Both the position numbers and the translations under genes were made by a program. The notes beneath the pieces were generated by a model, which saw only the letters and a list, made by a program, of their open reading frames with translations, made no database searches and was not told the DNA's origin. DNA of 64,000 nucleotides from an uncultured Myxococcales bacterium (GTDB taxonomy: Bacteria; Myxococcota_A; Bradymonadia; UBA4248), in NCBI GenBank assembly GCA_945875805.1, contig CAMCLY010000001.1:197-64196 (forward strand), given 5' to 3'. How positions within the stretch are numbered: position 1 is the stretch's first letter; each line of letters opens with the position of its first letter. Shown piece by piece: positions 1 through 64,000 of this stretch.

Positions 1-1154
1 CTGCATACCGGGGACGGCGTAGAGGTAAGGCATCATGGCGTTTTCGAGGATGCTTCTCAGACCGCGGGCACCGGATTCCTTTTTGATGCCCATCTGGGCG
101 GCGCAATGCAGGGCTTCGTCGGTGAACTCGAGATCGACGCCGTCGATCTTGAACATCTTTCGGTACTGTTTGACGAGGGCGTTTCGGGGCTCGGTGAGGA
201 TCCGGATGAGGGCGTTTTCGTCGAGGGGGTGGAGGGTGGCGACGACGGGAAGTCGTCCGACGAGTTCGGGGATCATGCCGAATTTGAGCAGATCTTCGGG
301 TTCGAGCATCTGGTAGAGGGAGGCGATATCGCGTTCAGATTTTTTCTGGACGCTGGCGTTGAACCCGATGGAGACGTTGCTCGTGCGGGCCTCAATGATG
401 TCTTCGAGTCCGACGAATGCGCCGCCGCAAATGAAAAGAATGTTGGTCGTGTCGACGCGCAAGAATTCCTGTTGCGGGTGTTTTCGGCCGCCCTTGGGCG
501 GCACGGCCGCCACGGTTCCTTCGATCAGTTTAAGCAGGGCCTGCTGTACGCCCTCGCCGGAGACGTCTCGCGTGATGGAGGGATTGGCGCTTTTGCGCGA
601 AATTTTGTCGATTTCGTCGATGTAGATGATGCCGCGGCAGGCGCGTTCGATGTCGTTGTCGGCGGCATGCAGGAGATTGAGGACGACGTTTTCGACGTCA
701 TCGCCGACGTATCCGGCTTCGGTAAGACTGGTGGCGTCGGCCATGGCAAACGGCACGTCGAGGATCTTGGCGAGTGTTTGTGCCAGAAGGGTTTTACCGG
801 TGCCGGTGGGACCGATGAGGAGAATGTTGGATTTGCCGAGTTCGACGCCGTCTTTGACGGGGCTGAGAATCCGTTTGTAGTGGTTGTGGACGGCCACGGA
901 GAGGACTTTTTTGGCGTAGTCCTGTTCGATGATGTACTCGTCGAGCTTTGCCTTGATTTCCTTGGGTTTGGGCACGACGAGGTCGGGCATGGGACGCCCC
1001 CCCAAGCCGATCGAAGACACGTCGAGTGCTTCGGACACCTGGTGGTAAGCATCTTCAATGCACTGTTCGCAGATATAGACGTTTGCTCCGGCGATGAGCC
1101 GACGGGTGTCGGCCCGATCCCGGTCACAAAATGAACAACGCAGCACGACGCTCA
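1..1154 (-). CDS. clpX: ATP-dependent Clp protease ATP-binding subunit ClpX. It is partial: the start codon is at 1152-1154 and the 3' end runs off the left window edge.
   Basis: My own reverse-strand translation from 1154 gives [36 protein letters not shown]... (the N-terminal C4 zinc ribbon), then Walker [19 protein letters not shown], then [10 protein letters not shown]. Gene order clpP-clpX is downstream of tig. This frame is not in the supplied ORF track because it is truncated by the edge. Confidence 0.9.
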
Positions 1155-1167
1155 TGGATCGCGTTTC

Positions 1168-1797
1168 CTATGGTGTAGCCTGGGGCATATTTTCGGGATG
1201 GCCTTCTTTGGTACGACGGATGACCTCGTCGATGAGGCCGTATTTGACGGCTTCGTCGGCACTCATGATGTTGTCACGGTCGGTATCCTTTTCGATCTGC
1301 TCGACCGACTGGCCGGAGTGTCGGGAGAGGATCTCGTTGAGGATTCGGCGCATGCGCATGATTTCTTTGGCCTGGAGATCGATGTCGATGGCCTGGCCGG
1401 AAATGCCGCCGCCGGAGATGAGGGGCTGGTGAATGAGAATGCGGCTGTTGGGCAGGGAATACCGTTTTCCCTTGGTGCCGGAGCACAGAAGAACGGCGCC
1501 CATGCTGGCGGCCTGACCGATGCAAATCGTGGACACGGGGCAGCGCACGTGCTGGATCGTGTCATAGATGGCCATGCCGGCCGTCACGCTTCCACCGGGA
1601 GAATTGATGTAGATCTGGATGTCCTTTTCGGGATTTTCACTTTCGAGGAACAGCAGCTGGGCAATGATGCTGTTGGCCACCATGTCGGTCACCGCACTTC
1701 CCAAAATGACGATTCGGTCTTTGAGCAAACGGCTGAAAATATCCCAGGCTCGTTCGCCGCGATGCGTCTGCTCGATTACATTGGGGAAAAAGGTCAT
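1168..1797 (-). CDS. clpP: ATP-dependent Clp protease proteolytic subunit ClpP. The start was trimmed from the ORF-track start at 1917 to the Met of [11 protein letters not shown].
   Basis: The translation [33 protein letters not shown]...[11 protein letters not shown]...ILIHQPL is the canonical ClpP core. A GGAGG sits 11 nt upstream of the ATG at 1797. The upstream 40 codons lack any RBS. Confidence 0.9.
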
Positions 1798-1977
1798 TTC
1801 GTCATCATCCTCCGAGTCGCACAGCGTCTCCTCGCATTTGCCGGAAATGCTCAAAATATCGAGCACGCTCCGGGACTGCAGTTCGCAGGGGGCGCTGATA
1901 TCCATCCAATTGATCATAATACTATCTTAACCCTGGCCTCCGCCGCGTTCCGAGGCGGAGGCCGGCAAGGTCAGGGG

Positions 1978-3285
1978 TTAGCCCTGAGGTTTTTCGGCCT
2001 CTTCGGCCGTTTTCTTTTCTGCTTCGATTTCCTCCGCCGTCATGGGAGTGACGACGGCCGCATCCCGCACGATCTCCAACGCGCGATCGCGTTTGACCTG
2101 ATCGCCGACGAACTGGGCGGCATTGTTTGTCTTCAGCCAGCGCTTGATCTGATCTTCAGACACATTGCCGAACCACTTGATCGCCTCTTTGAGCGTGTCT
2201 TCTTCAGAGACCTCGATTTTCTCGGCTTCCGCGATGGCGTTGAGAATGATCTCGTTGTGGTAGTCGGTGCGATATTCGACGAGTTCGGATTCGCGGATGT
2301 TGTTCACGATGCGTTCGATGTACTCGTCACCGATCTGCTGGCGCGTGATTTGTTCGAGCTGGAGGCGGATGGCCTGAGCGGCGCGCGCACGGACATACAT
2401 CTCGGGCATGTCGATGGGCGAGGATTCGCGAAGTTTTTCGCAAATCTTTTCGTCGATTTTATTTTTACGGGCATCCTCGCGTTCTTTGGTGAGGCGCTCG
2501 CGGACGACGGTCTTGAGACCGTCGAGGGTTTCGGCGTCACCGGTGTCGAGGGCAAACGCGTCGTCGAGTTCGGGCAGCACGCGCACCTTGATCTCGTTGA
2601 CGACGCACGTGACGACGGGTTCGGCGTCGCCAATTTTGGCCGTCAGCTGGACGGGTTCGCCGACTTTGGCGCCGACGAGGCATTTTTCGAGTTCGACGTT
2701 GAGATCGCCACGGCCCACGGTGAGCGTGCGCTCGCCGGCATGGCAGAGCTTGGAGGCGGCGTCATTGGGCGCGCTCAGGGTGCATGTGACGACGTCGCCG
2801 TCCTGTACCTCGGTGCGGTCTTCGACGGGTTTGACGACCGCATGTCGCTGACGCATATTTTCCAACGCGCTGTCGATGTCTTCATCGGTCACGACGACGT
2901 CGGCCACTTTGACCTCGATGCCCTTGTATTCGCCGACTTTGACCTCGGGACGCACCTCGGCGTTCACGCGCGCGACCAGGCCGCCGTCGTCCGTTCTCGG
3001 CGTCACCACTTCGATTTCGCCCACGTGAAGGAGATTCTCGATCGACGAAATGGCCTCGCGTGCCACTTCCTGAATGACTTCACGGCGCGCATCCTCGGCG
3101 ATGGAGGCTCCGGCACGGGCACGCACGACGCTCGCGGGCACCTTCCCCTTGCGGAAACCGTTGACCACCATCGTTTTACGTACCTGTTCCACCAGACGCG
3201 TTTCCGCGCGGCGAAGCGCCTCACCTTCTATCGTAAGGGTGATTTCTCGATTGACCTGACTTTTCTCGACGATCTCAAAACTCAT
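1978..3285 (-). CDS. tig: Trigger factor. The start was set at the Met of MSFEIVEKSQ.
   Basis: The 446-aa ORF has trigger-factor architecture and lies in the conserved tig-clpP-clpX order. AAGGA lies 7 nt upstream of the ATG at 3285. Confidence 0.85.
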   Translation of the reverse strand: MSFEIVEKSQVNREITLTIEGEALRRAETRLVEQVRKTMVVNGFRKGKVPASVVRARAGASIAEDARREVIQEVAREAISSIENLLHVGEIEVVTPRTDDGGLVARVNAEVRPEVKVGEYKGIEVKVADVVVTDEDIDSALENMRQRHAVVKPVEDRTEVQDGDVVTCTLSAPNDAASKLCHAGERTLTVGRGDLNVELEKCLVGAKVGEPVQLTAKIGDAEPVVTCVVNEIKVRVLPELDDAFALDTGDAETLDGLKTVVRERLTKEREDARKNKIDEKICEKLRESSPIDMPEMYVRARAAQAIRLQLEQITRQQIGDEYIERIVNNIRESELVEYRTDYHNEIILNAIAEAEKIEVSEEDTLKEAIKWFGNVSEDQIKRWLKTNNAAQFVGDQVKRDRALEIVRDAAVVTPMTAEEIEAEKKTAEEAEKPQG

Positions 3286-3455
3286 GGATGAATCCTTAAT
3301 AGTTGAAAACAAACCCAACTTCGGGCACGAACCGCCCGGCAGTTAAAGACGCAGGCTTTTAGTCACATCCCCTCATAGCGTCAAGATTTTTGCCTGATTC
3401 ATGACCCCCCTCGCCCTTTTGTGACCCTATTTGCCCCAAGAATGCCCGCGAATGG

Positions 3456-3485
3456 TTGACATGGATTGAAATGAAGGCGTAAAAA
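3456..3485 (+). promoter_or_regulatory. Candidate sigma70-type promoter for rex (TTGACA-N18-TAAAAA).
   Basis: TTGACA at 3456-3461 and TAAAAA at 3480-3485 lie about 70 nt upstream of the rex start. This was read by eye only. Confidence 0.3.
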
Positions 3486-3552
3486 CACTCGCCCATTTTT
3501 GGGCGATTTCAAGGTTGGGCGCAACATTGCGTCAAAGCCAGGATGGGCCAGG

Positions 3553-4197
3553 ATGAAGGGAAATGTTCCAGAACCGGTGCTGTTGCGCATGCCGATGTAC
3601 ATTCAGGCGCTCAAGCGCCTTATCCATGCGCAGCCCGAACGCAAAATGGTGAGTGCGACGTGGTTTGAAAACGACCTGCAGCTCAACGCCTCTCAGGTGC
3701 GAAAAGACCTCGCTTATTGCGGCCTGATGGGCCGTCCGAGGACGGGATTTGTCGCCCTGGAGCTCCTCGATGCCCTGGAACGCCTCGTGGGCTGGGACGA
3801 AACGCGCAAAGCCTTCCTCGTCGGGGCCGGACACCTGGGCGCGGCGCTTCTGGCGCACGAGCGCATCGTCTCCCACGGCGTGAAGGTCGTCGCCGCGTTT
3901 GACGCCGATCCCCAGAAAATCGGACGCGACTTTGTCGGCGTGCCGACGTATGACGTCGAGGAACTCCCAAGCCGCGTGCACGAATGCGGGGTGGATATCG
4001 GGATTATCGCGGTCCCCCAGGAGTTCGCGCAGCACGTGGCGGATCTGATGATCCGGGGCGGCGTGCGCGGAATCTGGAATTTTGCGCCGATCCGCCTCAG
4101 CGTGCCGGAGGGCATTCTGGTTCAGAACGAGGACATTTTTTCGTCGGTGGTGATGCTGAGCCGTCGCCTGGAGCCGAGACGTCGCGATCCCGCATAA
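3553..4197 (+). CDS. rex: Redox-sensing transcriptional repressor Rex.
   Basis: The N-terminus MKGNVPEPVLLRMPMYIQALKRL matches the Rex winged-helix start (MK..IPEAT..RLPLYYRYL). Rossmann motifs LVGAGHLGAALL and the IIAVP...AQHVADLMI..GVRGIWNFAP core follow. Confidence 0.8.
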   Translation: MKGNVPEPVLLRMPMYIQALKRLIHAQPERKMVSATWFENDLQLNASQVRKDLAYCGLMGRPRTGFVALELLDALERLVGWDETRKAFLVGAGHLGAALLAHERIVSHGVKVVAAFDADPQKIGRDFVGVPTYDVEELPSRVHECGVDIGIIAVPQEFAQHVADLMIRGGVRGIWNFAPIRLSVPEGILVQNEDIFSSVVMLSRRLEPRRRDPA

Positions 4198-4263
4198 AAC
4201 CTGAGTGGCGGTGCGGGGGTCCGGGGCGCTCCCCGGCGAGGGGGGCTCGGCGTATGGGGGGCT

Positions 4264-4326
4264 CCGCTATTGCCTTCGGCAATACGCGCCGCCGTCGCGC
4301 TATCGGCCCGGGGCCGATACGCGCGA
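4264..4326. repeat. Tandem pair of REP-like GC hairpins (CCGCTATTGCC-ttc-GGCAATACGCG and CGCGCTATCGGCC-cgg-GGCCGATACGCGCG) between rex and hydC.
   Basis: These are inverted repeats read directly. They are members of the window-wide GCGC-TAT-CGGCC hairpin family. Confidence 0.8.
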
Positions 4327-4513
4327 CTTCTATCATGCCATGGGGTTCGGAGGCACCCAAAGCCGAGTGGGGGGACCCTTCCCCCACCCCAGAAACACCA
4401 GAACGTTTGATGAGAATATTGTGAGAAGGAGTTTTGTCTTTTTATAAGATAAAACAGAAATAGGTACGCAAAGGGTTGTCTTTTGCGAATGTAGGACTGC
4501 CAGGGAGAAGAAA

Positions 4514-4999
4514 ATGCAGGACAACAGTGTAAACAACGAGACCGCATCGCGGGTTGACGCGATTATCGAGCGGATTGGGCGTCATCCCGACATGCTCGTG
4601 CCCGTGCTTCAAGCGGCGCAAGAAGAGTTCAAGTATCTGCCTCAGGATGTGATGATGAGCATCGCGCAGGGGCTGAACATTCCGCCCGCCAAGGTGTACG
4701 GGGTGGCGACGTTTTATGCGCACTTTACGCTCGAACCCAAGGGGCGTCACATCATCCGCTGTTGTGACGGGACGGCGTGTCACGTGAAGGGATCGATGGC
4801 GATTATGGATGCCATCCGCTCGCATCTGAACCTGAAGGAAGGCCAGAAAACGACGGCGGACGGGAATTTTTCGCTCGAAATCGTGTCGTGCCTTGGGGCG
4901 TGTGGTCTTGCGCCGGTCATGGTGCTCGACGAAAAAGTGCATGGGCAGTCGAACTCGAAGGACGCCCTCGAAATCATCAAGAGCTGTGAGGAGAAGTAG
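4514..4999 (+). CDS. hydC: [FeFe]-hydrogenase NuoE-like [2Fe-2S] subunit (HydC/HndA type).
   Basis: The 161-aa ORF carries the thioredoxin-like [2Fe-2S] cysteines (CCDGTACHV ... CLGACGLAP) typical of NuoE/HydC. An RBS GGGAGAAG is upstream. It is the first gene of the hydCBA operon. Confidence 0.8.
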   Translation: MQDNSVNNETASRVDAIIERIGRHPDMLVPVLQAAQEEFKYLPQDVMMSIAQGLNIPPAKVYGVATFYAHFTLEPKGRHIIRCCDGTACHVKGSMAIMDAIRSHLNLKEGQKTTADGNFSLEIVSCLGACGLAPVMVLDEKVHGQSNSKDALEIIKSCEEK

Positions 5000-5002
5000 G
5001 CC

Positions 5003-6913
5003 ATGACGACGAAACAGGAAACCTTGGAGAAGATTGCCGCGTCGTACCGCGCGTTTGAATCGAAGATTCAGCGTCGCGTGGTGGTTTGTGCGGGGACGGG
5101 GTGCATTGCGAACGGAAGCCTCGCGATTCGCGATGCGATCATCGAACACGCGAAGAAGGCGGGCCTTGATGTGGTCGTCGAGATGAGCGAGTCGCTGCCC
5201 GAAACGGCGCCGGCCGGGCGCGTGTACATGTCGCGGTCGGGGTGTCAGGGATTCTGCCAGCAGGGGCCGCTCGTGACGGTCGAGCCGGACGGCATTTTGT
5301 ACTGCAAGGTCAATGTGTCTGATGCCGAGGAAATCGTGACGGAAACGCTCGTGGGGCATCGCACCATTCAGCGCCTTTTGTACCTCGATCCGGAATCCCA
5401 GGAACGCTTCGTGGGACAGAAGACGATTCCGTTCTATACGCGTCAGAAACGCACGGTGCTGGCGGAATGCGGCGTGATCGATCCGCACTGCATCTCGGAA
5501 TACATCGCCCGCGGCGGTTATCTCCAGGCGCGTCGTGCCTACCTCGAAATGACGCCCAAAGAAATCTGTGACATGGTGCTCGAAAGCGGTCTGCGCGGTC
5601 GCGGCGGCGGCGGTTTCCCCACCGGTCGCAAGTGGCTGGCGGCACTCGCCGAAAACGGCCCCCGCAAATTCATCGTCTGCAACGCCGACGAAGGCGATCC
5701 GGGCGCATTCATGGATCGTTCGCTGATGGAAGGCGACCCGCACCGCGTCATCGAAGGGATGATGATTGCGGCGCGCGCGATTGGCGCCGAAGAAGGCGTC
5801 ATGTATGTCCGCGCCGAATATCCTCTGGCCGTCGAACGCGTGCGCAAGGCCGTGGACGATGCCGTGGAAGCCGGCGTGCTGGGTGAACACATTTTTGGCA
5901 CCGATCACAAGTTCACGATCCGCATCATGGAAGGCGCGGGCGCCTTTGTCTGCGGCGAAGAAACCGCACTTCTTGCCTCGGTCGAAGGCAACCGCGGCAT
6001 GCCCAAACCCAAGCCGCCTTTCCCCGCACAGAAGGGCCTCTTCCAGTGCCCCACGATCATCAACAACGTCGAGACGCTGGGCACGGTGCCCCTCGTCATT
6101 CGCGACGGCGCCCAGGGATTCCGTGCCAACGGGACCGAGTCAAGCCCGGGCACAAAGACGTTTGCGTTGACGGGACACGTGCAGAACACGGGCCTTATCG
6201 AGGTGCCGTTCGGCACGACGCTGCGCGAAATCGTGTTCGGCGTGGGCGAAGGCGTGACCGATGACGACGGCAAACTCTGCAAGGACGGCTTCAAGTCCGT
6301 ACAAATCGGCGGTCCCTCCGGCGGTTGCCTGACCGAGGAATACCTCGACCTGCCGATGGATTTTGACAACCTGCGCAAGGTGGGGGCCATGGTCGGTTCC
6401 GGCGGTCTCGTCGTGATGAACAAACAGACCTGCATGGTCCAGGTCGCCCGGTTCTTCATGCAGTTCACGCAGAACGAATCGTGCGGCAAATGCGTGCTTT
6501 GCCGCGAAGGCACCAAGCAGATGCTCGACTTGCTCGACCTCATCATCGAAGGCAAGGCCACGATGGAAACGCTCGACACCCTCGAAGCCCTCGCCGGCGC
6601 CATCCAGAAAGGTTCGCTCTGCGCCCTGGGCAAGACGGCTCCAAGCCCCGTCCTCTCGGTACTCAAGCATTTCCGCGCCGAAATGGTCGAACATATCGTC
6701 GACAAAAAATGCAAGACCCACAAGTGCCGCAAACTCTCGCCGTACGCGATCAATGCCGAGGCGTGCAAACGCTGTGGCATGTGCGCAAAGAAATGCCCCG
6801 TGGGCGCCATTACCGGCGACCGTAACGTCGGATTCACCATCAATGAAGATATCTGCATCAAATGCGGTGCGTGTAAGGCCAACTGCAAGTTTGGCGCTGT
6901 CGAAGGAGCCTAA
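5003..6913 (+). CDS. hydB: [FeFe]-hydrogenase NuoF-like NAD(P)H/FMN-binding subunit with extra ferredoxin domains (HydB/HndC type).
   Basis: The 636-aa ORF has an NuoF core with GGGGFPTGRKW, an N-terminal Cys cluster and a C-terminal 2x[4Fe-4S] CxxCxxCxxxCP segment (CKRCGMCAKKCP...CIKCGACKANC). RBS GAGGAG. Confidence 0.85.
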   Translation: MTTKQETLEKIAASYRAFESKIQRRVVVCAGTGCIANGSLAIRDAIIEHAKKAGLDVVVEMSESLPETAPAGRVYMSRSGCQGFCQQGPLVTVEPDGILYCKVNVSDAEEIVTETLVGHRTIQRLLYLDPESQERFVGQKTIPFYTRQKRTVLAECGVIDPHCISEYIARGGYLQARRAYLEMTPKEICDMVLESGLRGRGGGGFPTGRKWLAALAENGPRKFIVCNADEGDPGAFMDRSLMEGDPHRVIEGMMIAARAIGAEEGVMYVRAEYPLAVERVRKAVDDAVEAGVLGEHIFGTDHKFTIRIMEGAGAFVCGEETALLASVEGNRGMPKPKPPFPAQKGLFQCPTIINNVETLGTVPLVIRDGAQGFRANGTESSPGTKTFALTGHVQNTGLIEVPFGTTLREIVFGVGEGVTDDDGKLCKDGFKSVQIGGPSGGCLTEEYLDLPMDFDNLRKVGAMVGSGGLVVMNKQTCMVQVARFFMQFTQNESCGKCVLCREGTKQMLDLLDLIIEGKATMETLDTLEALAGAIQKGSLCALGKTAPSPVLSVLKHFRAEMVEHIVDKKCKTHKCRKLSPYAINAEACKRCGMCAKKCPVGAITGDRNVGFTINEDICIKCGACKANCKFGAVEGA

Positions 6914-6916
6914 GTC

Positions 6917-8662
6917 ATGGAAAATACGAAACCGACAATGATCATCGATGGCCGTAGCTATCCCATCAACGGCGAAAAGACGGTGATTCAACTCGCGCGC
7001 AACAACGGGATCGACATTCCGTCGTTGTGCTATCACCCGAGTCTTTCGACGTTCGGCGCCTGCCGTATGTGTCTCGTCGAATGCGAGGGCATCGGCATCA
7101 TTTCGAGTTGCACGCTCGCGCCGCGCGAGGGCATGGTCGTGAAGACTTCGACGGAAACGCTCCGTCACATGAAGAAAACGACGTTGCAGCTCCTTCTGGC
7201 CGACCACGACAACGAGTGCACCACGTGCCCCAAGAGCGGTCATTGCCGTCTGCAGGAACTCGCGCGCCGTTTTGCGGTCAACCGCAATCCGTTCCATCAG
7301 CTCAAGGAACGCCGTCCCCTCGACACGTCCTCCCCGTCGATCATTCGAGACAGCGGCAAATGCATTTTGTGCGGCAACTGCGTGCGCGCGTGCTCGGAAT
7401 TCCAGGGCATCGGCGTGCTTGGCTTTACGGGCCGTGGGCAGTCCTCGGAAGTCAAACCGGCCTTCGGGCTTCCGCTGGGCCAGACGGACTGCGTCAACTG
7501 CGGTCAGTGTGCCTCCGTCTGCCCCGTGGGCGCGATCGTCTCGCACTCCTATAACGACGAAATCTGGGCGGCCATCAACGATCCCGACACGACAGTCGTC
7601 GCGCAAATTGCCCCCGCCGTCCGCGTCGCCATCGGCGAGGAATTTGGCCTCAAACCCGGAACCAACGCCATGGGCAAGATGGTGGCGGCCATGAAGAAAA
7701 TCGGCTTTGACGCCGTCTATGACACGGCGTTTGCCGCCGATATCACGACGATCGAAGAAGCCACCGAAATCATCGGTCGCATCAAAAATGGCGGCAAACT
7801 CCCCGTCTTCACGTCGTGCTGCCCGGCATGGGTCAAATACGCCGAAGAATACGAACAGGACATGCTCGACAACCTTTCGAGCTGCAAGTCGCCTCAGGAA
7901 ATGGGCGCCGCCGTCCTGCGCAAAATTCTGCCCGAAACCACCTTCCCCGGTATCGAACAGAAGAATCTGGTCGTCATTTCGGTCATGCCGTGCACGGCCA
8001 AGAAGTTTGAGGTCAACCGCGAGGAGTTCAGCCACGACGGCGTCAAGGACATCAATTACTCCATGACGACGATCGAACTCGCCGCCCTCATCCGCGAAGC
8101 GGGAATCGAGGATTTCGACACGCTTGAGGATGCTCCGTGCGACAACCCCTTCGGGCTCGAAACGGGCTCCGGCGTCATCTTCGGCGCCACCGGTGGGGTC
8201 ACCGAAGCCGTCCTTCGTTATGCCGCCGAAAAACTCACCGGCAAAAAATCCGGCGACGTCAAATTCTATGACGTCCGCGGGGTCGAAGGGATTCGCGAGG
8301 CGTCGCTCACCGTCGCCGGGATTACCCTCAACCTTTGCCAGGTCCACAGTCTGGCCAATGCACGCAAGGTCTGCGAGGATATCCGGACGGGCAAAAAACA
8401 GTACCACGTCGTCGAAGTCATGGCCTGCCCCAACGGCTGCGTCAACGGTGGCGGGCAGCCCGCCACCCTCTACACCGACAAGGTCGTTCCCCTGCGCACC
8501 AAAGGCACGTATGCCCACGACGCCGAACTCGCCGTTCAGGCGCCTCAGGACAATAAGCCCTTGGCCGACATCTATGCCAAGTATCTGGGTGAGCCCAATA
8601 GCGAGGTGTGCCACCACTTGCTGCACACGCACTACACCAAACGTCCCAAATACACGAAGTAG
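6917..8662 (+). CDS. hydA: [FeFe]-hydrogenase catalytic subunit (H-cluster).
   Basis: The three H-cluster signatures are present: TSCCPAWVKYAE (L1), MPCTAKKFE (L2) and EVMACPNGCVNGGGQP (L3). An N-terminal 2Fe-2S plus 4Fe-4S ferredoxin-like domain precedes them. RBS GAAGGAG. Confidence 0.9.
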   Translation: MENTKPTMIIDGRSYPINGEKTVIQLARNNGIDIPSLCYHPSLSTFGACRMCLVECEGIGIISSCTLAPREGMVVKTSTETLRHMKKTTLQLLLADHDNECTTCPKSGHCRLQELARRFAVNRNPFHQLKERRPLDTSSPSIIRDSGKCILCGNCVRACSEFQGIGVLGFTGRGQSSEVKPAFGLPLGQTDCVNCGQCASVCPVGAIVSHSYNDEIWAAINDPDTTVVAQIAPAVRVAIGEEFGLKPGTNAMGKMVAAMKKIGFDAVYDTAFAADITTIEEATEIIGRIKNGGKLPVFTSCCPAWVKYAEEYEQDMLDNLSSCKSPQEMGAAVLRKILPETTFPGIEQKNLVVISVMPCTAKKFEVNREEFSHDGVKDINYSMTTIELAALIREAGIEDFDTLEDAPCDNPFGLETGSGVIFGATGGVTEAVLRYAAEKLTGKKSGDVKFYDVRGVEGIREASLTVAGITLNLCQVHSLANARKVCEDIRTGKKQYHVVEVMACPNGCVNGGGQPATLYTDKVVPLRTKGTYAHDAELAVQAPQDNKPLADIYAKYLGEPNSEVCHHLLHTHYTKRPKYTK

Positions 8663-8704
8663 GCGATGCACCGAACGGGGGAATTTCCCCCGCCAGTCGG
8701 CATG

Positions 8705-8746
8705 AAAAAAGCGGGGAAGCGGCCTTGGCCGCTTCCCCGCTTTTGG
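8705..8746. terminator. Bidirectional rho-independent terminator shared by hydA (+) and the convergent adhesin gene (-).
   Basis: AAAAAA is followed by a perfect 14-bp stem gcggggaagcggcc/ggccgcttccccgc and then TTTT. Confidence 0.65.
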
Positions 8747-8780
8747 ATTTGGGGTTTGCGCATGATGCGCAAACCGGGCG

Positions 8781-11420
8781 TTAGTTGACCTGGTTGCCCT
8801 GCGATGCCGGGACGATGATCGACACCTGGCGGCGGCCAAAACTCAGCCCCGTCGTCGGGTTGACGACGTCGATATAGGCTGTAAAGACCTGGGCCTTGTC
8901 GGTCGCTTCGACGCAGGAATCGTTCTGCGCAATGACGGTAAACGTCAGCTGGGCACCGGTCTTGCCGACCGAGGACGTGCCGGGGGCAAAATTGCTGAAC
9001 CCGTTTTGATAGGTGGCTCCGCCCACCGACGTCGGCACGGCCACGGGGTTGCACGATTTTTCGGGTTCCTCCGGAGGCGCGATGTATTCGGTCGCCACCA
9101 CCTGCTTGATGAAGCATTCGGTGCCGTACGGTTTGCCCGGAATGGACTCGCCGGCAATTCGGGTCGATACTTCATACGTGCCGTATTTGACGAGGGCATC
9201 GACGCCCTGGGAAATATACGTCGACACGCTGTCGCCCGTGCCCTTGTAACGCAAAATGCACTGGTCGGGCTTGCCATTGAGGGTTTGACCGCTTTCGCTC
9301 AGCGCGCCGAGACAACATTTGTTTGCGCCGCACGCCCCGTTAAACGCACACGCCGGGACGATCGCATTCGACTCTTTGGCCCACGTCGTCATCTGACCCA
9401 TAGCGTCTGCGCTCCCCACATCGAGCGTGATCACGCGGATACCTTTGTTTTTGAGCTCAGGAAGCAACACGTTGGTGTAGTGGGGATTCGTGACATTGCT
9501 ATTGTATGCGTCATTGTTATAGTCGTGCGACGTGATATCGGTGGCATGCACGACGACGGGAAGGGTGCCCGTGCGGAAATCGACGCCGCCCCACGTGTTC
9601 GGCGTATTCGTGCGAGCCGGCACGCTGCCGCCGTTCCAAGAAACGCCTGCCCCCGTGGCGATTTGGTACAGCGATTCCGCTCCGCTTTCCGGACCGTCTC
9701 CACCGTTACGTGTGGTAAACCACGGGCTCTTTGTATACCCTTGGACAATGGCCGCATCCGTCGACACCGCTCCCAACAGACGGAATGGAAGATCTCCGGC
9801 ACTTGCGCTGCCATAGTTTGAGCTCCAATTTTTATTGACCGGGAAATCATCGAAATTCGTCAGCGCAAAGCCGCTATCGCTCACCATGCCGCGGACATTG
9901 TTGATGATGCCGGTGACATTATTTTTGACGTTATTAATGGTTCCTCCCATCGACCCCGTCGTGTCGACGTTGAACACAAGATCGAGTTTTGAAACCTGCG
10001 GTGTAAAGAGCAATAAGTCGTCTTTTTTGTCACCTCCAAACGGAAGTTCAAAATAAAATTCAAAAACATCCTGCACGCCCAGCGCCGGATCACACACAAG
10101 CGCCTGGGCATCGCTCACCGGCGATCCGTTGAGCAGACCGTGGTTCTTGGCGTATTCACCGGCGGCCAGTTCCGACGCATCGGGATAACCGTCGCCGTCG
10201 GTGTCGGGATTGGTGACGCCGGACACCCCGTTGCACGTGGGTTCGTGGGGATCGAGTACGCCGTCGGCGTCACAATCCGCATGCTGGAAACAATACCGTT
10301 TTGTCCCGCCGGGCATGGTGTACGTGAGGTCTTTCTCTTCCGCATCGGGGATCGTGTCGCCATCCGAATCGAGCGAGTATCGGTCATAATGCCCGTCTCC
10401 ATCCGAATCCGAATACCCTTCGAGGACATCGGGAATCGTGTCGCCGTCCGAATCCGTGGACATATAATCGGGAATGGTGTCGCCGTCCGTATCCCAAGGA
10501 TTTTCGGGGGTACCCGCCTCACACGGCACCCCATCGCACAAGCGCCCGGGCTGACCGTTTGACCCCATCAGACCGGCAATTTCCTCGACATCCGACATCA
10601 TGTCGCCGTCGTTGTCCTCCGAACGATAGTCGGGAATCGTGTCGCCATCCGTATCGACGGGATTTTCGGGATCCGGGCCCACTTCCACGCTGTCCGGAAT
10701 GCCGTTTCCGTCCGAGTCGAGACTCAGAAAATCGTACACGCCGTCGTCGTTTGAATCGATCGGCGCATTGTGCAAATCGCCGCCCGTCTGGCCTTCAATC
10801 GCATCCGGTATCGTGTCGCCGTCCGAGTCCAGATCCTCGCAATCCGGCGTTCCGTCCCCATCCGTGTCGACATCGCAACGATCATAATAGTCCGAAATCG
10901 TGTCGCCGTCCGTGTCACGGTCCGCCATGGCATTGGCAAAACACTTGCCTTCTTCGCAGACCCCCGATGCACAGCTCGCAAATTCGCCCGTACAATCGCC
11001 GCCCAACTCGACCTGCGTGATGCACTGCCCGGACTGGCACAACATCATGTTTCCACATTCCGACGTGCTCTTGCACGCATCCCCCGGAGCGCCTTCGCCC
11101 GTCCCCGTGGCCTGGCATTTTCCGTCCACACAAACGCCCGAACTGCACGGTTTTTCGGCGCTGCATGTCTCGACTTGCGCCGGAACGCACACCCCGGCCT
11201 CGCATTTTCCGGATGGGCATTCCGCATCTCGTTCGCAAGCCACCTCCGAGCCCCCATGCGCCTCGCATACGCCGTTCTTGCACACTTCGCCGTCCTTGCA
11301 GCCAGGCACACAAATCTTGTCATCCAATCCTTCCGGGCGAGGTATCGTGTCGCTCTCACATCCCAGAAATCCTACACTCGCCACTGCGGCTATCAACCAG
11401 GCATAATGTTTTCGTGTCAT
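8781..11420 (-). CDS. Large secreted lipoprotein with N-terminal Cys-rich CxxGxC repeats, about 10 thrombospondin-type-3-like Ca-binding repeats (DxDxDGxxDxxE) and a C-terminal VWA-like domain. It is a putative adhesin.
   Basis: The signal MTRKHYAWLIAAVASVGFLGC is a lipobox. The repeats DTDGDTIPD / DSDGDTIPD recur about 10 times. The VWA MIDAS-like motif LDLVFNVDTTGSMGG is present. The start was trimmed to 11420, where GGAGG lies upstream. Confidence 0.75.
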   Translation of the reverse strand: MTRKHYAWLIAAVASVGFLGCESDTIPRPEGLDDKICVPGCKDGEVCKNGVCEAHGGSEVACERDAECPSGKCEAGVCVPAQVETCSAEKPCSSGVCVDGKCQATGTGEGAPGDACKSTSECGNMMLCQSGQCITQVELGGDCTGEFASCASGVCEEGKCFANAMADRDTDGDTISDYYDRCDVDTDGDGTPDCEDLDSDGDTIPDAIEGQTGGDLHNAPIDSNDDGVYDFLSLDSDGNGIPDSVEVGPDPENPVDTDGDTIPDYRSEDNDGDMMSDVEEIAGLMGSNGQPGRLCDGVPCEAGTPENPWDTDGDTIPDYMSTDSDGDTIPDVLEGYSDSDGDGHYDRYSLDSDGDTIPDAEEKDLTYTMPGGTKRYCFQHADCDADGVLDPHEPTCNGVSGVTNPDTDGDGYPDASELAAGEYAKNHGLLNGSPVSDAQALVCDPALGVQDVFEFYFELPFGGDKKDDLLLFTPQVSKLDLVFNVDTTGSMGGTINNVKNNVTGIINNVRGMVSDSGFALTNFDDFPVNKNWSSNYGSASAGDLPFRLLGAVSTDAAIVQGYTKSPWFTTRNGGDGPESGAESLYQIATGAGVSWNGGSVPARTNTPNTWGGVDFRTGTLPVVVHATDITSHDYNNDAYNSNVTNPHYTNVLLPELKNKGIRVITLDVGSADAMGQMTTWAKESNAIVPACAFNGACGANKCCLGALSESGQTLNGKPDQCILRYKGTGDSVSTYISQGVDALVKYGTYEVSTRIAGESIPGKPYGTECFIKQVVATEYIAPPEEPEKSCNPVAVPTSVGGATYQNGFSNFAPGTSSVGKTGAQLTFTVIAQNDSCVEATDKAQVFTAYIDVVNPTTGLSFGRRQVSIIVPASQGNQVN

Positions 11421-11675
11421 GGTAAACCTCCAATAAAATTTACGCGTTTCGCGCGTGGCAAAGCGCGCTTCGTTCAATTCAACGCCAAAAGATCATGGTG
11501 TCTTTTTTGCCGTGCGTCAATGAATACACGTCTTTTTAAGTGGGCGCGGCCCATTTGAATCTGACGCGATGTGGGTATGAGTGGGAGGGCGCGCCTTTGG
11601 GGGCAGGCCTCCGGCCATGCCCCCATGCGGCTTGCGTTCCCCGGGCTTGCGCCATGCGGCGCTACGCCCGGGGCC

Positions 11676-11708
11676 GGCGGCTATCGGCGTGGCCGATACG
11701 CCGCCGGT
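11676..11708. repeat. REP-like GC hairpin (CGGCTATCGGCG-t-GGCCGATACGCCG) 3' of the korB-G fusion gene.
   Basis: The inverted repeat was read directly. Confidence 0.75.
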
Positions 11709-13081
11709 CCGCCTGGTAGGTGCGTCAAATACGAAAATCCCGCCTCACACGCACGTCGCTGTTCCGCATTCAGGGCGAGCAAATGTGCGGTTTCCACGTC
11801 AAACGCAAGAGCCAAAAATGCCCCCAAAAGAACCATGTTCGCACTGCGCGGGGCATTTTGTGACATCGCCAGGCTCGTGGCTGGAATCCCCAAACGACGT
11901 ACCGAATCCGACACCGGATGTAGCGGTTCGACGCTGTCGCTGTCATACAGCGCCACGCCGTGTTCTGCGACCGACGGCACAAATTTGTCCCAGGCCGGCT
12001 GGTTCATCGCCACCAACACCGACGGGCGGTCGACGACCGGGGACGCAATGCGGCGCGCATCCATGCGCACAAAGCAGTTGGCCGCGCCGCCGCGCATTTC
12101 CGGGCCATACGACGGGATCCACGTCGCCTCATACCCGAGCGAAAGGGCGAGTTCGGCGACGCGATGACCAAACGTCATGACGCCCTGTCCGCCAAATCCC
12201 GCGCAACACAGGGACATCGGCAGTGGCAACTCACAATGTGCTCCGTGGCAAACTTCAACCGGTTTACACAGCGCCTCAAACGGCGCGCGCACGCGTTCGG
12301 GATCATAAGCGCTTGGGCGCTGACGCGCGCGTACCCAGTCTTCGCGCGAAATATCGCGCACGATGCCGGTCGGGAACGTGCGGATCATTTCCTGGGCCAC
12401 CCGATCGCGCGCTTCGACCGGACTGCAGTGCCAGTTCGATGGACATGGACTCAGAATCTCGACAAAACTGTATCCGCGTCCCTGGCGCTGGTTGTCTATC
12501 GCGCGTTTCACCACGCGGCGTGCTTCGAGGATCTGGCGCTCCGTGCCAATGGCCACACGCGCGATAAAGGCAGGCCCGTCCAGACGGTCGAGAAGTTCGC
12601 ACACGCGAATCGGCGCGCCGTGTTCCGCCTCACACCGTCCATGCGGGCATGTGACCGTCGTCTGGCCGCACAGCGTCGTCGGCGCCATTTGACCGCCGGT
12701 CATCCCAAAATTCGCGTTATTGATAAAAAGTACGGTGATATTCTCGCCGCGATTCGCCGCATGAAGCGCTTCCAGCAACCCAATCGAGGCCAGATCGCCG
12801 TCTCCCTGTGACGCAATGACCAACGCGTCCGGATTGGCACGCTTGATGGCCGTCGCCACCGCGCTCGCGCGGCCATGGGCCGCCAGCACATGGGAGATCG
12901 AAAGATACGAATCCGTCAGACCGCCACATCCCACCGGCGAAACCCAGATCGTTTCGGACGCCACGTCGGCGATCGCTTCGTCCACCCACTTTAAAATGTT
13001 GCCGTGACCGCATCCCGGGCAGAAATGCGTCTGCTCGGGGTGACTTGCTTTGCGGTATTCAGGCAGAAATGTCGTCGCCAT
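11681..13081 (-). CDS. 2-oxoacid:ferredoxin oxidoreductase beta subunit (TPP-binding) fused to a gamma subunit. No alpha subunit is adjacent.
   Basis: The N-terminal half has the beta-subunit CPGCGHG and TPP motif GDGD...NNANFGMTGGQ. The C-terminal half has the gamma-subunit GFGGQGV ... GPEMRGG signature. The neighbours on both sides are unrelated genes. Confidence 0.7.
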   Translation of the reverse strand: MATTFLPEYRKASHPEQTHFCPGCGHGNILKWVDEAIADVASETIWVSPVGCGGLTDSYLSISHVLAAHGRASAVATAIKRANPDALVIASQGDGDLASIGLLEALHAANRGENITVLFINNANFGMTGGQMAPTTLCGQTTVTCPHGRCEAEHGAPIRVCELLDRLDGPAFIARVAIGTERQILEARRVVKRAIDNQRQGRGYSFVEILSPCPSNWHCSPVEARDRVAQEMIRTFPTGIVRDISREDWVRARQRPSAYDPERVRAPFEALCKPVEVCHGAHCELPLPMSLCCAGFGGQGVMTFGHRVAELALSLGYEATWIPSYGPEMRGGAANCFVRMDARRIASPVVDRPSVLVAMNQPAWDKFVPSVAEHGVALYDSDSVEPLHPVSDSVRRLGIPATSLAMSQNAPRSANMVLLGAFLALAFDVETAHLLALNAEQRRACEAGFSYLTHLPGGPAAYRPRR

Positions 13082-13099
13082 CGCTCCTCGCGCGTGATG

Positions 13100-13645
13100 T
13101 TATGGGATGGCCTCGGCCAGTTTTGCAGACAAACTCGCGCATCCCGCTTTTTGCGGTGTGCCTTCCAAATCCGATTCACACACTCCGACCAGTTTCATCA
13201 CCGCCGACTGATATTCGACGATGGTCGAGGTCAGGGTGTCGACGTCTTCCTGATGTTTGAGGTGTATGGCCGCAGCGCGCGCGCGATGAAAAAAACGATA
13301 CGCCTGTTGCGCGGGTTCCAGATACCAGTCGTACATGGCGAGCAGTTCGTCCAGTTTGCCTTCTTTTTTGAGGGCTTCCTTGCACGCCACTTCATGGCTG
13401 TCCGACGCTTTGAAAAACATTTCCCCTGTCGCCGAGAGGCTTTTGACCCCTTCGTACAAATCGTTGAGATATTTTTCTTCGTCGCCTTCGGTTTGCATCA
13501 GGGTGTTGAGCGCGCCCGACGCTTCGGTGGCCGCCGTGATTTCGTTGCGAAGATTCTGGCACGCATCGACGGTGCCCACCGTTTGGCCAAACGCGGCCGC
13601 TGGACTCAAAAATAGGACGAGGCATCCTAAGTGGAAAAATTTCAT
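13100..13645 (-). CDS. Secreted alpha-helical hypothetical protein.
   Basis: The signal peptide is MKFFHLGCLVLFLSPAAAFGQ. AGGAGAA lies 7 nt upstream of the ATG at 13645. No recognisable catalytic motif was seen. Confidence 0.5.
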   Translation of the reverse strand: MKFFHLGCLVLFLSPAAAFGQTVGTVDACQNLRNEITAATEASGALNTLMQTEGDEEKYLNDLYEGVKSLSATGEMFFKASDSHEVACKEALKKEGKLDELLAMYDWYLEPAQQAYRFFHRARAAAIHLKHQEDVDTLTSTIVEYQSAVMKLVGVCESDLEGTPQKAGCASLSAKLAEAIP

Positions 13646-13684
13646 CACTTCGTTCTCCTGTGGAGTGAATCGCATTTCTCTTTT

Positions 13685-14917
13685 TTAAAGATATAAAGAA
13701 GATTCCACCAATCCCATGTCGTGAAAGAGTTTGAGGAAGGAATGTTTTGACGCGAAACGCGCCGCATGCACCCAGAGTTTTTTTAACGAGGGATCGAGTT
13801 CTTCGTCGGCATGGGGAGCGCTCTGGGCGCTGATGGCGCGCATCATGTCGGCAATGGCGCGCAGGCGCGCGCAAAATGGGTCCCACTGCAACGAGACGCT
13901 GTGAATGCCCAGGCGAAGGGCGTTTCGGTCGACGTAGTTGTCGTTCGCGCGCCGCAGCCAGTCAAAGCCCACGCCGTCTTCCAGCAGGATCTGTTGTAAC
14001 GTGCGCGTGAGGATTTCCTTAGGGGGCTGGCGGTTTGCGCACGATTCCGGCGAAATTTCGAGGTCTTCGATATCGGTGACGGCGTCAAAAATCTGCGCCA
14101 TGAGGCGCGCGTGATCGGCCCACGAAAACTTTGGGAATTCGTTGCACGCGCTGGCGTAGTCCAGGACGGTTTCGACCGAGGTGCGACGCTCGACATGCCA
14201 CAGTCGCAGGGCGGCCGCGTACCAGGCAAACGCCTCCGCCAGCTGGGCCAGATCGTCTTCGGTGGGCCTGGCATGACCGGGGATCCGAGGGGGGACGGCT
14301 TCCTGCAAGGCGTCCGTCACCCCTGCATGGCTTGGCGCGCCCATGGCCTGCGCGGCCGCCACATCCGCCTTGAGCGCATACACCTCGACTTCGAGCGAGA
14401 CGATGGCTTCGCGCACATCGCCATGAAGTGCTTCGCAAATCGCGTCGAGATCAAAAAAGACGGCGTCGGCACAGCCTTTTGCGTCCGGATCGTCGCCGCA
14501 GGCGTCGAACGTGTCGCGCGGGGCAAACGCGTTGAGAAGTCCGCAACACGACAGCCCAAGGGCCCCGGCGCGTTCGCGCGCCGCGGCAAACAGCGTGCCG
14601 TCGCCAAGCGATACGATTCCCTTTAGCCCCTGGATCACGCCGTCACCGAGCGTTTCCTCGATTTGGGCCCGCATCGACACCCCGGGGGTCGGCAGACACA
14701 GGCAGTACGCCGTTTCGACCCCGTGCGCGCCAAGCGCGGGCAAGAACTCGCGCTCCACATATTCGCGGTACGTGGCGTCCGAGATGACCAGGACGCCGCC
14801 TTCCGGCCACAATTGTCGCAACAGGGCGTCAAAATGGGCGCGAATTCCCGACTGATAGGCCAACACTACGCCTTCACATGAGGCAAGGTGTTTTTGGAGA
14901 AATTCGGTGATTTGCAT
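13685..14917 (-). CDS. Hypothetical protein with a dehydroquinate-synthase/iron-ADH-like Rossmann N-terminal region. The function is unknown.
   Basis: The 410-aa ORF is read from MQITEFLQ. The segment VLVISDATYREY...SLGDGTLFAAARERAG resembles the GGGS-loop region of the DHQS-like fold. The call is weak. Confidence 0.4.
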   Translation of the reverse strand: MQITEFLQKHLASCEGVVLAYQSGIRAHFDALLRQLWPEGGVLVISDATYREYVEREFLPALGAHGVETAYCLCLPTPGVSMRAQIEETLGDGVIQGLKGIVSLGDGTLFAAARERAGALGLSCCGLLNAFAPRDTFDACGDDPDAKGCADAVFFDLDAICEALHGDVREAIVSLEVEVYALKADVAAAQAMGAPSHAGVTDALQEAVPPRIPGHARPTEDDLAQLAEAFAWYAAALRLWHVERRTSVETVLDYASACNEFPKFSWADHARLMAQIFDAVTDIEDLEISPESCANRQPPKEILTRTLQQILLEDGVGFDWLRRANDNYVDRNALRLGIHSVSLQWDPFCARLRAIADMMRAISAQSAPHADEELDPSLKKLWVHAARFASKHSFLKLFHDMGLVESSLYL

Positions 14918-15053
14918 GTTCCCCTCAAAACGCTGGGCTTCGGTGGTCACGGCCACATTTTGTGTACGCGTGACCACACAAAGAGGTTTGCCAAGACGTC
15001 TGCTTCTACCCTCGAAACGCAACGGTTGTCGAACTTTTCGCATTTAAAAAAAA

Positions 15054-15128
15054 GCCGCGCGTATTGGCCCGTGGGGCCAATAGCGCGGCAGCGAGTCGTA
15101 TCGCGGGCGCACGGCGCCGCGATAGACG
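15054..15128. repeat. Tandem pair of REP-like hairpins (GCGCGTATTGGCC-cgtg-GGCCAATAGCGCGG and GTCGTATCGCGG-gcgcacggcg-CCGCGATAGAC).
   Basis: The inverted repeats were read directly. They lie between the convergently oriented 3' ends of two minus-strand genes. Confidence 0.75.
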
Positions 15129-15214
15129 AGCGCCATGCCCATGACGAGGGTCAAAAAAAAGGCCGCGCGGATTGACCGCACGACCTTTTGAACACGGGTT
15201 ATTGGGGCTTTGCG

Positions 15215-16456
15215 TTATGCGCGACGCTGAACACCGCAGAGCTTGGAGAGGCCCCAGGCGATGAACATGCTGCCCAGGGAGAGAAGGGCGCCGAGTTTGG
15301 CCGCGTCTTTGGTAGTGCCGTCGGGGAAGGCCACGCCGGCCACAAAGAGGGCGACGGTGAAGCCGATGCCGGCTGCGGATCCGAGGACGAGGAGGTCTTT
15401 GTAGCTCATGCCTTCGGGCAGACCCAGGACTTTGCCGGAAATGCCGCCGAAGGTGAAGATGCCGAGCATTTTGCCGATGATGAGGGCAAGGGCAACGCAG
15501 GCCGTGGGGAAGCCGATCGTCGTGAAGGCGACGCCGGCGCTGGCCCAGCCAAAGAGGCCAAGGATGATTTCGGTCGGCACATAGAAGGCGGTCTGGAGTT
15601 TGTTGAGCGCGTCGTCTTTGCCGCGTTCGTCGTCGGAATGGACGCCGTCGTCCTCGGCAGCGTGGGGCATGCACACGACGATGGGGATGAAGCCCAGGGA
15701 GCTGTGGATGCCGGCATAGCCAAAGAGGAGCCAGGACAGAAGCATGAGGATGAAGTAGGGAACCCAGCTGTTCCAGTTGAGCTTCTTGTTGAAGAGGAAG
15801 TAGCCGATCGCCATGAGAACGGCCACGCCGCCGAGTCCGAGGACCGTGTTCCAGCCAAACCCGGATCCAAAGGCGACCGCGATGATGACGAGGCCCACGG
15901 CGTCGTCGGCAATGGCGAGGAGGAGGAGGAACGGCACCGCCGGATGTCTGCCGCCGAAAATGATGCGCGCGATCATCGCGCTGAACGCAATGTCTGTTGC
16001 CGTGGGGACGGCCCAGCCATGCATTAGATCGTTGGGCGTGCCGGTGTGCATCTCATAGCCGAACGTCCCGTGGAACAGGAACGCAATGAGCAGATAGACG
16101 CCGATGGGGCCGAGCACGCCGCCTGCGGTGGCAATGAGCGGGGTCGCGGCTTGTTTGGGGTTGTGAAGGGCTCCGCCGGGGAACGTCGATTCAAAGACTT
16201 CTTTGCCGGCCGCCATAAAGAAGAAGGCCATCAAAAAGTCATTGATGAAAAAGTGAAGGTCAAAATGCTTCAACCCACTCCCGTCGCCAATATCGGTGCC
16301 ATAGATCGGGTTGTCCATGAAGCCAAAATGGGCATGCAGGATGGTGTGATAGATGTGATTTGCCGACTCACCGCAGTTTGCCCAGACAAGGGCGATGACC
16401 GCACCAATGACGAGCAGCAGGGAGTTGTCGAGCAAAAATTTCCAGGCTCTTTTCAT
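15215..16456 (-). CDS. nhaA: Na+/H+ antiporter NhaA.
   Basis: The 413-aa polytopic membrane protein has the NhaA-family start MKRAWKFLLDNSLLLVIGAVIALVWAN and conserved FFLMAAGKE- and IADDAVGL-type helices. Confidence 0.85.
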   Translation of the reverse strand: MKRAWKFLLDNSLLLVIGAVIALVWANCGESANHIYHTILHAHFGFMDNPIYGTDIGDGSGLKHFDLHFFINDFLMAFFFMAAGKEVFESTFPGGALHNPKQAATPLIATAGGVLGPIGVYLLIAFLFHGTFGYEMHTGTPNDLMHGWAVPTATDIAFSAMIARIIFGGRHPAVPFLLLLAIADDAVGLVIIAVAFGSGFGWNTVLGLGGVAVLMAIGYFLFNKKLNWNSWVPYFILMLLSWLLFGYAGIHSSLGFIPIVVCMPHAAEDDGVHSDDERGKDDALNKLQTAFYVPTEIILGLFGWASAGVAFTTIGFPTACVALALIIGKMLGIFTFGGISGKVLGLPEGMSYKDLLVLGSAAGIGFTVALFVAGVAFPDGTTKDAAKLGALLSLGSMFIAWGLSKLCGVQRRA

Positions 16457-16606
16457 GCTCCTACCTAACGTAAAAAGGGTTAAAAACAGCGGAATACCGC
16501 TCTACAGAAAACGCTTTATTGTCTTTTTTCTTCCATTGCCCTGTAAATGGACCCCACTCTGAATGGCGCGGGGATGGTGGCGTGTGGATGCGAGAAAACA
16601 AAAGGT

Positions 16607-16641
16607 AAAAAAAAAGGCGAACGATGAAATCATCATTCGCC
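16607..16641 (-). terminator. Rho-independent terminator downstream of the tRNA-Thr pair.
   Basis: On the minus strand the hairpin ggcgaatgatga-att-tcatcgttcgcc is followed by a U9 run. Confidence 0.5.
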
Positions 16642-16661
16642 GATAGATCATACGCTTAAAA

Positions 16662-16734
16662 AGCCAGTGCTCGGACTCGAACCGAGGACCTGCGCATTAC
16701 GAATGCGCCGCTCTACCAACTGAGCTACACTGGC
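16662..16734 (-). tRNA. tRNA-Thr (anticodon CGU), copy 1.
   Basis: The reverse complement GCCAGTGTAGCTCAGTTGGTAGAGCGGCGCATTCGTAATGCGCAGGTCCTCGGTTCGAGTCCGAGCACTGGCT folds as a cloverleaf with anticodon loop TTCGTAA. Confidence 0.85.
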
Positions 16735-16753
16735 AAAAATCAGCCATTAAAAA

Positions 16754-16826
16754 AGCCAGTGCTCGGACTCGAACCGAGGACCTGCGCATTACGAATGCGC
16801 CGCTCTACCAACTGAGCTACACTGGC
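16754..16826 (-). tRNA. tRNA-Thr (anticodon CGU), copy 2. It is identical in sequence to copy 1.
   Basis: An identical 73-nt sequence lies 92 bp from copy 1. Confidence 0.85.
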
Positions 16827-16887
16827 GAGTCTTCATGCAAATTCATCGCATGAATCGCGCGCCTTATAACAACGGCCAAACGGTGCG

Positions 16888-18090
16888 TCAAGTGGATTTT
16901 GTACGAGATTCAAAAAGCGGTGCAATGGTTCCGACGTTCTCGTGAAACCACGTCAGGGGTGGATCCTGCATGGCGCCGAACCGGCAAAAATAGTTGTATC
17001 CCGCGCGGGCGAGTTTTTCTACCGCGTCCGGAGGAAGCGGCCTGGCCGTGGCGAGGGCCTGCGCGCGGGGAGACAGAGCGCGTGCGGCCTGGATGGCGTC
17101 GGTCACGGGGTAAATGTTGAGCGTTCGCGGGGCAAAAATGGGCGCGAAGGGCGCCTCTTCCGGGTGAATGACGATGGCGTCGCCGTTTTGGTGGGCGCGC
17201 AGGACAAGACATCCGTCGAGTTCTGCCATGCTCAGGGCACTGTTTTTTTGCGCCCGGCTGCCGAGGTCTGGCGCGCATGCCGGAAGGTTTATGGCGATCT
17301 CGTCGAGGGCATCGGCGAGACGGTGTGCTCCTTCCATAATTTCATCCCGGCTGCACTCTGCAAAGAGAAATCGTGGCGACAGACACCCCGACTGATCCCA
17401 GAGCGAGAGATCCAGAGCCATCTGGCGCGCCCGGTCCTGGGTGAGGGTTTCTCCGCGCATGAGGATCATGGCCGAAACGCGATGCCCGTGGGCCACCAAT
17501 GCCGGGCGCCGTTCGGGAACGATGCGGTCGATCATGGCGCGGTAGCGCGCGATGGTCTCGTCCGAACCGGAGACGATGACGAGGTCGTGCGCCCGGCACA
17601 GCGATTCGAGTTCGGTCTCCTCGTGGGTCGGCGGGGCGATGGCTATTCTGGAATCGAGTGCCGGAAACGTCCGTGTCAGACATTCGCGCCAGGCGTCAAA
17701 CATCAAAGCCTGCTGTCGTGCCGGGCGAATCGTGACGGACACGGGCATGGTCAGCAGAAGCATGGCGTCCTGGAACGATGCGCACGGCACGGTCGAGGCC
17801 GTCACAAGGAGAACGCGTCGCGCGCAAGGATTCGCGCCGGCGCGCCGACGCGCTTCGTCCGAGGCGCCAAAATCACACCAGACTTCAAGGGCTACGCGCG
17901 CGGCTTCTCGCGTCATGCCCGGAATTTCCCGGGTAAAAAAACATTCAAATTCGTCTGCGCGCCAGTGCGCAAACATTCGAGAAAAGCCCCACCGGACCGA
18001 CTCCGCGCCATACATGGGGGTATGGCGCACCGCCAGTTCGGTGATCTCGTCAAAAAAAGCGTTACGTGCCGCTAAAGGAAACATCATCAA
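16888..18090 (-). CDS. LuxC-like acyl-CoA reductase / aldehyde-dehydrogenase-superfamily protein. The identification is tentative. Its start overlaps the 3' end of pmbA.
   Basis: The 400-aa ORF has a candidate catalytic-Cys motif WDQSGCLSPRF and a GSDETI nucleotide-binding-like loop. Its start ATGATG overlaps the pmbA stop region by about 26 nt, which indicates translational coupling. Confidence 0.4.
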   Translation of the reverse strand: MMMFPLAARNAFFDEITELAVRHTPMYGAESVRWGFSRMFAHWRADEFECFFTREIPGMTREAARVALEVWCDFGASDEARRRAGANPCARRVLLVTASTVPCASFQDAMLLLTMPVSVTIRPARQQALMFDAWRECLTRTFPALDSRIAIAPPTHEETELESLCRAHDLVIVSGSDETIARYRAMIDRIVPERRPALVAHGHRVSAMILMRGETLTQDRARQMALDLSLWDQSGCLSPRFLFAECSRDEIMEGAHRLADALDEIAINLPACAPDLGSRAQKNSALSMAELDGCLVLRAHQNGDAIVIHPEEAPFAPIFAPRTLNIYPVTDAIQAARALSPRAQALATARPLPPDAVEKLARAGYNYFCRFGAMQDPPLTWFHENVGTIAPLFESRTKST

Positions 18091-19378
18091 TGCGCAAACT
18101 CGGGATGCGAGAGGACGCGTCCGTGCGAGGATCGTTGCCGACTTCGTTCAGACGGTGCATCACATCCATAAAATTCCCTGTGACGTTCATTTCCGAAACA
18201 TGCGTCGTCAACTCGCCGTGTTCGATGGCGACCCCGACAATGCCATACGAAAAGTCGCCGCGCACGGTGTCCTGATTGCCGCCCAAAAATGAAATGACAT
18301 AGACGCCGTCCTGGACGTCGCGAATCATCTCGTCGAGACCGCGCGCGCCGGGGGTGAGCACGAGGTTGGTTTGTTCTCCGGTCGTCGCGTCGAGACCGAG
18401 TTTGCGCGCCGAATAGTTGTCCAGATAATACTGGGTCAGCACGCCGTGGTCGAATATGGCTCGCGGTTGGGTCGCCATGCCCTCGCCGTCATACAGACGC
18501 GAGCGCATTCCGCGCACCAGATGCGGCGAGTCGTGAAGATCAAAAAGTTTGGACGCCACGGTCTGGCCGATTTTGCCTTCAAAGTAAGACTGTCGGTTGA
18601 CGAGGGCGTTGCCAAACGCCGGAATGATGAATCGACCGACAAATTGTCCCGCACACCGTCTGTCGAGGATAAGCGTGCGTCGGCCCGAGGCGATTTTCTT
18701 TTGATCCGTTTTTAGGGCGATATAACGCGCAGCATCGGCGGCCTGCACTTCAAACGGTTCCATGTCGGAGGCATGCTTCGCCTGGGAATAGCCGTATTCC
18801 GAGATTTTTTTCTCGCCATTGCCGACGACGTATTCACACATGCTCATGGCGAGCGTGGTCTTTCGTGAACCGTAGAATCCGTTGGACGTCGCGCTGAAGG
18901 ATTCATTGACCGTTGCCCCAAAAGAAATCGTCGTGTCGATGGGCGAAATGTCCTTGCGCGCAAGCGCAACGTCCTCAAACTGACGACATTTTTGGACGAG
19001 ATCGTCGGGGCGAAGCGCCGCCACGGCTTCGTCGTATTGTTCGAGGTCGAGTTCGGCGCGTCCCGTATACCGCGAAGGATCGGCCAGACCGCGCGCAGGA
19101 TCGCGTTCGAGAAGACGCGTCATGGCGATGCCTTTGCCAATAAACGCGTCGACGCTTTCGTCGCGAAGATCGGACGTCGTGTAGACGCCGTATTTGCCAT
19201 CGACAAAAAGACGAAGAACCAGGGAGGACTGACCCGCACTCGAAAGCGTGTCCACCTTGGATTTGCGCCACTGCGCCTCGACATCCTGACTGCGAGCCAC
19301 GGAGGCATAGACCGCGTCCGCCCCCTGCTTCTGGGCAACTTCAATGGCGCGTGAGGCGATATCCTTAAATTCTGCCAT
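18062..19378 (-). CDS. pmbA: Metalloprotease PmbA/TldE.
   Basis: The 439-aa ORF is read from MAEFKDIASRAIEVAQKQGAD in the PmbA_TldD family. GGAGG lies 9 nt upstream. The tldD stop TGA abuts the start. Confidence 0.8.
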   Translation of the reverse strand: MAEFKDIASRAIEVAQKQGADAVYASVARSQDVEAQWRKSKVDTLSSAGQSSLVLRLFVDGKYGVYTTSDLRDESVDAFIGKGIAMTRLLERDPARGLADPSRYTGRAELDLEQYDEAVAALRPDDLVQKCRQFEDVALARKDISPIDTTISFGATVNESFSATSNGFYGSRKTTLAMSMCEYVVGNGEKKISEYGYSQAKHASDMEPFEVQAADAARYIALKTDQKKIASGRRTLILDRRCAGQFVGRFIIPAFGNALVNRQSYFEGKIGQTVASKLFDLHDSPHLVRGMRSRLYDGEGMATQPRAIFDHGVLTQYYLDNYSARKLGLDATTGEQTNLVLTPGARGLDEMIRDVQDGVYVISFLGGNQDTVRGDFSYGIVGVAIEHGELTTHVSEMNVTGNFMDVMHRLNEVGNDPRTDASSRIPSLRIDDVSFSGT

Positions 19379-19380
19379 GA

Positions 19381-20922
19381 TCAGTGACCTCCCACGGTGA
19401 TGGATGAAACGAGAACCGACGGCATCCCCAACGAAACGGGCACACTCTGGCCGTCCTTGCCGCACGTCCAGCCGCCTTTGTGACGCTGGAAATCGTTGGC
19501 CACCATCGTGATCTTCGACAGCGTGTCTGGACCGTTGCCAATGATGTTGACGTCCTTGATCGGCGCGGTAATCTTGCCGTCCTCAATGAGAAATCCGTTT
19601 TTGACATAGAACGTGTAGTCGCCCGGACCGATGTAAACCTGGCCGTTCGTAAACGTGCGACAATAGACGCCGTACTTGATCCCGCGGATGAGTTCCTCAA
19701 ACTCGTGCGTGCCGTTATCCATACACGTGACGCGCATGCGCGGTTTCGGATAAAACTTGTAGGACTCGCGGCGTCCGTTGCCGGTCGGCGCCACCCCATA
19801 AAATCGCGCGCTGATCTTGTCGTGCAGGTAACTCCTGAGCACGCCGTTCTCGACCAGAACCGTCTTTTGACCCGGGGTGCCCTCGTCATCGACGTTGAGC
19901 GCGCCCCGCGATTTTTCAAAAAGACCAGAGTCGTAAATCGTCACTTCGTCCGACGCCACTCTCTGGTTCATCTTCGTCGCAAAAATGCTCGCTTCCTTGC
20001 GGTTAAAATCGGCTTCAAGTCCATGACCGATCGCTTCGTGGAGTAAAATCCCGCTCGCTCCGGCCCCGAGAACGACAGGCCATTCCCCACCTTTGGGTTT
20101 GACCGCTTCAAACAAAATGCGCGTGTCGGCAATCGCCTCGTCGATCATCTCCTCCACGCGTTCCGGCGTGATGGCTTCAAAACTGTCCAGATCCGCAAAA
20201 TTGCTGCCGTTGGACTGAATTTCCTCACCATGCTTGATGACCGTGTTCATCCTGAGGCTGTAGTACGGTTTGTTGTCAAATGCGTCGATCCCGTCGGACG
20301 TGTTGACCATCGTCGTGCGCTGTTGCCACGAGATCGTCACCTGAACCTGGATGATCTCGGGATCTTTGGCGCGCGCTTTGGCATCGATCGTCTGGAGTAA
20401 CGATACCGCCCGCGTCACGTCGAGCGCATCCCAGTCAATGGCGAGATCGTAATACCGCTTGAACTCCAGAGACTCGCGCCGACGGATGTCCGAGGCGCGG
20501 ACGCCAGGCGCGATGGCCGCCGCCGCATCCGCCGCCGCCAGCAGATCTTCGGGCAAAAACGATTCGGAATAGCCATATCCCGCCTGTTCGCCGCATACAC
20601 AGCGCACCCCCATCCCCAGCTCGACGCCGGAATACGCCTGCGTCACCTTGCCATCCAGCAACGCCACCGTCCCCCTGCGCGTGTGCTCAAAAAATAACTC
20701 GCCCCAATCTCCGCCGCGCGACAGCGCACGGCCAAGAACGCGATCGATCACGTCTCGCGTTATCCCGAACTTTGAGGCAAAATAATCGCTGACGGGCGCC
20801 GACGCGGCGCCCTGAGATGGGTTCATCAATACCTCCTTGGGTGAGGCCGCACAGCCAACCAGCGAGGCCCCGGCGGCCGCAAGGGCGCCCGTCGCAAGAA
20901 ATTGACGGCGAGTCCAGTTCAT
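19381..20922 (-). CDS. tldD: Metalloprotease TldD carrying a Tat signal and lipobox. It is a predicted Tat-exported lipoprotein.
   Basis: The N-terminus MNWTRRQFLATGALAAAGASLVGCAAS has a twin-arginine motif TRRQFLA and lipobox LVGC. The TldD HExxxGH region is present (LLHEAIGHGLEADF). RBS GAAGGAGAA. Confidence 0.8.
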   Translation of the reverse strand: MNWTRRQFLATGALAAAGASLVGCAASPKEVLMNPSQGAASAPVSDYFASKFGITRDVIDRVLGRALSRGGDWGELFFEHTRRGTVALLDGKVTQAYSGVELGMGVRCVCGEQAGYGYSESFLPEDLLAAADAAAAIAPGVRASDIRRRESLEFKRYYDLAIDWDALDVTRAVSLLQTIDAKARAKDPEIIQVQVTISWQQRTTMVNTSDGIDAFDNKPYYSLRMNTVIKHGEEIQSNGSNFADLDSFEAITPERVEEMIDEAIADTRILFEAVKPKGGEWPVVLGAGASGILLHEAIGHGLEADFNRKEASIFATKMNQRVASDEVTIYDSGLFEKSRGALNVDDEGTPGQKTVLVENGVLRSYLHDKISARFYGVAPTGNGRRESYKFYPKPRMRVTCMDNGTHEFEELIRGIKYGVYCRTFTNGQVYIGPGDYTFYVKNGFLIEDGKITAPIKDVNIIGNGPDTLSKITMVANDFQRHKGGWTCGKDGQSVPVSLGMPSVLVSSITVGGH

Positions 20923-21071
20923 CGGGTTTCTCCTTCGATAGGGGACGGCCAATGCCGCCGAGTTCTCATGTTGAGTAGCCTGAAAAAAAAAGGCGCGGCG
21001 TATCGAGGCCCATGGCCGAGATAGCCGCGCCCGCAAGCCCGTATCCGACAGGATAGGGCGCGTCCAAACCC

Positions 21072-21599
21072 TCAAAGACCGCCGCGTATCTTCCACGCAC
21101 CGTCTTCCTTGACGAGCGTCATACGGTTCGTGTCATTTTTGGATTGCCAGTACGATTGCCCCGCCACTTCATAGCGGAAATTCCAGATGTACTGATAGTC
21201 GACGTAGTATTCCATGCCCTCGTGCGTCAGTTGCTTGATTTGAATGATAAAACGAATATCCTTTACGGATTGCACGAGATAGTCGTTAAATATTTCATCA
21301 AGACGTTCGTTGCCATAATCATCGGTCAGATCGTCGGTCGTCGATGCGTTCTCGTAGTATTCCTTGGAAATCATCGAACGCAACGTGGCCACGTCCTTTT
21401 GGGCCATCGCATCGCGGTATTTTTGCACCGTCCGGAGTATCTCGACGTGGGGATCCTCGTCGGGGATTTGCGACGCCTCATCAATGGAAAAATAATACGG
21501 TTGTCCGAAATCGCTCGTCTCGAGCATGCTCGCTCCGCATCCCGAAAGACTTATGGCGAGTGCGGCGGCGATGAAAAGTGTTTTGAGTTTGACGACCAT
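21072..21599 (-). CDS. Small lipoprotein, NTF2/SnoaL-like. The function is hypothetical.
   Basis: The signal MVVKLKTLFIAAALAISLSGC is a lipobox. The protein is 175 aa with no catalytic motif. Confidence 0.5.
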   Translation of the reverse strand: MVVKLKTLFIAAALAISLSGCGASMLETSDFGQPYYFSIDEASQIPDEDPHVEILRTVQKYRDAMAQKDVATLRSMISKEYYENASTTDDLTDDYGNERLDEIFNDYLVQSVKDIRFIIQIKQLTHEGMEYYVDYQYIWNFRYEVAGQSYWQSKNDTNRMTLVKEDGAWKIRGGL

Positions 21600-21835
21600 G
21601 TTTTTTCCACGGGTTCAGGATATGTCAAAAAACGGGGCGTATTAAGTGCGATCGACGCGCAAATGCAAGTTTTTTACGTTCGCCGCCGACATGGCACGCA
21701 CACGTAAGGAAATAGAATTTGGGCGGGCATTATTCCGACCGGTCGCCGCCTCATGAAACGTGAAAAGGCCACGCAGCATGACACCGCGCGGCCCTTCTCC
21801 CGCATCTCAGGGAAAAATCCCAAAACCATGAACGC

Positions 21836-22630
21836 TTAGGCAATCGCGCTGACGGGCTCCAGGGTGGCCACCATCGTTTCGGCCTGGTGAAGCATCGCGT
21901 CGTCGTCGACGTCCTGCCAACGCAAATCGCCAATATCCTGGACGGCCATCCGACCGGTCTGCATCAGCGTGGCTATCCCTTCAGACAGCGAGCAGTCGTC
22001 CGATGACGAAAGATTACGCGCCTGCTCAAGCGCCTGGAAAAGCGCCGGCGTGCAGATGAAAAGCCCCGTGTCCACCGCGTTAAATTCGCCGATGTTTTTG
22101 CCAATCGATGCCACTCGCCCATCCCTGACCAGCACCTTCGTCGCATCGTCCATGTCAAACACCTCGTCGAGCTTGTAATCCACACACAGCAACGCCCCGT
22201 CTTTGGGCGGAATCGTGCGCGCCGCACGTTCGAGCATCTCAGGGTCAAAAATGTGATCCGCCATCGTCAGGATAAAATTGCCGCGGACCGCAGAACGCGC
22301 ACACAACACGCTCAGACCGTTCGACTTGCGATATTCAGGGTTGAACACAAACGTTACACGCACGGGGATGTGACGGCAGTCCTCGCGGAGCGTCGACTCC
22401 AGAATCGGCGCGTGATAACCGGTCACCACGATGACCTCCTCAATCCCGCAATCCGCAAGATGCTGGATGTTGCGCTGGATAAGACTCATACCACCCACGA
22501 GCTTGAGGGGCTTGATGTCCTCGGATGTCTTTGCCAGCCTGCTGCCAAGACCCGCCGCAAGAATGACCGCCTGTTTCGGCGTGTCGTCGGCAAATGAAAG
22601 AAGACGGTTGGCTTTCGTGAGTTCTAACAT
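21836..22630 (-). CDS. Sugar-phosphate nucleotidyltransferase (NTP_transferase family), possibly CTP:inositol-1-phosphate or phosphocholine cytidylyltransferase.
   Basis: The N-terminal motif AVILAAGLGSRL is present in a 264-aa protein with GAGG RBS. It sits 480 bp from the MIPS gene on the same strand. Confidence 0.6.
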   Translation of the reverse strand: MLELTKANRLLSFADDTPKQAVILAAGLGSRLAKTSEDIKPLKLVGGMSLIQRNIQHLADCGIEEVIVVTGYHAPILESTLREDCRHIPVRVTFVFNPEYRKSNGLSVLCARSAVRGNFILTMADHIFDPEMLERAARTIPPKDGALLCVDYKLDEVFDMDDATKVLVRDGRVASIGKNIGEFNAVDTGLFICTPALFQALEQARNLSSSDDCSLSEGIATLMQTGRMAVQDIGDLRWQDVDDDAMLHQAETMVATLEPVSAIA

Positions 22631-22869
22631 GGAAATGCCTCATCCATTGCGAGCGCATTCGCGCCCTATCTATATCAAATTCTTAAATCCAGAAATTCTG
22701 CGACCAGAACCGCGGAGAACAACCCCCGCACGGAATGCGTCCGGCCCGGTCGGCCAGGCCCCTATGTCAATAATCGCGCCAGATCGCCTGTTGGGCAAAA
22801 TTTTTTTTAAACCTTCCACCACATCCTCACGAACCTTATGCTCAGTGGAAAGCCGCATTTCTTTGGGCT

Positions 22870-22990
22870 GGTGGGGGAAGTGTCCCCCCAACGCCGCTAT
22901 TTGCCTGCGGCAAATACGCGTCGCCCCCCTCGCCTCTCCCCCCGGCCCCCTCTCCAGCGGAGAGGGGGAGAAACGCGTCACCCGGGGGCT
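22870..22990. repeat. Composite intergenic repeat, copy A. It comprises the G5/C6 hairpin GGGGGAAGTGTCCCCCC, a REP hairpin GCTATTTGCC-tgc-GGCAAATACGC, a C-rich tract, and the hairpin CTCTCCagcGGAGAG.
   Basis: It is near-identical in layout to 55636-55745 (copy B). The distal hairpin has compensatory changes. Confidence 0.7.
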
Positions 22991-23037
22991 CGTCTCAAAA
23001 AGCCATCGAGCCATAAACCAAATCCCAGAGGGCGGAT

Positions 23038-23068
23038 ACAAAAAGGGCGACCCTTTGGGCCGCCCTTA
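23038..23068 (-). terminator. Rho-independent terminator of ino1.
   Basis: On the minus strand GGGCGGCCC-aaa-GGGTCGCCC is followed by UUUU, immediately after the stop at 23111. Confidence 0.45.
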
Positions 23069-23110
23069 AAAGTGTCACCTGCTTGCGCCGGTTTGAAAAA
23101 AAGTGGAGTA

Positions 23111-24430
23111 CTATTTATCCTCTTCGGCGTAGTAGTCCAGACCGAGGTGCGTGATCAGCTCTTCGCCCATGATGTAACGAAGCGTGTTCTTGTACTTCGT
23201 CTTCTGGATGAAGAGATCGTGCTCCGGATAAAGACCTTCGCGGCACTGCGGGCTCTTGAAGAAGAAGGACAGCCATTCCTGGATGCCATAAAAACCACAG
23301 CGTTGCGCCAGATCCATCGAAAGCGCAATGTCAAGCGCGACGGGAGCCGCAAGAATGGAGTCACGGCAGAGGAAGTTGATCTTGATCTGCATCGGATAGC
23401 CAAGCCAGCCAAAAATATCGATGTTGTCCCAGCCTTCTTTGGCATCACCGCGAGGCGGATAATACTCAATGCGGACTTTGTGATAGTACTTGCTGTAAAG
23501 ATCCGGGAAGGTCTTGCCGTCGAGAATGTGCTCGATAACCGAAAGTTTGGACACTTCCTTGGTCTTGAACGAACCCGGATCGTCGAGAACTTCGCCGTCG
23601 CGGTTGCCGAGAATGTTCGTCGAAAACCAGCCGTTGAGACCAAGACAACGGGCGCGAAGTCCAGGCGCGACGATCGTCTTCATCAGCGTCTGGCCCGTCT
23701 TGAAGTCTTTGCCCATGATGGCGACTTTTTCGCGTTTGGACAGCTCGACGATCGCGGGAATGTCCACCGTCAGGTTCGGGGCTCCGTTGGCATAAGGCAC
23801 ACCGCTCGAAATCGCCGCATACGCATAAATCATCGACGGAGAAATACGAGGATCGTTGTCCTTCATCGCTTTTTCAAGCGCCGCCACGCTCTGGTGGCAT
23901 TCCTCGCACGGCGTGTAGCATTCCGTCGAACCACACCAAAGCATCAACAGACGATCACAGCCATTGTCGGCTTTGAACTTCGCAATGTCGTCCTTCACCA
24001 TCTGGACGAGATCCCACTTCGTCGGCGCCGATTTCGCGTGCTTGACTTCGAGATTGTGGCAGTAGTTGTGATCAAATACCGCGTCCATCGGCTTGATCGC
24101 TTCCAACTGCGCACGGATCGGATCGAGATGCTTGTCTTCGAGAACGCCAGAGCGTTTGCATACTTCGTACGCATTCTCACCATGGATGTCCCACGCCCCA
24201 AAAACGATGTCCTTGAGCTCCGTAAGCGGGACAAAATCCTTGATAAGGGGATTGCGGTTTTCCGTCCGTTTGCCAAGGCGGATGCGTCCCATCTGTGTCA
24301 CGGAGCCAATCGGAAGCCCGTTGCCCGCCAACACGTCAAACACGCCGGCGATCATCGTCGTCGACACCGCACCAAGACCCGGAATGAGAATACCCAATTT
24401 GCCATTTGCTGGTTTGACTGTTACTGCCAT
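23111..24430 (-). CDS. ino1: myo-inositol-1-phosphate synthase.
   Basis: The 439-aa ORF has MIPS core motifs (GLGAVSTTMIAG NAD-binding, conserved ...SYNHLGNNDG-like and C-terminal regions) and the typical length. Confidence 0.85.
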   Translation of the reverse strand: MAVTVKPANGKLGILIPGLGAVSTTMIAGVFDVLAGNGLPIGSVTQMGRIRLGKRTENRNPLIKDFVPLTELKDIVFGAWDIHGENAYEVCKRSGVLEDKHLDPIRAQLEAIKPMDAVFDHNYCHNLEVKHAKSAPTKWDLVQMVKDDIAKFKADNGCDRLLMLWCGSTECYTPCEECHQSVAALEKAMKDNDPRISPSMIYAYAAISSGVPYANGAPNLTVDIPAIVELSKREKVAIMGKDFKTGQTLMKTIVAPGLRARCLGLNGWFSTNILGNRDGEVLDDPGSFKTKEVSKLSVIEHILDGKTFPDLYSKYYHKVRIEYYPPRGDAKEGWDNIDIFGWLGYPMQIKINFLCRDSILAAPVALDIALSMDLAQRCGFYGIQEWLSFFFKSPQCREGLYPEHDLFIQKTKYKNTLRYIMGEELITHLGLDYYAEEDK

Positions 24431-24737
24431 TGTCTTCTATGCCTTATAAAATAATGGTGCCCCGAAAAGTTCGGGGCGAGGAACCTGACACATCGTAACG
24501 TGCGATGCGCGGTAAACAAACTGGCGGTTGCGTCTAGCAAATTTTAGTCCAAGTTTCGATAAAACGTTTTTTTGCCGCGAGGCGCGCCCCCGTGACTATT
24601 TTTAACGCTTTAAAGGCCATTTTCGAGTATCACCGCCTCCGCGCGTCCTCTTCTGGATGCTATCATTATAATAATGTCTGCGATCCGGGATCGGCGTACA
24701 CACCGTTTCGCAGAAATTAGCACGTGTCTCGTCGCCG

Positions 24738-25466
24738 GTGTCCATGGAAGTGTTGGTGTCGATGTCTGCCCCCGCTGTATCCCCTGTTCTCCAGAGTGCG
24801 TCAGGTGAACGCTCATTGCCAAAGTCTGACGACCGCCTGACGGTCGTCCCCGTCGGAACCCCGACGTCGCCATTTTATGTCTATATCTATGCGGACGTCC
24901 TCGACGAACTGCGTTTTAACGCGACTTCCCGCGCCGCGCGCGGGATGCTTCTGGGGGCCTTTCATCCCTTTTTTGTCTTCGGGCCAATCGCGTTCGATGA
25001 CAAAACATCCGACGGGCAGGGAAAAATCACTCCCCAAACGGATAATCCTCCCCCCACTGTGGATAAAACACAGGACACCCCCGCGAACGACATTCCTGCC
25101 GAAAAAAAACTTCCCACCTGCAACGGCTATGTCGAAATCACCGCGTTCAGGGATGTCTTTTCGACTTCCGACGCCTTGGATTACGCCGGTTATCTGCGGC
25201 GTATCCGCAATTTCAGAACCTCCGACACCGACGAGGTCGTCCTGGGCGCTGTGGCCATGGGGCAGGGCGTCTCGGAGCTCTCGCTCGAAGACCTCATGCT
25301 CCAGAGAAGCTATTTTGCCAGACCCTACCAGGTCGCTCTCTTTGTCGATTCCGACCAGGAGGCGCCATGTCTTTACTGGCTCGATGAGGACGGCAATTTC
25401 GTTCGGACGGGATATTTTGTCGTCACCGCACGCGACAATCCCGATTCCCGCGAGACCAACCCATAA
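24738..25466 (+). CDS. Hypothetical protein. The start is uncertain (GTG at 24738 or ATG at 24744).
   Basis: The 242-aa ORF has strong GC3 bias in this frame. No motif was recognised. There is no clear RBS. Confidence 0.4.
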   Translation: MSMEVLVSMSAPAVSPVLQSASGERSLPKSDDRLTVVPVGTPTSPFYVYIYADVLDELRFNATSRAARGMLLGAFHPFFVFGPIAFDDKTSDGQGKITPQTDNPPPTVDKTQDTPANDIPAEKKLPTCNGYVEITAFRDVFSTSDALDYAGYLRRIRNFRTSDTDEVVLGAVAMGQGVSELSLEDLMLQRSYFARPYQVALFVDSDQEAPCLYWLDEDGNFVRTGYFVVTARDNPDSRETNP

Positions 25467-25727
25467 AATCTCTTCTCCGTGCCTTCAATGGGCTCCCACC
25501 TCTTTTAACCCTCACGGATAAGCGAGATGTGATACCCAATGTTCTGGCCAAAATCTGAGCCCGCCATCAAAGCGCACACCAGAACGCAAGCTGCCGTCAG
25601 AAATGAGAACACCGCGTTCAAGCCGTTGTCACGTCTCGTTTACAGGTATATACAGCAGGTCTTCAATTCTCAGAGGTGCTTTTGCCGGCACCGACGTTTC
25701 AAATAAACAAAAACTCATAGAGTAACC

Positions 25728-27023
25728 ATGACAGAAATCATCGATGTATACGCGCGCGAAATTCTCGATTCCCGTGGCAACCCGACCATAGAAGTCGATG
25801 TCACTTTGGCCGACGGCTCCAAAGGACGCGCCAGCGTGCCGTCCGGTGTTTCGACCGGGATTCATGAAGCCGTCGAACTGCGCGACAAGGACATCAAGCG
25901 TTACGGCGGAAAAGGCGTACACAAAGCCGTCGAAAGCATACGAAACATCATTGCTCCGGAGATCAACGGCATCGACGCGACCGAACAGGATCTCATCGAC
26001 CGCATGATGTGCCACCTGGATGACACCGAAAACAAAGCCATGCTCGGGGCCAATGCCATCCTCGCCGTTTCCCTGTCGGTCGCCAAGGCGGCCGCCGAGA
26101 GCCTCGAAATGCCCCTTTACCGTTACCTGGGCGGCGTGCAGGCAAACAGTCTGCCCGTCCCACTGTGCAGCCTTATCACGGGCGGACCGCATGTCGACAA
26201 CGACCTCGACATTCAGGAGTTCGCCATCGCGCCCGTCGGGTTGCCGACGTTTTCGGAGGCCATCCGCGCTTCAAGCGAAGTCGCTCACGCCATGCGGACC
26301 ATCCTCCACGAAAAGGGACTCTCCACCGCCGTCGTCGACGAGGGCGGGTTCGCCCCTCAGATCGCCCATGCCGCCGAAGCCCTCGACCTCATCATGGCCG
26401 CCATCACCAAGGTCGGTTACGTGCCGGGCAAAGAATTTTTCATTTCCATGGATTGCGCCGCCAGCGAATTCTATTGCCCCAACGACAAGGTTTATGAATT
26501 GCGCGGCGAAGGGCTCTCGCTCAAAAGCGACCAGCTCGCGGACTTCTATGACGGAATCTTTAAAAATTATCCCATTTTTGCCGTCGAAGACCCGTTCGAG
26601 CAAAATGACTGGAACGCATGGCGCGCTTATGCCGCCAGACACGAGGACATCCACGTGCTGGGCGATGACCTCTTCGTCACCAGCGCGCGCCTTCTGCAAC
26701 GGGGCATAGACCTCAACGCCGCCAACGGAATCGTCATCAAACCCAATCAGATCGGAACCCTCACCGAGGCCCTTGAGGCCGTCCGCATCGCTCAGAGAAA
26801 CGGCCTCATCACCGTGATCAGTCACCGTGCCGGCGAGACCGAGGACACCTTCATCGCCGACTTGTGCGTCGCCACCAACAGCCGGATCCTCAAAACCGGC
26901 GGTATCGCGCGCTCCGAACGCGTCGCCAAATACAACCAGCTCCTGCGTATCGAAGAAGCACTGGGCGACGATGCCCACTATGTCTCGCATTTCGCCAGAC
27001 GCCCAAAAATCATCGGGCGGTAA
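25728..27023 (+). CDS. eno: Enolase (phosphopyruvate hydratase).
   Basis: The N-terminus is MTEIIDVYAREILDSRGNPTIEVDV. The full 431-aa enolase is present. Confidence 0.95.
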   Translation: MTEIIDVYAREILDSRGNPTIEVDVTLADGSKGRASVPSGVSTGIHEAVELRDKDIKRYGGKGVHKAVESIRNIIAPEINGIDATEQDLIDRMMCHLDDTENKAMLGANAILAVSLSVAKAAAESLEMPLYRYLGGVQANSLPVPLCSLITGGPHVDNDLDIQEFAIAPVGLPTFSEAIRASSEVAHAMRTILHEKGLSTAVVDEGGFAPQIAHAAEALDLIMAAITKVGYVPGKEFFISMDCAASEFYCPNDKVYELRGEGLSLKSDQLADFYDGIFKNYPIFAVEDPFEQNDWNAWRAYAARHEDIHVLGDDLFVTSARLLQRGIDLNAANGIVIKPNQIGTLTEALEAVRIAQRNGLITVISHRAGETEDTFIADLCVATNSRILKTGGIARSERVAKYNQLLRIEEALGDDAHYVSHFARRPKIIGR

Positions 27024-27029
27024 AATATC

Positions 27030-28229
27030 ATGTCCTCGGAGTCCGCGTTGAACAGTTCCCCAGTCCATGCGGAGGGCGATGCCCAAAATGCATCGGCCCC
27101 CACAAATTCAGGGCAATGCCCCATGGACGAAAACATCCCTGTGGATGATTCGATCAGTCCGTGGCCGTGCATCCAGATGGCACAATACCCCGTGGCAGAC
27201 GACTGGGACGACGCGTTCCCGCTCGAACGCCTCTCCGGGTTTCAGTACGACCATATCAAAAATGCCGTGCACGCCCTGTTTCTCTCGCCCGCACTCGCAA
27301 AAACGTACGCGCAGTTGCGCGACTTTGCGTTTCAGCAGGGCGCATTCTCTAACGCCAACCGAATCGATCTCGAGTTTTTTCACAACATCCTCACCCACGA
27401 CTACCCATTCATTACCGGCAACAAACAGATCGAAATTCGCGCCGCATTTCAGATCGATTCCAAAAAGGCCCGTGGCATGGGACACCTGCGCGCATCCCAT
27501 TTCGGTCTTTATCGCGTCGGCGTCAGCGGTATGGGGTTTGCCGAACTGCACAGCCTGCTCGACGACGGCATCTGGCGCGCTTTCTTCGGGTTGGGCGAAT
27601 GTCCAACCACCGGCAGCGTCGTGTTTTGCCGACTCATGCCCGTCGGATTCGTCCCCAGATCCCTGGCCTATTCTGTCGTCGAACCCTGGGAAACCGTCGT
27701 CCCCGATCACGTCGATCACGTCGTCGCCATGTTTCGCAGGCAGTTTGACCTCTTCCGGACGCGCTTCCCAAAGGCCACCGTCAAGGCGTTTCTCAAGGCT
27801 TCCGCCTATCCCCTCTACGAATACATCGAGTCCTGTGAATTGCGCGCCGTCCTACAGAAACAGCTCGACACGGTAGACGACGAGTTGCACGCCACCACCA
27901 CCACGCTCATTTTTCCCGACGTCTCGCAAATGCCCAAAATCGACGCCCTCCCTCTCGCCTCTCCTGTCAAAGACCTCCAAGGCGTCGTGCAGAACCTCGC
28001 CACCGCCCCCATTTTCCAAGACGATGCACTTCCGGAAACCCTGCGCGAAGCCATCCTCTCCCGCGAAAAACGCGCCCTCGAAATCACGACGTTTGCTCGA
28101 CAAGCCGGAGCCAAATATGTCGAAGAATGCATTCAATCATTGCCAAAACGCACAAAGATTATTCAAAAAATTCGCATCCTCGACGAAAATGAGATGTATC
28201 GTGCCCTTCGACACTTGTTCTTGAGATGA
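27030..28229 (+). CDS. Hypothetical 399-aa protein that starts 6 nt after the enolase stop.
   Basis: It shows GC3-biased codon usage. No recognisable motif was found. It ends at its own terminator. Confidence 0.5.
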   Translation: MSSESALNSSPVHAEGDAQNASAPTNSGQCPMDENIPVDDSISPWPCIQMAQYPVADDWDDAFPLERLSGFQYDHIKNAVHALFLSPALAKTYAQLRDFAFQQGAFSNANRIDLEFFHNILTHDYPFITGNKQIEIRAAFQIDSKKARGMGHLRASHFGLYRVGVSGMGFAELHSLLDDGIWRAFFGLGECPTTGSVVFCRLMPVGFVPRSLAYSVVEPWETVVPDHVDHVVAMFRRQFDLFRTRFPKATVKAFLKASAYPLYEYIESCELRAVLQKQLDTVDDELHATTTTLIFPDVSQMPKIDALPLASPVKDLQGVVQNLATAPIFQDDALPETLREAILSREKRALEITTFARQAGAKYVEECIQSLPKRTKIIQKIRILDENEMYRALRHLFLR

Positions 28230-28281
28230 GGCCGCGCCACGCGATTTTCTTGTCACTGCGCGGCAAGGGTGGTAGGAGAAA

Positions 28282-28305
28282 GCGCCCGTTGTCGGGCGTT
28301 TTTTT
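28282..28305 (+). terminator. Rho-independent terminator (gcgcccg-ttgt-cgggcgc followed by T7).
   Basis: The hairpin plus T-run lie 50 nt after the stop at 28229. Confidence 0.55.
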
Positions 28306-28335
28306 GAACTCTAAGCTGTTTGTAGGAGAAGCAAA

Positions 28336-28518
28336 ATGGCAAAACCCGTAGTAGATACAAGCGTTTGTGTGGGATGTGGTTCGTGTGAAGCGGGATGTCC
28401 CGCCGAAGCCATCAAAGTCAGCGATGACGGCGTGGCCGTGATCGATGCCGACGCCTGCGTCGAATGCCTCGCATGCATCGACAACTGTCCCGCCGGCGCC
28501 ATCTCTGAAGGCGAATAG
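28336..28518 (+). CDS. Small 2x[4Fe-4S] ferredoxin.
   Basis: The 60-aa ORF has two CxxCxxCxxxCP motifs (CVGCGSCEAGCP, CVECLACIDNCP). RBS AGGAGAAG. Confidence 0.8.
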   Translation: MAKPVVDTSVCVGCGSCEAGCPAEAIKVSDDGVAVIDADACVECLACIDNCPAGAISEGE

Positions 28519-28532
28519 TTTTTTTTGTGGGG

Positions 28533-28609
28533 GGACGATGTCCCCCCACCCCCCCCCGAAATGCGAAAGCGCCCACGCGGCTTTGCCGCGCGGGCGCTTT
28601 CGCATTTCA
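28533..28609. repeat. Two strong hairpins 3' of the ferredoxin gene. The first is the G6/C6 hairpin GGGGGGACGATGTCCCCCC. The second is a 22-bp-stem palindrome GAAATGCGAAAGCGCCC(A/G)CGCGGC-aaag-GCCGCGCGGGCGCTTTCGCATTTC.
   Basis: Read directly. They probably act as terminators or RNA-stability elements. Confidence 0.5.
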
Positions 28610-28964
28610 TGAGGGGAGCAAGGTCTGAGGAATATTGGGGCTCTTGGTGATCGAACTCGCTTTTTGGGGCCGTATGACGAAGGAAATCAAGGGATCCTTG
28701 AATTTTCACACGTTCCACGGAAATGGAAAGCCTGAAAAAAACGGTTTTTGAAAATCTTTGTATTTATGAGAAGTGTAGAATAGAATGAGAAAATAACATT
28801 CTATCGATCGGATGATGTTTGTATAGGATTTTTAGAATCCTAAGTGATTGAAATTTGGAGGTTTTTTCTCCAATTTATCTTGCCATCTGCTATACTTGAT
28901 TGGGTGTTGCGCACATCTGGTGCGCATGGGATGACTTGCGTCGTCGATAAACGGAGACATCGAT

Positions 28965-31088
28965 ATGAAACAAAACAAACTTTTTATATGGGCATGGTTG
29001 CTCACGTGCGTCCTCTGGACGGGATGCGACGATTCGGTAACGGTCCGTGTGTCGTGTGAGGAGCAAAACGCAACGCTGTGTGTGAATAATAAAGTATATA
29101 TATGTATAGATCATACATGGCAGAATCCTCAAGATTGTGTGGCAGGGTGTGATGATGCAAAAAAGACATGTTTAGAAAAGTGCAAAGAAAGTCAAGAACG
29201 ATGCAGTGATGATAAAAATAATATAGAAGTTTGTCAATCCGATGGAACGTGGCAGTCACATCCGTGTGGTGAAGGGCAGAAATGCGATATTGAAAATGTG
29301 AGATGTGAGCCTGAATCGGATGATGTTGAATGTACAGAAGAAAATTATCAATGTACAGGAACAATACTACAGGTTTGCAAGTCTGGAAATTGGGAGACCA
29401 GTAAAGAGTGCAACGAAGGAGAAATATGTGATGAGGATTCGCAGTCTTGCATGAAAAAACCTGTAGAAAATAAATGCAGTGAAGAAGGAAAGATTCAATG
29501 TAGAAACGAAGGCGATTCGCATTATATGATGTGTAAGGGTGGAATATGGACTTTAGAAGAATGTCCAGAAGATGAGGCTTGTTTTGGTGATGATTGTCGT
29601 AAGAAGTGTGAACATGATGAAATAAATTCAGTGTGTCAAGGCGTAGATAAAATTGAAGTGTGTCATCAAGAGGGCTATTGGGACGAATTGCAGAAATGTG
29701 AAGCGGAAAAACAATGTATTGAAAATGATGTGGATGGAAAAAAAGTTGCGCGTTGTGTAGAAAAATGTGATCCTAACAAGGTTTTTCTTCAGTGTGCAAA
29801 AAATATATCAATAGGGGGTGAAAATATTGAGATGTTAGAGGTATGTTATAATGATAGGTTGCATTTGTTCGGTGAGAAATGTATGTATGGCTGTGATGAT
29901 GAGAAAATGAAATGTCGAGAATGTAAGCAAGGTGGCGGTTGCTTTATTTACGACACATTATCCATGTCTAAAGAAAAGGGCTACTATGCTTTTTGTAAGG
30001 ACGGTTATTGGTCGTATAGCGTGTGTGATCAAGATGGAGTGAGTTGTGATGAATACAAAAATGAATGTACTTGTGTGAGTGGGCAAAAAATATGTGCAGT
30101 GGATAAAAATGGTACAGATGTTATGTTGATGTGTGAAAATGAAAGATGGCGTTCGGTCTATTGTCCACAAAGTGAAAAGGGCGATGGATGTGATGGGGGT
30201 AGGAATAAGTGTGTGTCAATAGGAGATACGGCTGTATGGGGAGAATGTTCGCTTGATGATGTATATGGATATTATGGTAAAGATAATAAAAATTATTATA
30301 AAAAATGTAATACTCAAGGGATGTGGAAAGAAATAGAAACTTGCGAGGGTGATAATTGTGATAAAGTGACTTATAATGAATGTGTTTCAGGAAATTCATA
30401 TTGCGCAAAAGATGGTACTATTTTATCTTGTAATGGCGGTAAATTGCAAGTGGATGAAAAATGTGAAGCTTGTAGTGAGTATAATGATAATGACAAGGTA
30501 AAGGCTAAATGTGAAGGATGTAAAAACGGTGTATTTGGATGTGAAGATAATAAACTGTCTAGATGTGAGCATGGTGATTGGGTTGAGATGGATGAGTGTG
30601 AGGATGACTTGGTTTGTAATAGTGAAATAGGTGTTTGTCACAAGATGATTGAACGCAACTCTTGTGCGGCTAATGGGGGAATTGCGTATGCGCTCCTTTT
30701 GGATAAAAATTCTGATCAAAAACAAATAATCCAGTGTGAAAATAAATGTTATGTGTATGATGATAATCAATCGGCGGTGGCATGTGATAAGGATTCTCTT
30801 GGGAATTATGCTTCTCTGGATGGAGACGGTGTGTGGCGGGTTAAACATCCATATGCAATAGAAATAACATGTCCTAACGAAGTTATCACCACGGATTGGT
30901 ATAGATGTTCTCTTTTTAATGAAAACTTTAAATGTATAGAAGGTCGTTATCAATGTGGTCAGAATAATAGTGTAGAATTGTGTGTTGGGGAATCTTGGAG
31001 ATCCGAATATCAAAATGTCGGAACCTGTCCTAAAGGAACAAGGTGCGATGATTCTGGCAACTTCGTCCGATGTGTGCCAAATGACTAA
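28965..31088 (+). CDS. Cys-rich repeat lipoprotein (Myxococcus-type cysteine-rich repeats). The gene body is strongly A+T-rich.
   Basis: The lipobox is MKQNKLFIWAWLLTCVLWTGC. The 707-aa protein has about 90 Cys in recurring C..G.C...C motifs. The nucleotide composition switches from GC-normal (the first roughly 120 nt) to A+T-rich for about 1.9 kb. Confidence 0.7.
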   Translation: MKQNKLFIWAWLLTCVLWTGCDDSVTVRVSCEEQNATLCVNNKVYICIDHTWQNPQDCVAGCDDAKKTCLEKCKESQERCSDDKNNIEVCQSDGTWQSHPCGEGQKCDIENVRCEPESDDVECTEENYQCTGTILQVCKSGNWETSKECNEGEICDEDSQSCMKKPVENKCSEEGKIQCRNEGDSHYMMCKGGIWTLEECPEDEACFGDDCRKKCEHDEINSVCQGVDKIEVCHQEGYWDELQKCEAEKQCIENDVDGKKVARCVEKCDPNKVFLQCAKNISIGGENIEMLEVCYNDRLHLFGEKCMYGCDDEKMKCRECKQGGGCFIYDTLSMSKEKGYYAFCKDGYWSYSVCDQDGVSCDEYKNECTCVSGQKICAVDKNGTDVMLMCENERWRSVYCPQSEKGDGCDGGRNKCVSIGDTAVWGECSLDDVYGYYGKDNKNYYKKCNTQGMWKEIETCEGDNCDKVTYNECVSGNSYCAKDGTILSCNGGKLQVDEKCEACSEYNDNDKVKAKCEGCKNGVFGCEDNKLSRCEHGDWVEMDECEDDLVCNSEIGVCHKMIERNSCAANGGIAYALLLDKNSDQKQIIQCENKCYVYDDNQSAVACDKDSLGNYASLDGDGVWRVKHPYAIEITCPNEVITTDWYRCSLFNENFKCIEGRYQCGQNNSVELCVGESWRSEYQNVGTCPKGTRCDDSGNFVRCVPND

Positions 31089-31298
31089 TGCGTTGTGTCA
31101 AAAGGTTTGGCGACACATTGCGTCATGTGACTGGGAGAAAGCATCAGCGAGTGTGTTTGCGTTCAGATGGGTGGGGGCGTGGAGATACATTTTATGATAT
31201 TTGCAACATTTGGGAGGGGTCGCTATAGTGAAAGGAGTTTTTTACGGGCGCCTGTATGGGGCTCGTGATCGTCATGTATTTTGATATATGGAGGAATT

Positions 31299-33629
31299 AT
31301 GCGTTCTTATAAGATGGCTTTTGTATTGGCGTGCATGGGTCTTGCGGGACTGGCGGGGTGCAGTGAGGACTCGGTGGGTCTTGTCCTCAAGTGTACGCCG
31401 GGTGTGACGAAGTGTGAGAATAACACGCTTTCGATTTGTCTGGCGACGGCGTGGCAGGACATGGCCTGTCCTGCGGGGTGTAATGCGGCCGGTACGGATT
31501 GCGCCATTCCCGAGGGGGTCGAATGCGTGGTGACGCAGTGCAAGGATGATTCGACGCTTGCGGTCTGTACGGATGGCAAACTTTCGTTGCAGAAGTGTCC
31601 CAATGGGTGTCAGGGGTTTGCCTGTACCGAAGCGCCAGTGACCGAGTGTGAGGCGGGGGCCAAGAAATGCAGTGAGGACGGCAAGGGCGTGGCCGTGTGC
31701 GGCGTGGACGGCAAGTGGGGGAGTGTCACGGCATGTGAGGGCGATCTCGTGTGCGATCCTGTCACGGCGGAGTGCAAAGGTGGCGAGGTGACGCCGGAGT
31801 GTGAGGCGGGGGCCAAGAAATGCAGTGAGGACGGCAAGGGCGTGGCAGTGTGCGGCGAGGATGGTGCGTGGGGTGACGCTGTGGCGTGTGAGGGCGATCT
31901 CGTGTGCGATCCGCTGAGCAAGGAATGCAAAGACGCCGGTTCGGTGGCCGAATGTGCGCCTGGGGCCAAACAATGTGCCGTCGAGAGCAATGGCGTCGTC
32001 GTCTGTGGCGAGGACGGCAAGTGGGGGAGTGTCACGGCGTGTGAGGGGGATCTCGTGTGCGATCCTGCCACGGCGGAGTGCAAGAATGGCGAGGTGACGC
32101 CGGAGTGTGAGGCGGGAGCCAAGAAGTGCAGCGATGACGGCAAAGCCTCCATTGTCTGTGGTGAAGACGGCGTGTGGGGTGAACCCTCCACCTGCGATAT
32201 TGGCATGGCATGCGATGCCGCATCGGGGGAATGCAAGGCGGTGGTCGAACCACTCTGTGCCAAAGGCGAACTCAAGTGCAGCGATGATCACCAGAACCTC
32301 CTCGTCTGCAATGAAGCGGGCGACGGATGGGCGGAAGAGAAGAAGTGCGATAGAGATCAAAAGTGTCTTGTTGTGGAAGGCGTTGCGCAGTGTGTCAAGG
32401 CCGACTGTGTGCCTGGCCAGACGCAGTGTGCGGACGACATCTATCTCCAGACATGTGATGCAAACGGCAAATGGGCCAAGTCCCTGTGTCCGGACACGGC
32501 GGGCAAATGTGCCGTTATCGATGACGTGGCACAATGCGTCCAGTGCGCGCCGGGCTCGCAGCAGTGTGTCGATGATTCCAACATCAAATATTGTGGCGAC
32601 GACGGCAAATGGAGTGAGATCGAAGCATGCCCGTCGAATGGCCGGTGCGACACCAAGAAGAATGTGTGTACCTGCAATAACGGTGGCTACAACTGCACGG
32701 CATCGGGCGACTTCCAGGTTTGTGAGAACAGGGTGTACAAGACGGTAGAGCAGTGCGGCAGCAAGGAGGCATGCAGTACTTCCATAGACGCGGGTAAGAA
32801 TGTCTATCCCGGTTGTGTCTGTACGCCGAAGATTGGGGACAAGGCGGCCGAAACGCGATGTAACGAAGACAAATCCGGCATTCAGATATGCGAGCTCAGA
32901 ACGCTGAGTTATTATAACCAGTATACGCGCTGGGTTGACGGCGAATCCTGTGACGGTGGCGCCTGCATGATGGGCGAGGACAAGGTTGCGTATTGTTCGT
33001 GCAGTGACAATGATGTGCGTTGTCAGGCGCAGGATAAGGGCACGTCTCTTGAGTATTGTTATCTTGGAAAATGGCTTGAGGTCACGACGTGCAAAAGGGA
33101 GGCGGACTTTACCAATTCCTGCAATGCCGAGATCGGTGCATGTGTGAGCCAGTGCAAGATTATATCGTCCTCTTTGATACCTGGAGCTAGCACACCCGAG
33201 AGGACGTGCTCAGGCAATACGCTCATGACGTGTGAAAACGGCATCTTTGTGGCGCAGGAATGTGAGAACGGGTGTACTTTGTTGGGTTTAGGTTTGAGTG
33301 CGCAATGTAGAGACGAAGAAGTGACGTGTTCGGCTATCAATATCGGCAAAGGGCTGTGTCATGAAGACGGCAAAGGGTACAGTTTGTGCCAGAGCGCTCA
33401 TAGCGGTGAGATGACCGATATCGAATGCAAGGACAACGAAGTCTGTGTGAACGCTTCTCCACGGCCGGAAGTCGCCTGCGAGGCAAAAATGTGCGAAGAG
33501 GGCGCCTATTCGTGCACCGATGATGGAAAATCCGTGCGTCAGTGTGTCAATAATGCCTACAGTTTTGTGGGCACCTGCCCTGACAAGACGACGTGCGAAA
33601 AAGGCAAGTGCGTCCTTGCGATCAAATAA
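31299..33629 (+). CDS. Cys-rich repeat lipoprotein. It is a GC-normal paralog of the preceding gene.
   Basis: The lipobox is MRSYKMAFVLACMGLAGLAGC and GGAGG lies upstream. It has the same N-terminal architecture as the 28965 gene. It contains 4 x 51-aa internal repeats. Confidence 0.7.
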   Translation: MRSYKMAFVLACMGLAGLAGCSEDSVGLVLKCTPGVTKCENNTLSICLATAWQDMACPAGCNAAGTDCAIPEGVECVVTQCKDDSTLAVCTDGKLSLQKCPNGCQGFACTEAPVTECEAGAKKCSEDGKGVAVCGVDGKWGSVTACEGDLVCDPVTAECKGGEVTPECEAGAKKCSEDGKGVAVCGEDGAWGDAVACEGDLVCDPLSKECKDAGSVAECAPGAKQCAVESNGVVVCGEDGKWGSVTACEGDLVCDPATAECKNGEVTPECEAGAKKCSDDGKASIVCGEDGVWGEPSTCDIGMACDAASGECKAVVEPLCAKGELKCSDDHQNLLVCNEAGDGWAEEKKCDRDQKCLVVEGVAQCVKADCVPGQTQCADDIYLQTCDANGKWAKSLCPDTAGKCAVIDDVAQCVQCAPGSQQCVDDSNIKYCGDDGKWSEIEACPSNGRCDTKKNVCTCNNGGYNCTASGDFQVCENRVYKTVEQCGSKEACSTSIDAGKNVYPGCVCTPKIGDKAAETRCNEDKSGIQICELRTLSYYNQYTRWVDGESCDGGACMMGEDKVAYCSCSDNDVRCQAQDKGTSLEYCYLGKWLEVTTCKREADFTNSCNAEIGACVSQCKIISSSLIPGASTPERTCSGNTLMTCENGIFVAQECENGCTLLGLGLSAQCRDEEVTCSAINIGKGLCHEDGKGYSLCQSAHSGEMTDIECKDNEVCVNASPRPEVACEAKMCEEGAYSCTDDGKSVRQCVNNAYSFVGTCPDKTTCEKGKCVLAIK
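31644..32255 (+). repeat. A 4 x 153-bp in-frame tandem repeat (ECEAGAKKCSEDGKGVAVCGxDGKWGSVTACEGDLVCDP.TAECK.GEVTP) inside the Cys-rich lipoprotein gene.
   Basis: Unit starts at 31644, 31797, 31950 and 32103 were read directly. Copies 1/2 and 3/4 are nearly identical at the nucleotide level. Confidence 0.85.
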
Positions 33630-33750
33630 CGCGAGCGTGTGACGCGTTTTCAAGAGGCCTTCTTTTCGGAGAGGGCCTTTTTTTTGAGTGCTTCCGGGGT
33701 GGGGTTTGTGTGGGGCCGCCCTTTGCGCGAGGCGCATACGGGCCGGCCGC

Positions 33751-33846
33751 GCGGTCTATGCTTTGGCATACGCCCGCGCATTTTTCTGTGTGTCGGCATC
33801 ACCAGAGGGATTGGGCGAGCGTATCGGCCGCGCCGATAGCTCGCCC
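33751..33846. repeat. Two REP-like hairpins (GTCTATGC-tttg-GCATACGC and GCGAGCGTATCGGCC-gcg-CCGATAGCTCGC) upstream of dnaK.
   Basis: The inverted repeats were read directly. Confidence 0.7.
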
Positions 33847-34032
33847 GGGGCGCGCGTATTGGGCACCGGAGGTGTCCCAAAAGCGCCCCCCACAAAAAAC
33901 GCAAAAAAAATTTGCCCTTACCGAACGGTGTTTACTCTCCCGGGCCAGTTGCGAGGCACGAAAAAAACGTGCGCAGTGATCATTACGGTCCGACGGGCCG
34001 TTTGCATATTTTATAAAAAAGGAGAGATTGAT

Positions 34033-35931
34033 ATGGGAAAAATCATTGGTATTGACCTTGGAACGACGAATTCTTGTGTAGCGGTTCTCGAAGGCAGCGA
34101 GCCGAAGGTGATCACGAACGAGGAAGGGGATCGGACGACGCCGTCGGTGGTGGCGTTTGACGACAAGGGCGAGACGATCGTGGGACAGTTTGCGCGTCGT
34201 CAGGCGACGATGAACTATGAGAACACGATTTTCAGCGCGAAACGCTTTATCGGGATGAAGTATTCGGAGCGTGCGGACGAGGCGCAGCACATGCCGTTCA
34301 AGGTGGTGTCGTTGGCGAATGGCGCGGCGGGGTTTGAGGCGCGTGGCAAACAGTACACGCCGCCCGAAATCAGCGCGAAGGTGTTGCAGAAACTCAAACG
34401 CGACGCGGAGAAGTATCTTGGGCAGCAGGTGACGGAAGCGGTCATCACGGTGCCGGCGTATTTCAATGACTCTCAGCGTCAGGCGACGAAGGATGCGGGG
34501 AAGATTGCGGGTCTGAACGTGCGTCGAATCATCAACGAACCGACGGCGGCGGCGCTGGCGTATGGTTTGGACAAGAAGAAAGACGAGACGATTGCCGTGT
34601 ATGACTTTGGTGGCGGCACGTTTGATATTTCGATTCTCGAAGTGGGTGACAATGTCGTGGAAGTCATTTCGACGAACGGCGACACGCACCTTGGCGGCGA
34701 CAACATCGACGAGCTGATCATCGACTGGCTGGTGAGCGAGTTCAAGAAGGACAGCGGGATCGATGTGAGCAAGGACAAGATGGTGTTGCAGCGTCTGCGC
34801 GATGAGGCCGAGAAGGCGAAGAAAGCGCTCTCGACGATGACGACGACGAACATCAACCTTCCGTTTTTGACGGCGGATGCGACGGGTCCGAAGCATTTGA
34901 ATGTGAACCTTTCGCGTGCGCAGTTTGAGGACATGATTTCGGACATTGTGGCGAAGACGCTGGAACCCTGCAAGAAGGCGTTGCGCGATGCGAACAAGAC
35001 GGTGTCGGATATCGACGAGGTGGTTCTGGTCGGCGGTTCGACGCGTATTCCTCTTGTTCAGCAGGAGGTGGAGAAATTCTTTGGCAAACGTTCCAACCAC
35101 AGCGTGAACCCGGACGAAGTGGTGGCGCTGGGCGCGGCGATTCAGGGTGGTGTTTTGGCCGGCGATGTGAAGGACATTCTTCTTCTCGACGTGACGCCGC
35201 TTTCGCTGGGGATTGAGACGCTTGGTGGAGTGACGACCAAGCTCATTCCCCGCAACACGACGATTCCTACGCGCAAGAGCGAGGTTTTCACGACGGCGGA
35301 TGACAACCAGACGAAAGTCACGGTGCATGTGCTTCAGGGTGAGCGCGAAATGGCGTCGCAGAACCGTACGCTTGCCAAGTTCAATCTCGAAGGGATTCCG
35401 GCCGCTCCGCGTGGAGTGCCTCAGATCGAAGTGACGTTTGACATCAATGCCGACGGCATTGTGAACGTATCGGCGAAAGACAAGGCGACGGGCAAGGAGC
35501 AGCGTGTGACCATCGAGGCTTCCTCCGGGCTCAACCAGAGCGACATCGACCGCATGGTGAACGAGGCGAAGGAACACGAAGCGGAAGACAAGAAGCGTCG
35601 TGAAATCGTCGATGCCAAAAATGAACTCGATTCGTTCATTTTCTCGGCCGAAAAGAGCGTCAAGGACTATGGCGACAAGCTTCAGGCTTCGGACGTCGAG
35701 GCTTTGAACAAGGCGATCGAAGAGGCGAAATCCAAGAAGGATTCGGACGATCTCGACACACTCAAGGCGGCGAAGGAACAGTTGATGAATGCGTCGCACA
35801 AAATCGCGGAAGTGATGTATGCACAGGCCAATCAGCAGGGTGCTGGTGCGGCGCCTGGCGCTGCGTCCAACGCCGGTTCGGCCAAAAAAGACGACGATGT
35901 GATCGACGCCGAATTTGAAGACCAGAACTGA
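34033..35931 (+). CDS. dnaK: Molecular chaperone DnaK (Hsp70).
   Basis: The ORF begins [21 protein letters not shown]...DLGGGTFD...[18 protein letters not shown] lies 7 nt upstream of the ATG at 34033. The ORF-track N-terminal extension was rejected. Confidence 0.95.
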
Positions 35932-35962
35932 TCGGACAGGTGTTGAAAACCGTCTGTTCCAA

Positions 35963-35993
35963 TCCCCCGGGAGGCTCCCGGGGGATTTTTTTT
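35963..35993 (+). terminator. Rho-independent terminator of dnaK (CCCCCGGGAGgctCCCGGGGG followed by T9).
   Basis: The hairpin plus T-run lie 30 nt after the stop. Confidence 0.65.
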
Positions 35994-36034
35994 GTCAATA
36001 AAAAGTCACAAAGTGTCATAGGTTGTCAAAAATA

Positions 36035-36063
36035 TTGTCACTTTTGAAAAGTGGATGTATAAA
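36035..36063 (+). promoter_or_regulatory. Candidate sigma70 promoter TTGTCA-N17-TATAAA, preceded by five phased TGTCA direct repeats (35993-36040).
   Basis: The hexamers and spacing were read by eye. The site is about 85 nt upstream of the 36147 lipoprotein start. Confidence 0.35.
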
Positions 36064-36146
36064 TCATGATCGGTTGGTTTGGGCAAAGCAAAGTGTGATC
36101 AAACCTGCACAGCTGTGTGCCGTGCGCTGTATTTTATGAGGATTTG

Positions 36147-36539
36147 ATGTTGAAAAGAACAAGAACGTGGTTGTCTGTCTGTCTGGTGATGGGTTGTTTG
36201 TCGTGTTTCGGGCTGGTGTCGTGCAGTGACGACGACGAGGGATTTTCTGCCGAAGCGGTGTGCGAACACAAAGTGTCGTGTTTTGAGCTCGAAGAGGGCC
36301 GGGTTGAAGAAGAGTATAATTCCTGCGTAGCAGATGCGAAAGCGGGTGCTGAAGGCTCCAAGCTGATTGGGTGTTTGTCGGAATACAGTGCTGCGCAGAG
36401 ATGTATCGGTTCGGCGCCATGTTCTTCATTTGAACACACGGATGAAGAGGATTACGAAAATCATATTTGTTTTAAAGAATTCGATGCGTACATGCATTGT
36501 GTAAAGTCAAACATGCCTGACGACGCGTGGGCTGAGTAG
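36147..36539 (+). CDS. Small Cys-containing lipoprotein with 8 Cys, paralog 1.
   Basis: The lipobox is MLKRTRTWLSVCLVMGCLSC. It is followed by its own terminator. Confidence 0.55.
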   Translation: MLKRTRTWLSVCLVMGCLSCFGLVSCSDDDEGFSAEAVCEHKVSCFELEEGRVEEEYNSCVADAKAGAEGSKLIGCLSEYSAAQRCIGSAPCSSFEHTDEEDYENHICFKEFDAYMHCVKSNMPDDAWAE

Positions 36540-36561
36540 TGGTGATTTTTTGTGTCGACAA

Positions 36562-36589
36562 ACGCCCGGATTGATCCGGGCGTTTTTTT
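36562..36589 (+). terminator. Rho-independent terminator (cgcccggat-tga-tccgggcg followed by T7).
   Basis: Read directly. Confidence 0.6.
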
Positions 36590-36687
36590 GCGTTCGGGTG
36601 GCGATAGTTTTTGGTAAAAAAGCGTTGGCGCTGTGACAGGGATGAGGCATGGCGTGCAGGTGGATTGCGATTTTTGGAGGAGGCTTT

Positions 36688-37062
36688 ATGTCCAAGAAAA
36701 GAGGGCTTTTGTGGATGTCCGTGGCCGTGTTATCGTTATCCGGTATGCTGTCGTGTGGTGATAAGGGCGTTTCGTATGAAGCGTTTTGCGATTATGTCAC
36801 GTCATGTCGGATAGACGAGTTTGAAACCGATGCCGAATATGATGCGGCATTTCAGCAATGTATAGCGAAACAAACGCAATTGGATTCGGAAGCCCGCAGG
36901 GCTGGGTGCAAAGACGTTATCAAGGCGTTTAGGAAATGTATGTATGAATTGCCATGTGATGTGTATAAAGATGGTAAGAAGCTCGAATCGGAACTCTATG
37001 AATATTGCTATAATGAAAGTGTGGACTTCTCGATTTGTGCGTTGGAATATTCAAAGAAATGA
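36688..37062 (+). CDS. Small Cys-containing lipoprotein, paralog 2.
   Basis: The lipobox is MSKKRGLLWMSVAVLSLSGMLSC and GGAGGAGG lies upstream. The Cys spacing is conserved with the 36147 gene. Confidence 0.55.
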   Translation: MSKKRGLLWMSVAVLSLSGMLSCGDKGVSYEAFCDYVTSCRIDEFETDAEYDAAFQQCIAKQTQLDSEARRAGCKDVIKAFRKCMYELPCDVYKDGKKLESELYEYCYNESVDFSICALEYSKK

Positions 37063-37092
37063 TAGAATTTGTGAATGTTTATATTCATCTTA

Positions 37093-37116
37093 GCCCGGAA
37101 AGTTCCGGGCTTTTTT
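37093..37116 (+). terminator. Rho-independent terminator (gcccggaa-agt-tccgggc followed by T6).
   Basis: Read directly. Confidence 0.6.
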
Positions 37117-37227
37117 GTGCACGGGCGGCGGTGCCGAAATTTCGGTGAAACTGCGCTGGCTCTGTGGTAACATCCTCGCTGCTTTTGGATCGTTTGACAT
37201 TGTGGTTTGCATAAGGAGACTAGAGAA

Positions 37228-37962
37228 ATGGCAAAAGCGGCACAGGCAGGAGAGGAGAAAAATAAGCGCGCGCGTCGAGCCCCCAAAAAACAGGACGTAG
37301 AAACTCAGGACGTGGTGGAGAAAACGGTGACGACGGAATCGTCGAACGTGACAGAAGCGTCGAACGTGACAGAAGCGTCGAACGTGACGGAATCGTCGAA
37401 CGTGACAGAAGCGTCGAACGTGACGGAGGGGGCCTCGTTGGTTTCGGATGGGATTGCGCGCTATGATGTCATGATCACGAGCGAGCGCGCGGGATACAGG
37501 CCGCCCAAGGCGGCCGTGATGGCGATGGTCCAGCAGCTGGCGTTTCGCGGGCTCGCGTCTCCTGTTGAGGAAGCCATTGCCGAGACATGGGCCGAGATTT
37601 ATTTTTCGCCCGGGGTTTCGTCGCACGAAATTTTTATAGAGAAGGCGTATACGAGTGAAGCGCCCGTGTATCATGAAGCGGTGATGAAGTTTGCCGAGAA
37701 GCCGTTTTTTTGTGAGTATTCAGAAACGCCTCATCGTCCGCTGTACTGGTGTATCGAATTTCGCGGTTCCCGATTTGCGCAACCGCTGGGTTCGTTTAGG
37801 AAGCTTTTTATGGATGCGCTCAATCTCCGCGTGTCGGTGAGCGTGCGCGATGCGGCGCCGATACCGCCGCACAGGGTTGTGCCCGAAGACGAGCTTCCCG
37901 TCGAGAAGAAAAAGCATGAACGCGGCGCCGGTCTTGCCGGTTGTGAAGTTCAGGAAGTATAA
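37228..37962 (+). CDS. Hypothetical protein with a basic N-terminus and a 5 x (E[AS]SNVT) tandem repeat.
   Basis: The start was chosen at MAKAAQAG, after AGGAGACTAGAGAA. The C-terminal 150 aa show no recognised motif. Confidence 0.5.
   Translation: MAKAAQAGEEKNKRARRAPKKQDVETQDVVEKTVTTESSNVTEASNVTEASNVTESSNVTEASNVTEGASLVSDGIARYDVMITSERAGYRPPKAAVMAMVQQLAFRGLASPVEEAIAETWAEIYFSPGVSSHEIFIEKAYTSEAPVYHEAVMKFAEKPFFCEYSETPHRPLYWCIEFRGSRFAQPLGSFRKLFMDALNLRVSVSVRDAAPIPPHRVVPEDELPVEKKKHERGAGLAGCEVQEV
37336..37425 (+). repeat. A 5 x 18-bp in-frame tandem repeat (gaa[gt]cgtcgaacgtgac[ag]).
   Basis: Read directly. Confidence 0.85.
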
Positions 37963-38004
37963 TCCCCTTTCCCTCGCCAGTGGTGAGGATAAACGAGGTC
38001 AGTC

Positions 38005-38802
38005 ATGGCGATATTTTTTGGTGTTATTTTTATCATCGCAGCTGTGGTGTGTTTTTGTGTGCGTACATTCAGTACGCAACGTCGTCTGGGCAAACTCACC
38101 GGTTCGGAGCGCAAAAAAATTGGCGAAACGATAGAGGCATATCGTGAAACGAAAAAAGCCCTTGGAGATATGGGCGAAGAGAATTGCGTGTCTGAGGACA
38201 TGACGATCATGGGCATGCCTGACTGTGATTCGCCACTTATCAGTCCGCTTGGGCAAAAAGAGTGCATTTATTATTCGATGAAAGTGTCGTGCAAACGGAA
38301 GGAACGCGAAGAATATAAGGACAGCGAAGGGGTAACGCGCACGCGGACGGTTGAACGGGTGGAGGTTCTTGATCAAAGTACGAACTCGACGCGTTTTTCG
38401 ATTGACGACGGGACGGGCCGCGTGGTCGTCGATCCGCGCGATGCCGAGTATGACGGGCTCGTTCAGACGGTCAACTATTCCGAGGTGTATTCGAGCAACG
38501 GTCCGACGATTGGTTACGGCAAGTTCCAGCTGACGCTGGCGTCCTATGACAGGCGTCCTGAAACGATCAAGTACGAAGAGGAAATTATCGGTTTGGATCG
38601 TCCCCTTACGGTGGTGGGGAATCTCTGTGACAAGATGGGGAATTTGTTGATCGAGAAGAATGGCAAGAGTCGTGTGCTCATTTCGACCAAATCTCATGAG
38701 GAACTCATTCACGAAGCCCAGGCGAGTATGAAAAAACTTCTCATTGCCACGGTTGTGTGTGGAATACTGGGGGTTGTGATTACCATTTTTGGCCTGATAT
38801 AA
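38005..38802 (+). CDS. Membrane protein with one N-terminal and one C-terminal TM helix, possibly a GIDE-like domain family member.
   Basis: The hydrophobic N-terminus is MAIFFGVIFIIAAVVCFCV and the C-terminus is LLIATVVCGILGVVITIFGLI. It lies 42 bp after the previous gene. Confidence 0.45.
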   Translation: MAIFFGVIFIIAAVVCFCVRTFSTQRRLGKLTGSERKKIGETIEAYRETKKALGDMGEENCVSEDMTIMGMPDCDSPLISPLGQKECIYYSMKVSCKRKEREEYKDSEGVTRTRTVERVEVLDQSTNSTRFSIDDGTGRVVVDPRDAEYDGLVQTVNYSEVYSSNGPTIGYGKFQLTLASYDRRPETIKYEEEIIGLDRPLTVVGNLCDKMGNLLIEKNGKSRVLISTKSHEELIHEAQASMKKLLIATVVCGILGVVITIFGLI

Positions 38803-38835
38803 ATTTTCTAATAATAGATATTTGTGTGTCGATAT

Positions 38836-38866
38836 AAAAAAAGCTCCGTTTGACGGAGCTTTTTTT
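38836..38866. terminator. Bidirectional terminator within the 21-bp perfect palindrome gtcgatataaaaaaagctccg / cggagctttttttatatcgac.
   Basis: The hairpin AGCTCCGtttgaCGGAGCT has an A-run 5' and a T-run 3'. It sits between convergent genes. Confidence 0.65.
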
Positions 38867-38893
38867 ATATCGACATGAATCTTAAATTAGAAT

Positions 38894-39412
38894 CTATTGA
38901 ATGACGGTTTTGGCGCAAATGGCGCGCAAACTTTTCAATCCTTCTTTGGAGGAGCCTTCGATACCGGTGACGACGTATCCGGCCGGGCATTCGAGTTTGA
39001 AGTTATCGTTTTCGGCCTCGCCGACGCTTGGCGTTCGGACGGTCTGAGGTGCTTGGGCGACGATTTGTTTTTGAGTCTGAACTTTTTGACGAGTGAGTTC
39101 TTTTCCGTCGAGGAGGACGGCGACATAGAGTTCGGAACGAGACGTTTTGATGGTCGTCTGTTCGCCGAGGGCGATGGCGTAATTCCCGTCGACAACGGCG
39201 ACGAAATGTTTTTCGACGGCGAGGGTTTTTTTGTCGTTTGGCGAGGCGTAGATGCGAAATTCCAGGGGCAGGACGCCGGAGACGGGGGCGGCATTTTGAT
39301 CGACGAGTTCGCCGGAAAAGTCGACGATGGTCTGCAGGGATTCGGCGGCAAGGGCATGTGTGGCGGGCATGGCCAGAGCGACAGCGATGGCGAGTGCAAA
39401 GAAAATTTTCAT
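38894..39412 (-). CDS. Secreted hypothetical protein.
   Basis: The signal is MKIFFALAIAVALAMPATHALAA. The protein is 172 aa. Confidence 0.5.
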   Translation of the reverse strand: MKIFFALAIAVALAMPATHALAAESLQTIVDFSGELVDQNAAPVSGVLPLEFRIYASPNDKKTLAVEKHFVAVVDGNYAIALGEQTTIKTSRSELYVAVLLDGKELTRQKVQTQKQIVAQAPQTVRTPSVGEAENDNFKLECPAGYVVTGIEGSSKEGLKSLRAICAKTVIQ

Positions 39413-39630
39413 GGGATTGTCGAGGTGAAAAGAAGGTGAGTGAATCCGCATGGGGTAGGCGGTATGAGCGATGTGAGGGGGTAGGCGCGTATCGCGCGGT
39501 GGTCTAAAAAACGGCGATGCGGTCTATTATGTGGCGTCCGATTATGGCGCCTTGTTTCATGCACCGCGCGATAGCGACGTAGGGGGAGGCTTCCCCCCCC
39601 CCAAAAAAAACACCACAGGATTGGAAGGGG

Positions 39631-41487
39631 TTATTTGTTGGTCATTTCGGCGGCAGAGAGCAATTGAACCAGAGATTTGACGTCGGATTCTGTGTTGGGG
39701 ATGGCGGCGAGTTCGGCGATCAGGTCGCGGGCGTCCGAGAAGTTTTTGTCACGGATGGCGCTTTTAGCGTGTTTTTGGATGTTTGCGATACTATTTTTTT
39801 CGATATTGTCGCGGAACTGCATAGCGGCTTTGTAGCTGACACTCCCTTGGTTGACGGTGTTGAGGTATTGGATGGCCTCGCGCTGTTTATCGAGGGGTGC
39901 GGTGAGATTTCGGGCAGTTCTTCGGTTGTCGATTTCGAGATCGATGTCTCTTTCACGGATGATGAGGGTGTTATAGCGCTCAAGGAAGTTTTTGTCTTTG
40001 AACAAGGCGTTGTCTGGGTCTTTTGCCTTTGCGCTTTCGAGGTATTTTTGCGCGTCGTCATAGCGGTTGTCGGAGAGGGCTTTTGCGCTGAGTGAGATTT
40101 CTTCTTCGATGGCGGCGATGGTGGCTTTGCGCGTTTCGTTGTCGTTGCTGTTCATGAAGACGAAGATGAGGTAGGCCAGGGAGCCTAGGGCGAAGACGCC
40201 GAGTGCGCAGAGCAGGAGGATGGACCATAGTGGAGTGGTGTTGACGTCGCGCAGGTTTGGAGCGTAGGACATCATGTAGGGGCTGGTCATGGGGGAAGCG
40301 CCGGGCCATTGTGGGGCGGCGAGTCCACCGCCCTGTCGTTCGAGCATGGGCTCCATTTGTTGGGGCTGTGGTCCGGCGGGGATGGATGGGCGTGGATCTT
40401 CGGCAGGCGCGGAGACGGAGGGGGGGGCGCCATGGTTCATGGAGGTATTTTTCTGGTTGGGGTGGTATTCGACTTTGGGCGCGCCTTTCCACAATTCGTC
40501 GGGGTCGCCGCCGGACTGTTCAAATCTGAAACGAATGGAACCGATTTCGATGATATCTCCGTTTCTGAGCTGTCCGACGCGGATTCGGTATCCGTTGAGG
40601 AGTGTGCCGTTGGCGCTTTCGTTGTCGCGGATGCGGAATCCCTCGCGGAACTTGTCGATATCGGCGTGGTGTCGGCTGATGGCGATATCTGATGAGATGG
40701 CGATATCGTTTTTGTTGACGCGTCCGATGGTGGTTTTGTCGCGCACGAGGATGTATTCGCGCTGGCTTGTCTTGCCGGATTCGACGATGAGTTTACCCGA
40801 GAGGGGATCGTAGTCCATGGCACTCATGTTGATTTGAGTTTTCTGGCTTTCTTCGTCGAGTTCGAGATCGTCAGGCATCTCGCTAATCATCTGAGTTTTC
40901 TCGCCGGCGTCGTCGGGGGATTCCTCTTCGTACTGGAGTTCGTCGCCGTTATTTTCGGCGGCAGCGCCGCCGAAAATGGGGGCATTGTCTTCGGGTTGTG
41001 ATGCGGGGGCGGGCTGGGCGTCGACGTTGGCGAAGGGGTCGGGCTGGGCGTCGACGTTGGCGAAGGGGTCGGGCTGGGCATTGATACCGGCGAAGGGGTT
41101 GGGCTGGGCATTGATACCGGCGAAGGGATCGGCTTCTTTAGATTTCTGGGCGTTTTCGTCCGAAGGAATGCTGGAGACTGCCGAAGGAATGCTTGAAATA
41201 TTTGAGACTGGAGAGGAACCGGCTGTCTGTTGTACGCGCATTTCGGCGAGGGCTTTTTCGATGGCCTCCGGGCTTGGCTGGGCGACAGCCTCTGTGGCGC
41301 CGGATTCTGCGTCGAGATCGGGCAGAGAGGGTTCGGGGAGTTGTGTCGCCTTGGGCGACAGGGCGGGAATGTTTGAGGCGGCCTCTTTCTTTCCAAGTGC
41401 AGGGAGTTTTGGCAACGGGCTGTGTACCTGGGGGAGACGAGGAAGTTTGTTGTTACCCTTGGAATCGTTAAAAGGACTTCCGGCCAT
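39631..41487 (-). CDS. FHA-domain membrane protein with an N-terminal Pro/Ala-rich repeat region and a C-terminal helical domain.
   Basis: The FHA core is TTIGRVNKNDIAISSDIAISRHHADI...ANGTLLNGYRI...GDIIEIGSIRFRF. A TM helix follows (LWSILLLCALGVFALGSLAYLIFVF). The start was chosen at MAGSPFND. Confidence 0.7.
   Translation of the reverse strand: MAGSPFNDSKGNNKLPRLPQVHSPLPKLPALGKKEAASNIPALSPKATQLPEPSLPDLDAESGATEAVAQPSPEAIEKALAEMRVQQTAGSSPVSNISSIPSAVSSIPSDENAQKSKEADPFAGINAQPNPFAGINAQPDPFANVDAQPDPFANVDAQPAPASQPEDNAPIFGGAAAENNGDELQYEEESPDDAGEKTQMISEMPDDLELDEESQKTQINMSAMDYDPLSGKLIVESGKTSQREYILVRDKTTIGRVNKNDIAISSDIAISRHHADIDKFREGFRIRDNESANGTLLNGYRIRVGQLRNGDIIEIGSIRFRFEQSGGDPDELWKGAPKVEYHPNQKNTSMNHGAPPSVSAPAEDPRPSIPAGPQPQQMEPMLERQGGGLAAPQWPGASPMTSPYMMSYAPNLRDVNTTPLWSILLLCALGVFALGSLAYLIFVFMNSNDNETRKATIAAIEEEISLSAKALSDNRYDDAQKYLESAKAKDPDNALFKDKNFLERYNTLIIRERDIDLEIDNRRTARNLTAPLDKQREAIQYLNTVNQGSVSYKAAMQFRDNIEKNSIANIQKHAKSAIRDKNFSDARDLIAELAAIPNTESDVKSLVQLLSAAEMTNK
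41011..41130 (-). repeat. A 4 x 30-bp in-frame tandem repeat encoding DPFANVDAQP/NPFAGINAQP in the FHA protein.
   Basis: Unit starts on the plus strand are at 41011, 41041, 41071 and 41101. Confidence 0.85.
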
Positions 41488-41842
41488 AACCAACCTATAT
41501 TGAGGAAGGGCGCAAAGTGTTGCGCGGTGTGTGTGAGTTCGGCGCCCATAAAAATCGACGGGCCTATAGAAACTCGCTCTTTTAATCCATTTGCCGACAT
41601 CATGCAAGAAACGCCGGAAACGGGTTTTTGGCGGACGGGGCGTGGCCGTGGAGAGGGCGAGGGCGGGTGAAATAGTGATAAACTCGCGGGGGATTTTGGG
41701 CTATAAGGACGCCTGTTTTGGGCGTCGCGTGCGATGATGAGGTGGGCGACGCATGTTGACGGGCCTCGGCCTGGTTGCCGGGCCGGCAGATTCGGGCGGA
41801 ATTTGCCCGACAGATGGAGTTCATCGACAAGGATTTTCTGGT

Positions 41843-42643
41843 ATGTCTGAAATCGTACTCAAAAGCCGAGAGGAGATCGAGGCCATGCGTCATGCCTGCC
41901 GACTGGCAGCCCAGACGCTCGAAGAAGCCGCCAAAATGGTCAAGCCCGGCGAGAATACGCTCGCGATTAACGATTTTGTCCATGAATACACGATAAAGCA
42001 TCACGCCATTCCGGCCCCTTTGCATTATTGCGGGTATCCCAAATCGTGTTGTATTTCGATCAATGACGTCATTTGTCATGGCATTCCGAGCAAAAATGCA
42101 GTGCTTCGGGATGGCGATATCGTCAACATCGACATTACGTCCATTTTGGATGGTTGGCACGGCGATGTGTCGGCGACATTTTATGTCGGGACGCCTTCTC
42201 CGGAAGCCGTCAATCTGGTCGAAACGACGCGACGATGCCTTGAGATTGGAATTGCCGAAGTGCGGCCCGAGGCGCGGCTGGGCGATATTGGCGCGGCCAT
42301 TCAGACGTTTGCCGAGGGGCGCGGATTTTCGGTGGTGCGCGATTACGTCGGTCATGGCGTGGGACGCAAATTTCACGAAGAACCTCAGGTCGCCCATTAT
42401 GGCAAGCGTCACAAGGGGTTGCGCCTTCTGGAGGGGATGACCTTCACCATTGAGCCTATGATCAATGCTGGCGACTGGAGAATGCGCATTCTCGATGACA
42501 ACTGGACGTCTGTCACGCTCGATCACAAGTGGTCGGCCCAGTTTGAACACACCCTGGCGGTGACCGAAAATGGATGCGAGATCCTCACGGCGTTCAGCGG
42601 TCCGCTGGCGAATTCCGTGACGCCGGAGCATTTCAAGTTCTGA
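41843..42643 (+). CDS. map: Methionine aminopeptidase, type I.
   Basis: The ORF begins MSEIVLKSREEIEAMRHACRLAAQ... The metal ligands are in context (DIVNIDITS, HGDVSATF, GHGVGRKFHE, TIEPMIN). Confidence 0.9.
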   Translation: MSEIVLKSREEIEAMRHACRLAAQTLEEAAKMVKPGENTLAINDFVHEYTIKHHAIPAPLHYCGYPKSCCISINDVICHGIPSKNAVLRDGDIVNIDITSILDGWHGDVSATFYVGTPSPEAVNLVETTRRCLEIGIAEVRPEARLGDIGAAIQTFAEGRGFSVVRDYVGHGVGRKFHEEPQVAHYGKRHKGLRLLEGMTFTIEPMINAGDWRMRILDDNWTSVTLDHKWSAQFEHTLAVTENGCEILTAFSGPLANSVTPEHFKF

Positions 42644-42740
42644 GACGCTTTGGGGTATGGAATGTCCGAGAGGGGGGGGGCGGCGATATCCGAACGGGGG
42701 CGTCATGTGGCGTGAGTGGGGGACGGCGAGAAACGAATGA

Positions 42741-45164
42741 TTGCGCTCTCCTTTTTGGGGGAGGGGGCGGGCAGAGAGGTCAGAGGGGACAATTTTGGAC
42801 GGAAGTAAGTTCGCCCTGCCGCCCAAGGCGGCCACATCAGAGAGTCGGCTGCGACAGCGTCTGGGTCGTACATGGCACGCTTTTTTTGCGCGTTTTCCGC
42901 ATCTTCGCGATATTCAGAAAGCTGCCATTGAGCCGATTTTGCGGGGTGAGTCGCTTATCGTCAATGCACCGACGGCGGCGGGCAAAACCGAGGCGTTGCT
43001 GGCACCAGTCATTGAGCGGTACTTGGACAACCGCACGGCGTGTCGGGGAGAGGGAATGCAGGTGTCGGGGACGTCTGCATCGCCCGTGGGGGGGGCGGTT
43101 GTCCAAAGTCAGGCCGAACAGCCTTCGGCGACGTGGCTGGACGCGATGAGCCGAACCAAATCCGCGCGTTTTTACAGCGGACGGACGGCGCCGGAGATCA
43201 CCCGGGCGAGGCGATCCCAATCGGCCATGGGGCACACCGACACGGGGAAGGGGCCGGCCATTCTCATCGTCGCCCCGACGAAGGCGTTGTGCAACGATTT
43301 GTATCGGCGTATGGCGACGCCCATCCAGAACACCGGATTGACGGTGGCGTTGCGCACCGGTGACAATCCAGCGTTTAACCTCGAACAGCCGCCGCAGGTA
43401 CTTGTCACGACCCCGGAATCGCTCGATTCCCTTCTGGCCCGTCGCCCGGCGGCGTTCAGGTACATCGAATCCATCATCATCGACGAAATCCATCTGGTGT
43501 GTGCCAGCGGACGCGGGGATCAACTGCAATGCCTCATCGCGCGTTTGCGCGTCCTTTGTGGACGTGATTTTCAGATTTGTGCATCGAGTGCGACCGTTCC
43601 GGAACTCGACCGCATCGCGCGCGATTTTATCGGTCCCACGGGCCGCACGCTGTCGAGCGAGGCCGGCGCGAGGGAAATCCATGCGTCGATGCACACCATT
43701 CGGACCGATCCACAAATGGCCGTCGAGGATACCGCCAGGTATCTCGAACAGTTGCTCGACGAATCCCCTCAACGCAAGATTTTGGCGTTCTGCAACTCTC
43801 GGGCGAATGTCGAAAACATCGTTTTTGCGTTGCGCCACCATGCGTCCAGTCCGACGGTTTCCGCGCGAGTCTTTGCGCATCACGGGTCGTTGTCCAAAGA
43901 GGAGCGCCTCCGCACCGAACAGCAGTTTTTGCGCGCCCGGAATGCCGTATGCGTGGCGACGAGTACGCTGGAACTCGGCATCGACATCGGCGACGTCGAC
44001 CGCATCGTTCTTTTGGGACCGCCTCCCGACGTGCCTTCTCTCATCCAGCGGATCGGGCGTGGCTGTCGAACCCGGGAGTCCGTGACCGCCTGTTGTTTGG
44101 CCGATTCTCCGTTCAGTGCCAACCGTTTTTACCATCTCGTCGAGTGTGCGCGCCACGAGTGTCTTTTTCCCGACCCCGTCGCCATTCGTCCGACGACGCT
44201 TGTCCAGCAGGCCCTCTCGATATGTCTGCAAAACCCAAGCGCCTGGATCGCAAAACAGGCGCTTTATGAGCGCATCGCGCCGTCGGCGCAGGCGCTCTAT
44301 TCTCCCGACGACTGCGGCCGCATTCTCGACGCCATGACCCAGCACGGATTGTTGCGCAAGGTCGAGCGCGGACGCTACGTGCCCGAAGCCAAGACTCAGT
44401 TCCTCTTCGATCGAGGGCTGATGCACTCCATGATTGCCGATCGCGGCGAGACCGACGTCGTCGATTCCGTCACGGGGCGCACCCTGGGATCCGTTTGTCT
44501 CAAAAAGTCCAACAAAGACGCCGTGGCCATGGGCAATGATGTCACCCTCACCCTGGCCGGTGCCGCCCACACCATTTCGTGCATTCGCGACAAGAAAATA
44601 TTTGTCAAGCGCGGCGACGAATCCGAAACCATGGCCTTTATGGCTCTCGAACCGCCGCGTTACTCTCTGGGACTCGCCCGGAGTTTTGCCCGGTTCATGC
44701 ACATTCCCGATGACGCGCTCTATCTGAGGGCTGTCCCGCAGATGGTGGATTCCTACCAGAATTTCACCCCCCAGTCCGGCGACGCGCTGAAACTCGACGT
44801 GCCGTCTACCGCCGTTTTTAACGCCGATTATCACGTCAATCATTTTATGGGGACTTTGGGCAGTTCCCTGCTGGAACTTTTCTTTGACGGCAAGGGCGCC
44901 CCCGTCCGAAAGGGCTCGCGCAGTCCCTTTTTTATGCGTCTGACGGTGCGTCCGTCGTTTGCGTCTTTTCCCGACGAAGCACGCCTGACCACGGCCTTTG
45001 AACTTTATATCCGTGGAAATCCTGCGCGCTTTGCGAGACTGCTTCAGCCCGGTCCATGGCTCGCCATCATTCCCGAAGACATTACCCTCAAATGGTTGCT
45101 CAACTCCATTGATGTTCGTGCCTATGCCAGGGTCCTCGCCGACAAACCCCTGGTCATTTTATAA
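42741..45164 (+). CDS. DExH-box helicase of the Lhr-core type (about 800 aa) with a roughly 75-aa insertion between motifs I and Ia.
   Basis: The motifs are APTAAGKT (I), APTKALCNDL (Ia), DEIH (II), SAT (III) and QRIGRGCR (VI). A roughly 330-aa non-helicase C-terminal region is consistent with the Lhr WH plus domain 4. Confidence 0.7.
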   Translation: MRSPFWGRGRAERSEGTILDGSKFALPPKAATSESRLRQRLGRTWHAFFARFPHLRDIQKAAIEPILRGESLIVNAPTAAGKTEALLAPVIERYLDNRTACRGEGMQVSGTSASPVGGAVVQSQAEQPSATWLDAMSRTKSARFYSGRTAPEITRARRSQSAMGHTDTGKGPAILIVAPTKALCNDLYRRMATPIQNTGLTVALRTGDNPAFNLEQPPQVLVTTPESLDSLLARRPAAFRYIESIIIDEIHLVCASGRGDQLQCLIARLRVLCGRDFQICASSATVPELDRIARDFIGPTGRTLSSEAGAREIHASMHTIRTDPQMAVEDTARYLEQLLDESPQRKILAFCNSRANVENIVFALRHHASSPTVSARVFAHHGSLSKEERLRTEQQFLRARNAVCVATSTLELGIDIGDVDRIVLLGPPPDVPSLIQRIGRGCRTRESVTACCLADSPFSANRFYHLVECARHECLFPDPVAIRPTTLVQQALSICLQNPSAWIAKQALYERIAPSAQALYSPDDCGRILDAMTQHGLLRKVERGRYVPEAKTQFLFDRGLMHSMIADRGETDVVDSVTGRTLGSVCLKKSNKDAVAMGNDVTLTLAGAAHTISCIRDKKIFVKRGDESETMAFMALEPPRYSLGLARSFARFMHIPDDALYLRAVPQMVDSYQNFTPQSGDALKLDVPSTAVFNADYHVNHFMGTLGSSLLELFFDGKGAPVRKGSRSPFFMRLTVRPSFASFPDEARLTTAFELYIRGNPARFARLLQPGPWLAIIPEDITLKWLLNSIDVRAYARVLADKPLVIL

Positions 45165-45296
45165 TGATGTTTGTAGATATATGATTTTGTACATAATTTG
45201 ATAGTCTTGGATTGGTACATTATATATAAATGTATGTCATTTGTATGTTTCAAAATTCGATTGCCCCTTCAACAAATATAGGAATGATGGATCATC

Positions 45297-46805
45297 GTGA
45301 ACGACACAACGCCCCCCGATCTTAAACAGCTCGCCACGCATTTGGCCACGATTCAGGACGTGGCTCTTCGGACGCACGAAACCCTTGAGCGCACGGCCAT
45401 GCCGCCGATTCTCGAGTTGGAGGCGTCCCTGGTTGGGGCGGGACGCACCCTCGACCTTGAGACGCGCGCGCGCGTGGAGTGGGCCCTTCTTCTTTTTTCG
45501 ACGCCGCGTTATGAAGTGCAGTCCGATTTTCAGACCGAGCTCGGAAAACACATCCACGATGCCGAGACCGCGCTCATCATGCGACAGTTGAGAAGCCGGG
45601 CGCCGCGTCTGTGGAGTTATCGCCGTTCCTATGATCGCGGCTTTGCCCATACCATGGCCGGCCCCCAAAAACACCACGAAATTGCCCTGGACGGGTTTGT
45701 CTATGTCGACGGCACATTTGAGTCCGCCGATCACCTTTATGCGCTTGGCTGGACGCTCTCGTATCACGACAGGATTTTCCTGATATGTGCGGACGTGGTT
45801 TCTCAGGCGCAGGCATTCTCTGTCGAAACCGTGCGTCCGTTCCCCCTCCAGCTCGATGACGACGATTTCTGGGACGAATGCTTTCACGGCATTTTTGATG
45901 TGCTCTATCCGTCGCGTGCGGCGGCAGGACTTGTGCCGCGCCGCGCCAGTCTTCCGTTGCCCGATTCGCCGGAACTCCGCTATGGCCGTTTGCAGCGCAT
46001 CCTGACCCGTGCGCTTTCCCCGGCCGTCGTTCGCAGGAGCCCGTCTCTGCATGAAATCGTTGCCACCGGCAGTCCGCAGGAGATTCTGGCCGCGGTTGAC
46101 AGTCTGATTCAGGTCGACACGGCATCGTCCCCTCTCGACGAACAGGGGCGTGACGTTCTCAGGCGCCGCCTGCTCCAGGCCGTTGGATGTGACGAAACAG
46201 CCCAGATGCCTTGTGCCCATGATGCCATTTTGGCCGCCGATCCCGTTGCCCTGCTCTGTCTCCCCGGCGACCTTCCTCTTTTCAGGGAAATTGCCCCGCG
46301 TGACAGCATCCGCCATGCCCTTTTGTATGACGAGCGCCACGGCTCGCACGAAGCTCTCGACGCCTTTGCCGTTTACCAGCGAGAGCGCCGCTTTCTTGCC
46401 TCCTTCCCGTGTCTCGACGTCGCCTGCGAAGAGCACGCCGCGCGCCTGGGCCTTCCCGCCGACGTCCTGCACCGAATCTTCGATCCCGCCCTCTTTGAGA
46501 CCGTCCTTCCCATCGTTCCGCAGGGCGACGTGTTGCGCCAGCTCCAGTCCAAATTTGGCTTCTATTCTCCCGATCCCCCTGTGTTTAAGGATGCCCTCGA
46601 TGCCGTTGCAAGTCGATCCCTGTCCCGAACCGGCAACATGTCCGCCATCCTTCAGTGGATTTTTACGTGTTGCGAACGCTGGCGCTACTGCCGCTCACAA
46701 ATCGATCCCGATACCGCCTCCACCCAGCGCTCCGTCAATCAGTCCAACCAGAAACTCCTTCATAGAGGTCTTTCCAGACTTGCCGATATGTTCAAAAAGA
46801 ACTGA
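45297..46805 (+). CDS. Hypothetical 502-aa protein immediately downstream of the helicase.
   Basis: The frame is GC3-biased. No recognisable motif was found. It is separated from the helicase by an A+T-rich 130-bp spacer. Confidence 0.5.
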   Translation: MNDTTPPDLKQLATHLATIQDVALRTHETLERTAMPPILELEASLVGAGRTLDLETRARVEWALLLFSTPRYEVQSDFQTELGKHIHDAETALIMRQLRSRAPRLWSYRRSYDRGFAHTMAGPQKHHEIALDGFVYVDGTFESADHLYALGWTLSYHDRIFLICADVVSQAQAFSVETVRPFPLQLDDDDFWDECFHGIFDVLYPSRAAAGLVPRRASLPLPDSPELRYGRLQRILTRALSPAVVRRSPSLHEIVATGSPQEILAAVDSLIQVDTASSPLDEQGRDVLRRRLLQAVGCDETAQMPCAHDAILAADPVALLCLPGDLPLFREIAPRDSIRHALLYDERHGSHEALDAFAVYQRERRFLASFPCLDVACEEHAARLGLPADVLHRIFDPALFETVLPIVPQGDVLRQLQSKFGFYSPDPPVFKDALDAVASRSLSRTGNMSAILQWIFTCCERWRYCRSQIDPDTASTQRSVNQSNQKLLHRGLSRLADMFKKN

Positions 46806-46850
46806 TCTGTTTGTGTGGATCGGACATCCATAGATAATTTTGGGGGGCTC

Positions 46851-46941
46851 GCCTGTTGCCTTTGGCAACACGGCTTTGCGCCGTGCCTATTGCATACGGC
46901 ACGGCCCGGCGCGCTATCGGCCTATGGCCGATACGCGCGCC
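46851..46941. repeat. Three consecutive REP-like hairpins (CCTGTTGCC-ttt-GGCAACACGG; GCCGTGCCTAT-tgc-ATACGGCACGGC; GCGCGCTATCGGCC-tat-GGCCGATACGCGCGC).
   Basis: Read directly. Confidence 0.75.
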
Positions 46942-46973
46942 GGAAAGATTCTGGAGAACGGAGGAGTTGGGGA

Positions 46974-47270
46974 TTAGAGAATGTGTTGGCGTTTGGCCTC
47001 AAAATAGATAAATGGAGCTTCGTTATAAAGTTTGTCAGGGTGATTTTTGTGATTGTCCCAACAGGCGCATCGATGTTCGCAAAAAATGTCATTATTGAGT
47101 TTCAAAAGTTCAATAGTGTTTTCAACTTGCACCTTTATTGTCTCAGGCATTGAAGGGTTCGCAAATACAGAGCCATCTAAAAAGTTGTAATAAAACCAAC
47201 CTGTTTCTATTTTAAAAGGATCGAGTGATGATGCAAATTTTCTCAAAAAGAAATCCAACAGGTTGGACAT
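46974..47270 (-). CDS. Small A+T-rich orphan ORF. The start is uncertain; the ORF track extends it to 47405 via TTG.
   Basis: The 98-aa version starts MSNLLDFFLRKF. It contains CEHRCACWDNHKNH. It lies within an A+T-rich segment of about 450 bp. There is no RBS and no homolog recognised. Confidence 0.3.
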   Translation of the reverse strand: MSNLLDFFLRKFASSLDPFKIETGWFYYNFLDGSVFANPSMPETIKVQVENTIELLKLNNDIFCEHRCACWDNHKNHPDKLYNEAPFIYFEAKRQHIL

Positions 47271-47422
47271 GAAAATAAGACTTAAGTCTCGACGGGGGGA
47301 TTGATGAGCGTAGCGGGGATATGCAAGTTTTGATGACGTGAACTTTAGAACACAGGCTTGAATCATCACGTCTGACGGTAGTGGAAAACGGACTCCAAAA
47401 GACAATGATAAAGACAGAATAC

Positions 47423-48133
47423 TTACAAAAACTTTAATATATCTTCAAAAGTTTGGCATCGCCTCATGCGAGGATGGGGCGGTAACGGGAGATCTTCGTG
47501 GGCCCATGTCATGGTGTGTGGGATGTGAATGGCCCAGCATCCGAGTTGCAATGGCGCGAGGATATCGGAACGGGGCGAGTTTCCAACCATGACAAAATGG
47601 GTGGGATCGATGTGTTCGCGTTCAAAGAAGCGTGCGTAGGTGTCGGCTTCTTTGTCCTGGAGTACGTGGTAGGGAATGGATTGGTCGAGTGGTGAGAGGA
47701 TGAACTTTCGCGTCTGTTCGCCGAGATCGCCTTTGGTGAGGATGCGAATGCGGTACTTTTTTTGGAGTTGGGCCACGGTTTGGGTGACGCCGGGCAACAT
47801 CTGGACGGGACTTTCCATCAGTTGGCGTCCGATGGCGAGTATGGTTTGAATGGCCCGGGCGGGGAGATCAGGGCAGAGCGTGGTGGCGGTCTCGATCATC
47901 GACAGTGTCATCGCTTTGCTGCCGTATCCGAGAAGAGGCATGTTGCGCTCTTCGGTGCGGGCCAAATGGGCGGTGATGTCTTCTTCCGGGCAAAAGCCTG
48001 ACATGAGATCGACAAACGCATGCTCCATGTCCATATAAAAGCGCTCATTTTCCCACAACGTATCGTCGGCATCCAGGCCGATGCACGAGACGTGGGGGAT
48101 TGGGGTGACGACGTCGGTTTGCGATTCGCTCAT
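47423..48133 (-). CDS. HAD-superfamily hydrolase.
   Basis: Motif I is IGLDADDTLW (DxDxT). The protein is 236 aa. Confidence 0.7.
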   Translation of the reverse strand: MSESQTDVVTPIPHVSCIGLDADDTLWENERFYMDMEHAFVDLMSGFCPEEDITAHLARTEERNMPLLGYGSKAMTLSMIETATTLCPDLPARAIQTILAIGRQLMESPVQMLPGVTQTVAQLQKKYRIRILTKGDLGEQTRKFILSPLDQSIPYHVLQDKEADTYARFFEREHIDPTHFVMVGNSPRSDILAPLQLGCWAIHIPHTMTWAHEDLPLPPHPRMRRCQTFEDILKFL

Positions 48134-48214
48134 GGCCGTGCTCCGGGCTCAAAGGTCAAGAATACCCTCGCCATGACCATGGCTTTGGGGCAGAGCGAAC
48201 CCTTTACCATGTAT

Positions 48215-48274
48215 CGATTTGAAATACACCGGCTTGAAATACCCTGGCTTGAAATACACCGGCTTGAAATACAT
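48215..48274. repeat. A 4 x 15-bp direct repeat (YGGCTTGAAATACAC) with a fifth partial unit, in the intergenic region upstream of the HAD hydrolase.
   Basis: The units at 48215, 48230, 48245 and 48260 were read directly. Confidence 0.85.
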
Positions 48275-48486
48275 CGGTGTTTGTGGATATGCGAAGTTGG
48301 GCGCGAGTGGCGCAAGGGACGCGTTTCTCTGAGGGGCGGGGGGGCTTTGTGTGGGGTTCAGGCGGGAGGTTGCGTGTTATCCGATGGCGTCTGGTGCCCT
48401 GCGTGTGGATGGGGGATGTCAAAAAAAAGAACAGGTCACGCGGGAGAAGTTTTTTTTATGGATTTGCATGGGTTGCGGAAAAAAAA

Positions 48487-48559
48487 GCGGCGCGTATCGG
48501 CGGTTGGCCGATAGCGCCGCGCGCATGGCGTATCCGCCCGGAGGGCGGATAGCCTGCGC
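48487..48559. repeat. Tandem pair of REP-like hairpins (GCGCGTATCGGCG-gtt-GGCCGATAGCGCC; GGCGTATCCGCCC-ggag-GGCGGATAGCC).
   Basis: Read directly. Confidence 0.75.
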
Positions 48560-48584
48560 CCAGCTCAACAAATCGGGTGAATGT

Positions 48585-50843
48585 TTACCATGAGACGTCG
48601 ATGGTTTGTGGTTTTGTGATGAAGAGGGCGTGGTTGTCGCCGTCGGGCCACTGGAACTGGCCGTCCTCTGTGATGCGGACGGGTTTGAAGGTGGCGACGG
48701 TGTGGGCGGGGAGGGTGAGCTGGAGTGGGTTGGCGGCGGAGAATCGCGGGGCTTTTTGCGGGTTCCAGAGGCCGAGTTGCGGGAGGGAGCCGGCGAGTGC
48801 GTAGGTGGCGCCGTCGTTGGGGGCGCGGAAGGTGAGGGTGACGGAGGCGTCGCGGAGGATGGGGATGGTGTTTTTGCGCGTGAGGATGCGGATGGCGCGA
48901 GGGGGGAGTGTGAGGGACTGGGAGAGGGTTTGTGCGGTGTCGAGGTCGGTCCATGTGCCGTCTGGGAGGGTGAGGTTGAGGGGGGCGTCGGCCTGTGAGA
49001 TGGCGATGATGGCCTGCTGATCGAGGTATTGCCGGGCGAAGAGGACGTGGGTGGAGGAGAAATCGAGGACGGCGGTGGTGCCGAAGGCCAGGACGGGCCA
49101 TTGGTTTCGGTGTGCGAGGCCGGTTTTGAGGGTTTGCGCGAGTTTTGGGTTGGAGAAATCCATGTCGGCGCGGTTGAAGGGTTCTTTGTCGCCGGGGAGG
49201 GGGACTTCGGTGCCGTAGTAGATGCCGGGGATGCCGCGCCATGCCAGGAGGGTTTTGAGGCCGCGTCGGACGGCGTCGGTGTCGCCCTGGCAGAGGCTCA
49301 GGATGCGAGGCATGTCGTGGTTGTCGAGGAAGGTGACCATGTGGGTGGGATCTTTGTAGAAGCGGTCATTGGCGACGACGGAGGCCAGATTGGCGAGGGG
49401 TTTGTTTTCGCAAAAGACGTCGCGGAGGGCGAAGGCCAGGGGGAAGTCGAACATGTGGGTGAAGTTGCCGTTTTTTTGGATGTCGTCCACTTTTGCGGGG
49501 TCTCCGTCGAAGTACTCGCCCAGGAGGATGGCGTTGGGGTGGCGCTGTCGGAGCTGGGTGTTGAAGGATTTCCAGAAGTCGAGTCGGACGTGTTTGACGG
49601 CGTCGAGTCGGAGGCCCGAGATGTTGGGGAGTGCGAGGTATTTTTGGGCGGCCTGGATGAGGTATTGGGCGACTTCTGGGTTGGACTGGTCGAGGTCGGG
49701 GAGTCCGTGAACCTGTCGGTCGGTGAGCTGGACGGGGTCGTTCCAGTCCTCGATGGTGAGGGCTGGGTGGAACCAGTTGGGTTTTTGTTCGACGAGGGGG
49801 GAGCCGTATCCGACGTGGTTGACGACGAAATCGAGGATGATGCCGATGTGCTGTGACTGGGCGCTTCGGGCCAGGTTGAGGAGATCGTTTTGGGTTCCGA
49901 AATGGGGGTCGATCTGGTTGAGATCGTAGGTCCAGTAAGCGTGGAAGGCGGCGTTTGAGAAGAAGTTTTCGTGGGCGGCGGCGAAGACGGGGGAGAGCCA
50001 GAGCTGGGTGAAGCCGAGGTCGTGGAGGTATGGGAGTTTGGCCTGGATGCCGGCGAGATCGCCGCCGTGCCAGGCGTTGGGATCGGCGGGATTGGTGTCG
50101 AGGTCGTTGTCGGTTTGGGCATTAAAAAAGCGATCTATCAGAATGAAATAGATCGCTTGGGGGGAGGGGGAAGCCCCCCCCGTGAGGGAGGCTTCGGATT
50201 GGACGGGCGGCGTTTGCATGGCGCCGGTTCCCGTGGGCGGCGCCTGTTTTTTGTCGGGCCGGAGGATGCGCCCGGAGAGGAATCGGTCGACGAGGCTTGC
50301 GACCTGACGTTGCAGGTCGGTCAGTACGGATGCGATGGCGTCGTCGCCGGTTTCGTGGGCGTACATGAGCACGGCGGGAATGGTGATGGAATCCGAGATC
50401 GTGGTGTGGGTGACGAGGTCGTAGATCGTGACCTTGGCGTGGACGTTCCATCGGTAGCGCCCGGAGAGTGGGGAATAGAACTCGGTGTTGAGTTCGACGA
50501 GGAGGATGAACTGGGCGTTCTGGGCGACGGGGTTTAATGCCTGGATGCGGCGTTCGGTGTCTCGGATGGATGTGATTTCATTTTGTATGGACGAAAAGGC
50601 GACGGGTGAGACGCCGAGGTTTCGCTGGGTGAGGACGTCGGTAAGGCTGGAGGCGACGTCGTCCTGGATGGGGGCGGTGGTGAGCGCATGCGTGTCGTCG
50701 TGGAGGTAGACGGCGGCGAAGTTGAGGTTATCGGCGTATTTGGGGGTTGGCGTTTGTGAGACGCACGACATGCACAGGAGTGCAACGAGACCCAGGAGTA
50801 GACTGATGAGGGCCGTGTGTAGGGATTTGAGAGAGTGTGACAT
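48585..50843 (-). CDS. Alpha-amylase-family (GH13) lipoprotein with a C-terminal CBM20-like starch-binding domain.
   Basis: The GH13 regions are GLRLDAVKHV, LLGEYFDGD and FLDNHDMPR. The C-terminal LAGSLPQLGLWNPQKA is CBM20-like. The signal is MSHSLKSLHTALISLLLGLVALLCMSC. The ORF-track N-terminal 220-codon extension was rejected. An alternative start lies at 50852. Confidence 0.8.
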   Translation of the reverse strand: MSHSLKSLHTALISLLLGLVALLCMSCVSQTPTPKYADNLNFAAVYLHDDTHALTTAPIQDDVASSLTDVLTQRNLGVSPVAFSSIQNEITSIRDTERRIQALNPVAQNAQFILLVELNTEFYSPLSGRYRWNVHAKVTIYDLVTHTTISDSITIPAVLMYAHETGDDAIASVLTDLQRQVASLVDRFLSGRILRPDKKQAPPTGTGAMQTPPVQSEASLTGGASPSPQAIYFILIDRFFNAQTDNDLDTNPADPNAWHGGDLAGIQAKLPYLHDLGFTQLWLSPVFAAAHENFFSNAAFHAYWTYDLNQIDPHFGTQNDLLNLARSAQSQHIGIILDFVVNHVGYGSPLVEQKPNWFHPALTIEDWNDPVQLTDRQVHGLPDLDQSNPEVAQYLIQAAQKYLALPNISGLRLDAVKHVRLDFWKSFNTQLRQRHPNAILLGEYFDGDPAKVDDIQKNGNFTHMFDFPLAFALRDVFCENKPLANLASVVANDRFYKDPTHMVTFLDNHDMPRILSLCQGDTDAVRRGLKTLLAWRGIPGIYYGTEVPLPGDKEPFNRADMDFSNPKLAQTLKTGLAHRNQWPVLAFGTTAVLDFSSTHVLFARQYLDQQAIIAISQADAPLNLTLPDGTWTDLDTAQTLSQSLTLPPRAIRILTRKNTIPILRDASVTLTFRAPNDGATYALAGSLPQLGLWNPQKAPRFSAANPLQLTLPAHTVATFKPVRITEDGQFQWPDGDNHALFITKPQTIDVSW

Positions 50844-50845
50844 TA

Positions 50846-52396
50846 GAACCATGCCTCCGCTTCGATAGAGATGACGTGATGCCAGTGGCGTTCTTTGAGC
50901 TGACTGAGGGTATCCTGTCCGAAGAACTCGTTGGTGAGGTCGACGGACTCGGTGTTGGAGTTGGGGAAAGCGTCGTGGGCGTTGGAGTATTGGACGCCGT
51001 AGAGGAGTCTGAGAGACGGTCTGGCAAAGATGCCGGTGCCGCCTGGGTTGAGGACGAACCCGATCTTGCCCTGCCAGGTCTGGCGGGTATCGATGTCGCC
51101 GTATTCGAGGCCGAGTGGGTCGGAAGCGCCCTCGGAGGACTGACGGATGGAGCGCGGGCTTTTGCGCCAGAGATTTCCGTTGAGGGAGTGTTCGTGGGCG
51201 TATGACGTTTCGGCGAGGATGTGGACTGTGGGAGTGATGTAGACCTGCCCTCTTGCGAGGACGGAGGCGATGAGGCGGTTTCGCTCGCTGGCGGAGACAT
51301 CGTCGTCGAGGTCGAAGTGGTACCCGAAGAGGGCACCGAGGGTGAGGTCGAAACGGTTTTTGACGATTTCCCAGTTCATCTCGTCGCCGATGTTGAACTG
51401 GTAACGTTCGTCGGTCCATTCCTTGATGTAGATGCGGTAATCGGTGCCGTTGTAAGTTTCGTAGGTGTAACTCTCGGGGTGCTGGCGGAGGAAATTGAGG
51501 AAGAGGTTGTTCCATTTGAGTGGGCCGAGTTTTCCGAATCCGAGGTATCCGACGATTTTGAAGCTGAAGGCGTCGGCTTCGGACGGATGAGGAAATTCGT
51601 CGGCGACGAGGCTGGTCTGAGAGCCGAACTGTCGGGCGAAGGTCTCGACGACGTCTTGGAGGATGAAGTTTTTGTAGGAGACGTTGGCGTTATTATCGAA
51701 CTTCGTCTGGTGGGGGCCGTTTTCGCTTCCCTTGACGGAGGGTTCATAGAAGAACTCGGCGCCGAGCCCGAACTCGACGTGGTCGGAGGGACGGATGCGC
51801 GTGGCGGCACCAAACGTCAGGATGGTGTTGTACCCGTGTTGTTTTTTGAGGTACCCGGAGTCGCCGATACCGATGAGCACGTCGGCGTATTTGTTGGACC
51901 ATGTGGCGGAGACGCCGATGGTGTCGTAGAATATCTCGGCGAGTTTCATGTCGTAGAGACCGAGATCGCCGAAGTAGTAATCGAGGGTGCCGACCTGCCA
52001 GGTGACATCCTGAATGAGGACGTTTCCGGCTTTGACGTAGAGCTGGGTGAGGGCGAAGTTTCCGAGGGAACCGTTGAGGAGATCCGCGGCGTGTGCGGAT
52101 CCGCCCTCGACTTTGGCGTGCAGGCTGGTCCAGACTTCGTTGGTTCCGGGAGAAGCCTTGATGAGCTGGAGCCGCATTTCGAGGGCGGCCCACTGAGTCT
52201 CATTGAGGAGCCGGCCGGAGATGTTCCACAGACCGAGCTGGGATTTTCCGCCCTGAAAATCGGGTCTTGCGGCGATGCGGAAGTACCCGCCGGCGGAGAA
52301 GCGATCGTCGTCGGCCATCGCGGGTTGGGCAAAGCAGGCGGCAAAAATCGCAAAGGTGGCCAGAAAGGCCAGTAAACGGCGCAAATGTGGCTGCAT
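50846..52396 (-). CDS. Outer-membrane beta-barrel protein and putative maltodextrin porin.
   Basis: The signal is MQPHLRRLLAFLATFAIFAACFAQPAMA. Alternating amphipathic strands are present. The C-terminus ...ISIEAEAWF ends in Phe, which is an OMP signature. It is flanked by amylase and pullulanase genes. Confidence 0.5.
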
Positions 52397-52413
52397 GAAC
52401 GTGCCTCGCAAAG

Positions 52414-54930
52414 TTATTTGGAAAGAATGACGACGGTCCGGGGCTGGGCTTCATAAGCGTCGGTCACCGTGGCCGGATCGGAATAATAGACGTTGTAGGA
52501 GCGTGACGTGTCGGCCTGCTGGCTGAGGAAGTCGCTGGTGTCGTAGAAGCGCTGGGTGTCGACGCGGACTTTCCATTCGCCCTCGGGGAGGACGAAGGTT
52601 TTCTTATCGTATGTGCTCATGTTGATGATGACAAAGAGGGCCGGGGTGTCATCGGTCTGGGAATAGGACATGGCGACGGCTTTGCCGTTCCAGTTGTTCT
52701 CCTCCCCGGTGGGCCACCACCAGTCAAAGGAGGCGCCGTATTCGGTTGGAGCCAGAAATGCCCGGAAATCTTTGCGCAACTTGATGAGGGAGCGCACAAA
52801 ATCATGCATGCGGACGTTGGCGGATGAGGAAGTCCAGTCGCCCCATCGGAACCAGTTGTATTCGTTGTCGGCGGAGTCGGAGTACGCGTTGTTGTTGCCG
52901 AGCTGGGTGCGCATGTATTCGTCGCCGCCGAGGATGAGCGGAGAGCCGTGGCTGACCATGAGCAGGGCAAAGAAGTTGCGGATCATCTGGCGTTTGAGCC
53001 CTTCCAGAGAAGGATCGTAACATTTGCCGTCGCTTCCCGTGTTGTATCCCTGGTTATAGGAGTCGCCGCTCCCCGTGGCGCACCAGTTGCGGGAGTCGTT
53101 GTGGTCTTCGCCGCTCGAACGATCGCAGAACGCATTGTAGGCCTGGTCGCAACAAATGGGATTGAGTTTGCCGCAGTCGTTCTGTTTGTTCCAATAGGTG
53201 ACGAGGTCGTAAAGGGTAAATCCGTCATGGACGGTAATGAGGTTGACCGAGTTGTACGGACGCCGTCCGTCGTCGCCAAAGAGTTCCGACGAACCGGTGA
53301 GCATGTTGCCAAGCGAGAGCTTTTGTTCCCAGTTGGGTGGAACGGAGTCCTGGGAGGACAAGGTGTAATCGTCGTTGTTGACGAATCGTCTCATCATGTC
53401 ACGGAAACGCCCGTTCCACTCGCTCCACGCGTAACCTTCCTTATTGTTGGACTGTGGAAAACCGCCGATGGCGTAGTGTCCGACGTCCCAGGGTTCGGCG
53501 ATGAAGCGCGTGTTGTATTTCTGCAAAACCTCGTCGTCGATGATGTCCTGGAGTACGGTATTTTTGACGGTATTGAACCATGCGTTCAGGTCGGCATAAG
53601 GGTTGGCGTCGGAGACGCCAAGGATGGACGCCAGGTCAAAGCGGAACCCGTCGACGTGCATCTCTTCGACCCAGAACCGGAGGTTGTCGATGATGAACGA
53701 ACGGAAGGGTTCGGCGTTGGTGCGCAACTGGTTGCCGACGCCCGTCTGGTCGAGATACCCCGCCTTGGGATTGTCGTCGAGCGTGGTGAGGTGGTAATAG
53801 GCGGCGTTGTCGAGGCCTCGCCATGAGTAGATCGTCGCGGCGGTTTTGTCGTCAAAGTTGGCATAGTCGCCGTATGAAAAATCGCTGGACTGAACCCGGC
53901 TCCGCCAGAATCCGCCTTCGCCGGTGTGGTTGTAGACGATGTCCAGCACGACTTCGATGCCGTGCTGGTGGAGCTGATCGACCATCCATTTGAACTCGTC
54001 GTGCGGGCCGTTGATTTTTTTGGTCTCGTAACTGAACCGCTGTTCGGGGGCAAAATACGCGATGGTGTTGTAGCCCCAGTAGGTGCCGTCGTCGGGTTTT
54101 TCAAACACCGGCATGAGTTCGACGGCGGTGATGCCCAGATCGGCCAGGTAGGCGGCTTTTTCGCCGATCCCGCGGAAGGTGCCCGGGGCCGTGACGTCGA
54201 GCGCCTTGGCCGTAAAGCCTTTGGGATGGACCTCGTAATAGATGGCGTCGTTGATGCCATGGCCCTTGTGATTGCCGCTCATGCGCTGCTGGCGCCACTC
54301 TGTTTCGTGGTCACTCCACGTGTATTCGCTTTTGATGACGACGGATTTGGAGGCGGCGCCCCAGGTCGAGATGTCGCGCGCGGTGCCGGAGGCGGGGTTT
54401 CCTTTTGTCCAATCGAAATCCCTGTGGGTGCGCCGGGCGTAAGGATCGATGAGGAGTTTGTTGGGATTGAAGCGGTTGCCCTGTTCGTCACAGTCGGTGA
54501 TGAACCCCTTGGCCGTTCCCGGTTTGAACGCCGGGTCATAGGGCCAGTTGGGCCCCCAGGCGATATATCCGTAATGCTGCCCGACGCCGATGCCGGCGAT
54601 ATAAATCGACCAGAGATTCGTGCCCTCCTGACGGGTCATGGGGAAACGCATGGTGGGAAGGTTGGATTCGGGATCGTCAAAGAGCAGGATTTCAATGCGC
54701 GTCGCGTGTTCGGAGTACACGACAAAGTTGACGCCCTTGTCGACAATCGTCGGCCCCATATATTTTTTGAGGGCTTTTGCGTCGAGCTGTGCGTATGAAG
54801 GGGCAATCGCGTGGGTTGCGTACATCTGCGTCGTCGAATTGGAGGAGTCATCGCATCCCATGCTGAGAAGCGATGCCAACCCCAGGGCAAGCCACGCCGA
54901 TCGAATGCCGCGAAAACGGTTCCTTTTCAT
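52414..54930 (-). CDS. Pullulanase/isoamylase-type debranching enzyme (GH13 with an N-terminal CBM48-like domain), a lipoprotein.
   Basis: The lipobox is LLSMGC. The GH13 regions are YNHTGEGG, GFRFDLASIL, EPWD and VHDGFTLYDLV. Confidence 0.8.
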   Translation of the reverse strand: MKRNRFRGIRSAWLALGLASLLSMGCDDSSNSTTQMYATHAIAPSYAQLDAKALKKYMGPTIVDKGVNFVVYSEHATRIEILLFDDPESNLPTMRFPMTRQEGTNLWSIYIAGIGVGQHYGYIAWGPNWPYDPAFKPGTAKGFITDCDEQGNRFNPNKLLIDPYARRTHRDFDWTKGNPASGTARDISTWGAASKSVVIKSEYTWSDHETEWRQQRMSGNHKGHGINDAIYYEVHPKGFTAKALDVTAPGTFRGIGEKAAYLADLGITAVELMPVFEKPDDGTYWGYNTIAYFAPEQRFSYETKKINGPHDEFKWMVDQLHQHGIEVVLDIVYNHTGEGGFWRSRVQSSDFSYGDYANFDDKTAATIYSWRGLDNAAYYHLTTLDDNPKAGYLDQTGVGNQLRTNAEPFRSFIIDNLRFWVEEMHVDGFRFDLASILGVSDANPYADLNAWFNTVKNTVLQDIIDDEVLQKYNTRFIAEPWDVGHYAIGGFPQSNNKEGYAWSEWNGRFRDMMRRFVNNDDYTLSSQDSVPPNWEQKLSLGNMLTGSSELFGDDGRRPYNSVNLITVHDGFTLYDLVTYWNKQNDCGKLNPICCDQAYNAFCDRSSGEDHNDSRNWCATGSGDSYNQGYNTGSDGKCYDPSLEGLKRQMIRNFFALLMVSHGSPLILGGDEYMRTQLGNNNAYSDSADNEYNWFRWGDWTSSSANVRMHDFVRSLIKLRKDFRAFLAPTEYGASFDWWWPTGEENNWNGKAVAMSYSQTDDTPALFVIINMSTYDKKTFVLPEGEWKVRVDTQRFYDTSDFLSQQADTSRSYNVYYSDPATVTDAYEAQPRTVVILSK

Positions 54931-55079
54931 GATCCTTTCCTCCTCGTCATGGCGTCCGGATACAAAAAGAAAATCGGACGCGCGCGCTATCTACACGAAA
55001 GTTTGCGTTTTCACAAACCCCCATGGGAGGCCATTTCCTCGGATTGTTTCAAAATTTGCCCCAACGCCGTGCGGGCTTT

Positions 55080-55592
55080 ATGGAAAACGGCGATGAAACC
55101 GGTCTCTCCAAGCCACGGAGAAATGCGCCGGTTTTCCTGTGTGGGGGATTTGTCGTGAAGCCGTTCTGTCTATCTTCATGGAAAGTGGGTCTGGGTCTTC
55201 TGGCCTTCGTGGCCTGGTGTGGTGCCGGTTGCAGTCCAAAATCGGAGCCTTCGTGCACCAATCTCAGCGACTCGACGGAATTCATGGAACGCCATCTCGA
55301 AGCGTTTGCCGTCGAACTCGAACGCCATCCCGATCCCGAGGCCGCGTTGTCGCGCCTGGAAGCCGTTCATCGTCTCCATGCGTCGCAGCTCGAAACCTGC
55401 GGCGGCATCGTGGCCGAGGCGTTTCGCCAGATGTCCCCCGAAGCCGTGATGCGACACCATGAGGTGTTTATCGGTGATGCGCGCGTCCGCCGTTTTCTCG
55501 ATGCCCAGGACCGGTTTAACGAATCCGCCCCGGCGCCCCTCGTCGAGCGCCTCGATGACCTTCTCGATCCCCTGTTCCTTCTGTCCGAGTGA
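55080..55592 (+). CDS. Hypothetical lipoprotein. The start is uncertain (ATG 55080 or GTG 55155).
   Basis: The candidate signal is ...LGLLAFVAWCGAGCS. The frame is strongly GC3-biased, which rules out the antisense 55176-55682 ORF. Confidence 0.4.
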   Translation: MENGDETGLSKPRRNAPVFLCGGFVVKPFCLSSWKVGLGLLAFVAWCGAGCSPKSEPSCTNLSDSTEFMERHLEAFAVELERHPDPEAALSRLEAVHRLHASQLETCGGIVAEAFRQMSPEAVMRHHEVFIGDARVRRFLDAQDRFNESAPAPLVERLDDLLDPLFLLSE

Positions 55593-55635
55593 CGACGCGG
55601 TTGGGACGGATACTCGCCATTTTTTTGGAGGGGTG

Positions 55636-55745
55636 TGTGGGGGAAGTGTCCCCCCAACGCGGCTATTTCGGCTTCGCCTCAATACGCCGCGCCCCCCTCT
55701 CCCCCTCCCCCGGCCCCTCCCCTGCAGGGAGGGGGGGCCGGGTCT
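55636..55745. repeat. Composite intergenic repeat, copy B (GGGGGAAGTGTCCCCCC; degenerate REP hairpin; C-rich tract; CCCTCCCctgcagGGAGGG hairpin).
   Basis: Its layout is parallel to 22870-22990. The distal hairpin has compensatory substitutions. Confidence 0.7.
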
Positions 55746-55782
55746 CTTCCTGCCGGTACTTTTTTCTTCACTTTGATGTGTT

Positions 55783-56439
55783 ATGACACCCCTGGAACTT
55801 GCTCAGCACCTTGAAAATACCGGAAATTTTGTGGAATCTTTAAAGATTTACCGCGAGATCTATGTCCAAAATCCGGGGGATGAGGACGCTCTGCTGGGCA
55901 TCGCCAACTGTGCCCTGGCCATGGATGTCCTCCCGACGGCCCTTGAGTTTTATGTGAAACTCCTGATTTGCAATCACGACAATCCGTGGGGGTATCTTGG
56001 GCGCGCGATGGTGTTGTTCCGTTATGACCAGGACGAACGCGCGCTGAGCGATGTGGCGTCTGCCATTGCGCTTGACAACCCGGCGAGCGCGTTGCGGATC
56101 GATGTGGCGGCGGCGCTGAATGAGAGCGGGTATGTGCGCCAGGCGTTTGAGGCATTGCGGCCGTTGCGCGGAACGCACATGGAAGACGGGGATTTTCGTG
56201 CGGAATGGGGATTTTCGGCGGTGGCGCTGGGGCGGGAGTCGGAATTTTCGTCGCTGAAGGACGCGTTTACACGGGACGCGCAGGACGATCCTTTTTACGG
56301 GATGTGCCTCGATGCGGCGGCGGCACGAGGCGGAGATCTCTCCGCCTTTGAGCGTCTTGAGGGGCTTTCCGCGAGTGACGACGAGCTTGCCTGCCGCGCG
56401 TCCGTGTTGCTGGACGCACTGGTGGACGGGAAAAAATAG
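55783..56439 (+). CDS. TPR-repeat protein.
   Basis: The 218-aa ORF has repeated about 34-aa helical hairpins (A..Y..L....P.D..AL.G.A) characteristic of TPR. Confidence 0.5.
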   Translation: MTPLELAQHLENTGNFVESLKIYREIYVQNPGDEDALLGIANCALAMDVLPTALEFYVKLLICNHDNPWGYLGRAMVLFRYDQDERALSDVASAIALDNPASALRIDVAAALNESGYVRQAFEALRPLRGTHMEDGDFRAEWGFSAVALGRESEFSSLKDAFTRDAQDDPFYGMCLDAAAARGGDLSAFERLEGLSASDDELACRASVLLDALVDGKK

Positions 56440-56441
56440 GG

Positions 56442-56514
56442 GCGAGCGCGTATCTGGCCGGAGGGCAGATAGCGCGAGCGGCGGGGCGTATCCGCCCCCG
56501 GCGGATAGCCCGCC
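56442..56514. repeat. Tandem pair of REP-like hairpins (CGCGTATCTGGCC-ggag-GGCAGATAGCGCG; GGCGTATCCGCCC-ccg-GCGGATAGCCCGCC).
   Basis: Read directly. Confidence 0.75.
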
Positions 56515-56701
56515 TCATGCAGAATCCGCGATAAAAAGCGAAGCGTTTCGGACGTATGTCGAATTTTTGAAGAGGCGGGGCCGTTTTTTAAAAAAAGTCC
56601 CATACAGAGTCGGACGGACGAAACAGTTTCCGCGTTGCGCGGGTTGGGAATCTTTGCCATACTTATAAGGATTATTCCTTTTTTGTGGCACGGAGGAAAA
56701 G

Positions 56702-59047
56702 ATGCAAAGAGAACGAATTATCGCATGTTTGATGGCGTCGGCGTGTGCCCTGGGCATTTCTGGGCAGGCGGAAGCGGTGTCGATATGTCTGGATCCCGGG
56801 CACGGCGGGAGCGATCCCGGTGCGGTGGGATGCAATCTTCAGGAGGCGGAACGGACGCTTTACACGTGCAATCTGCTCAAGCCGTTGCTCGAAAAGGCGG
56901 GATACACCGTGTACATGACGCGGACGTCGAATGTGTCGGTGGGGTTGTCGGCGCGTGCTTCGTATGCGAACAGCAAGGGGGTGACGACGTTTGCAAGCAT
57001 TCACAACAATGCGTACAACGGGTCGGCGACGGGGATTGAGACGTATTGCTACACGAACAATCTGTCGAAAAATAGCGGCACGCAGGCGAAGAATATCCAG
57101 AACGAGATGGTGAAGGTCTGGCCGCTGACGAATCGCGGGGCGAAGGAGGCGAATTTTGCGGTGGTTCGCGAGACGAACATGCCAGCGACGCTTTCGGAGC
57201 TTGCGTTTATCGACAACTGCTCGAAGGATGCGCCGTATCTGGCGTCGGCGTCGCACCAGCTCAACGCGGCGCGAGCGCATTGCCGTGGCATCGTGGCCAA
57301 ATGGGGCGGCACGGCGAGTGCCTGCGAGGGGAGTGCAAGCGGAGGCGGGGACACGCCGTCGACGAGCACGGGCAAGGTGATGGCGGGCACGTTTGAGAAC
57401 ACGCTGGATCCGGCGACGCGCACGTGGCTTGGCGGGGTGAAATACACGATAGGTTCTCAGTCGCAGACGACGGGAACGGCCGAGAATTCGTTTGTGACGT
57501 TTACGCTTAACACGTGTTCGTCGTTTACGGCGACGGCGTCCAAGAGCGGGTATACGACGGCGTCGCGTTCGGACTGCGGTGCGGTGACGGCGGGCAACAC
57601 GACGTGGTGTTCGATAGCGCTCGTCAAGTCGACGCCGGAACCGCCTGCCAACGGCAAGGCGGAAGGTGCGGTCAAAAATGCCGCGACGTCCGCCAACGTG
57701 GCGGGCGCCAAGGTGACGGTCAAAAACGGCGCGTCGGTGACGTACAACGGAACGTCCAACTGGTCATTCTCGCTTCAGCCCGGCGACTACCAGATTATCG
57801 CCACGGCCGACGGCTATGATGACGGCGAGATTACGTGCCATGTCGAGTCGAACAAGACGTCGGACTGCACGATTACGATCATTCCGCAAAAGGGCAAACT
57901 GACGGGGACGGTGACGGATGGCACGTCGTCGATTGCGGCGACGGTGACGGTGGGAACTCAGACCGTGGCCTATAATGGCACCGACAAGTGGGTCGTGATG
58001 GTCGATGCGGGCACGCATGTGGTGTCGGCCAAGGCCGACGGGTATGTGGCGAGCACGCAGTCGTGTACGGTTGCCGAAGGCAAAACGTCGGAATGCAACA
58101 TTGTGCTCCAAAAAGAGGCTCCCAAACTCGGTCAGTTGAGTTGCGTGATTCGCGACAAGGCGTCGAACGACCCGATTTCCGGCTCGTTGGCTGTGGGTGA
58201 GCAGACGGGGGTGTATACGGGCGACACGCCGTTTATTTTCAACCTGACGGGCGGGACGCACACGGTCACGGCGTCGGCGGAAGGCTACATCAGTGGGTCG
58301 GTTGAGTATGAAGTCGTGCCCGAGCAGTCGACGGATTGCGTCGTCAAACTGTCTCCGAAAGCTGGGACGCTGGTGGGCAGTCTCGTCGATGCGTTGACGG
58401 GCGAGGCCATTGGTGAGGAACACGAGGCCCAGGTGAAGGTGGTTGGCCAGGATATGGAAATCGAGGTTGGGGCGGACGGCAGCTGGACGGTGGACAACCT
58501 TCCGGCGGGCACCTATTCGATCGAAGTCGTCGCCGACGGCTACCAGCCGATCACGTCGTCCTGCACGGTGTTGCCGGGCAACGTCGAATCGCCGTGCGAA
58601 ATCCGTCTGGTCGGGGTGGATACGCCGGTGGGGCACATGAGGGGGATTGTGTACGACTCCCGCAGCCGTTCCCTGCTCATTCCCGCGACGGTTCAGATTC
58701 AGGGGTTTGCGCCTGCCGAATATCCCGGTACGGGCAAGTGGCTTTTGGAAAACCTCCCCGCCGGGGTGTACAGCGTGTCTGCGACGTCGAAGGGGTATTA
58801 CAGCGCGACCAAATCGTGCAAGGTGTACGAGGGCGAGACGTCCAACTGCGATCTGGCGTTGGCCAATATCGAAACGCAGTGGGAGGTGGAGTCTTCGGAG
58901 CCCGAGGTTTCGGTACAGGAGCTGTCGGATTCGTGTTCGGCCATTCCGCAGCGCGACAGCCGCGTTCCGTTCGGTTTCCTTGCGATGTTCGCCGGCGCGC
59001 TTGCCGCGCTTGGATGGCGTCGGCGTCGCGGTCAGCTTGATCACTAA
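56702..59047 (+). CDS. N-acetylmuramoyl-L-alanine amidase (Amidase_3) fused to 7 Ig-like/carboxypeptidase-regulatory-like repeats and a MYXO-CTERM-like C-terminal anchor.
   Basis: The N-terminal signal and ICLDPGHGGSDPGAVG amidase motif are present. Seven roughly 85-aa repeats end ...GY.....C.V.EG.TS.C.I.L. The C-terminus is DSCSAIPQRDSRVPFGFLAMFAGALAALGWRRRRGQLDH. Confidence 0.75.
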   Translation: MQRERIIACLMASACALGISGQAEAVSICLDPGHGGSDPGAVGCNLQEAERTLYTCNLLKPLLEKAGYTVYMTRTSNVSVGLSARASYANSKGVTTFASIHNNAYNGSATGIETYCYTNNLSKNSGTQAKNIQNEMVKVWPLTNRGAKEANFAVVRETNMPATLSELAFIDNCSKDAPYLASASHQLNAARAHCRGIVAKWGGTASACEGSASGGGDTPSTSTGKVMAGTFENTLDPATRTWLGGVKYTIGSQSQTTGTAENSFVTFTLNTCSSFTATASKSGYTTASRSDCGAVTAGNTTWCSIALVKSTPEPPANGKAEGAVKNAATSANVAGAKVTVKNGASVTYNGTSNWSFSLQPGDYQIIATADGYDDGEITCHVESNKTSDCTITIIPQKGKLTGTVTDGTSSIAATVTVGTQTVAYNGTDKWVVMVDAGTHVVSAKADGYVASTQSCTVAEGKTSECNIVLQKEAPKLGQLSCVIRDKASNDPISGSLAVGEQTGVYTGDTPFIFNLTGGTHTVTASAEGYISGSVEYEVVPEQSTDCVVKLSPKAGTLVGSLVDALTGEAIGEEHEAQVKVVGQDMEIEVGADGSWTVDNLPAGTYSIEVVADGYQPITSSCTVLPGNVESPCEIRLVGVDTPVGHMRGIVYDSRSRSLLIPATVQIQGFAPAEYPGTGKWLLENLPAGVYSVSATSKGYYSATKSCKVYEGETSNCDLALANIETQWEVESSEPEVSVQELSDSCSAIPQRDSRVPFGFLAMFAGALAALGWRRRRGQLDH

Positions 59048-59072
59048 CCCTTATCGATAAAGGAAATGTCCG

Positions 59073-59990
59073 ATGAAGATGAAATGGTTTCAATTCGTAC
59101 TGGCTCTATCGTGCATCGCCAGCAGTGCGGCTTTCCTCCCCTCCGCGTTTGCGCAGGACGCTCAGCCGCGCGACGGCGAGATGGTCAAGATTCGCTTTGA
59201 TGCGCTGTGGAAACTTCAGTATTTGCCCAATGCACCTGTCAGGGATGCGGCGGTCATCGCGCGGGATCTCAAGTCTCCGTCGATCTCTCCCGACGGATCC
59301 CAGGTTGTCATGTTCAAGCGCGGTCTGGACGGCGAGCCCAACGCGCTGTCGCGTTGGTCGCGCGGCGACGTGCAGACCATCGTGCGCGACGAACAGGTTT
59401 CGATGTTCATCACGTGGAATGATGAAAAAAACATCTCTGTGCGTCAGTTTGACAGGCCATTTTTTGAGAATGGCGAAAAGTTGAACTTTACGCTGGATGG
59501 CAAGGGCGCGCGCTTGCGAGATCGGAAGCCGTTGCGTTCGGAAGCCGTCCGTGCGTTTGATGCCGACGACGTCATTCTTCTCGTGCGTCAGGACACGCGT
59601 ACGCTTCAGGCGATTTCGGACACCTCTTCGGATCGGTATTTTGGTCCCGTGGTGTCTCCGGATTCGCGATTTGTGGTGTATAACGGCCTGACGACGGGGG
59701 TTCATTTGTTTGATGTCGAGGCCAACGCCGTCGTGTTTATCGGTCTGCATGGCACCCATCCGACGTTTTCGCCGGACGGGCGTTATCTCATGTATACCGA
59801 CACGCGCGATGACGGTCACACGTTTACTCAGGGGAATCTCGTCGTGATCGACCTGCGAGAAAAAACCTTCCGTTTTGTGTCGAACCCTGACGGCGAAATC
59901 CGCATTCACGGCACGCTGAGCCGTGACGGACGGTTCGTGGCGTACGAAACAGACGATGGACGCATTATGCGGGCCGGCTTGTTCGAGTGA
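59073..59990 (+). CDS. Secreted TolB-like beta-propeller protein.
   Basis: A signal peptide is present. Recurring SPDG / SPDS strands appear (SISPDGSQVVMF, VVSPDSRFVVY, TFSPDGRYLMY, TLSRDGRFVAY). Confidence 0.6.
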   Translation: MKMKWFQFVLALSCIASSAAFLPSAFAQDAQPRDGEMVKIRFDALWKLQYLPNAPVRDAAVIARDLKSPSISPDGSQVVMFKRGLDGEPNALSRWSRGDVQTIVRDEQVSMFITWNDEKNISVRQFDRPFFENGEKLNFTLDGKGARLRDRKPLRSEAVRAFDADDVILLVRQDTRTLQAISDTSSDRYFGPVVSPDSRFVVYNGLTTGVHLFDVEANAVVFIGLHGTHPTFSPDGRYLMYTDTRDDGHTFTQGNLVVIDLREKTFRFVSNPDGEIRIHGTLSRDGRFVAYETDDGRIMRAGLFE

Positions 59991-60019
59991 ACGCTGGGTG
60001 AGAGGGTGATCGTGGTGTG

Positions 60020-60099
60020 CGCGGGCTATCTGCCGGTGGCAGATACGCCTTGCGCGCGGCGCTATCCGCCGGTGGCGGATACGCGCCGCTTTTTTTTTG
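60020..60099 (+). terminator. Tandem REP-like hairpins (GGGCTATCTGCC-ggt-GGCAGATACGCC; GCGGCGCTATCCGCC-ggt-GGCGGATACGCGCCGC) followed by T10. They act as the terminator of the TolB-like gene.
   Basis: The second hairpin is immediately followed by tttttttttt. Confidence 0.5.
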
Positions 60100-60107
60100 T
60101 CTTGGGG

Positions 60108-61034
60108 TTAAAGCGTATACAGATCCGGTTTTTCTTCGGTGATGCGCCGATATTTTTGGGGGTGCAGGGCTCTGTCGAGAATGCCCGGATGGACGATGAA
60201 CGATTTGGTTCGCGTTTCGGTGGGACCGACAGAGAGGCCCATCAGACGTCCGTCGAGGGTGAACATGGGGTATCCGTTTCTCGCCGTATGGTTTGACATG
60301 CCGTAGAGATGGGCGGTGTCGACGTGGAGGACGTGCTGTGTGAGGCTTTCGTAGGGGGTGTTTGGGCTGAGCATGAGATAGGCGTGCGCGGGGATGGGGG
60401 CTTCGGGGTCAAAGGGAAGGACCGCGACGCCGTCGACCTTGGGGTGGGGGGCGGTCGAAAGGACGGCGACGTTTTGCGCATCGTCGCGGTAGTCGAGTTG
60501 TGCGACGACATCGGTGTTGGCGATGCGCACGGTAAACGATGTGCTGCCGGTGAGCCAGTCGGCGGTGGTGAGGTAGTATTGTCGCGAGGCGGAGACATTT
60601 TCTTTGGCCGTCGGCCGACTGGCAAAGGGACTTGAGACGGATTCAAGCCCGCGTCCAAAAAAACTCGTCGGTGGGACGTCTGTGTCGGGGTGAGAATCTC
60701 CGGGTTGTGGGATTTTTTGGAATGCTTCCGGGGGGAGGATGTCCTGGAGGGCGTCGGGCTGGACCGCCGCAGCGGCCCCGTCAAAGGCGAGGCCGTTGCC
60801 GTCATAGGGATGGCTTGGTGTCTGTGAAGCGTGAACGATGAAGACGGCTTTTTCCAGGCGCTTCTGGAGTTTGCCGTGTGCGCTCATGGAGAGCGTGAGA
60901 TCGTCAGCGTGAAGGACGGTTTGGGTGCCGCCACCGGGTGTTTGGGCTTGTGCAGTAGGGATCGCCATAAACAGTATCCCTACTGCGAGCGTGAAGCCGT
61001 TTGTTTGCACAGCCATTCTCCTCACAGCAGACAT
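60108..61034 (-). CDS. Secreted hypothetical protein. An alternative start lies at 61016.
   Basis: The signal is MAVQTNGFTLAVGILFMAIPTAQAQ. No catalytic motif was recognised. Confidence 0.45.
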   Translation of the reverse strand: MSAVRRMAVQTNGFTLAVGILFMAIPTAQAQTPGGGTQTVLHADDLTLSMSAHGKLQKRLEKAVFIVHASQTPSHPYDGNGLAFDGAAAAVQPDALQDILPPEAFQKIPQPGDSHPDTDVPPTSFFGRGLESVSSPFASRPTAKENVSASRQYYLTTADWLTGSTSFTVRIANTDVVAQLDYRDDAQNVAVLSTAPHPKVDGVAVLPFDPEAPIPAHAYLMLSPNTPYESLTQHVLHVDTAHLYGMSNHTARNGYPMFTLDGRLMGLSVGPTETRTKSFIVHPGILDRALHPQKYRRITEEKPDLYTL

Positions 61035-61154
61035 GGCGTATCGCCATGCGCGGTTTTGCGTTTTATGAAGGAGAAACGGGGGGATGGCAACTTTTGGGTC
61101 TTGGGCCGAAACGCGAGGTCTCGTGCGGGCGCTTTAGCGCCCCCAAAAAAGAAA

Positions 61155-61221
61155 GCCGCCGCGTATCGTCCCGCAGGGCGATAGCGGCGGCCGGGCGCGG
61201 CGTATGAAATAGCCGCGCGCC
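61155..61221. repeat. Tandem REP-like hairpins (GCCGCCGCGTATCG-tcccgcag-GGCGATAGCGGCGGC; GGCGCGGCGTAT-gaa-ATAGCCGCGCGCC) 3' of lgt.
   Basis: Read directly. Confidence 0.75.
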
Positions 61222-61236
61222 TCCAAAATGCTTGCG

Positions 61237-62310
61237 CTATTCGGTCGTCTTGGCCTCGGCATTCGTGGGGTTGGCGTCAGCGTCTGTGGGGTTGGCGTCA
61301 GCGTCTGTGGGGTTGGCGTCAGCGTCTGTGGGGTTGGGTTCGGGAGATTGTGTATTAGAATTCTTTTCGGAGTTTAATTCAGAATTTTTGTCCGAATTAT
61401 CCTTTGAGTTTTGATTTTTATTGTTTTTATCAAGTTTGGTGAGTTGTTCGTCGGTGAGTTGGAATTTGGTGTTGAACTGGAGGACATTTTGTTTGCGCCA
61501 TGGTCCCCAGATGCAGAGTGCGATGCCGATGAGTCCGATGATGAGGAACGGGATGCTGAGGCATTGTCCCATGCGCAGGCCGCCGATGCGGTCGTCGACC
61601 TGATATTCTTTGAAGAATTCGACGAAGAAGCGCATGCCGAAATAGAGCGTGATGATGAGGGAAGCGGAGAGGCCGAGGGGGCGCGGTTTGTGGGATTTTT
61701 TGTAGTAGAAGTACATGGAGAACATGACGATGGCGGCGATGATGCCCATACCGATTTCGAAGAGCTGTGAGGGGTATCTTGGGGTTTGGTCGTATCGCGT
61801 GAAGATGACGGCGAGAGGGGAGTTTGGGTCGCAGGGCGCGCCGACGATTTCGGAGTTGAAGAAGTTTCCGAGTCGGACGCAGACCATGGCGAATGGGATG
61901 GCGAAGGCGACGCGGTCGACGGTGACGCGCATGGGAGTGTGTCGCCATATTTTGTCGTATGCGAGGCAAACGAGGACGAGTCCTAATGCGGCGCCGTGAC
62001 TTGCGAGTCCGCCTTTCCAGAAGAACAGGATTTCGACGGGGTCTGTCATGTATCGGTCGAAATCGTAGAAGAGGCAGTGGACGAGTCGAGCGCCGACAAC
62101 GACGCCGATCATGAGGGCGTAGGTGAGGTTGGTGGCGCTTTCAGGGTCTTCACGTTCGTCGCGATACCGCCACCTCAGGGTCATGTATCCGACGGCGAGA
62201 GCGAGGGCAAAGAGGACGCCGTAATATCGAATTTCAAAACTTCCGATGCGAATGAGTGCGGGGTCCCAGTCCCAGACGAGGAGGCTAAGGGCCCCGAGAA
62301 AATCAGTCAT
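61237..62310 (-). CDS. lgt: Prolipoprotein diacylglyceryl transferase with a roughly 90-aa low-complexity C-terminal extension.
   Basis: The Lgt core is IRIGSFEIRYYGVLFALALAVGY...GGLASHGAALG...RLGNFFNSE. GGAGG lies 8 nt upstream. The C-terminal tail is KNNKNQNSKDNSD...NPTDADANPTDADANPTDADANPTNAEAKTTE. Confidence 0.8.
   Translation of the reverse strand: MTDFLGALSLLVWDWDPALIRIGSFEIRYYGVLFALALAVGYMTLRWRYRDEREDPESATNLTYALMIGVVVGARLVHCLFYDFDRYMTDPVEILFFWKGGLASHGAALGLVLVCLAYDKIWRHTPMRVTVDRVAFAIPFAMVCVRLGNFFNSEIVGAPCDPNSPLAVIFTRYDQTPRYPSQLFEIGMGIIAAIVMFSMYFYYKKSHKPRPLGLSASLIITLYFGMRFFVEFFKEYQVDDRIGGLRMGQCLSIPFLIIGLIGIALCIWGPWRKQNVLQFNTKFQLTDEQLTKLDKNNKNQNSKDNSDKNSELNSEKNSNTQSPEPNPTDADANPTDADANPTDADANPTNAEAKTTE
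61267..61329 (-). repeat. A 3 x 21-bp in-frame tandem repeat (ggggttggcgtcagcgtctgt) encoding NPTDADA in the lgt tail.
   Basis: Read directly. Confidence 0.8.
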
Positions 62311-62630
62311 AACAAACCTCCGAACCGCCAGTGTGGCGGGTTAAGCGAAGCCGATGGAAAAGAGGTGTTTTGCAGGGAGGTTCCGACAGTGGATTCCGCG
62401 CAAAACTTGGGTGCCAAGGGCACATGGGGAAACAACTTGCAGCATTTTGCTTCATTTGCCTATCAATTTTGACAGTGTGGGTGGGGGGAAAGTGTAAAAC
62501 GTCAAATCCGTTGGTTGATGGGTTTTTATCGTGGTAGATGGCGTTTTTGGGAGCTATTGGGGGAATGTTCAGGGGTGAAGGAGCGTGGGGGGCGAGTGCA
62601 TGTCGGGCGTGCGTGGGATAAGAAAAGAAG

Positions 62631-63986
62631 GTGACGATGACGTGTCGAGGGCATGAGAAGCTGTTTCGGGATCCGGTTCACAATGTCATTCAGTTTGACA
62701 TGAACGATGCGACGGATCGGATGTTATTTTTACTGATCGATACCCCTGAGGTTCAGCGGTTGCGTCGCGTGTGTCAGCTTGGGTTGGCGGCGTATGTGTA
62801 TCATGGTGCCGAGCATTCTCGTTTTGGTCATTCGGTGGGGACGCAACATGTGGCGAAGCGTCTTTTTGACAGTGCGAGCCCGCGTGGGGATGCGTTTGAA
62901 CGCGCGGTGACGCGCGCGGCGGCGTTGTTGCACGACGTGGGTCATGCGGCGTTCAGCCATGCGTTTGAATCGGGGATTTCGGAGATCTGCCCGTTTGATC
63001 ATGAGTCGATGACATGTGCGTATATTCTGAACGAAGACGGGGCCATTTATAAGATATTGCACGATTTTGATCCGCGGATGCCGCAGCGCGTGGTGTCGTG
63101 TATTACGCAGGATTCTCGTGCCTGGTATCACCCGATTGTGTCGAGTCAGCTGGATGCCGATCGCATGGATTACATTTTGCGCGACGGTTACATGACGGGG
63201 ATTCGCAATTATCTCTATGATATTGATCGCATTCTTGAAATGCTCGGGTGTGACTCTGAAGGCTTGGTCGTCGAGTATCGTGCGATTCATGCGGTAGAGA
63301 CGTATCTGATCAGTCGTTATCACATGTATCAGCAGGTGTATCACCATAAGGCGGTACGCGGGGCGGAGAAGGTTTTGGAGTCGATATTTCGCCGGGTGTC
63401 GGATTTGGGGGTGCGGGGAGACACGTCGGTCTATGAGGTGGGACGTCTTGGGACATTGTTGCGCGATTGCGTGGCCCACCGTGCGGTGGATCCAAAGCTT
63501 TGCGTGCGGGTTCACGATGCGCATGCATGGGCGGCGATCGATGCGTGGCAGGATTCGGATGATCCCGTGTTGTCGGATTTGTCTGGGAGTTTGTTGCGAC
63601 GCCAATTTTTCAAGACGGTGGAGATACCGGACGAAAGTCGCGGTCTTTTGCGCGAGAACTGGAGCCGTTTTGAAGAGGTCGTGCGGCGCAGCGGTTATGA
63701 TCCGGCGTACTATCTGAGCCTGGATACGACGGTAAATCGTGCGTTTGCGCCGTATACGGCGCCGAGTGGTCCCATGCTTCCGTTTATGCCGGCGAAGTCT
63801 GGGCATGGACATCCCAACGCGGATATCCGCATTCTTCAACCCAACGGCGAGGTGGTTTCGATACAGGAAGCGAGCGAGATCGTGCGGATGCTGACGCAAA
63901 TTCATTCGCAGGTGGCAAGACTCTGTTTTCCCGCGAAAGCACGTGAGGATATTCTCTCTGCACTCCGTGAAACCCATGTGATCTGA
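62631..63986 (+). CDS. HD-domain phosphohydrolase of the dGTPase/SAMHD1-like (dNTP triphosphohydrolase) type.
   Basis: The HD motif is HSRFGHSVGT...LLHDVGHAAFSH...DADRMDYILRDGYMTG. The protein is 451 aa and the frame runs to the window end. Confidence 0.7.
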   Translation: MTMTCRGHEKLFRDPVHNVIQFDMNDATDRMLFLLIDTPEVQRLRRVCQLGLAAYVYHGAEHSRFGHSVGTQHVAKRLFDSASPRGDAFERAVTRAAALLHDVGHAAFSHAFESGISEICPFDHESMTCAYILNEDGAIYKILHDFDPRMPQRVVSCITQDSRAWYHPIVSSQLDADRMDYILRDGYMTGIRNYLYDIDRILEMLGCDSEGLVVEYRAIHAVETYLISRYHMYQQVYHHKAVRGAEKVLESIFRRVSDLGVRGDTSVYEVGRLGTLLRDCVAHRAVDPKLCVRVHDAHAWAAIDAWQDSDDPVLSDLSGSLLRRQFFKTVEIPDESRGLLRENWSRFEEVVRRSGYDPAYYLSLDTTVNRAFAPYTAPSGPMLPFMPAKSGHGHPNADIRILQPNGEVVSIQEASEIVRMLTQIHSQVARLCFPAKAREDILSALRETHVI

Positions 63987-64000
63987 GGTTTTGTTTTTTG

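Follow-up and report, generated by a model that had tools for sequence, protein, structure and literature searches.

Bacterial genomes carry many kinds of short repeated hairpins, and the question raised by the 64-kb window studied here (the window being the whole stretch of DNA analysed) is to which kind its own belong. The host, an uncultured gut bacterium labelled Myxococcota, has hundreds of copies of the hairpin. The explanation that we favour, with a probability of about 0.7, is a lineage-specific family of REP-like dispersed hairpins, copied at the DNA level and having a role at the 3' ends of genes.

Hairpins of the window

A first-pass annotation had listed 20 positions, plus a split copy at 39484-39578, as belonging to one family of hairpins. 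All 20 are indeed hairpins of a single family; the whole window contains 24 copies in 13 clusters, three of them (20991-21032(-), 21037-21059(-) and 33848-33891(-)) absent from the earlier list. Diverged members of that list are 33751 (one outer-stem mismatch), 46851 (TGT/ACA for TAT/ATA) and 55658 (degenerate inner stem). The split copy is real: the claimed arms, GCG-TAT-CGCGCGGTG and CACCGCGCG-ATA-GCG, are present with the family's bulge and are separated by an insert of 62 nt; in the minimum-energy fold the distal arms do not pair with each other.

A covariance model was trained on 15 clean copies and the entire window was scanned with filters off. At E<0.01 the model identifies 19 distinct sites, none in coding DNA, while a register-aware scan finds 20 copies, every one with the bulge. 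A strict sub-pattern has 6 matches in the window (0.43 expected); the pattern of any bulged TAT...ATA hairpin has 31, of which 20 have a C (mean of Markov simulations: 2.3). Fold z-scores of hairpin pairs range from -2.5 to -8.1. The copies are as follows.

4259..4291 (+): first copy of a head-to-tail pair between rex (upstream) and a hydrogenase operon (downstream); GGGGGGCTC ahead; hairpin 4265-4288, inner stem TGCC/GGCA; model E=2.8e-4
4292..4329 (+): second copy of that pair; 7-bp outer stem, CGGCC inner stem, bulged C, no T-run; 52.1 bits
11673..11708 (+): single copy, antisense to flanking genes; encodes the last ~9 codons of a 2-oxoacid:ferredoxin oxidoreductase ORF (11681..13081, -)
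15052..15091 (-): 3' (second) copy of the pair after nhaA; 7-bp outer stem; terminator-like, with T8 next on the - strand (A-run 15046-15053 on the + strand)
15092..15130 (-): 5' (first) copy of the nhaA pair; short outer stem, long inner stem; E=0.0027
20991..21032 (-): newly found copy; 8-bp outer stem, 2x2 internal loop in the inner stem, then T9; sole terminator-like signal after a 175-aa gene (21072..21599, -); 32.3 bits
21037..21059 (-): short first copy of that pair, newly found; GCCC-TAT-CC..GG-ATA-C-GGGC
22889..22926 (+): copy forming part of a ~120-nt composite repeat (22871-22990) that has G-run/C-run hairpins on its flanks; antisense to flanking genes, beyond the canonical terminator of ino1
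33751..33777 (+): diverged copy upstream of dnaK; TAT-GC..GC-ATA-C, one outer mismatch, then ATTTTTCTG; covariance-model matches nearby are weak (E~0.5-0.8)
33812..33847 (-): clean copy upstream of dnaK, orientation opposite to 33751; 8-bp outer stem; 44.3 bits
33848..33891 (-): degenerate copy (ATA to AAA) adjoining 33812, newly found; E=0.0057
39484..39578 (-): split copy, bulged family arms 62 nt apart; 6 other strains carry it unchanged
46845..46881 (+): first of three head-to-tail copies after a 502-aa gene; GGGGGGCTC ahead; core TAT/ATA changed to TGT/ACA, compensatory, bulged C retained; E=2
46880..46905 (+): short-form copy; 8-bp outer stem, TAT-TGC-ATA-C, no inner stem
46906..46943 (+): third copy of that trio; 9-bp outer stem; 51 bits. 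A strain-variable cassette starts just 3' of this position
48485..48522 (-): second copy of the pair after the alpha-amylase operon, then T8; sole terminator-like signal there
48523..48558 (-): first copy of the alpha-amylase pair; outer stem continuing past a second small bulge (GCGCA-GGC / GCC-AT-GCGC)
55655..55694 (+): diverged copy in a second composite repeat (55637-55760), which has a strong GC hairpin and a T-run at its end; E=0.0019
56445..56476 (-): second copy of a pair antisense between two + strand genes; CCCTATTTTTT next on the - strand
56479..56516 (-): first copy of that antisense pair; 46.8 bits
60020..60053 (+): first copy of the pair after the amidase-PD40 operon; GCGCG-GGC / GCC-TT-GCGC
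60054..60098 (+): second copy (60054-60091) and T9; top-scoring copy (53.3 bits); sole terminator-like signal after the amidase-PD40 operon
61154..61192 (-): second copy of the pair after lgt, then TTTCTTTTTT
61193..61220 (-): first copy of the lgt pair; short form, TAT-TTC-ATA-C, 7-bp outer stem; E=0.0039

Structure and covariation

Clean copies share one frame – a GC-rich outer stem, TAT, a variable inner stem-loop, ATA, an extra C and the return of the outer stem – and units are 26-40 nt long. The invariant core occupies a mid-stem position, 5'-(G)C-TAT...ATA-C-G(C)-3', with the C after ATA extrahelical; this C, directly 3' of ATA, is the G 5' of TAT on the opposite strand. The conserved one-base bulge that had been described is present in 20 of 20 clean copies. 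An unbiased scan of the window and relatives for hairpins with a one-base bulge returned 226, of which 117 have a C bulge next to TAT/ATA (the runner-up combination occurs 5 times), although because the relatives' loci were chosen for one exact core match their densities are inflated and the invariance of the core is partly by construction (seed copies).

The helices outside and inside the core vary yet remain complementary. Twelve of 17 pairs change on both sides, in agreement with the compensatory variation originally reported, and the 5 pairs that show no variation are the core. Covariation was detected in 184 cells compared to 79.7±5.6 after shuffling (0 of 500 shuffles as high), and while the arms of one copy pair with each other at 0.72-0.98 of positions, arms swapped between copies pair at 0.30-0.53. 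From such covariation the first-pass annotation had argued for selection on structure: a protein site defined by the palindrome alone is indeed unlikely, but a constraint on RNA is not favored over one on DNA hairpins. G-U pairs are not enriched over other mismatches and the constraint could thus act equally on DNA hairpins. The consensus is, as suggested, the family's own: the motif matches no Rfam family and no description of it was found in the literature searched.

Genomic placement and arrangement

The family is dispersed, extragenic and GC-rich, with copies mostly downstream of genes, as first perceived. The claim that all copies are intergenic requires one correction: 12 of the 13 clusters lie wholly between genes, but the cluster at 11673 overlaps the end of a gene. 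Given that intergenic DNA makes up 12.3% of the window, the probability of this placement is ~1e-12 for 13 clusters (the overlapping one taken as intergenic). Divergent regions are occupied in none of five cases in the window, and account for 9 of the 74 clusters with resolved context across all loci. Between tandem genes 27 clusters are co-oriented with the genes and 18 (~40%) are antisense (the gene caller being imperfect): a weak bias toward co-orientation with transcription. Several copies (at ino1, a 776-aa gene and nhaA) lie after a canonical terminator.

Tandem pairing proved genuine, and the pairs are head-to-tail: in two sets of loci 55 of 58 and 56 of 57 multi-copy clusters are all-direct, with gaps of mostly 0-10 nt. 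The inner sequence is common to both members in 4 of 52 adjacent pairs; arrays are mostly pairs of unlike units.

Taxonomic range and spread

Members of the family occur only in ~10 gut MAGs of species level, with the label Myxococcota or Proteobacteria; outside these there are chance matches only, without the outer stem. Among ~20 contigs of the window's species the positions of copies are the same, and no gain of a copy was seen; between species the positions differ. In strain L002 the 60020/60054 pair has collapsed (by recombination) to one hybrid copy. In one species five contigs share an identical 34-mer, and 10 copies share one outer arm. One gene has a canonical terminator at its 3' end in the window, and two or three family copies at the orthologous position in two other species. 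Target-site duplications at the hairpins do not exceed chance.

No transposase, integrase or RAYT gene is annotated in the window, and a search of the window and of ~1.3 Mb of relatives' DNA around the hairpins (~420 copies; a few per cent of each genome) revealed no RAYT. The search used phmmer with an authentic E. coli RAYT, together with – in the first set only – a presumed IS608 TnpA sequence, and – in the second set only – a screen for HUH+Y motifs. Since RAYT genes are usually single-copy and the sampling covered only a few per cent of each genome, this negative result is weak.

Relation to REP sequences

The hairpins resemble the REPs of Proteobacteria (GTAG- or CGTC-tagged: E. coli REP/BIME, Pseudomonas REPIN, Stenotrophomonas SMAG), which are also GC-rich imperfect palindromes of 20-40 nt, present extragenically in hundreds, enriched between tandem or convergent genes 3' of ORFs and often clustered, with stem variation among subfamilies, species-specific expansion and some copies entering ORF ends (PMC3733652); an effect on mRNA 3' ends is likely in both (bioRxiv 10.64898/2026.03.23.713779). 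The differences are that the present units have no unpaired GTAG or CGTC end tag, the conserved nucleotides being internal (C-TAT...ATA-C-G, with the bulged C), that no RAYT was found, and that they occur in an uncultured gut lineage with the label Myxococcota. A likeness is also evident to the "untagged" REP-like stem-loop families of M. tuberculosis, D. radiodurans, Bordetella, Brucella and cyanobacteria (PMC3733652), dispersed palindromes without a conserved terminal motif or known transposase; among these families, compared by description only, and elsewhere in the literature searched, no internal bulged core with head-to-tail unlike pairs was found described. The initial comparison to "REP/BIME or MITE-like" behavior thus stands in its first term alone: with nearly all clusters direct, no end tag and no target-site duplication, the family is REP-like, but the BIME-like and MITE-like readings are not supported. 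BIME/REPIN organization is alternating or inverted, and dimers of head-to-tail type are reported to be missing or under-represented in known REP families (PMC3733652).

This last point bears on whether the hairpins belong to a classical REP-RAYT (REPIN-type) system, in which non-autonomous hairpins are mobilized by an IS200/IS605-like Y1 transposase, the product of a single-copy gene at another place in the genome, that reads the bulged hairpin as ssDNA. HUH/Y1 enzymes are known readers of bulged DNA hairpins. The structure of E. coli TnpArep is available (4ER8). The irregularity conserved in the hairpin, the large number of copies, their position outside genes, the existence of species-specific subfamilies and the recurrence of identical copies at unlinked loci are consistent with such a system, as is the lack of G-U enrichment, which fits a constraint at the DNA level; nevertheless, the missing GTAG-type 5' tag, the head-to-tail dimers and – with little weight – the failure to find a RAYT make it unlikely.

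Probable transcription termination

The observation that some hairpins abut T-runs holds for 6 of the 13 window clusters, where 7-9 nt of T directly follow the hairpin. Read in the C-bulge orientation, 22 of 187 and 36 of 237 copies are followed by a T-run, and read in the opposite orientation 1 and 0; by context, T-runs occur at 7 of 27 co-oriented tandem-gene clusters, 5 of 20 convergent and 1 of 18 antisense. Four transcription units of the window (the 175-aa gene, the amylase operon, the amidase-PD40 operon and lgt) have a pair plus T-run as their sole terminator-like signal. Judged by these features, some of the copies after genes probably stop transcription. Nonetheless, since most copies (~85-90%) have no T-run and the orientation bias is weak, the family taken together is more than a collection of terminators. 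REPs in the 3' UTRs of E. coli are terminator/stabilizer elements (bioRxiv 10.64898/2026.03.23.713779).

It is improbable, more so than a REP-RAYT system, that the hairpins are non-mobile and arose in place, as intrinsic terminators or 3'-end hairpins with a core kept through recognition by a host RNA-binding or termination factor. Location at 3' ends, the strict orientation of T-runs (22:1 and 36:0), the four units just named and the stability of positions within the species are all as such an origin predicts, and at the six clusters the copies do look like Rho-independent terminators, being GC-rich hairpins followed by T. Intrinsic terminators, however, form no sequence family, whereas these hairpins have a conserved core and bulge; most copies lack the T-run, a large minority is antisense to genes, several lie beyond canonical terminators, one extends into coding sequence, identical 34-mers recur on five contigs of one species and G-U pairs are not favored.

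Other palindromic elements

Operators for a global DNA-binding regulator or nucleoid protein would explain an inverted repeat with conserved half-sites (GCTATC / GATACGC), but a half-site spacing of 3-29 nt, an asymmetry of one base that is always retained and single half-sites at no more than the expected frequency make a duplex palindrome alone unlikely; with covarying stems and avoidance of divergent promoter regions added, we consider operators very improbable. DNA uptake signals arranged as inverted pairs, like the DUS/USS terminators of Neisseria and Haemophilus, would share the high density and terminator-like form, but hardly merit belief given that GATACGC is not over-represented outside hairpins (6 outside, 7.2 expected in total), that genes contain no copies and that only 5-7 nt per arm are conserved.

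Hairpin ends of IS200/IS605 elements and integron attC sites, which serve as substrates in folded single-strand form, likewise carry a conserved extrahelical base in a variable, compensated stem, so that the strands can be distinguished. Strand-specific recognition by HUH transposases and IntI is known to work by such a distinction. The present units are not ends of a longer element, however, and have no associated transposase or integrase gene; that they are MITE- or attC-type units, as small non-coding repeats with an extrahelical base might suggest, is scarcely credible given their length (far below MITE or attC size), the lack of target-site duplications above chance, the absence of a GTTRRRY core from the consensus and of any cassette separating adjacent units, and no annotated integrase or transposase in the window.

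Proposed function and mode of spread

For the favored explanation – a lineage-specific REP-like family – we infer function and mode of spread as follows. Units would spread by copying at the DNA level and accumulate 3' of genes as head-to-tail arrays, mostly of unlike pairs. Their structure suggests that, when transcribed, they would form very stable 3' hairpins: those that share the orientation of the upstream gene and precede a T-run would be intrinsic terminators, and the remainder would most likely be barriers to 3' exonucleases or attenuators, as E. coli REPs have been shown to be. The invariant bulged core would most likely be the point at which a protein recognizes folded single-stranded DNA or RNA. 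The family is a new variety among the familiar REP repeats of bacteria, and not a new kind of system.

Copies and their detection

Each of the 20 coordinates listed in the first-pass annotation proved to be a GC-rich hairpin and all share one frame: an outer stem of 3–9 bp, TAT, a variable inner stem with a loop of 3–5 nt, ATA, one additional base, and the return of the outer stem. The units (26–40 nt) are short GC-rich palindromes of high copy number in extragenic DNA, as REPs are by definition (Di Nocera et al. 2013, PMC3733652). The window carries 24 copies in 13 clusters, some of them missed at first and some diverged. The split copy proposed at 39484–39578 has the arms claimed for it, bulge included, with a 62-nt insert between them; its distal arms are unpaired in the minimum-energy fold.

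Additional and diverged copies in the window
20991–21032 (-), copy absent from the first list
21037–21059 (-), copy absent from the first list
33848–33891 (-), copy absent from the first list
33751, diverged copy, outer stem with one mismatch
46851, diverged copy, TAT/ATA replaced by TGT/ACA, a compensated change within the core
55658, diverged copy, inner stem degenerate

A covariance model was built from 15 clean copies aligned in the same orientation, and a search of the window with filters off returned 19 distinct sites at E<0.01, none of them in coding DNA. A strict sub-pattern matched six times against 0.43 expected, bulged TAT...ATA hairpins numbered 31 where Markov simulations averaged 2.3, and folding z-scores of clusters ranged from -2.5 to -8.1: a chance origin of the hairpin family is excluded. 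Comparison with Rfam gave only two tRNAs at gathering score in the window, and nothing relevant at E≤5 over 59950–61300.

Covariation and the invariant core

The stems vary in a compensatory manner, as had been proposed. Based on pair counts from 77 distinct sequences aligned to the covariance model, 12 of 17 pairs change on both sides (184 cells compared to 79.7±5.6 after shuffling, with none of 500 shuffles as high), and pairing drops from 89% to 30–39% when the partner column is slid. The five invariant pairs constitute the core. A model-free test, confined to positions that the scanner does not require, gave pairing of 0.72–0.98 for a copy's own arms and 0.30–0.53 for arms swapped between copies, with C-G, G-C, T-A and A-T each found at most positions. 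The inner segment varies from 3 to 29 nt, and short forms lack the inner stem altogether (TAT-TGC-ATA-C). Since G-U pairs are infrequent and do not exceed other mismatches in frequency (six G-U vs. six A-C, a count confounded by second bulges), the covariation fits constraint at the RNA level and at the DNA level alike. Selection on structure is thus upheld for the stems, while the preference originally expressed for RNA goes too far.

The bulge is conserved as well: at the best pairing register a single unpaired base is present in 20 of 20 clean copies and no copy is bulge-free. The base is always the C directly 3' of ATA, that is, the G 5' of TAT on the opposite strand. The window and related loci were also scanned blind to TAT (one-base bulge, helices of at least 5 bp outside it and 3 bp inside it, loop of 3–8 nt). 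Of the 226 hairpins recovered, 117 carry a bulged C adjacent to TAT/ATA, and no other combination occurs more than five times; the pair adjoining TAT is C-G in 180 of 181 copies. On these grounds the invariant core is C-TAT...ATA-C-G. The invariant bases are internal to the hairpin rather than at one end, and per-position composition over 20 nt on either side of 107 and 105 clusters showed no conserved GTAG or CGTC end tag. The bulged core would be the feature recognized on a folded single strand.

Organization of clusters

Analysis of 111 clusters shows that 58 contain between two and five copies, and that in 55 of these all copies are arranged head-to-tail, with gaps mostly of 0–10 nt. The same is seen in 56 of 57 multi-copy clusters of an independent second set (120 metagenome loci, 237 copies). 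The BIME-like label attached to the family by the first-pass annotation, which calls for inverted or alternating orientation, must therefore be dropped. The same is true of the label MITE-like: the units are too small, and flanking direct repeats are no more common than in shuffled pairs of flanks.

Adjacent partners are typically unlike – the inner sequence is shared in just 4 of 52 pairs – and the shorter perfect outer stem belongs more often to the 5' partner (28 vs. 9), whose stem is often extended via a second small bulge (for example GCGCG-GGC...GCC-TT-GCGC).

Other repeats occur beside or among the hairpins. Two clusters have the sequence GGGGGGCTC immediately before their first copy (window 4245–4264, twice in tandem, and 46842–46850); these two first copies are ~80% identical to each other, G-run included. 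A composite repeat of ~120 nt is present at 22871–22990 and 55637–55760 (first 32 nt 97% identical) and consists, in order, of a GGGGGA...TCCCCC hairpin, a family hairpin, and a C-rich tract whose end forms a strong G/C hairpin; similar copies flanked by G-runs and C-runs are found in loci of the termite-gut MAG WQTY and of the MAG CAMKRB. A second hairpin family, AGAGACGT-N-ACGTCTCT, occurs at 17 related loci, all outside the window (for example L028 2448–2469, L051 3397–3418 and 5665–5686, and L074 35–57), and in several related MAGs is interleaved with the bulged hairpins to give mosaic clusters of two unrelated hairpin types.

Genomic location

Genes in the window were mapped from public gene calls on near-identical contigs; elsewhere a codon-model caller was used, which is imperfect (37–40 of the 44 window stops recovered). 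The window map is reliable and shows housekeeping genes (clpX, clpP, tig, rex, a NuoE/F-hydrogenase operon, a 2-oxoacid:ferredoxin oxidoreductase, nhaA, pmbA/tldD, ino1, eno, dnaK, amylases, an amidase, lgt and others); no transposase or integrase is annotated there.

All copies had been described as intergenic. This holds for 12 of the 13 clusters, which lie wholly within the intergenic DNA that makes up 12.3% of the window; the exception, at 11673, runs into the oxidoreductase gene and encodes its last ~9 codons. Placement at 3' ends is borne out, and corresponds to that of REPs (downstream of ORFs, in unidirectional or convergent gaps): 11 window clusters lie between tandem genes (7 co-oriented, 3 antisense, 1 mixed), two between convergent genes, and none in the five divergent regions. 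Over all loci, 9 of 74 context-resolved clusters are in divergent regions. Clusters in tandem contexts are co-oriented in 27 cases and antisense in 18, as judged with the imperfect codon-model caller, and the family as a whole is therefore weakly oriented by transcription.

Several further features of the window are recorded here. A perfect 23-bp AT-rich palindrome, TGTCGATATAAAAAAAGCTCCG TTT CGGAGCTTTTTTTATATCGACA, unrelated to the family, lies between convergent genes at 38827–38875 and looks like a bidirectional terminator. The segment 28000–32000 has a GC content of 45% (vs. ~58%) and a GC skew of 0.31, and contains an ORF (28965..31088, +; 707 aa) that has no Pfam match and is called as two genes in some strains. 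In-frame tandem or periodic repeats lie inside genes at 31638–32182, 37314–37445, 41005–41124, 61241–61345 and 10240–10917, the units being 153 nt (776-aa protein), 18 nt (244-aa protein), 30 nt (FHA protein), 21 nt (3' end of lgt) and a recurring 39-nt motif (880-aa protein).

T-runs and probable transcription termination

T-runs adjoining copies, remarked on in the earlier description, were confirmed: six window clusters end in one.

Window copies followed by a T-run
15052, co-oriented with the upstream gene
20991, co-oriented with the upstream gene
48485, co-oriented with the upstream gene
60054, co-oriented with the upstream gene
61154, co-oriented with the upstream gene
56445, antisense

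Judged by sequence alone, a subset of copies has the makings of intrinsic terminators, namely a GC hairpin and a T-tract in co-orientation. A hairpin pair plus T-run is the sole terminator-like signal for the 175-aa gene, the amylase operon, the amidase-PD40 operon and lgt; ordinary terminators are found elsewhere (hydA with the 880-aa gene, the tRNAs, ino1, the 776-aa gene and dnaK). The terminator scan permits no bulges and so misses the family; overall it did no better than on shuffled sequence, and it served only to list canonical terminators.

The T-runs are one-sided. In the first set, 22 of 187 copies have a T-run within 12 nt in the C-bulge orientation and one has the equivalent on the other strand; the independent set gave 36 of 237 vs. 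none, for an overall bias of 58:1. One orientation is therefore tied to putative termination. T-runs accompany 7 of 27 co-oriented, 5 of 20 convergent and 1 of 18 antisense clusters: the subset bearing them is almost always sited where the upstream gene could be terminated. The hairpins of antisense clusters are equally strong and yet lack T-runs on the strand of the gene, which suggests that the T-tail is supplied with some units and kept only where useful; arrival with some units is more likely than evolution in place. Copies that are transcribed with a U-tract would be terminators, and the remainder 3' barriers or attenuators. Escherichia coli REPs have been shown to act in these ways (bioRxiv 10.64898/2026.03.23.713779).

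Host range and dynamics

Proteins identical to those of the window are encoded by contigs from human and pig gut metagenomes and by the MAG GCA_965320195.1. A scan for the core pattern, using one genome per species of the GTDB set, gave matches mostly in ~10 MAGs labelled Myxococcota, Myxococcales or 'Proteobacteria', which come from the guts of ruminants, humans and termites; several of these MAGs are syntenic with the window at 63–76% nucleotide identity. Matches in other taxa are due to chance, as they lack the outer stem or fall within a conserved coding region. The scanner found further copies in the MAG loci at 0.2–0.6 per kb, densities that are inflated because loci were picked for containing one match; the window density of 0.28 per kb is the fairer figure. 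The single match in viral contigs is a genuine pair belonging to the same lineage, and a link to phage was rejected. No description of the motif was found in the literature searched.

Within the species, all clusters are at identical positions in ~20 contigs. Changes are limited to T-run length, loop SNPs and one collapse: in strain L002 the pair at 60020/60054 has recombined into a single hybrid copy. Between species, occupancy varies: at the 3' end of the 880-aa gene, where the window has a canonical terminator, the MAG JAZODZ has two family copies and the MAG JAFUEE three. JAZODZ carries an identical 34-mer on five contigs and one outer arm in ten copies; each of the 18 clean copies in the window is distinct. 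A repeat population that undergoes copying, and that expands in some lineages and decays in others, would be expected to show such a pattern. The units would spread via copying at the DNA level by some enzyme.

Two further candidates were discarded. At related locus L041, a pair that seemed to be orthologous but in opposite orientation lies where synteny breaks; and the T-rich stretches found upstream of 40 of 107 clusters in other species, considered as a possible target, are a mixture of real upstream terminators and AT-rich spacer.

Strains also differ at loci other than the hairpins. Two tandem tRNA-Thr(CGU) genes (window 16647–16826, -), 92 nt apart and 94% identical with flanks included, are present as two copies in 6 and as one copy in 4 of 10 spanning contigs of the species. 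A strain-variable cassette lies just downstream of the triple hairpin cluster: in place of 46944–47225 (part of an unannotated 143-aa ORF), four of six contigs have at least 1.4 kb encoding a 427-aa AAA_23/SMC_N-type ATPase and a small ORF, with homology resuming at 47226; a look-up of a 502-aa protein, for the left edge of the cassette, found no exact match on record. About 0.6–2 kb past the right end of the window, in one strain only, contig L096 carries an IS3-family element (18585–19999; rve integrase and HTH_Tnp_2 ORFs) with no flanking family hairpin.

Search for a RAYT

RAYTs are normally single-copy, and the Y1 gene is typically flanked by REPs. Six-frame ORFs from two sets of flanking DNA, of 618 kb and 770 kb (about 1.3 Mb, containing ~420 copies), were searched by phmmer with E. 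coli TnpArep, the query being identical to PDB 4ER8, and gave noise only. An approximate IS608 TnpA query gave noise in the first ORF set and only matches of E>0.05 in the second; a screen of the second set for the HUH and YxxxNP motifs likewise gave noise. Because a RAYT is single-copy and the DNA searched is a few per cent of each genome, the result counts weakly against a RAYT and does not refute it. Clustering ORFs of hairpin-flanking loci revealed no small ORF recurring near clusters; the recurrent products were all large paralogous proteins of 600–1200 aa. Large paralogous proteins (600–1280 aa) recur at hairpin-flanked loci of related MAGs (L014, L015, L024, L046, L058 and others).

Identity of the family

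With anatomy, covariation, distribution, arrangement and taxonomic range directly observed, the sequences are most likely a lineage-specific, REP-like family of dispersed hairpins: short GC-rich extragenic palindromes that, in keeping with the original suggestion, have a consensus of their own and no match in Rfam. The main departure from known REPs is the head-to-tail clusters, to which is added the lack of an end tag. The two REP super-families are defined by a terminal tag, GTAG or CGTC, that stays unpaired, and their dimers are predominantly head-head, the head-tail form being 'absent, or under-represented' (Di Nocera et al., PMC3733652). Thus, whereas REPs, REPINs and BIMEs are marked by head-head or tail-tail dimers, REPIN doublets and Y/Z alternation, the family is all-direct.

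Three traits of the family are unusual: the bulged core inside the hairpin instead of a tag at its end, the head-to-tail pairing of unlike hairpins, and the strictly one-sided T-runs. A more far-reaching reading, which we consider improbable, would make the hairpins self-propagating 3'-end modules of a new class. The unit of spread would be two unlike hairpins in head-to-tail order, with or without a T-tail; a non-RAYT enzyme would copy it, recognizing the extrahelical C together with the TAT/ATA core when the single strand is folded, and the host would have come to rely on the modules as terminators. If this were so, then the 58:1 bias would imply a T-tail that moves along with the element, not one that evolves where it is found.

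The remaining alternatives fare worse. MITEs are 70–300 bp in length with terminal inverted repeats and target-site duplications, whereas the units here are 26–40 nt and no duplications are detectable; integron attC sites measure 57–141 bp, have R/L boxes (GTTRRRY core) with IntI nearby, and number one per gene cassette, whereas the family consensus lacks the core and its units abut at 0–10 nt. Both are rejected on size, absent duplications and absent core motif. Uptake sequences (DUS/USS) are single 9–12-mer sites enriched genome-wide, and are rejected because the arm motifs occur at expected frequency outside the hairpins. Duplex operator sites are rejected because the spacing varies, the asymmetry is fixed and promoter regions are avoided.

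REP-type repeats are among the most common non-coding elements of bacteria, and their spread and function are debated. To our knowledge, nearly all that is known of them, including the GTAG/CGTC tag and inverted pairing, comes from Proteobacteria. Many copies of the present family are at contig ends, and it thus probably contributes to broken assemblies; its core motif is a specific marker for the lineage in gut metagenomes. As the repeats of an uncultured gut lineage that break both the tag rule and the inverted-pair rule, the REP-like family is a useful contrast case: for the need of REP-like repeats for a RAYT, and for the supply of terminators by dispersed repeats.

Follow-up and report, generated by a model that had tools for sequence, protein, structure and literature searches.

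A structured intergenic repeat family, probably REP/BIME-like, in an uncultured gut-associated bacterial lineage

What kind of element is a structured repeat of roughly 120 bp that lies in two intergenic spacers of an uncultured Myxococcales bacterium? The window studied here is a 64,000-nt stretch of one contig of that bacterium, for which an earlier note had described the two copies and suggested either a MITE-like mobile element or a small structured RNA. Both copies were found where that note had placed them, on the plus strand (copy A, 22857-22968; copy B, 55620-55743). They have in common an exact 23-mer (TGGGGGAAGTGTCCCCCCAACGC, at 22872-22894 and 55638-55660; 0 occurrences in 100 dinucleotide-preserving shuffles), a collared hairpin and GCCCCCCTC, and their parts follow the same order: a G5 hairpin, a GCTAT...ATACGC hairpin, GCCCCCCTC, a C-rich tract and a distal hairpin (Table 1). 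When 161-nt stretches of A and B were aligned, the mean column identity was 79% over 167 alignment columns. We consider it probable (roughly 0.6) that A and B belong to an undescribed family of noncoding, REP/BIME-like mosaic DNA repeats dispersed between genes, a reading that draws on how they are distributed and turned over, on their modular order and nesting, and on the absence of polarity.

Pfam searches confirmed that copy A lies between a nucleotidyltransferase gene (21836-22630) and ino1 (23111-24430), both on the minus strand. For copy B, the neighbors named earlier stood on one side only: the copy precedes a TPR gene (55783-56439, plus strand; identified by Pfam), whereas the supposed lipoprotein gene upstream is an uncharacterized plus-strand ORF (55023-55592) for which that label is unsupported. 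A GC3-based call gives this ORF 189 aa, and the gene is 170 aa long in public contigs. In six-frame ORF listings, long spurious ORFs span the elements. Copy A hardly varies among strains, and contigs L113 and L114 both break off within it; copy B differs in the lengths of its T-run and G-run, at a single loop base and by a deletion of 12 nt from the C-rich tract.

Composition and copy number of the family

Relaxed searches recovered two further, rearranged composites, C and D, both on the minus strand, which brings the window to four composites. The pattern GCTAT-N8-26-ATACGC matched the window 16 times, against 0.15 matches expected, and 12 of the 16 matches are free-standing hairpins. Another 40 collared hairpins were present in 140 kb of related loci, and all collared hairpins lie in spacers. 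Four window pairs form doublets (4266/4299, 48492/48528, 56448/56486 and 60025/60061), in direct rather than inverted orientation. The earlier description had missed copies C and D, the 12 free-standing hairpins, the T-rich and G-rich leader, and the position of the distal hairpin outside the core.

Table 1. Parts of the four composite copies, and free-standing collared hairpins, in the window
Feature	Position	Strand	Composition or basis
Copy A, leader	22857..22872	+	T-rich then G-rich, atttctttgggctggt; composition over copies
Copy A, G5 hairpin	22873..22889	+	GGGGGAAGTGTCCCCCC; stem GGGGGA/TCCCCC, loop AGTG
Copy A, collared REP-type hairpin	22890..22923	+	AACGCC-GCTAT-TTGCC-TGC-GGCAA-ATACGC-GTCG; bulged C in 3' collar
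Copy A, terminal block	22924..22931	+	CCCCCCTC (GCCCCCCTC at 22923-22931)
Copy A, optional third module	22932..22968	+	C-rich tract and hairpin CCCCCTCTCC-agc-GGAGAGGGGG (22946-22968); tail z = -2.5
Copy B, T-run and G-rich leader	55620..55638	+	T-run at 55620-55626
Copy B, G5 hairpin	55639..55655	+	GGGGGAAGTGTCCCCCC
Copy B, collared hairpin	55656..55691	+	AACGCG-GCTAT-TTCGGC-TTC-GCCTCA-ATACGC-CGCG; inner stem partly decayed
Copy B, terminal block	55692..55699	+	CCCCCCTC (GCCCCCCTC at 55691-55699)
Copy B, optional third module	55700..55743	+	C-rich tract and hairpin CCGGCCCCTCCCC-tgca-GGGAGGGGGGGCCGG (55709-55742); tail z = -4.0
Copy C, rearranged, between rex and a nuoE-like gene	4238..4385	-	Relaxed search
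Copy C, G5 hairpin	4369-4385		GGGGGAAGGGTCCCCCC; followed by a left collar remnant and then an insert of ~110 nt
Copy C, insert	4266-4287, 4299-4322		Two collared hairpins in opposite orientation
Copy C, right half	4238-4255		ATACGC-CGA-GCCCCCCTC
Copy D, subtype 2, between an FHA-domain gene and a 185-aa ORF	39475..39610	-	
Copy D, 5' parts			T8 run; G10AAGCCTCCCCCT hairpin
Copy D, collar part			GCTAT-CGCGCGGTG-[60-nt insert]-CACCGCGCG-ATACGC, then GCCT-ACCCCCTC
Free-standing collared hairpin of intrinsic-terminator form	15059..15084	-	Followed by T8
Free-standing collared hairpins	11680-11701, 46913-46936, 60025-60048, 60061-60084	+	
Free-standing collared hairpins	20998-21025, 33819-33840, 48492-48515, 48528-48553, 56448-56473, 56486-56509, 61161-61185	-	

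Beyond the window, we searched a genome collection with the 17-mer GGGGGAAGNGTCCCCCC, which gave at least 104 loci, most of them unrelated (by our own estimate, ~277 chance matches are expected in 596 Gb). This first scan and the window together yielded at least 24 copies. A metagenome scan with a window-specific 22-mer then added 17 loci, a single pig-gut sample being the source of 14, and brought the count of distinct copies to at least 39. Other contigs of that sample carry the window's ino1 protein unchanged. The repeat is the only DNA that the pig-gut contigs share with the window, at 78 to 97% identity. The window's ino1 and TPR proteins occur unchanged in 80 and 187 metagenome-index blocks, respectively, mostly from pig and other gut samples, and both are also unchanged in the metagenome-assembled genome (MAG) GCA_051887695.1. 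Among the matches listed, the full composite recurs in gut MAGs, from ruminants among others, that are labeled Myxococcota, Myxococcales or "Proteobacteria RGIG". Homologues of the nucleotidyltransferase are labeled Myxococcota or Proteobacteria bacterium and, in one case, Bradymonadales. We therefore place the host among the uncultured gut-associated bacteria of this clade, whose MAGs go under the labels Myxococcota, Myxococcales and Proteobacteria, and the family appears to be confined to that clade.

The consensus begins with a T-rich leader and continues with GGGGGAAGNGTCCCCCC, the collared hairpin (A)RCGCGK-CTAT-[palindrome]-ATACG-MCGCK, CCCCCCTC and, often, TGC and a C-rich tail. In at least 39 copies the leader, G5 hairpin, collared hairpin and C6TC block follow this fixed order, as the modules of a BIME do. 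Over 39 copies, the leader contains 50 to 69% T at positions -18 to -7 and is G-rich at -6 to -1. GGGGGAAGTGTCCCCCC is identical in 29 of the 39, and the others either differ at the loop N only or belong to the CCT/CCCCCT subtype. Both C-runs change together between the two subtypes: GTCCCCCC goes with CCCCCCTC, and CTCCCCCT goes with ACCCCCTC (subtype 2; copy D, L060, L139 and L143). The frame of the collared hairpin is constant, with the foot CGCGK/MCGCK and the collar CTAT/ATA-C-G with its bulged C, around a hypervariable palindromic apex of 3 to 78 nt. Copies within one genome are 80 to 97% alike, and the frame is kept across genomes whose nucleotidyltransferases are only 61 to 77% identical.

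A shorter form of the repeat also occurs outside the clade. Among the matches listed outside the clade, 22 of 81 instances of G5AAGNGTC6 have C5-6TC within 60 nt downstream, compared to 3 with it upstream. In Micrarchaeota the short form is a dispersed repeat that adjoins tRNA fragments and a duplicated pth 5' end, and in Acidobacteria it separates a variable C-terminus of DGR type from an avd-like gene, in the order VR-type C-terminus, GAGGGGGG-T-CCA-GGGGGGACACTTCCCCC, avd-like gene. The Acidobacterial order would suit a retro-mobilized, SINE-like or DGR-related element, as would the opposite strand of the repeat, which starts with GAGGGGGG and a GC hairpin and ends in an A-run (the T-run of the given strand) whose length varies between copies and strains. 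Even so, we find this origin scarcely credible for the window copies: they lack flanking duplications, none of the copies was found to have a reverse transcriptase nearby, interruptions in the T-rich leader are frequent and leave no clean tail, there is no adenine-specific variation, and the likeness to DGR hairpins is partly a product of searching with that very 17-mer. Neither were DGR or reverse transcriptase genes evident near the short-form motifs of the archaeal and other loci. It would be a stretch, though a conceivable one, to see in the short form a recognition motif broadly used by retroelements or mobile elements; its likeness across phyla may reflect shared biology or low-complexity coincidence.

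Pairing, the distal hairpin and terminators

The claim of a REP-type hairpin that is perfect in copy A and decayed in copy B agrees with the inner stems, which have 0 and 2 mismatches, respectively. To assess covariation, we reduced 89 distinct collared hairpins to a fixed register that comprised the collar, 5 nt of outer flank and the 4 nt at either end of the core, with a placeholder loop. Pairing amounted to 90.9% (67.4% in shuffles) and the covariation score to 0.519 (0.138 in shuffles), a score that 0 of 500 shuffles reached, and slid registers all collapsed. The inner stem was a selection criterion for the 89 hairpins and the outer stem was not; in this unselected stem, GC, CG and AU pairs alternate and mismatches are few. 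Constancy of the collar is built into the search that retrieved the hairpins, and its excess over chance is shown instead by the 16 matches against 0.15 expected. As the 89 hairpins are related copies, these counts show that pairing has been maintained and not the number of independent events.

For the REP-type hairpin, covariation is thus real and strong. The example given earlier was the distal hairpin, for which the claim is only partly sustained. The distal hairpins of both A and B are predicted to fold, as stated earlier, and the differences between them fall on both arms, but this compensation is based on four low-complexity sequences. Of 38 tails across the family, 6 have a fold of unusual stability (z < -2), and only four of the 38 (A, B, L140 and L057) contain a hairpin of the CCCCCTCTCC/GGAGAGGGGG type, which led us to reject the distal hairpin as a core module; it is an optional third palindromic module.

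Free-standing collared hairpins have outer stems that vary yet remain complementary, and where a T-run is present it is always on the ATACGC side. Five of them with a T-run score as strong terminators and make up about one third of the ~15 strong terminator-like sites in the window. A lone collared hairpin with a T-run is, by its predicted form, a bona fide intrinsic terminator. The composite is built differently: its T-rich tract precedes the hairpins and CCCCCCTC comes after them. A -1 frameshift signal, which would likewise combine a T-run, a spacer and a hairpin, was considered and rejected, since the copies are found downstream of stop codons and in either orientation.

Genomic context, turnover and possible mobilization

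Twenty-nine copies have a called gene on both sides. Twelve of these lie in tandem-opposite, eight in tandem-same, five in convergent and four in divergent spacers, a mix that does not differ from the background (P = 0.24; 29 copies), and copies with called flanking genes show no strand preference of the element (P = 0.50). Divergent promoter regions at first seemed to be depleted of the element (1 of 20 copies), a tendency that disappeared when more copies were included (4 of 29; P = 0.24). These distributions bear on whether the repeat is a structured small RNA or a cis-regulatory RNA, for example, a bistable switch of the G5 run with two C-runs or a C-rich anti-Shine-Dalgarno RNA. Its predicted folds are stable (z = -2.3 to -2.9), its C-run lengths covary (CCCCCC/CCCCCC in one subtype and CCCCCT/CCCCCT in the other), it contains C-rich single-stranded tracts, and a terminal hairpin is followed by a T-run 2 nt downstream in L140 and ~17 nt downstream in copy B. 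However, the element occurs in either orientation and in every spacer type, it has no conserved promoter, a terminator is missing in most copies, and the apex ranges from 3 to 78 nt and takes nested insertions. Rfam returned no family match at gathering thresholds in the window and 18 loci (tRNAs and noise only) and nothing meaningful at E ≤ 1 for copies A and B. The small-RNA suggestion of the earlier note is not upheld by these results, and we regard an RNA function of this kind as very unlikely. Literature searches by exact sequence and on REPs in Myxococcota returned nothing relevant.

The other suggestion was a MITE-like element, which we weighed in its classical form, a deleted IS derivative moved in trans by a DDE transposase. 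A size of ~60 to 130 nt, intergenic position, multiple copies and patchy presence would all fit. No target-site duplication was detected: the longest words shared by a copy's own flanks averaged 5.21 nt, against 4.98 ± 0.14 nt for mismatched flanks, with no consistent position. Terminal inverted repeats were also absent beyond the complementarity of the G-run and the C-run, the ends being otherwise unrelated. Pfam searches of 40 window ORFs gave no transposase or RAYT, no integrase was found in the window, no related IS or transposase was seen in the window or the loci, and the internal architecture consists of hairpin modules rather than IS ends. A classical MITE is thus highly improbable, although the broader notion of a multicopy, dispersed, structured element has held up well, with at least 39 copies, presence and absence at orthologous spacers, and contigs that break inside the element.

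Comparison of orthologous spacers indicated turnover. The ino1-nucleotidyltransferase gene pair is syntenic in relatives, yet its spacer lacks the element in L115, L116 and L117 (nucleotidyltransferases 72%, 77% and 68% identical), and in L119 (61% identical) it holds the element inverted and built around another long palindrome. Copy C is missing from the rex-nuoE spacer of L115. In the orthologous pair L136 and L148, whose best blastn alignment has 80.5% identity over 3,378 nt, the frame is 100% identical and the apex has been replaced (TACCTCCGGTA versus TATTGCATA). None of the filled and empty sites formed a pair fit to define exact ends, the relatives' orthologous spacers being too diverged, and with no close pair of this kind, mobility is deduced from the distribution.

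A nonmobile alternative is that the repeat is a structural signal selected by the host, in which the frame and the collar would be recognized by a host protein, for instance a termination, processing or nucleoid factor, and the copies would be kept independently as functional sites such as transcript-end barriers or insulators between genes. The share of collared hairpins with a T-run among the strong terminators (about a third) and their fixed polarity speak for such a signal, as do the invariance of the frame across genera while neighboring spacer DNA is unalignable and the covarying stems, which imply that pairing is under selection. On the other hand, no T-run follows the hairpins of the composite, whose orientation is neutral relative to genes; close relatives lack the element in orthologous spacers, and another has it inverted; and it is implausible that an identical 17-mer, collar and C6TC block arose independently at dozens of sites without copying. 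We consider this alternative unlikely. The conservation of the frame and the 80 to 97% likeness of copies nevertheless weigh against the REP/BIME-like reading, since both could stem from selection on a host function and not from selfish spread. The REP/BIME model also gives the T-rich leader no role.

We also looked for an enzyme that might move the repeat. Queries with IS200 and RayT sequences gave a single weak tblastn match, in L096. Three MAGs or contigs traced from this match contain a Y1_Tnp/REP_Tyr_transpos-like gene, placed between hsdM and hsdS within a type I restriction-modification operon; the composite is present as well in at least two of them, the MAGs JAZRVP and JAZUKH. Arrays of GTAG-type palindromes, GTAGAGGCG...CGTCTCTAC, border this gene on either side in L122. 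Palindromes of the form GTAGAGACG...CGTCTCTAC also occur in the apex of the collared hairpin in L051, L057, L096 and L123, and the GTAG-type REP (GTAGAGRCG...CGYCTCTAC) is absent from the window. The clade thus runs a classical RAYT-REP system, and its REPs land in the collared-hairpin apex. As the REP that flanks the RAYT-like gene is a different one and only nesting links the two, we rejected this gene as the mobilizer of the collared hairpin. No other Y1 gene was found in the ~1.2 Mb (1.19 Mb) of fetched loci, and the one type present goes with the different REP.

Under the REP/BIME-like reading, the element would propagate and turn over at the DNA level, as REPs and BIMEs do, and not by cut-and-paste transposition. 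A structure-specific single-strand enzyme of the HUH/Y1 type or recombination between copies would be a possible route. The apex of the collared hairpin may be a mutational or insertional hotspot where other palindromes land, GTAG-type REPs included; nested in apices are two inverted collared hairpins in copy C and GTAG-type palindromes in four loci. The very stable hairpins in intergenic transcripts or DNA probably act as 3'-end barriers or insulators, by analogy with REPs.

A more far-reaching version, which we find quite unlikely, is that the invariant frame is a new attC-like site of structure-specific recombination or landing outside integrons, its apex being rewritten by a single-strand-specific enzyme or by template switching. 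It would account for the constancy of foot and collar across genera next to a core of 3 to 78 nt, as well as for the replacement of the core at orthologous sites and the accumulation there of RAYT-borne REPs. If the frame is such an enzyme landing site, the family adds a new structure-specific DNA recognition system; if it is not, the family is a clean new REP/BIME-like example outside Proteobacteria, where such repeats were defined. In both cases it amounts to a natural experiment in hairpin evolution, with a frozen frame, a fast apex, heavy compensatory change and a nested RAYT-linked palindrome, and could be used to study how palindromic repeats are recognized, copied and grown. For the annotation of this uncultured gut lineage, it matters that the elements break metagenome assemblies and supply a sizeable share of terminators.

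Comparison with known systems

The hairpins at DGR target sites resemble the G5 part of the repeat, with a G-run followed by a G6/C6 hairpin and the same 17-mer as the Acidobacterial DGR-type loci. Unlike them, the window copies carry a collared hairpin between the two blocks and do not lie beside variable-region genes, avd or a reverse transcriptase. MITEs such as Correia, RUP and Nezha are likewise small, noncoding, dispersed, intergenic and able to affect the transcription of neighbors, whereas our element has no terminal inverted repeat, target-site duplication or parent IS. With integron attC sites, the collared hairpin shares a conserved foot, an extrahelical base and a variable terminal structure that ranges from 3 nt to long branched inserts, so that recognition would have to depend on structure rather than sequence. 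In contrast to attC sites, the hairpins form no cassette arrays, lie in both orientations beside housekeeping genes, and have neither an R/L box consensus nor an integrase nearby.

Related MAGs contain the counterpart of a REPIN-RAYT system, a Y1_Tnp/REP_Tyr_transpos-like gene flanked by arrays of GTAG-type palindromes, but the REP of the clade's RAYT differs in sequence from the collared hairpin and is linked to it by nesting only. Compared to the REPs and BIMEs of Enterobacteria and Pseudomonas, the collared hairpin lacks GTAG or another 5' tetranucleotide and has the foot CGCGK-CTAT/ATACG-MCGCK, its doublets in the window are direct and not inverted, and its frame is kept across genera around an apex of 3 to 78 nt; in addition, it stands between an invariant G5 hairpin and a C6TC block, and no cognate RAYT was found in the window or fetched loci. 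With these same repeats it shares short palindromes, GC-rich and imperfect, whose asymmetry is conserved (here, the bulged C), strictly extragenic positions, many copies that are often tandem doublets, mosaics with other short motifs, the lack of target duplication, and individual copies that serve as terminators or transcript-end barriers.

A short form of the frame in other phyla

We found a short form of the frame (the G5 hairpin, collar and C6TC block of the mosaic repeat family) that consists of GGGGGAAGNGTCCCCCC followed 2 to 43 nt downstream by C5-6TC. Among the 81 matches listed from outside the Myxococcota clade, C5-6TC lies downstream of GGGGGAAGNGTCCCCCC in 22 and upstream in 3. The fetched loci carrying this form include Acidobacteria (L005, L034, L038 and L042), Micrarchaeota and other DPANN archaea (L025, L035, L059, L063, L069, L082 and L092) and further loci (L040, L044, L011, L016, L097, L098, L100, L056 and L024). 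In Acidobacteria, an avd-like four-helix-bundle gene flanks it on one side, and the variable C-terminus on its other side is of the DGR type (…GGSWN…GFRCAGELR*). The micrarchaeal form sits within a dispersed repeat of ~100 nt that adjoins tRNA fragments as well as a duplication of the 5′ end of pth.

Assembly breaks and gene neighborhoods of copies A and C

Two independent metagenome contigs from the species of the window (L113 and L114) end inside the equivalent of copy A (window positions 22870-22990), and the mosaic repeat therefore breaks up assemblies. The neighboring pair of ino1 and an inositol-phosphate-cytidylyltransferase-like nucleotidyltransferase gene keeps its synteny across the clade (L115 to L120). 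As CDP-alcohol phosphatidyltransferase genes lie close to this pair in L117 to L120, the neighborhood suggests inositol-phospholipid or inositol-solute synthesis. Copy C is located in the rex-nuoE spacer of a nuoE/nuoF-like and [FeFe]-hydrogenase operon with a Rex-like redox regulator upstream, a position at which a Rex operator could be expected.

Other repeats and base composition of the window

The window holds further repeats, including in-frame tandem or interspersed repeats at four sites within predicted genes. The tandem tRNA genes, 92 nt apart and with the same score, are contained in 88-nt repeat units of 94% identity. The TTGAAATACNCYGGC triple lies in the downstream spacer of the alpha-amylase/CBM20 gene and resembles a protein-binding site array. 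The ~39-nt repeats were read by eye as thrombospondin-type GDTIPD motifs. One stretch, adjoined by a gene with tandem repeats, has a GC content of 0.44 to 0.47, versus ~0.57 elsewhere, and a strongly positive GC skew.

Features of the window by position
Feature	Position	Strand
Rex-like regulator gene with nuoE/nuoF-like and [FeFe]-hydrogenase operon	3499-8662	
~39-nt in-gene repeat, 898-aa VWA-like protein	10240-10920	
tRNA gene	16662-16734	minus
tRNA gene	16754-16826	minus
ino1-nucleotidyltransferase pair	21836-24430	
Low-GC stretch	28000-32000	
Gene adjoining low-GC stretch	31281-33629	
153-nt tandem repeats, three units	31638-32182	
18-nt in-gene repeat	37314-37445	
30-nt in-gene repeat	41005-41124	
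15-nt unit TTGAAATACNCYGGC, three in tandem	48219-48272	
Alpha-amylase/CBM20 gene	48585-51515	minus
21-nt in-gene repeat	61241-61345	

A RAYT-like gene and nested GTAG-type REPs

In three related MAGs or contigs (L121, L122 and L123), a RAYT-like gene lies between hsdM and hsdS in type I restriction-modification operons. It scores 22 to 32 bits against Pfam Y1_Tnp and 32 to 34 bits against NCBIfam REP_Tyr_transpos, under the cutoff of the latter model. Tandem arrays of GTAGAGGCG…CGTCTCTAC palindromes flank this gene on either side in L122 (positions 2800-3000 and 3700-3880). GCTAT…ATACGC hairpins in L051, L057, L096 and L123 hold GTAG-type REP palindromes, which nest precisely at the apex and are bordered by complementary arms. 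The tip of the collared hairpin seems to be a favored landing site, yielding Russian-doll palindromes.

Follow-up and report, generated by a model that had tools for sequence, protein, structure and literature searches.

The lipoprotein gene at 28965-31088 of the window, by which we mean the whole 64,000-nucleotide stretch of DNA that was analysed, is probably a single-gene replacement island, in which at least three old allele lineages have been exchanged by homologous recombination in conserved ends and flanks, maintained by selection and made A+T-rich in place. The body of this gene exists as at least three allele classes, A (the one in the window), B and C; the length exchanged is 1.7-2.0 kb, and the bodies show no similarity to each other by blastn and 33-47% identity at the protein level. 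In other bacteria, replacement islands diversify surface structures that are exposed; the locus described here would be their single-gene counterpart in a gut member of the Bradymonadia. The features of the locus are collected in Table 1.

Table 1. Features of the variable lipoprotein locus and its surroundings (window coordinates).
Feature	Position	Strand	Basis or distribution
Ferredoxin gene, 60 aa	about 28335-28518		5' of the inverted repeat
Inverted repeat, 32-nt arms	28550..28616	+	repeat search and self-inverted blastn match
A+T-rich leader/promoter region, G+C 0.40	28640..28964	+	conserved in all allele classes
Conserved 5' coding end: signal peptide, lipobox (Cys21) and 9 more residues	28965..29054	+	identical in all alleles
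A+T-rich segment, G+C 0.39: modules 1-2 and start of module 3	29055..29339	+	common to A and B, not C
Allele-A-specific A+T-rich body, tandem six-Cys modules, GC3 0.27	29340..31013	+	no blastn similarity to B/C bodies
Conserved 3' coding end (…VGTCPKGTRCDDSGNFVRCVPND and stop), G+C 0.47	31014..31088	+	common to A and C (alignment)
3' untranslated stretch	31089..31151	+	common to A and C, replaced in B
Paralogous lipoprotein gene, 776 aa, 12 recognisable modules	31299..33629	+	G+C 0.569, GC3 0.65
153-nt (51-aa module) tandem repeats in the paralogue	31638..32182	+	repeat family D1
Dimorphic C-terminal part of the paralogue	32990..33629	+	two forms, about 50% protein identity

G+C in 200-nt windows was 0.32-0.41 across 28600-31100 and 0.55-0.65 to either side, and the lowest of the 64 1-kb bins were the two at 29001-31000 (0.389 and 0.368; the next was 0.466). 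The body (29055-31013) had a G+C of 0.371, compared with a mean of 0.574 (sd 0.027) in the other 2-kb windows. The A+T-rich island that the first-pass annotation had placed within the gene body was thus confirmed by the window counts (37% vs 57% G+C, z = -7.5), and codon counts bore out the dominance of TGT for cysteine (65 TGT, 13 TGC). The ORF is intact, codes for 707 amino acids including 78 Cys, and has a GC3 of 0.29; that of the adjoining genes is 0.65-0.74. Its ends, which had been described as GC-normal, were less A+T-rich than the body but only intermediate (G+C 0.50 and GC3 0.63 in the first 90 nt, G+C 0.47 in the last 75 nt), and they fall almost exactly on the allele breakpoints given below.

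The leader was A+T-rich with short hairpins, as had been noted: G+C at 28700-28899 was 0.32 and several local hairpins lie in 28640-28964. Its folding energy was not significant (z = -1.26), and Rfam searches of 28200-31400 gave only sub-threshold eukaryotic miRNA/snoRNA matches that were judged spurious; no credible family was found for the leader, since both of these matches fall outside it. The promoter and terminator scan was uninformative given the A+T-rich DNA. A role of the leader as origin of replication was ruled out because DnaA boxes are not clustered there. The leader is about 99-100% identical among alleles A, B and C in the alignment, with pi and dxy of 0.005-0.009. The inverted repeat upstream of it is likely the terminator of the ferredoxin gene; it also forms the left boundary of the locus.

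Comparison among strains showed that the allele of the window is not fixed and that the breakpoints are sharp. Allele C departs from the window directly after 29054 (breakpoints at 29054/29055 and about 31014); its representative L009 is 99.3% identical to the window over 28640-29054 and 98-100% through dnaK and further. The breakpoints of allele B lie at 29339/29340 and about 31152: as far as 29339, L005 and L007 match the window at 99.7% identity, and beyond it they bear no relation to it, allele B has its own stop codon and tail, and the identity of L005, 99.3% over 24001-29339, resumes at 31152 and is 99.6% from there on. Between their conserved ends, L005 and L009 have no detectable nucleotide similarity to the window. 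The leader and the first 90 nt of the gene are therefore common to all strains and the last 75 nt to two of the three alleles, and by alignment the segment 29055..29339 reads as a mosaic junction of A and B. Every allele is an intact ORF, so a pseudogene remnant was not what we found. With three bodies between identical ends in one species, the proposal that the body had been replaced by recombination at conserved ends was borne out. Among 5.8 billion protein clusters, only these three alleles were found, in clusters of 54 (A), 4 (B) and 46 (C) member sequences; in a profile search they scored 825-1184 bits against each other and the next protein 148, and they are each other's closest relatives.

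The population sample consisted of contigs from many independent gut metagenomes, with 17 long haplotypes from independent assemblies and a number of shorter contigs; the source runs include SRR24140666, ERR5729256 and pig samples of PRJEB11755. The flanks of the 17 haplotypes were 99.2-99.6% identical to the window (one species), and in all 17, as in every shorter contig, a version of the locus was found between the ferredoxin gene and the paralogue and dnaK. Each contig carried one version, and a second copy was absent from the 64-kb window. The flanks were not differentiated by allele class: dxy between A and C was 0.002-0.007, about equal to within-class pi, even in the 500 nt adjoining the breakpoint, which indicates that alleles pass between genomic backgrounds by homologous recombination. 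Among class-A sequences 30 of 91 site pairs failed the four-gamete test, among class-C sequences 48 of 136, and allele A was linked to either form of the paralogue C-terminus. The 13 class-A sequences comprised five DNA haplotypes and the 10 class-C sequences three, from different samples and studies; class-B sequences were identical to one another, as were L009-L012, so that SNPs there could not be polarised. At 38814-39400, identity by blastn was 99.4-100%, apart from two stretches, each of about 70 nt, that did not align. When metagenomes were scanned for a conserved 24-mer, only one further contig was gained, which carries allele C, and a scan of genome contigs with the neighbouring 399-aa protein gave no match, the species being absent from the GTDB representatives. 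The nearest of these (L013, a Myxococcota MAG) has a DnaK 89% identical and no synteny at the locus, and in a more distant relative (L109) the ferredoxin gene is followed by a compositionally normal family member. One sequence of the class-A cluster is listed by NCBI under the name "Bradymonadia bacterium".

An abrupt composition change could also arise if a low-GC fragment had been mis-joined into a high-GC contig during assembly or binning, and that change is all that speaks for it. More than 17 contigs, drawn from different samples and sources (with name styles k141, k115, k127, NODE_, scaffold and Logan), have these same junctions, and the ORF runs unbroken over both of them. Independent replication of the junctions refutes such an artefact, whose probability we regard as negligible.

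The first-pass annotation had also raised surface-protein variation. Between the strains of a population it does occur, in the form of a polymorphism with several stable alleles, but we found no evidence of programmed switching within a genome. In Neisseria pilE/pilS, Borrelia vlsE and Treponema tprK, antigenic variation draws on silent cassettes (PMC8480903), and the likeness to our locus lies in a surface-protein gene with variable interior and constant ends. A variable body between conserved ends and the A/B junction at 29339/29340 could accordingly be read as the work of silent-cassette gene conversion, a retroelement or an invertible element. Unlike in those systems, however, donor cassettes were not found: searched by tblastn and blastn, the 64-kb window contained neither copies nor fragments of B or C, and 15 billion proteins yielded only pieces of the expressed alleles (P0005, P0008). 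Rather than a mosaic continuum, there are few discrete, stable classes across hosts and studies, with the few haplotypes per class given above. A template repeat and flanking inverted repeats are absent, and the leader points the same way in every contig. No template of a diversity-generating retroelement was seen either, parts of the body not being repeated in 28400-33700 or elsewhere in the window, and the within-class differences were mostly transitions of all kinds, not adenine-specific. Programmed variation is, on this evidence, very improbable.

The low G+C is not peculiar to the allele of the window. Alleles A, B and C alike have a G+C of 0.38-0.395 and a GC3 of 0.27-0.30, and their fourfold-site spectra are alike too (T>A>G>C in A and C, A≈T>G>C in B). 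Over 16 kb of flanking DNA, SNPs polarised by the rare allele comprised 108 GC>AT and 31 AT>GC changes, which gives an equilibrium G+C of 0.256 (CI 0.18-0.33) as estimated from 139 SNPs of metagenome assemblies whose polarity was set by rarity. In the bodies the ratio was nearer parity (22 GC>AT vs 15 AT>GC; Fisher p = 0.035). Hypermutation of the body was rejected because its pS does not exceed that of the flanks (0.0064 within class A, 0.0075-0.028 in the neighbours). Since the composition of the bodies corresponds to the mutational equilibrium of the species itself, a low-GC donor is not needed.

A donor of this kind, or a cassette that this strain had gained horizontally, was the origin first proposed for the island, and the data did not bear it out. 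Bodies imported from one or more low-GC organisms, recombined at the conserved ends and still carrying the unameliorated donor signature, would account for the 20-point drop in G+C and for a FYMINK of 0.24-0.27 vs 0.18 in the paralogue. Members of the module family are also found in proteins whose amino-acid composition looks, by eye, like that of lower-GC genomes (P0006, P0012 and others) and on contigs of 0.40-0.50 G+C (L093, L108). Furthermore, as the equilibrium of the host is itself A+T-rich, imported A+T-rich DNA would not ameliorate, so its persistence is no argument against import. Yet composition and fourfold-site spectrum are the same in all three alleles, and every allele-bearing contig has the flanks of the species itself, so that each allele is known only from its G+C-normal context. 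The alleles form one group with native signal-peptide and C-terminal ends, and crossing over by homology within a donor gene that is A+T-rich and diverged would be unlikely. Among 1.84 billion representative proteins, they are the sole full-length relatives of each other; neither a donor nor any closer homologue was found there, and protein cluster and profile searches gave no homologue in a foreign context. Atypical composition is the one mark of a horizontal island that the locus bears: it is present in all strains and not patchy, and mobility genes (integrase or transposase ORFs), a tRNA and flanking direct or other repeats are all absent from it. In addition, the G+C-normal tandem paralogue with the same module and the relative in L109 support, at the sequence level, a native family. 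We consider foreign origin unlikely.

A+T-richness might instead be selected, for example as the target of a nucleoid-associated silencer for bistable or conditional expression or as a brake on transcribing or translating a costly disulfide-rich protein. The identical composition of three unrelated bodies, with boundaries that match the coding body, and the A+T-rich, strictly conserved leader could be understood in this way. However, selection for A+T need not be invoked where composition equals the neutral mutational expectation, amino-acid usage is shifted as well, as mutation pressure predicts, and Bradymonadia are not known to have a xenogeneic silencer. This explanation appears improbable, more so than import.

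If the bodies became A+T-rich in place, as we favour, the trait would belong to all alleles and not to a recent import, and they would rest at the G+C toward which the mutation spectrum of the species tends, about 0.26. Elsewhere in the genome, selection or GC-biased gene conversion would keep synonymous sites at about 0.7 G+C, a force that may long have been ineffective in recombinationally isolated, fast-evolving allele lineages. Because recombination persists within classes, simple loss of biased gene conversion predicts only a partial drop in G+C; a fuller one would need interference from linked amino-acid selection or very weak codon selection. Divergence alone is no guarantee of A+T-richness, since the paralogue C-terminus is about 50% diverged and its G+C only slightly lowered (GC3 0.58-0.66). 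Tentatively, the locus could be seen as a natural experiment, in which three ancient, mutually non-recombining lineages decayed in place to mutational equilibrium (GC3 about 0.28), while DNA a few nucleotides off recombines freely and is kept at a GC3 of about 0.7. Frequency-dependent selection on a glycan-binding adhesin of a predatory gut bacterium may, on this view, have preserved the lineages even from one species to another.

Amino-acid change in the gene fits relaxed or diversifying selection. Between the window and L002 pN/pS was 1.13, and polymorphisms within classes were 41 nonsynonymous and 12 synonymous (pN/pS about 0.77, from small counts at 53 sites); in neighbouring genes pN/pS was 0-0.15. 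Cys residues were never polymorphic. The polymorphism may be kept by diversifying or frequency-dependent selection on a presumably exposed protein, for which phage, host immunity, prey or ligand specificity and self-recognition are candidate agents, and occasional crossovers inside the body yield mosaics such as that of A and B, which have 29055-29339 in common.

The downstream gene had been described as GC-normal and of the same architecture, and it is. The paralogue has the same six-Cys modules and is only 25% identical to the variable gene. The copy number of its repeats differs by strain, with products of 676, 727, 733, 776 or 778 aa (two modules are missing in L002). The two forms of its C-terminal part segregate independently of the upstream A/C class, and pi within class A at 33152-33651 was 0.18.

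Replacement-island loci typically have a lower G+C than the genome, and low-GC O-antigen and capsule loci sit between conserved genes. In enterobacterial flagellin, fliC, the conserved termini serve as recombination substrates and the hypervariable antigenic centre is swapped between lineages. Conserved ends and a variable centre are common to these loci and ours, which differs from them in coding for a lipoprotein of disulfide-rich modules, in the three alleles seen and in the 20-point G+C drop. No statement on low G+C was found in PMC7305143, on surface polysaccharide loci. The replacement islands of Pseudomonas aeruginosa include the O-antigen, pilA, flagellin glycosylation and pyoverdine loci, according to the passage of PMC7685784 that cites Kung, Ozer and Hauser (2010). 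As at our locus, they occupy the same place in the conserved core of every strain and the versions exceed ordinary allelic divergence. They have one version per locus, as each of our contigs does, and are credited to diversifying selection, which may act here too. Unlike there, what is exchanged here is the interior of a single ORF and the breakpoints fall within its coding ends, the host is an uncultured member of the gut Bradymonadia with an uncharacterised protein family, and composition quantitatively matches the mutational equilibrium of the host. A likeness nearer in taxonomy is TraA, a kin-recognition receptor of Myxococcales that is polymorphic between strains (PMC6372800, PMC3820747) and has a type I signal sequence, a PA14-like variable domain, a MYXO-CTERM tag and traB as partner (PMC6372800). 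Both are proteins of Myxococcota with cysteine-rich repeats and strong polymorphism within a species, and like TraA ours is probably at the cell surface. In contrast to TraA, our protein has a lipobox and no Pfam or NCBIfam match to PA14 or MYXO-CTERM, its gene neighbours the paralogue and dnaK instead of traB, and its whole body varies instead of a single domain.

Where DNA of low G+C lies in a high-GC genome, horizontal transfer is the routine inference, and this gene is a cautionary case: its low G+C is common to three unalignable alleles and stops within a few bases of the breakpoints. Composition-based metagenome binning or HGT detectors would mis-call it. In-place decay where recombination or selection cannot act becomes measurable here at one compact locus, with the G+C-normal tandem paralogue as internal control. 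If our reading is true, the low G+C of replacement islands would be a result of recombinational isolation and interference and not a mark of foreign origin, and forces linked to recombination would be what actively keeps this genome at its high G+C.

Lastly, the gene product begins with MKQNKLFIWAWLLTCVLWTG followed by the lipobox Cys, and its signal peptide and lipobox pattern identify it, on sequence grounds, as a bacterial lipoprotein, probably at the surface. It consists of at least 11 tandem six-cysteine modules. In a model of a single module, on which the fold comparison rests, the predicted fold resembles the CBM14/peritrophin-A chitin-binding domains (Der p 23, Avr4, tachycitin, chitotriosidase CBM14), with a similar all-beta module of roughly 45 residues and six cysteines; as in peritrophins, modules are arrayed in tandem. 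A CBM14-like fold would allow a glycan-binding adhesin or receptor. Unlike those domains, this is a bacterial lipoprotein with other Cys spacing and without sequence match in Pfam (CBM_14 included), NCBIfam or a PDB profile search with the module (E 0.18 or worse). Neither Pfam nor NCBIfam assigned a family to the two proteins or to alleles B and C, the sole match being sub-threshold (CBM_19, E = 0.046, 14.2 bits vs a cut-off of 20.1). The full-length AlphaFold model was poor (pLDDT 57) and its Foldseek matches meaningless (TM <=0.13), and the two-module alignment was out of register. The uncharacterised family of tandem CBM14-like lipoproteins is flagged as the most polymorphic surface feature of this little-known gut member of the Bradymonadia, and it is a candidate for what determines interaction with phage, host or prey. 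The N-terminus follows the pattern MKQNK-LFIWAWLLTCVLW-TG before the Cys, with Gly at -1, Thr at -2 and Trp at -3 of the lipobox; this Trp is atypical, the paralogue and family members having LAG, LSG and similar triplets before the Cys.

The A+T-rich island that the first-pass annotation placed inside one lipoprotein gene was clearly recovered. G+C content fell to 0.32-0.41 from ~28600 to 31100 vs 0.55-0.65 on both sides (200-nt windows), the 1-kb bins covering 29001-31000 were the lowest of the 64-kb window (0.389 and 0.368; the next, 0.466), and the gene body, with a G+C of 0.371, lay 7.5 sd under the average for the remaining 2-kb windows. This region is a single intact ORF whose product carries an N-terminal signal peptide and a lipobox (…VLWTG/C). 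GC3 was 0.29, vs 0.65-0.74 in enolase, the 399-aa gene, the downstream paralogue and dnaK, and the product was richer in FYMINK (0.27 vs 0.18) and poorer in GARP (0.16 vs 0.25) residues than the paralogue, which has the same module architecture and normal composition, as had been proposed, and only 25% identity. The gene ends, previously described as GC-normal, are less A+T-rich than the body but only intermediate (first 90 nt, G+C 0.50 and GC3 0.63; last 75 nt, G+C 0.47). The leader is also A+T-rich with local hairpins, as had been noted; it folds with an ordinary energy (z = -1.26) and has no credible Rfam family match. Apart from two homopolymer runs (see table), it is invariant between strains; these length differences could affect expression.

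The product of the A+T-rich gene had only four relatives among 5.8 billion protein clusters, three of them representing the allele classes A (that of the window), B and C and the fourth being a weak module-level match. A profile search returned the same four; when 1.84 billion representatives were searched exhaustively with an HMM, the sole additions were A and C fragments and similarity at the level of single modules to further large lipoproteins rich in Cys. Gene order on the B and C contigs is that of the window (enolase, hypothetical gene, ferredoxin, A+T-rich gene, paralogue, dnaK), and at the DNA level these contigs belong to the same species. Contig L005 (class B) is 99.3% identical to the window over 24001-29339 and 99.6% from 31152 on, and L009 (class C) is 99.3% identical over 28640-29054, 94.5% over 30920 to 37000 (blastn) and 98-100% from 31014 through dnaK, except for the variable C-terminus of the paralogue. 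Between their breakpoints, placed from alignments to within a few bases, neither has any nucleotide similarity to the window. C departs from A after 29054 and rejoins it at ~31014, so that both have the signal peptide with its lipobox and the last 23 codons in common. B has the first 375 nt in common with A, 285 of them A+T-rich; it departs after 29339, and its stop codon and its 3' tail, which reaches ~31151, are particular to it. The supposed GC-normal ends are the segments common to alleles, and the proposal that the body was swapped by recombination at conserved ends is confirmed by three alternative bodies between identical ends in one species.

With 14 more long contigs, 17 haplotypes were aligned over 19000-29054 and 31152-41100. 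In the upstream flank all were 99.2-99.6% identical to the window whatever their allele class, and A-C divergence in the flanks (0.002-0.007) did not exceed within-class diversity, even in the 500 nt adjoining the breakpoint. Furthermore, class A occurs with both forms of the paralogue's C-terminus, a second polymorphism 2 kb downstream, and pairs of amino-acid polymorphisms failed the four-gamete test within classes (30 of 91 in A, 48 of 136 in C). All these data indicate that the strains are one recombining species, in which allele bodies pass between backgrounds by homologous recombination and deep divergence is limited to the body. Classes A and C are each frequent, with 54 and 46 distinct sequences in their 90% clusters, and B is rarer (4). 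The surface-protein variation raised earlier holds at the population level, with alternative bodies among strains.

Other origins of the pattern were rejected. Local hypermutation would raise divergence in the body, which differs at 0.70% of sites from L002, a second class-A contig, vs 0.5-1.25% in the flanks, and synonymous divergence within class A (0.0064) is not above that of neighbouring genes. A retroelement target would have a repeat of some part of the body, and there is none; the sole inverted repeat over 28400-33700 is the likely terminator of the ferredoxin gene, which argues against an invertible segment; recurrence of the junctions in over 17 contigs, drawn from different samples and sources, speaks against an assembly artefact; and a classical genomic island does not fit a locus present in every strain and devoid of mobility genes. 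The search for silent cassettes suggested earlier (tblastn, blastn) found neither B nor C, whole or in part, within the 64-kb window and no extra fragments in public protein space, and the small set of DNA haplotypes (5 for A, 3 for C) is stable from sample to sample. In contrast to pilE-, vlsE- and tprK-type systems, the defining donor cassettes are absent here, in the window and among public proteins. The locus also recalls those flagellin genes whose centre varies between conserved ends, as well as low-GC O-antigen loci. It is probably a replacement island in the sense applied to P. aeruginosa, which occupies the same position in every strain with one version per locus, the versions diverging too far for ordinary alleles and being attributed to diversifying selection (PMC7685784). 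The unit here is smaller, the inside of a single ORF. Nor is the protein TraA, whose PA14-like domain, MYXO-CTERM tag and traB partner (PMC6372800) are all absent. This kind of island is already known; the gene represents an uncharacterised protein family in an uncultured lineage.

Regarding the A+T-richness itself, the three bodies are nearly alike in G+C (0.380, 0.389 and 0.395), in GC3 (0.27-0.30) and at fourfold sites (A 0.29-0.36, C 0.08-0.11, G 0.18-0.25, T 0.34-0.42). When rare variants (minor allele <=25%) were polarised over 16 kb of flanking alignment with a background G+C of 0.545, GC>AT changes outnumbered AT>GC changes (108 vs 31), implying an equilibrium G+C of 0.256 (binomial 95% CI 0.18-0.33), which equals the synonymous-site G+C of the bodies. 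Within the bodies the changes were nearer parity (22 vs 15; Fisher p = 0.035 against flanks), as should be expected for sequence near compositional equilibrium. Native mutation pressure is therefore enough to explain the body composition, and the low-GC source put forward in the first-pass annotation is both unsupported and unnecessary. Import from an unsampled low-GC relative, the main rival, is less probable; it has no positive evidence of any sort and is awkward to reconcile with the native, identical ends of the alleles and with their common composition. On this account, whatever keeps GC3 at ~0.7 in the rest of the genome would fail to act on the bodies, possibly because the allele lineages have long been isolated from one another in recombination, and selection at linked amino-acid sites may interfere in addition. 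Isolation is weakened as an explanation by the persistence of within-class recombination and by the paralogue's dimorphic C-terminus, which is ~50% diverged and only mildly G+C-depleted (GC3 0.58-0.66 vs 0.68). The main value of the locus is that it allows an unusually clean test of the way in which local G+C is set by recombination, selection and mutation bias; it also warns against taking compositional islands as horizontal transfer.

Both the A+T-rich gene product and the paralogue are built from a module of ~45 residues with six invariant cysteines (consensus xxCxxGxxxCx8CxxGxWx5Cx5CDx5C; 11 clean copies in allele A, 12 in the paralogue), and sequence searches of Pfam, NCBIfam and PDB gave no match. 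An AlphaFold model built on an alignment of the 23 modules themselves was confident (pLDDT 95) and showed five short strands; its fold-level resemblance to CBM14/peritrophin-A chitin-binding domains, which rests on the predicted structure of this small domain, suggests that the protein may bind glycans. Within classes, amino-acid polymorphism is plentiful (41 nonsynonymous vs 12 synonymous sites) and the cysteines are invariant, with pN/pS ~0.77 overall and 1.13 between the window and L002, vs 0-0.15 in neighbouring genes. This pattern fits an exposed scaffold with surface residues under relaxed or diversifying selection. The module family is native to the lineage, with members in two more distant relatives (L108, L109). 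Identity among these orthologues, and between them and the paralogue in the window, is only 27-38%, so that fast evolution is a trait of the entire family.

Of 185,579 species representatives, a Myxococcota MAG (L013) had the closest DnaK, at 89% identity, with every other hit at <=66%. The species is absent from the GTDB representatives, and a scan with the neighbouring 399-aa protein gave no match. One member of the class-A protein cluster is named by NCBI as from "Bradymonadia bacterium", and the gene-bearing contigs come from pig-gut and other gut metagenomes. In L013, the nearest catalogued species, there is no syntenic gene upstream of dnaK. The local minimum of cumulative GC skew beside the locus is probably not an origin of replication, since no DnaA-box cluster was found. 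Elsewhere in the window, a tandem-repeat ORF with an indel suggests repeat copy-number variation.

Features of the locus, its relatives and other parts of the window
Feature	Position (strand)	Observation
Skew minimum	~28000-28600	+ strand synonymous-site preference flips; fourfold C favoured in enolase and 399-aa gene (0.60), G in paralogue and dnaK (0.40-0.56)
Likely ferredoxin terminator	28550-28616	Inverted repeat
Leader	28640-28964	
Leader run	28735-28741	A7; A6 in L009
Leader hairpin TTGGAGG(T)nCTCCAA	28855-28873	Loop T6 in window, L002, L009; T8 in L005, L007 (allele B)
A+T-rich gene	28965..31088 (+)	707 aa, 78 cysteines
Body	29055-31013	
Paralogue	31299..33629	Called products 676, 727, 733, 776 or 778 aa
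Paralogue tandem modules	31638-32182	153 nt (51 aa); copy number differs among strains
Paralogue C-terminus	32990-33629	~210 aa; two forms, ~50% identical, reassorting freely with upstream allele class
Putative lipoproteins	36117-36539, 36649-37062	Neighbouring; 140 and 137 aa, several Cys each; G+C lowered, 0.44-0.49, GC3 ~0.5; no NCBIfam match
Repeat ORF	37207-37962	Tandem SNVTE(A/S) peptides; 54-nt indel in region, L009 vs window
Secreted protein, 185 aa	38894-39451 (-)	~38935-39010 and 39265-39335 (~70 nt each) unaligned, window vs L009; 99.4-100% identical outside
Second small A+T-rich island	46974-47405 (-)	G+C 0.36-0.42 over ~400 nt; coincides with 143-aa ORF, function unassigned, adjoining HAD-like gene
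L013 Cys-rich lipoproteins	2717-4138, 6561-9578	Same kind; one mildly G+C-depleted (0.48 vs ~0.54)
L108 family members	192-3802	Two in tandem
L109 family member	265-3394	Directly after ferredoxin; normal composition
P0001		98% identical; class A
P0002		47% identical over 56% of length; class B
P0003		33% identical; class C
P0004		Weak module-level match
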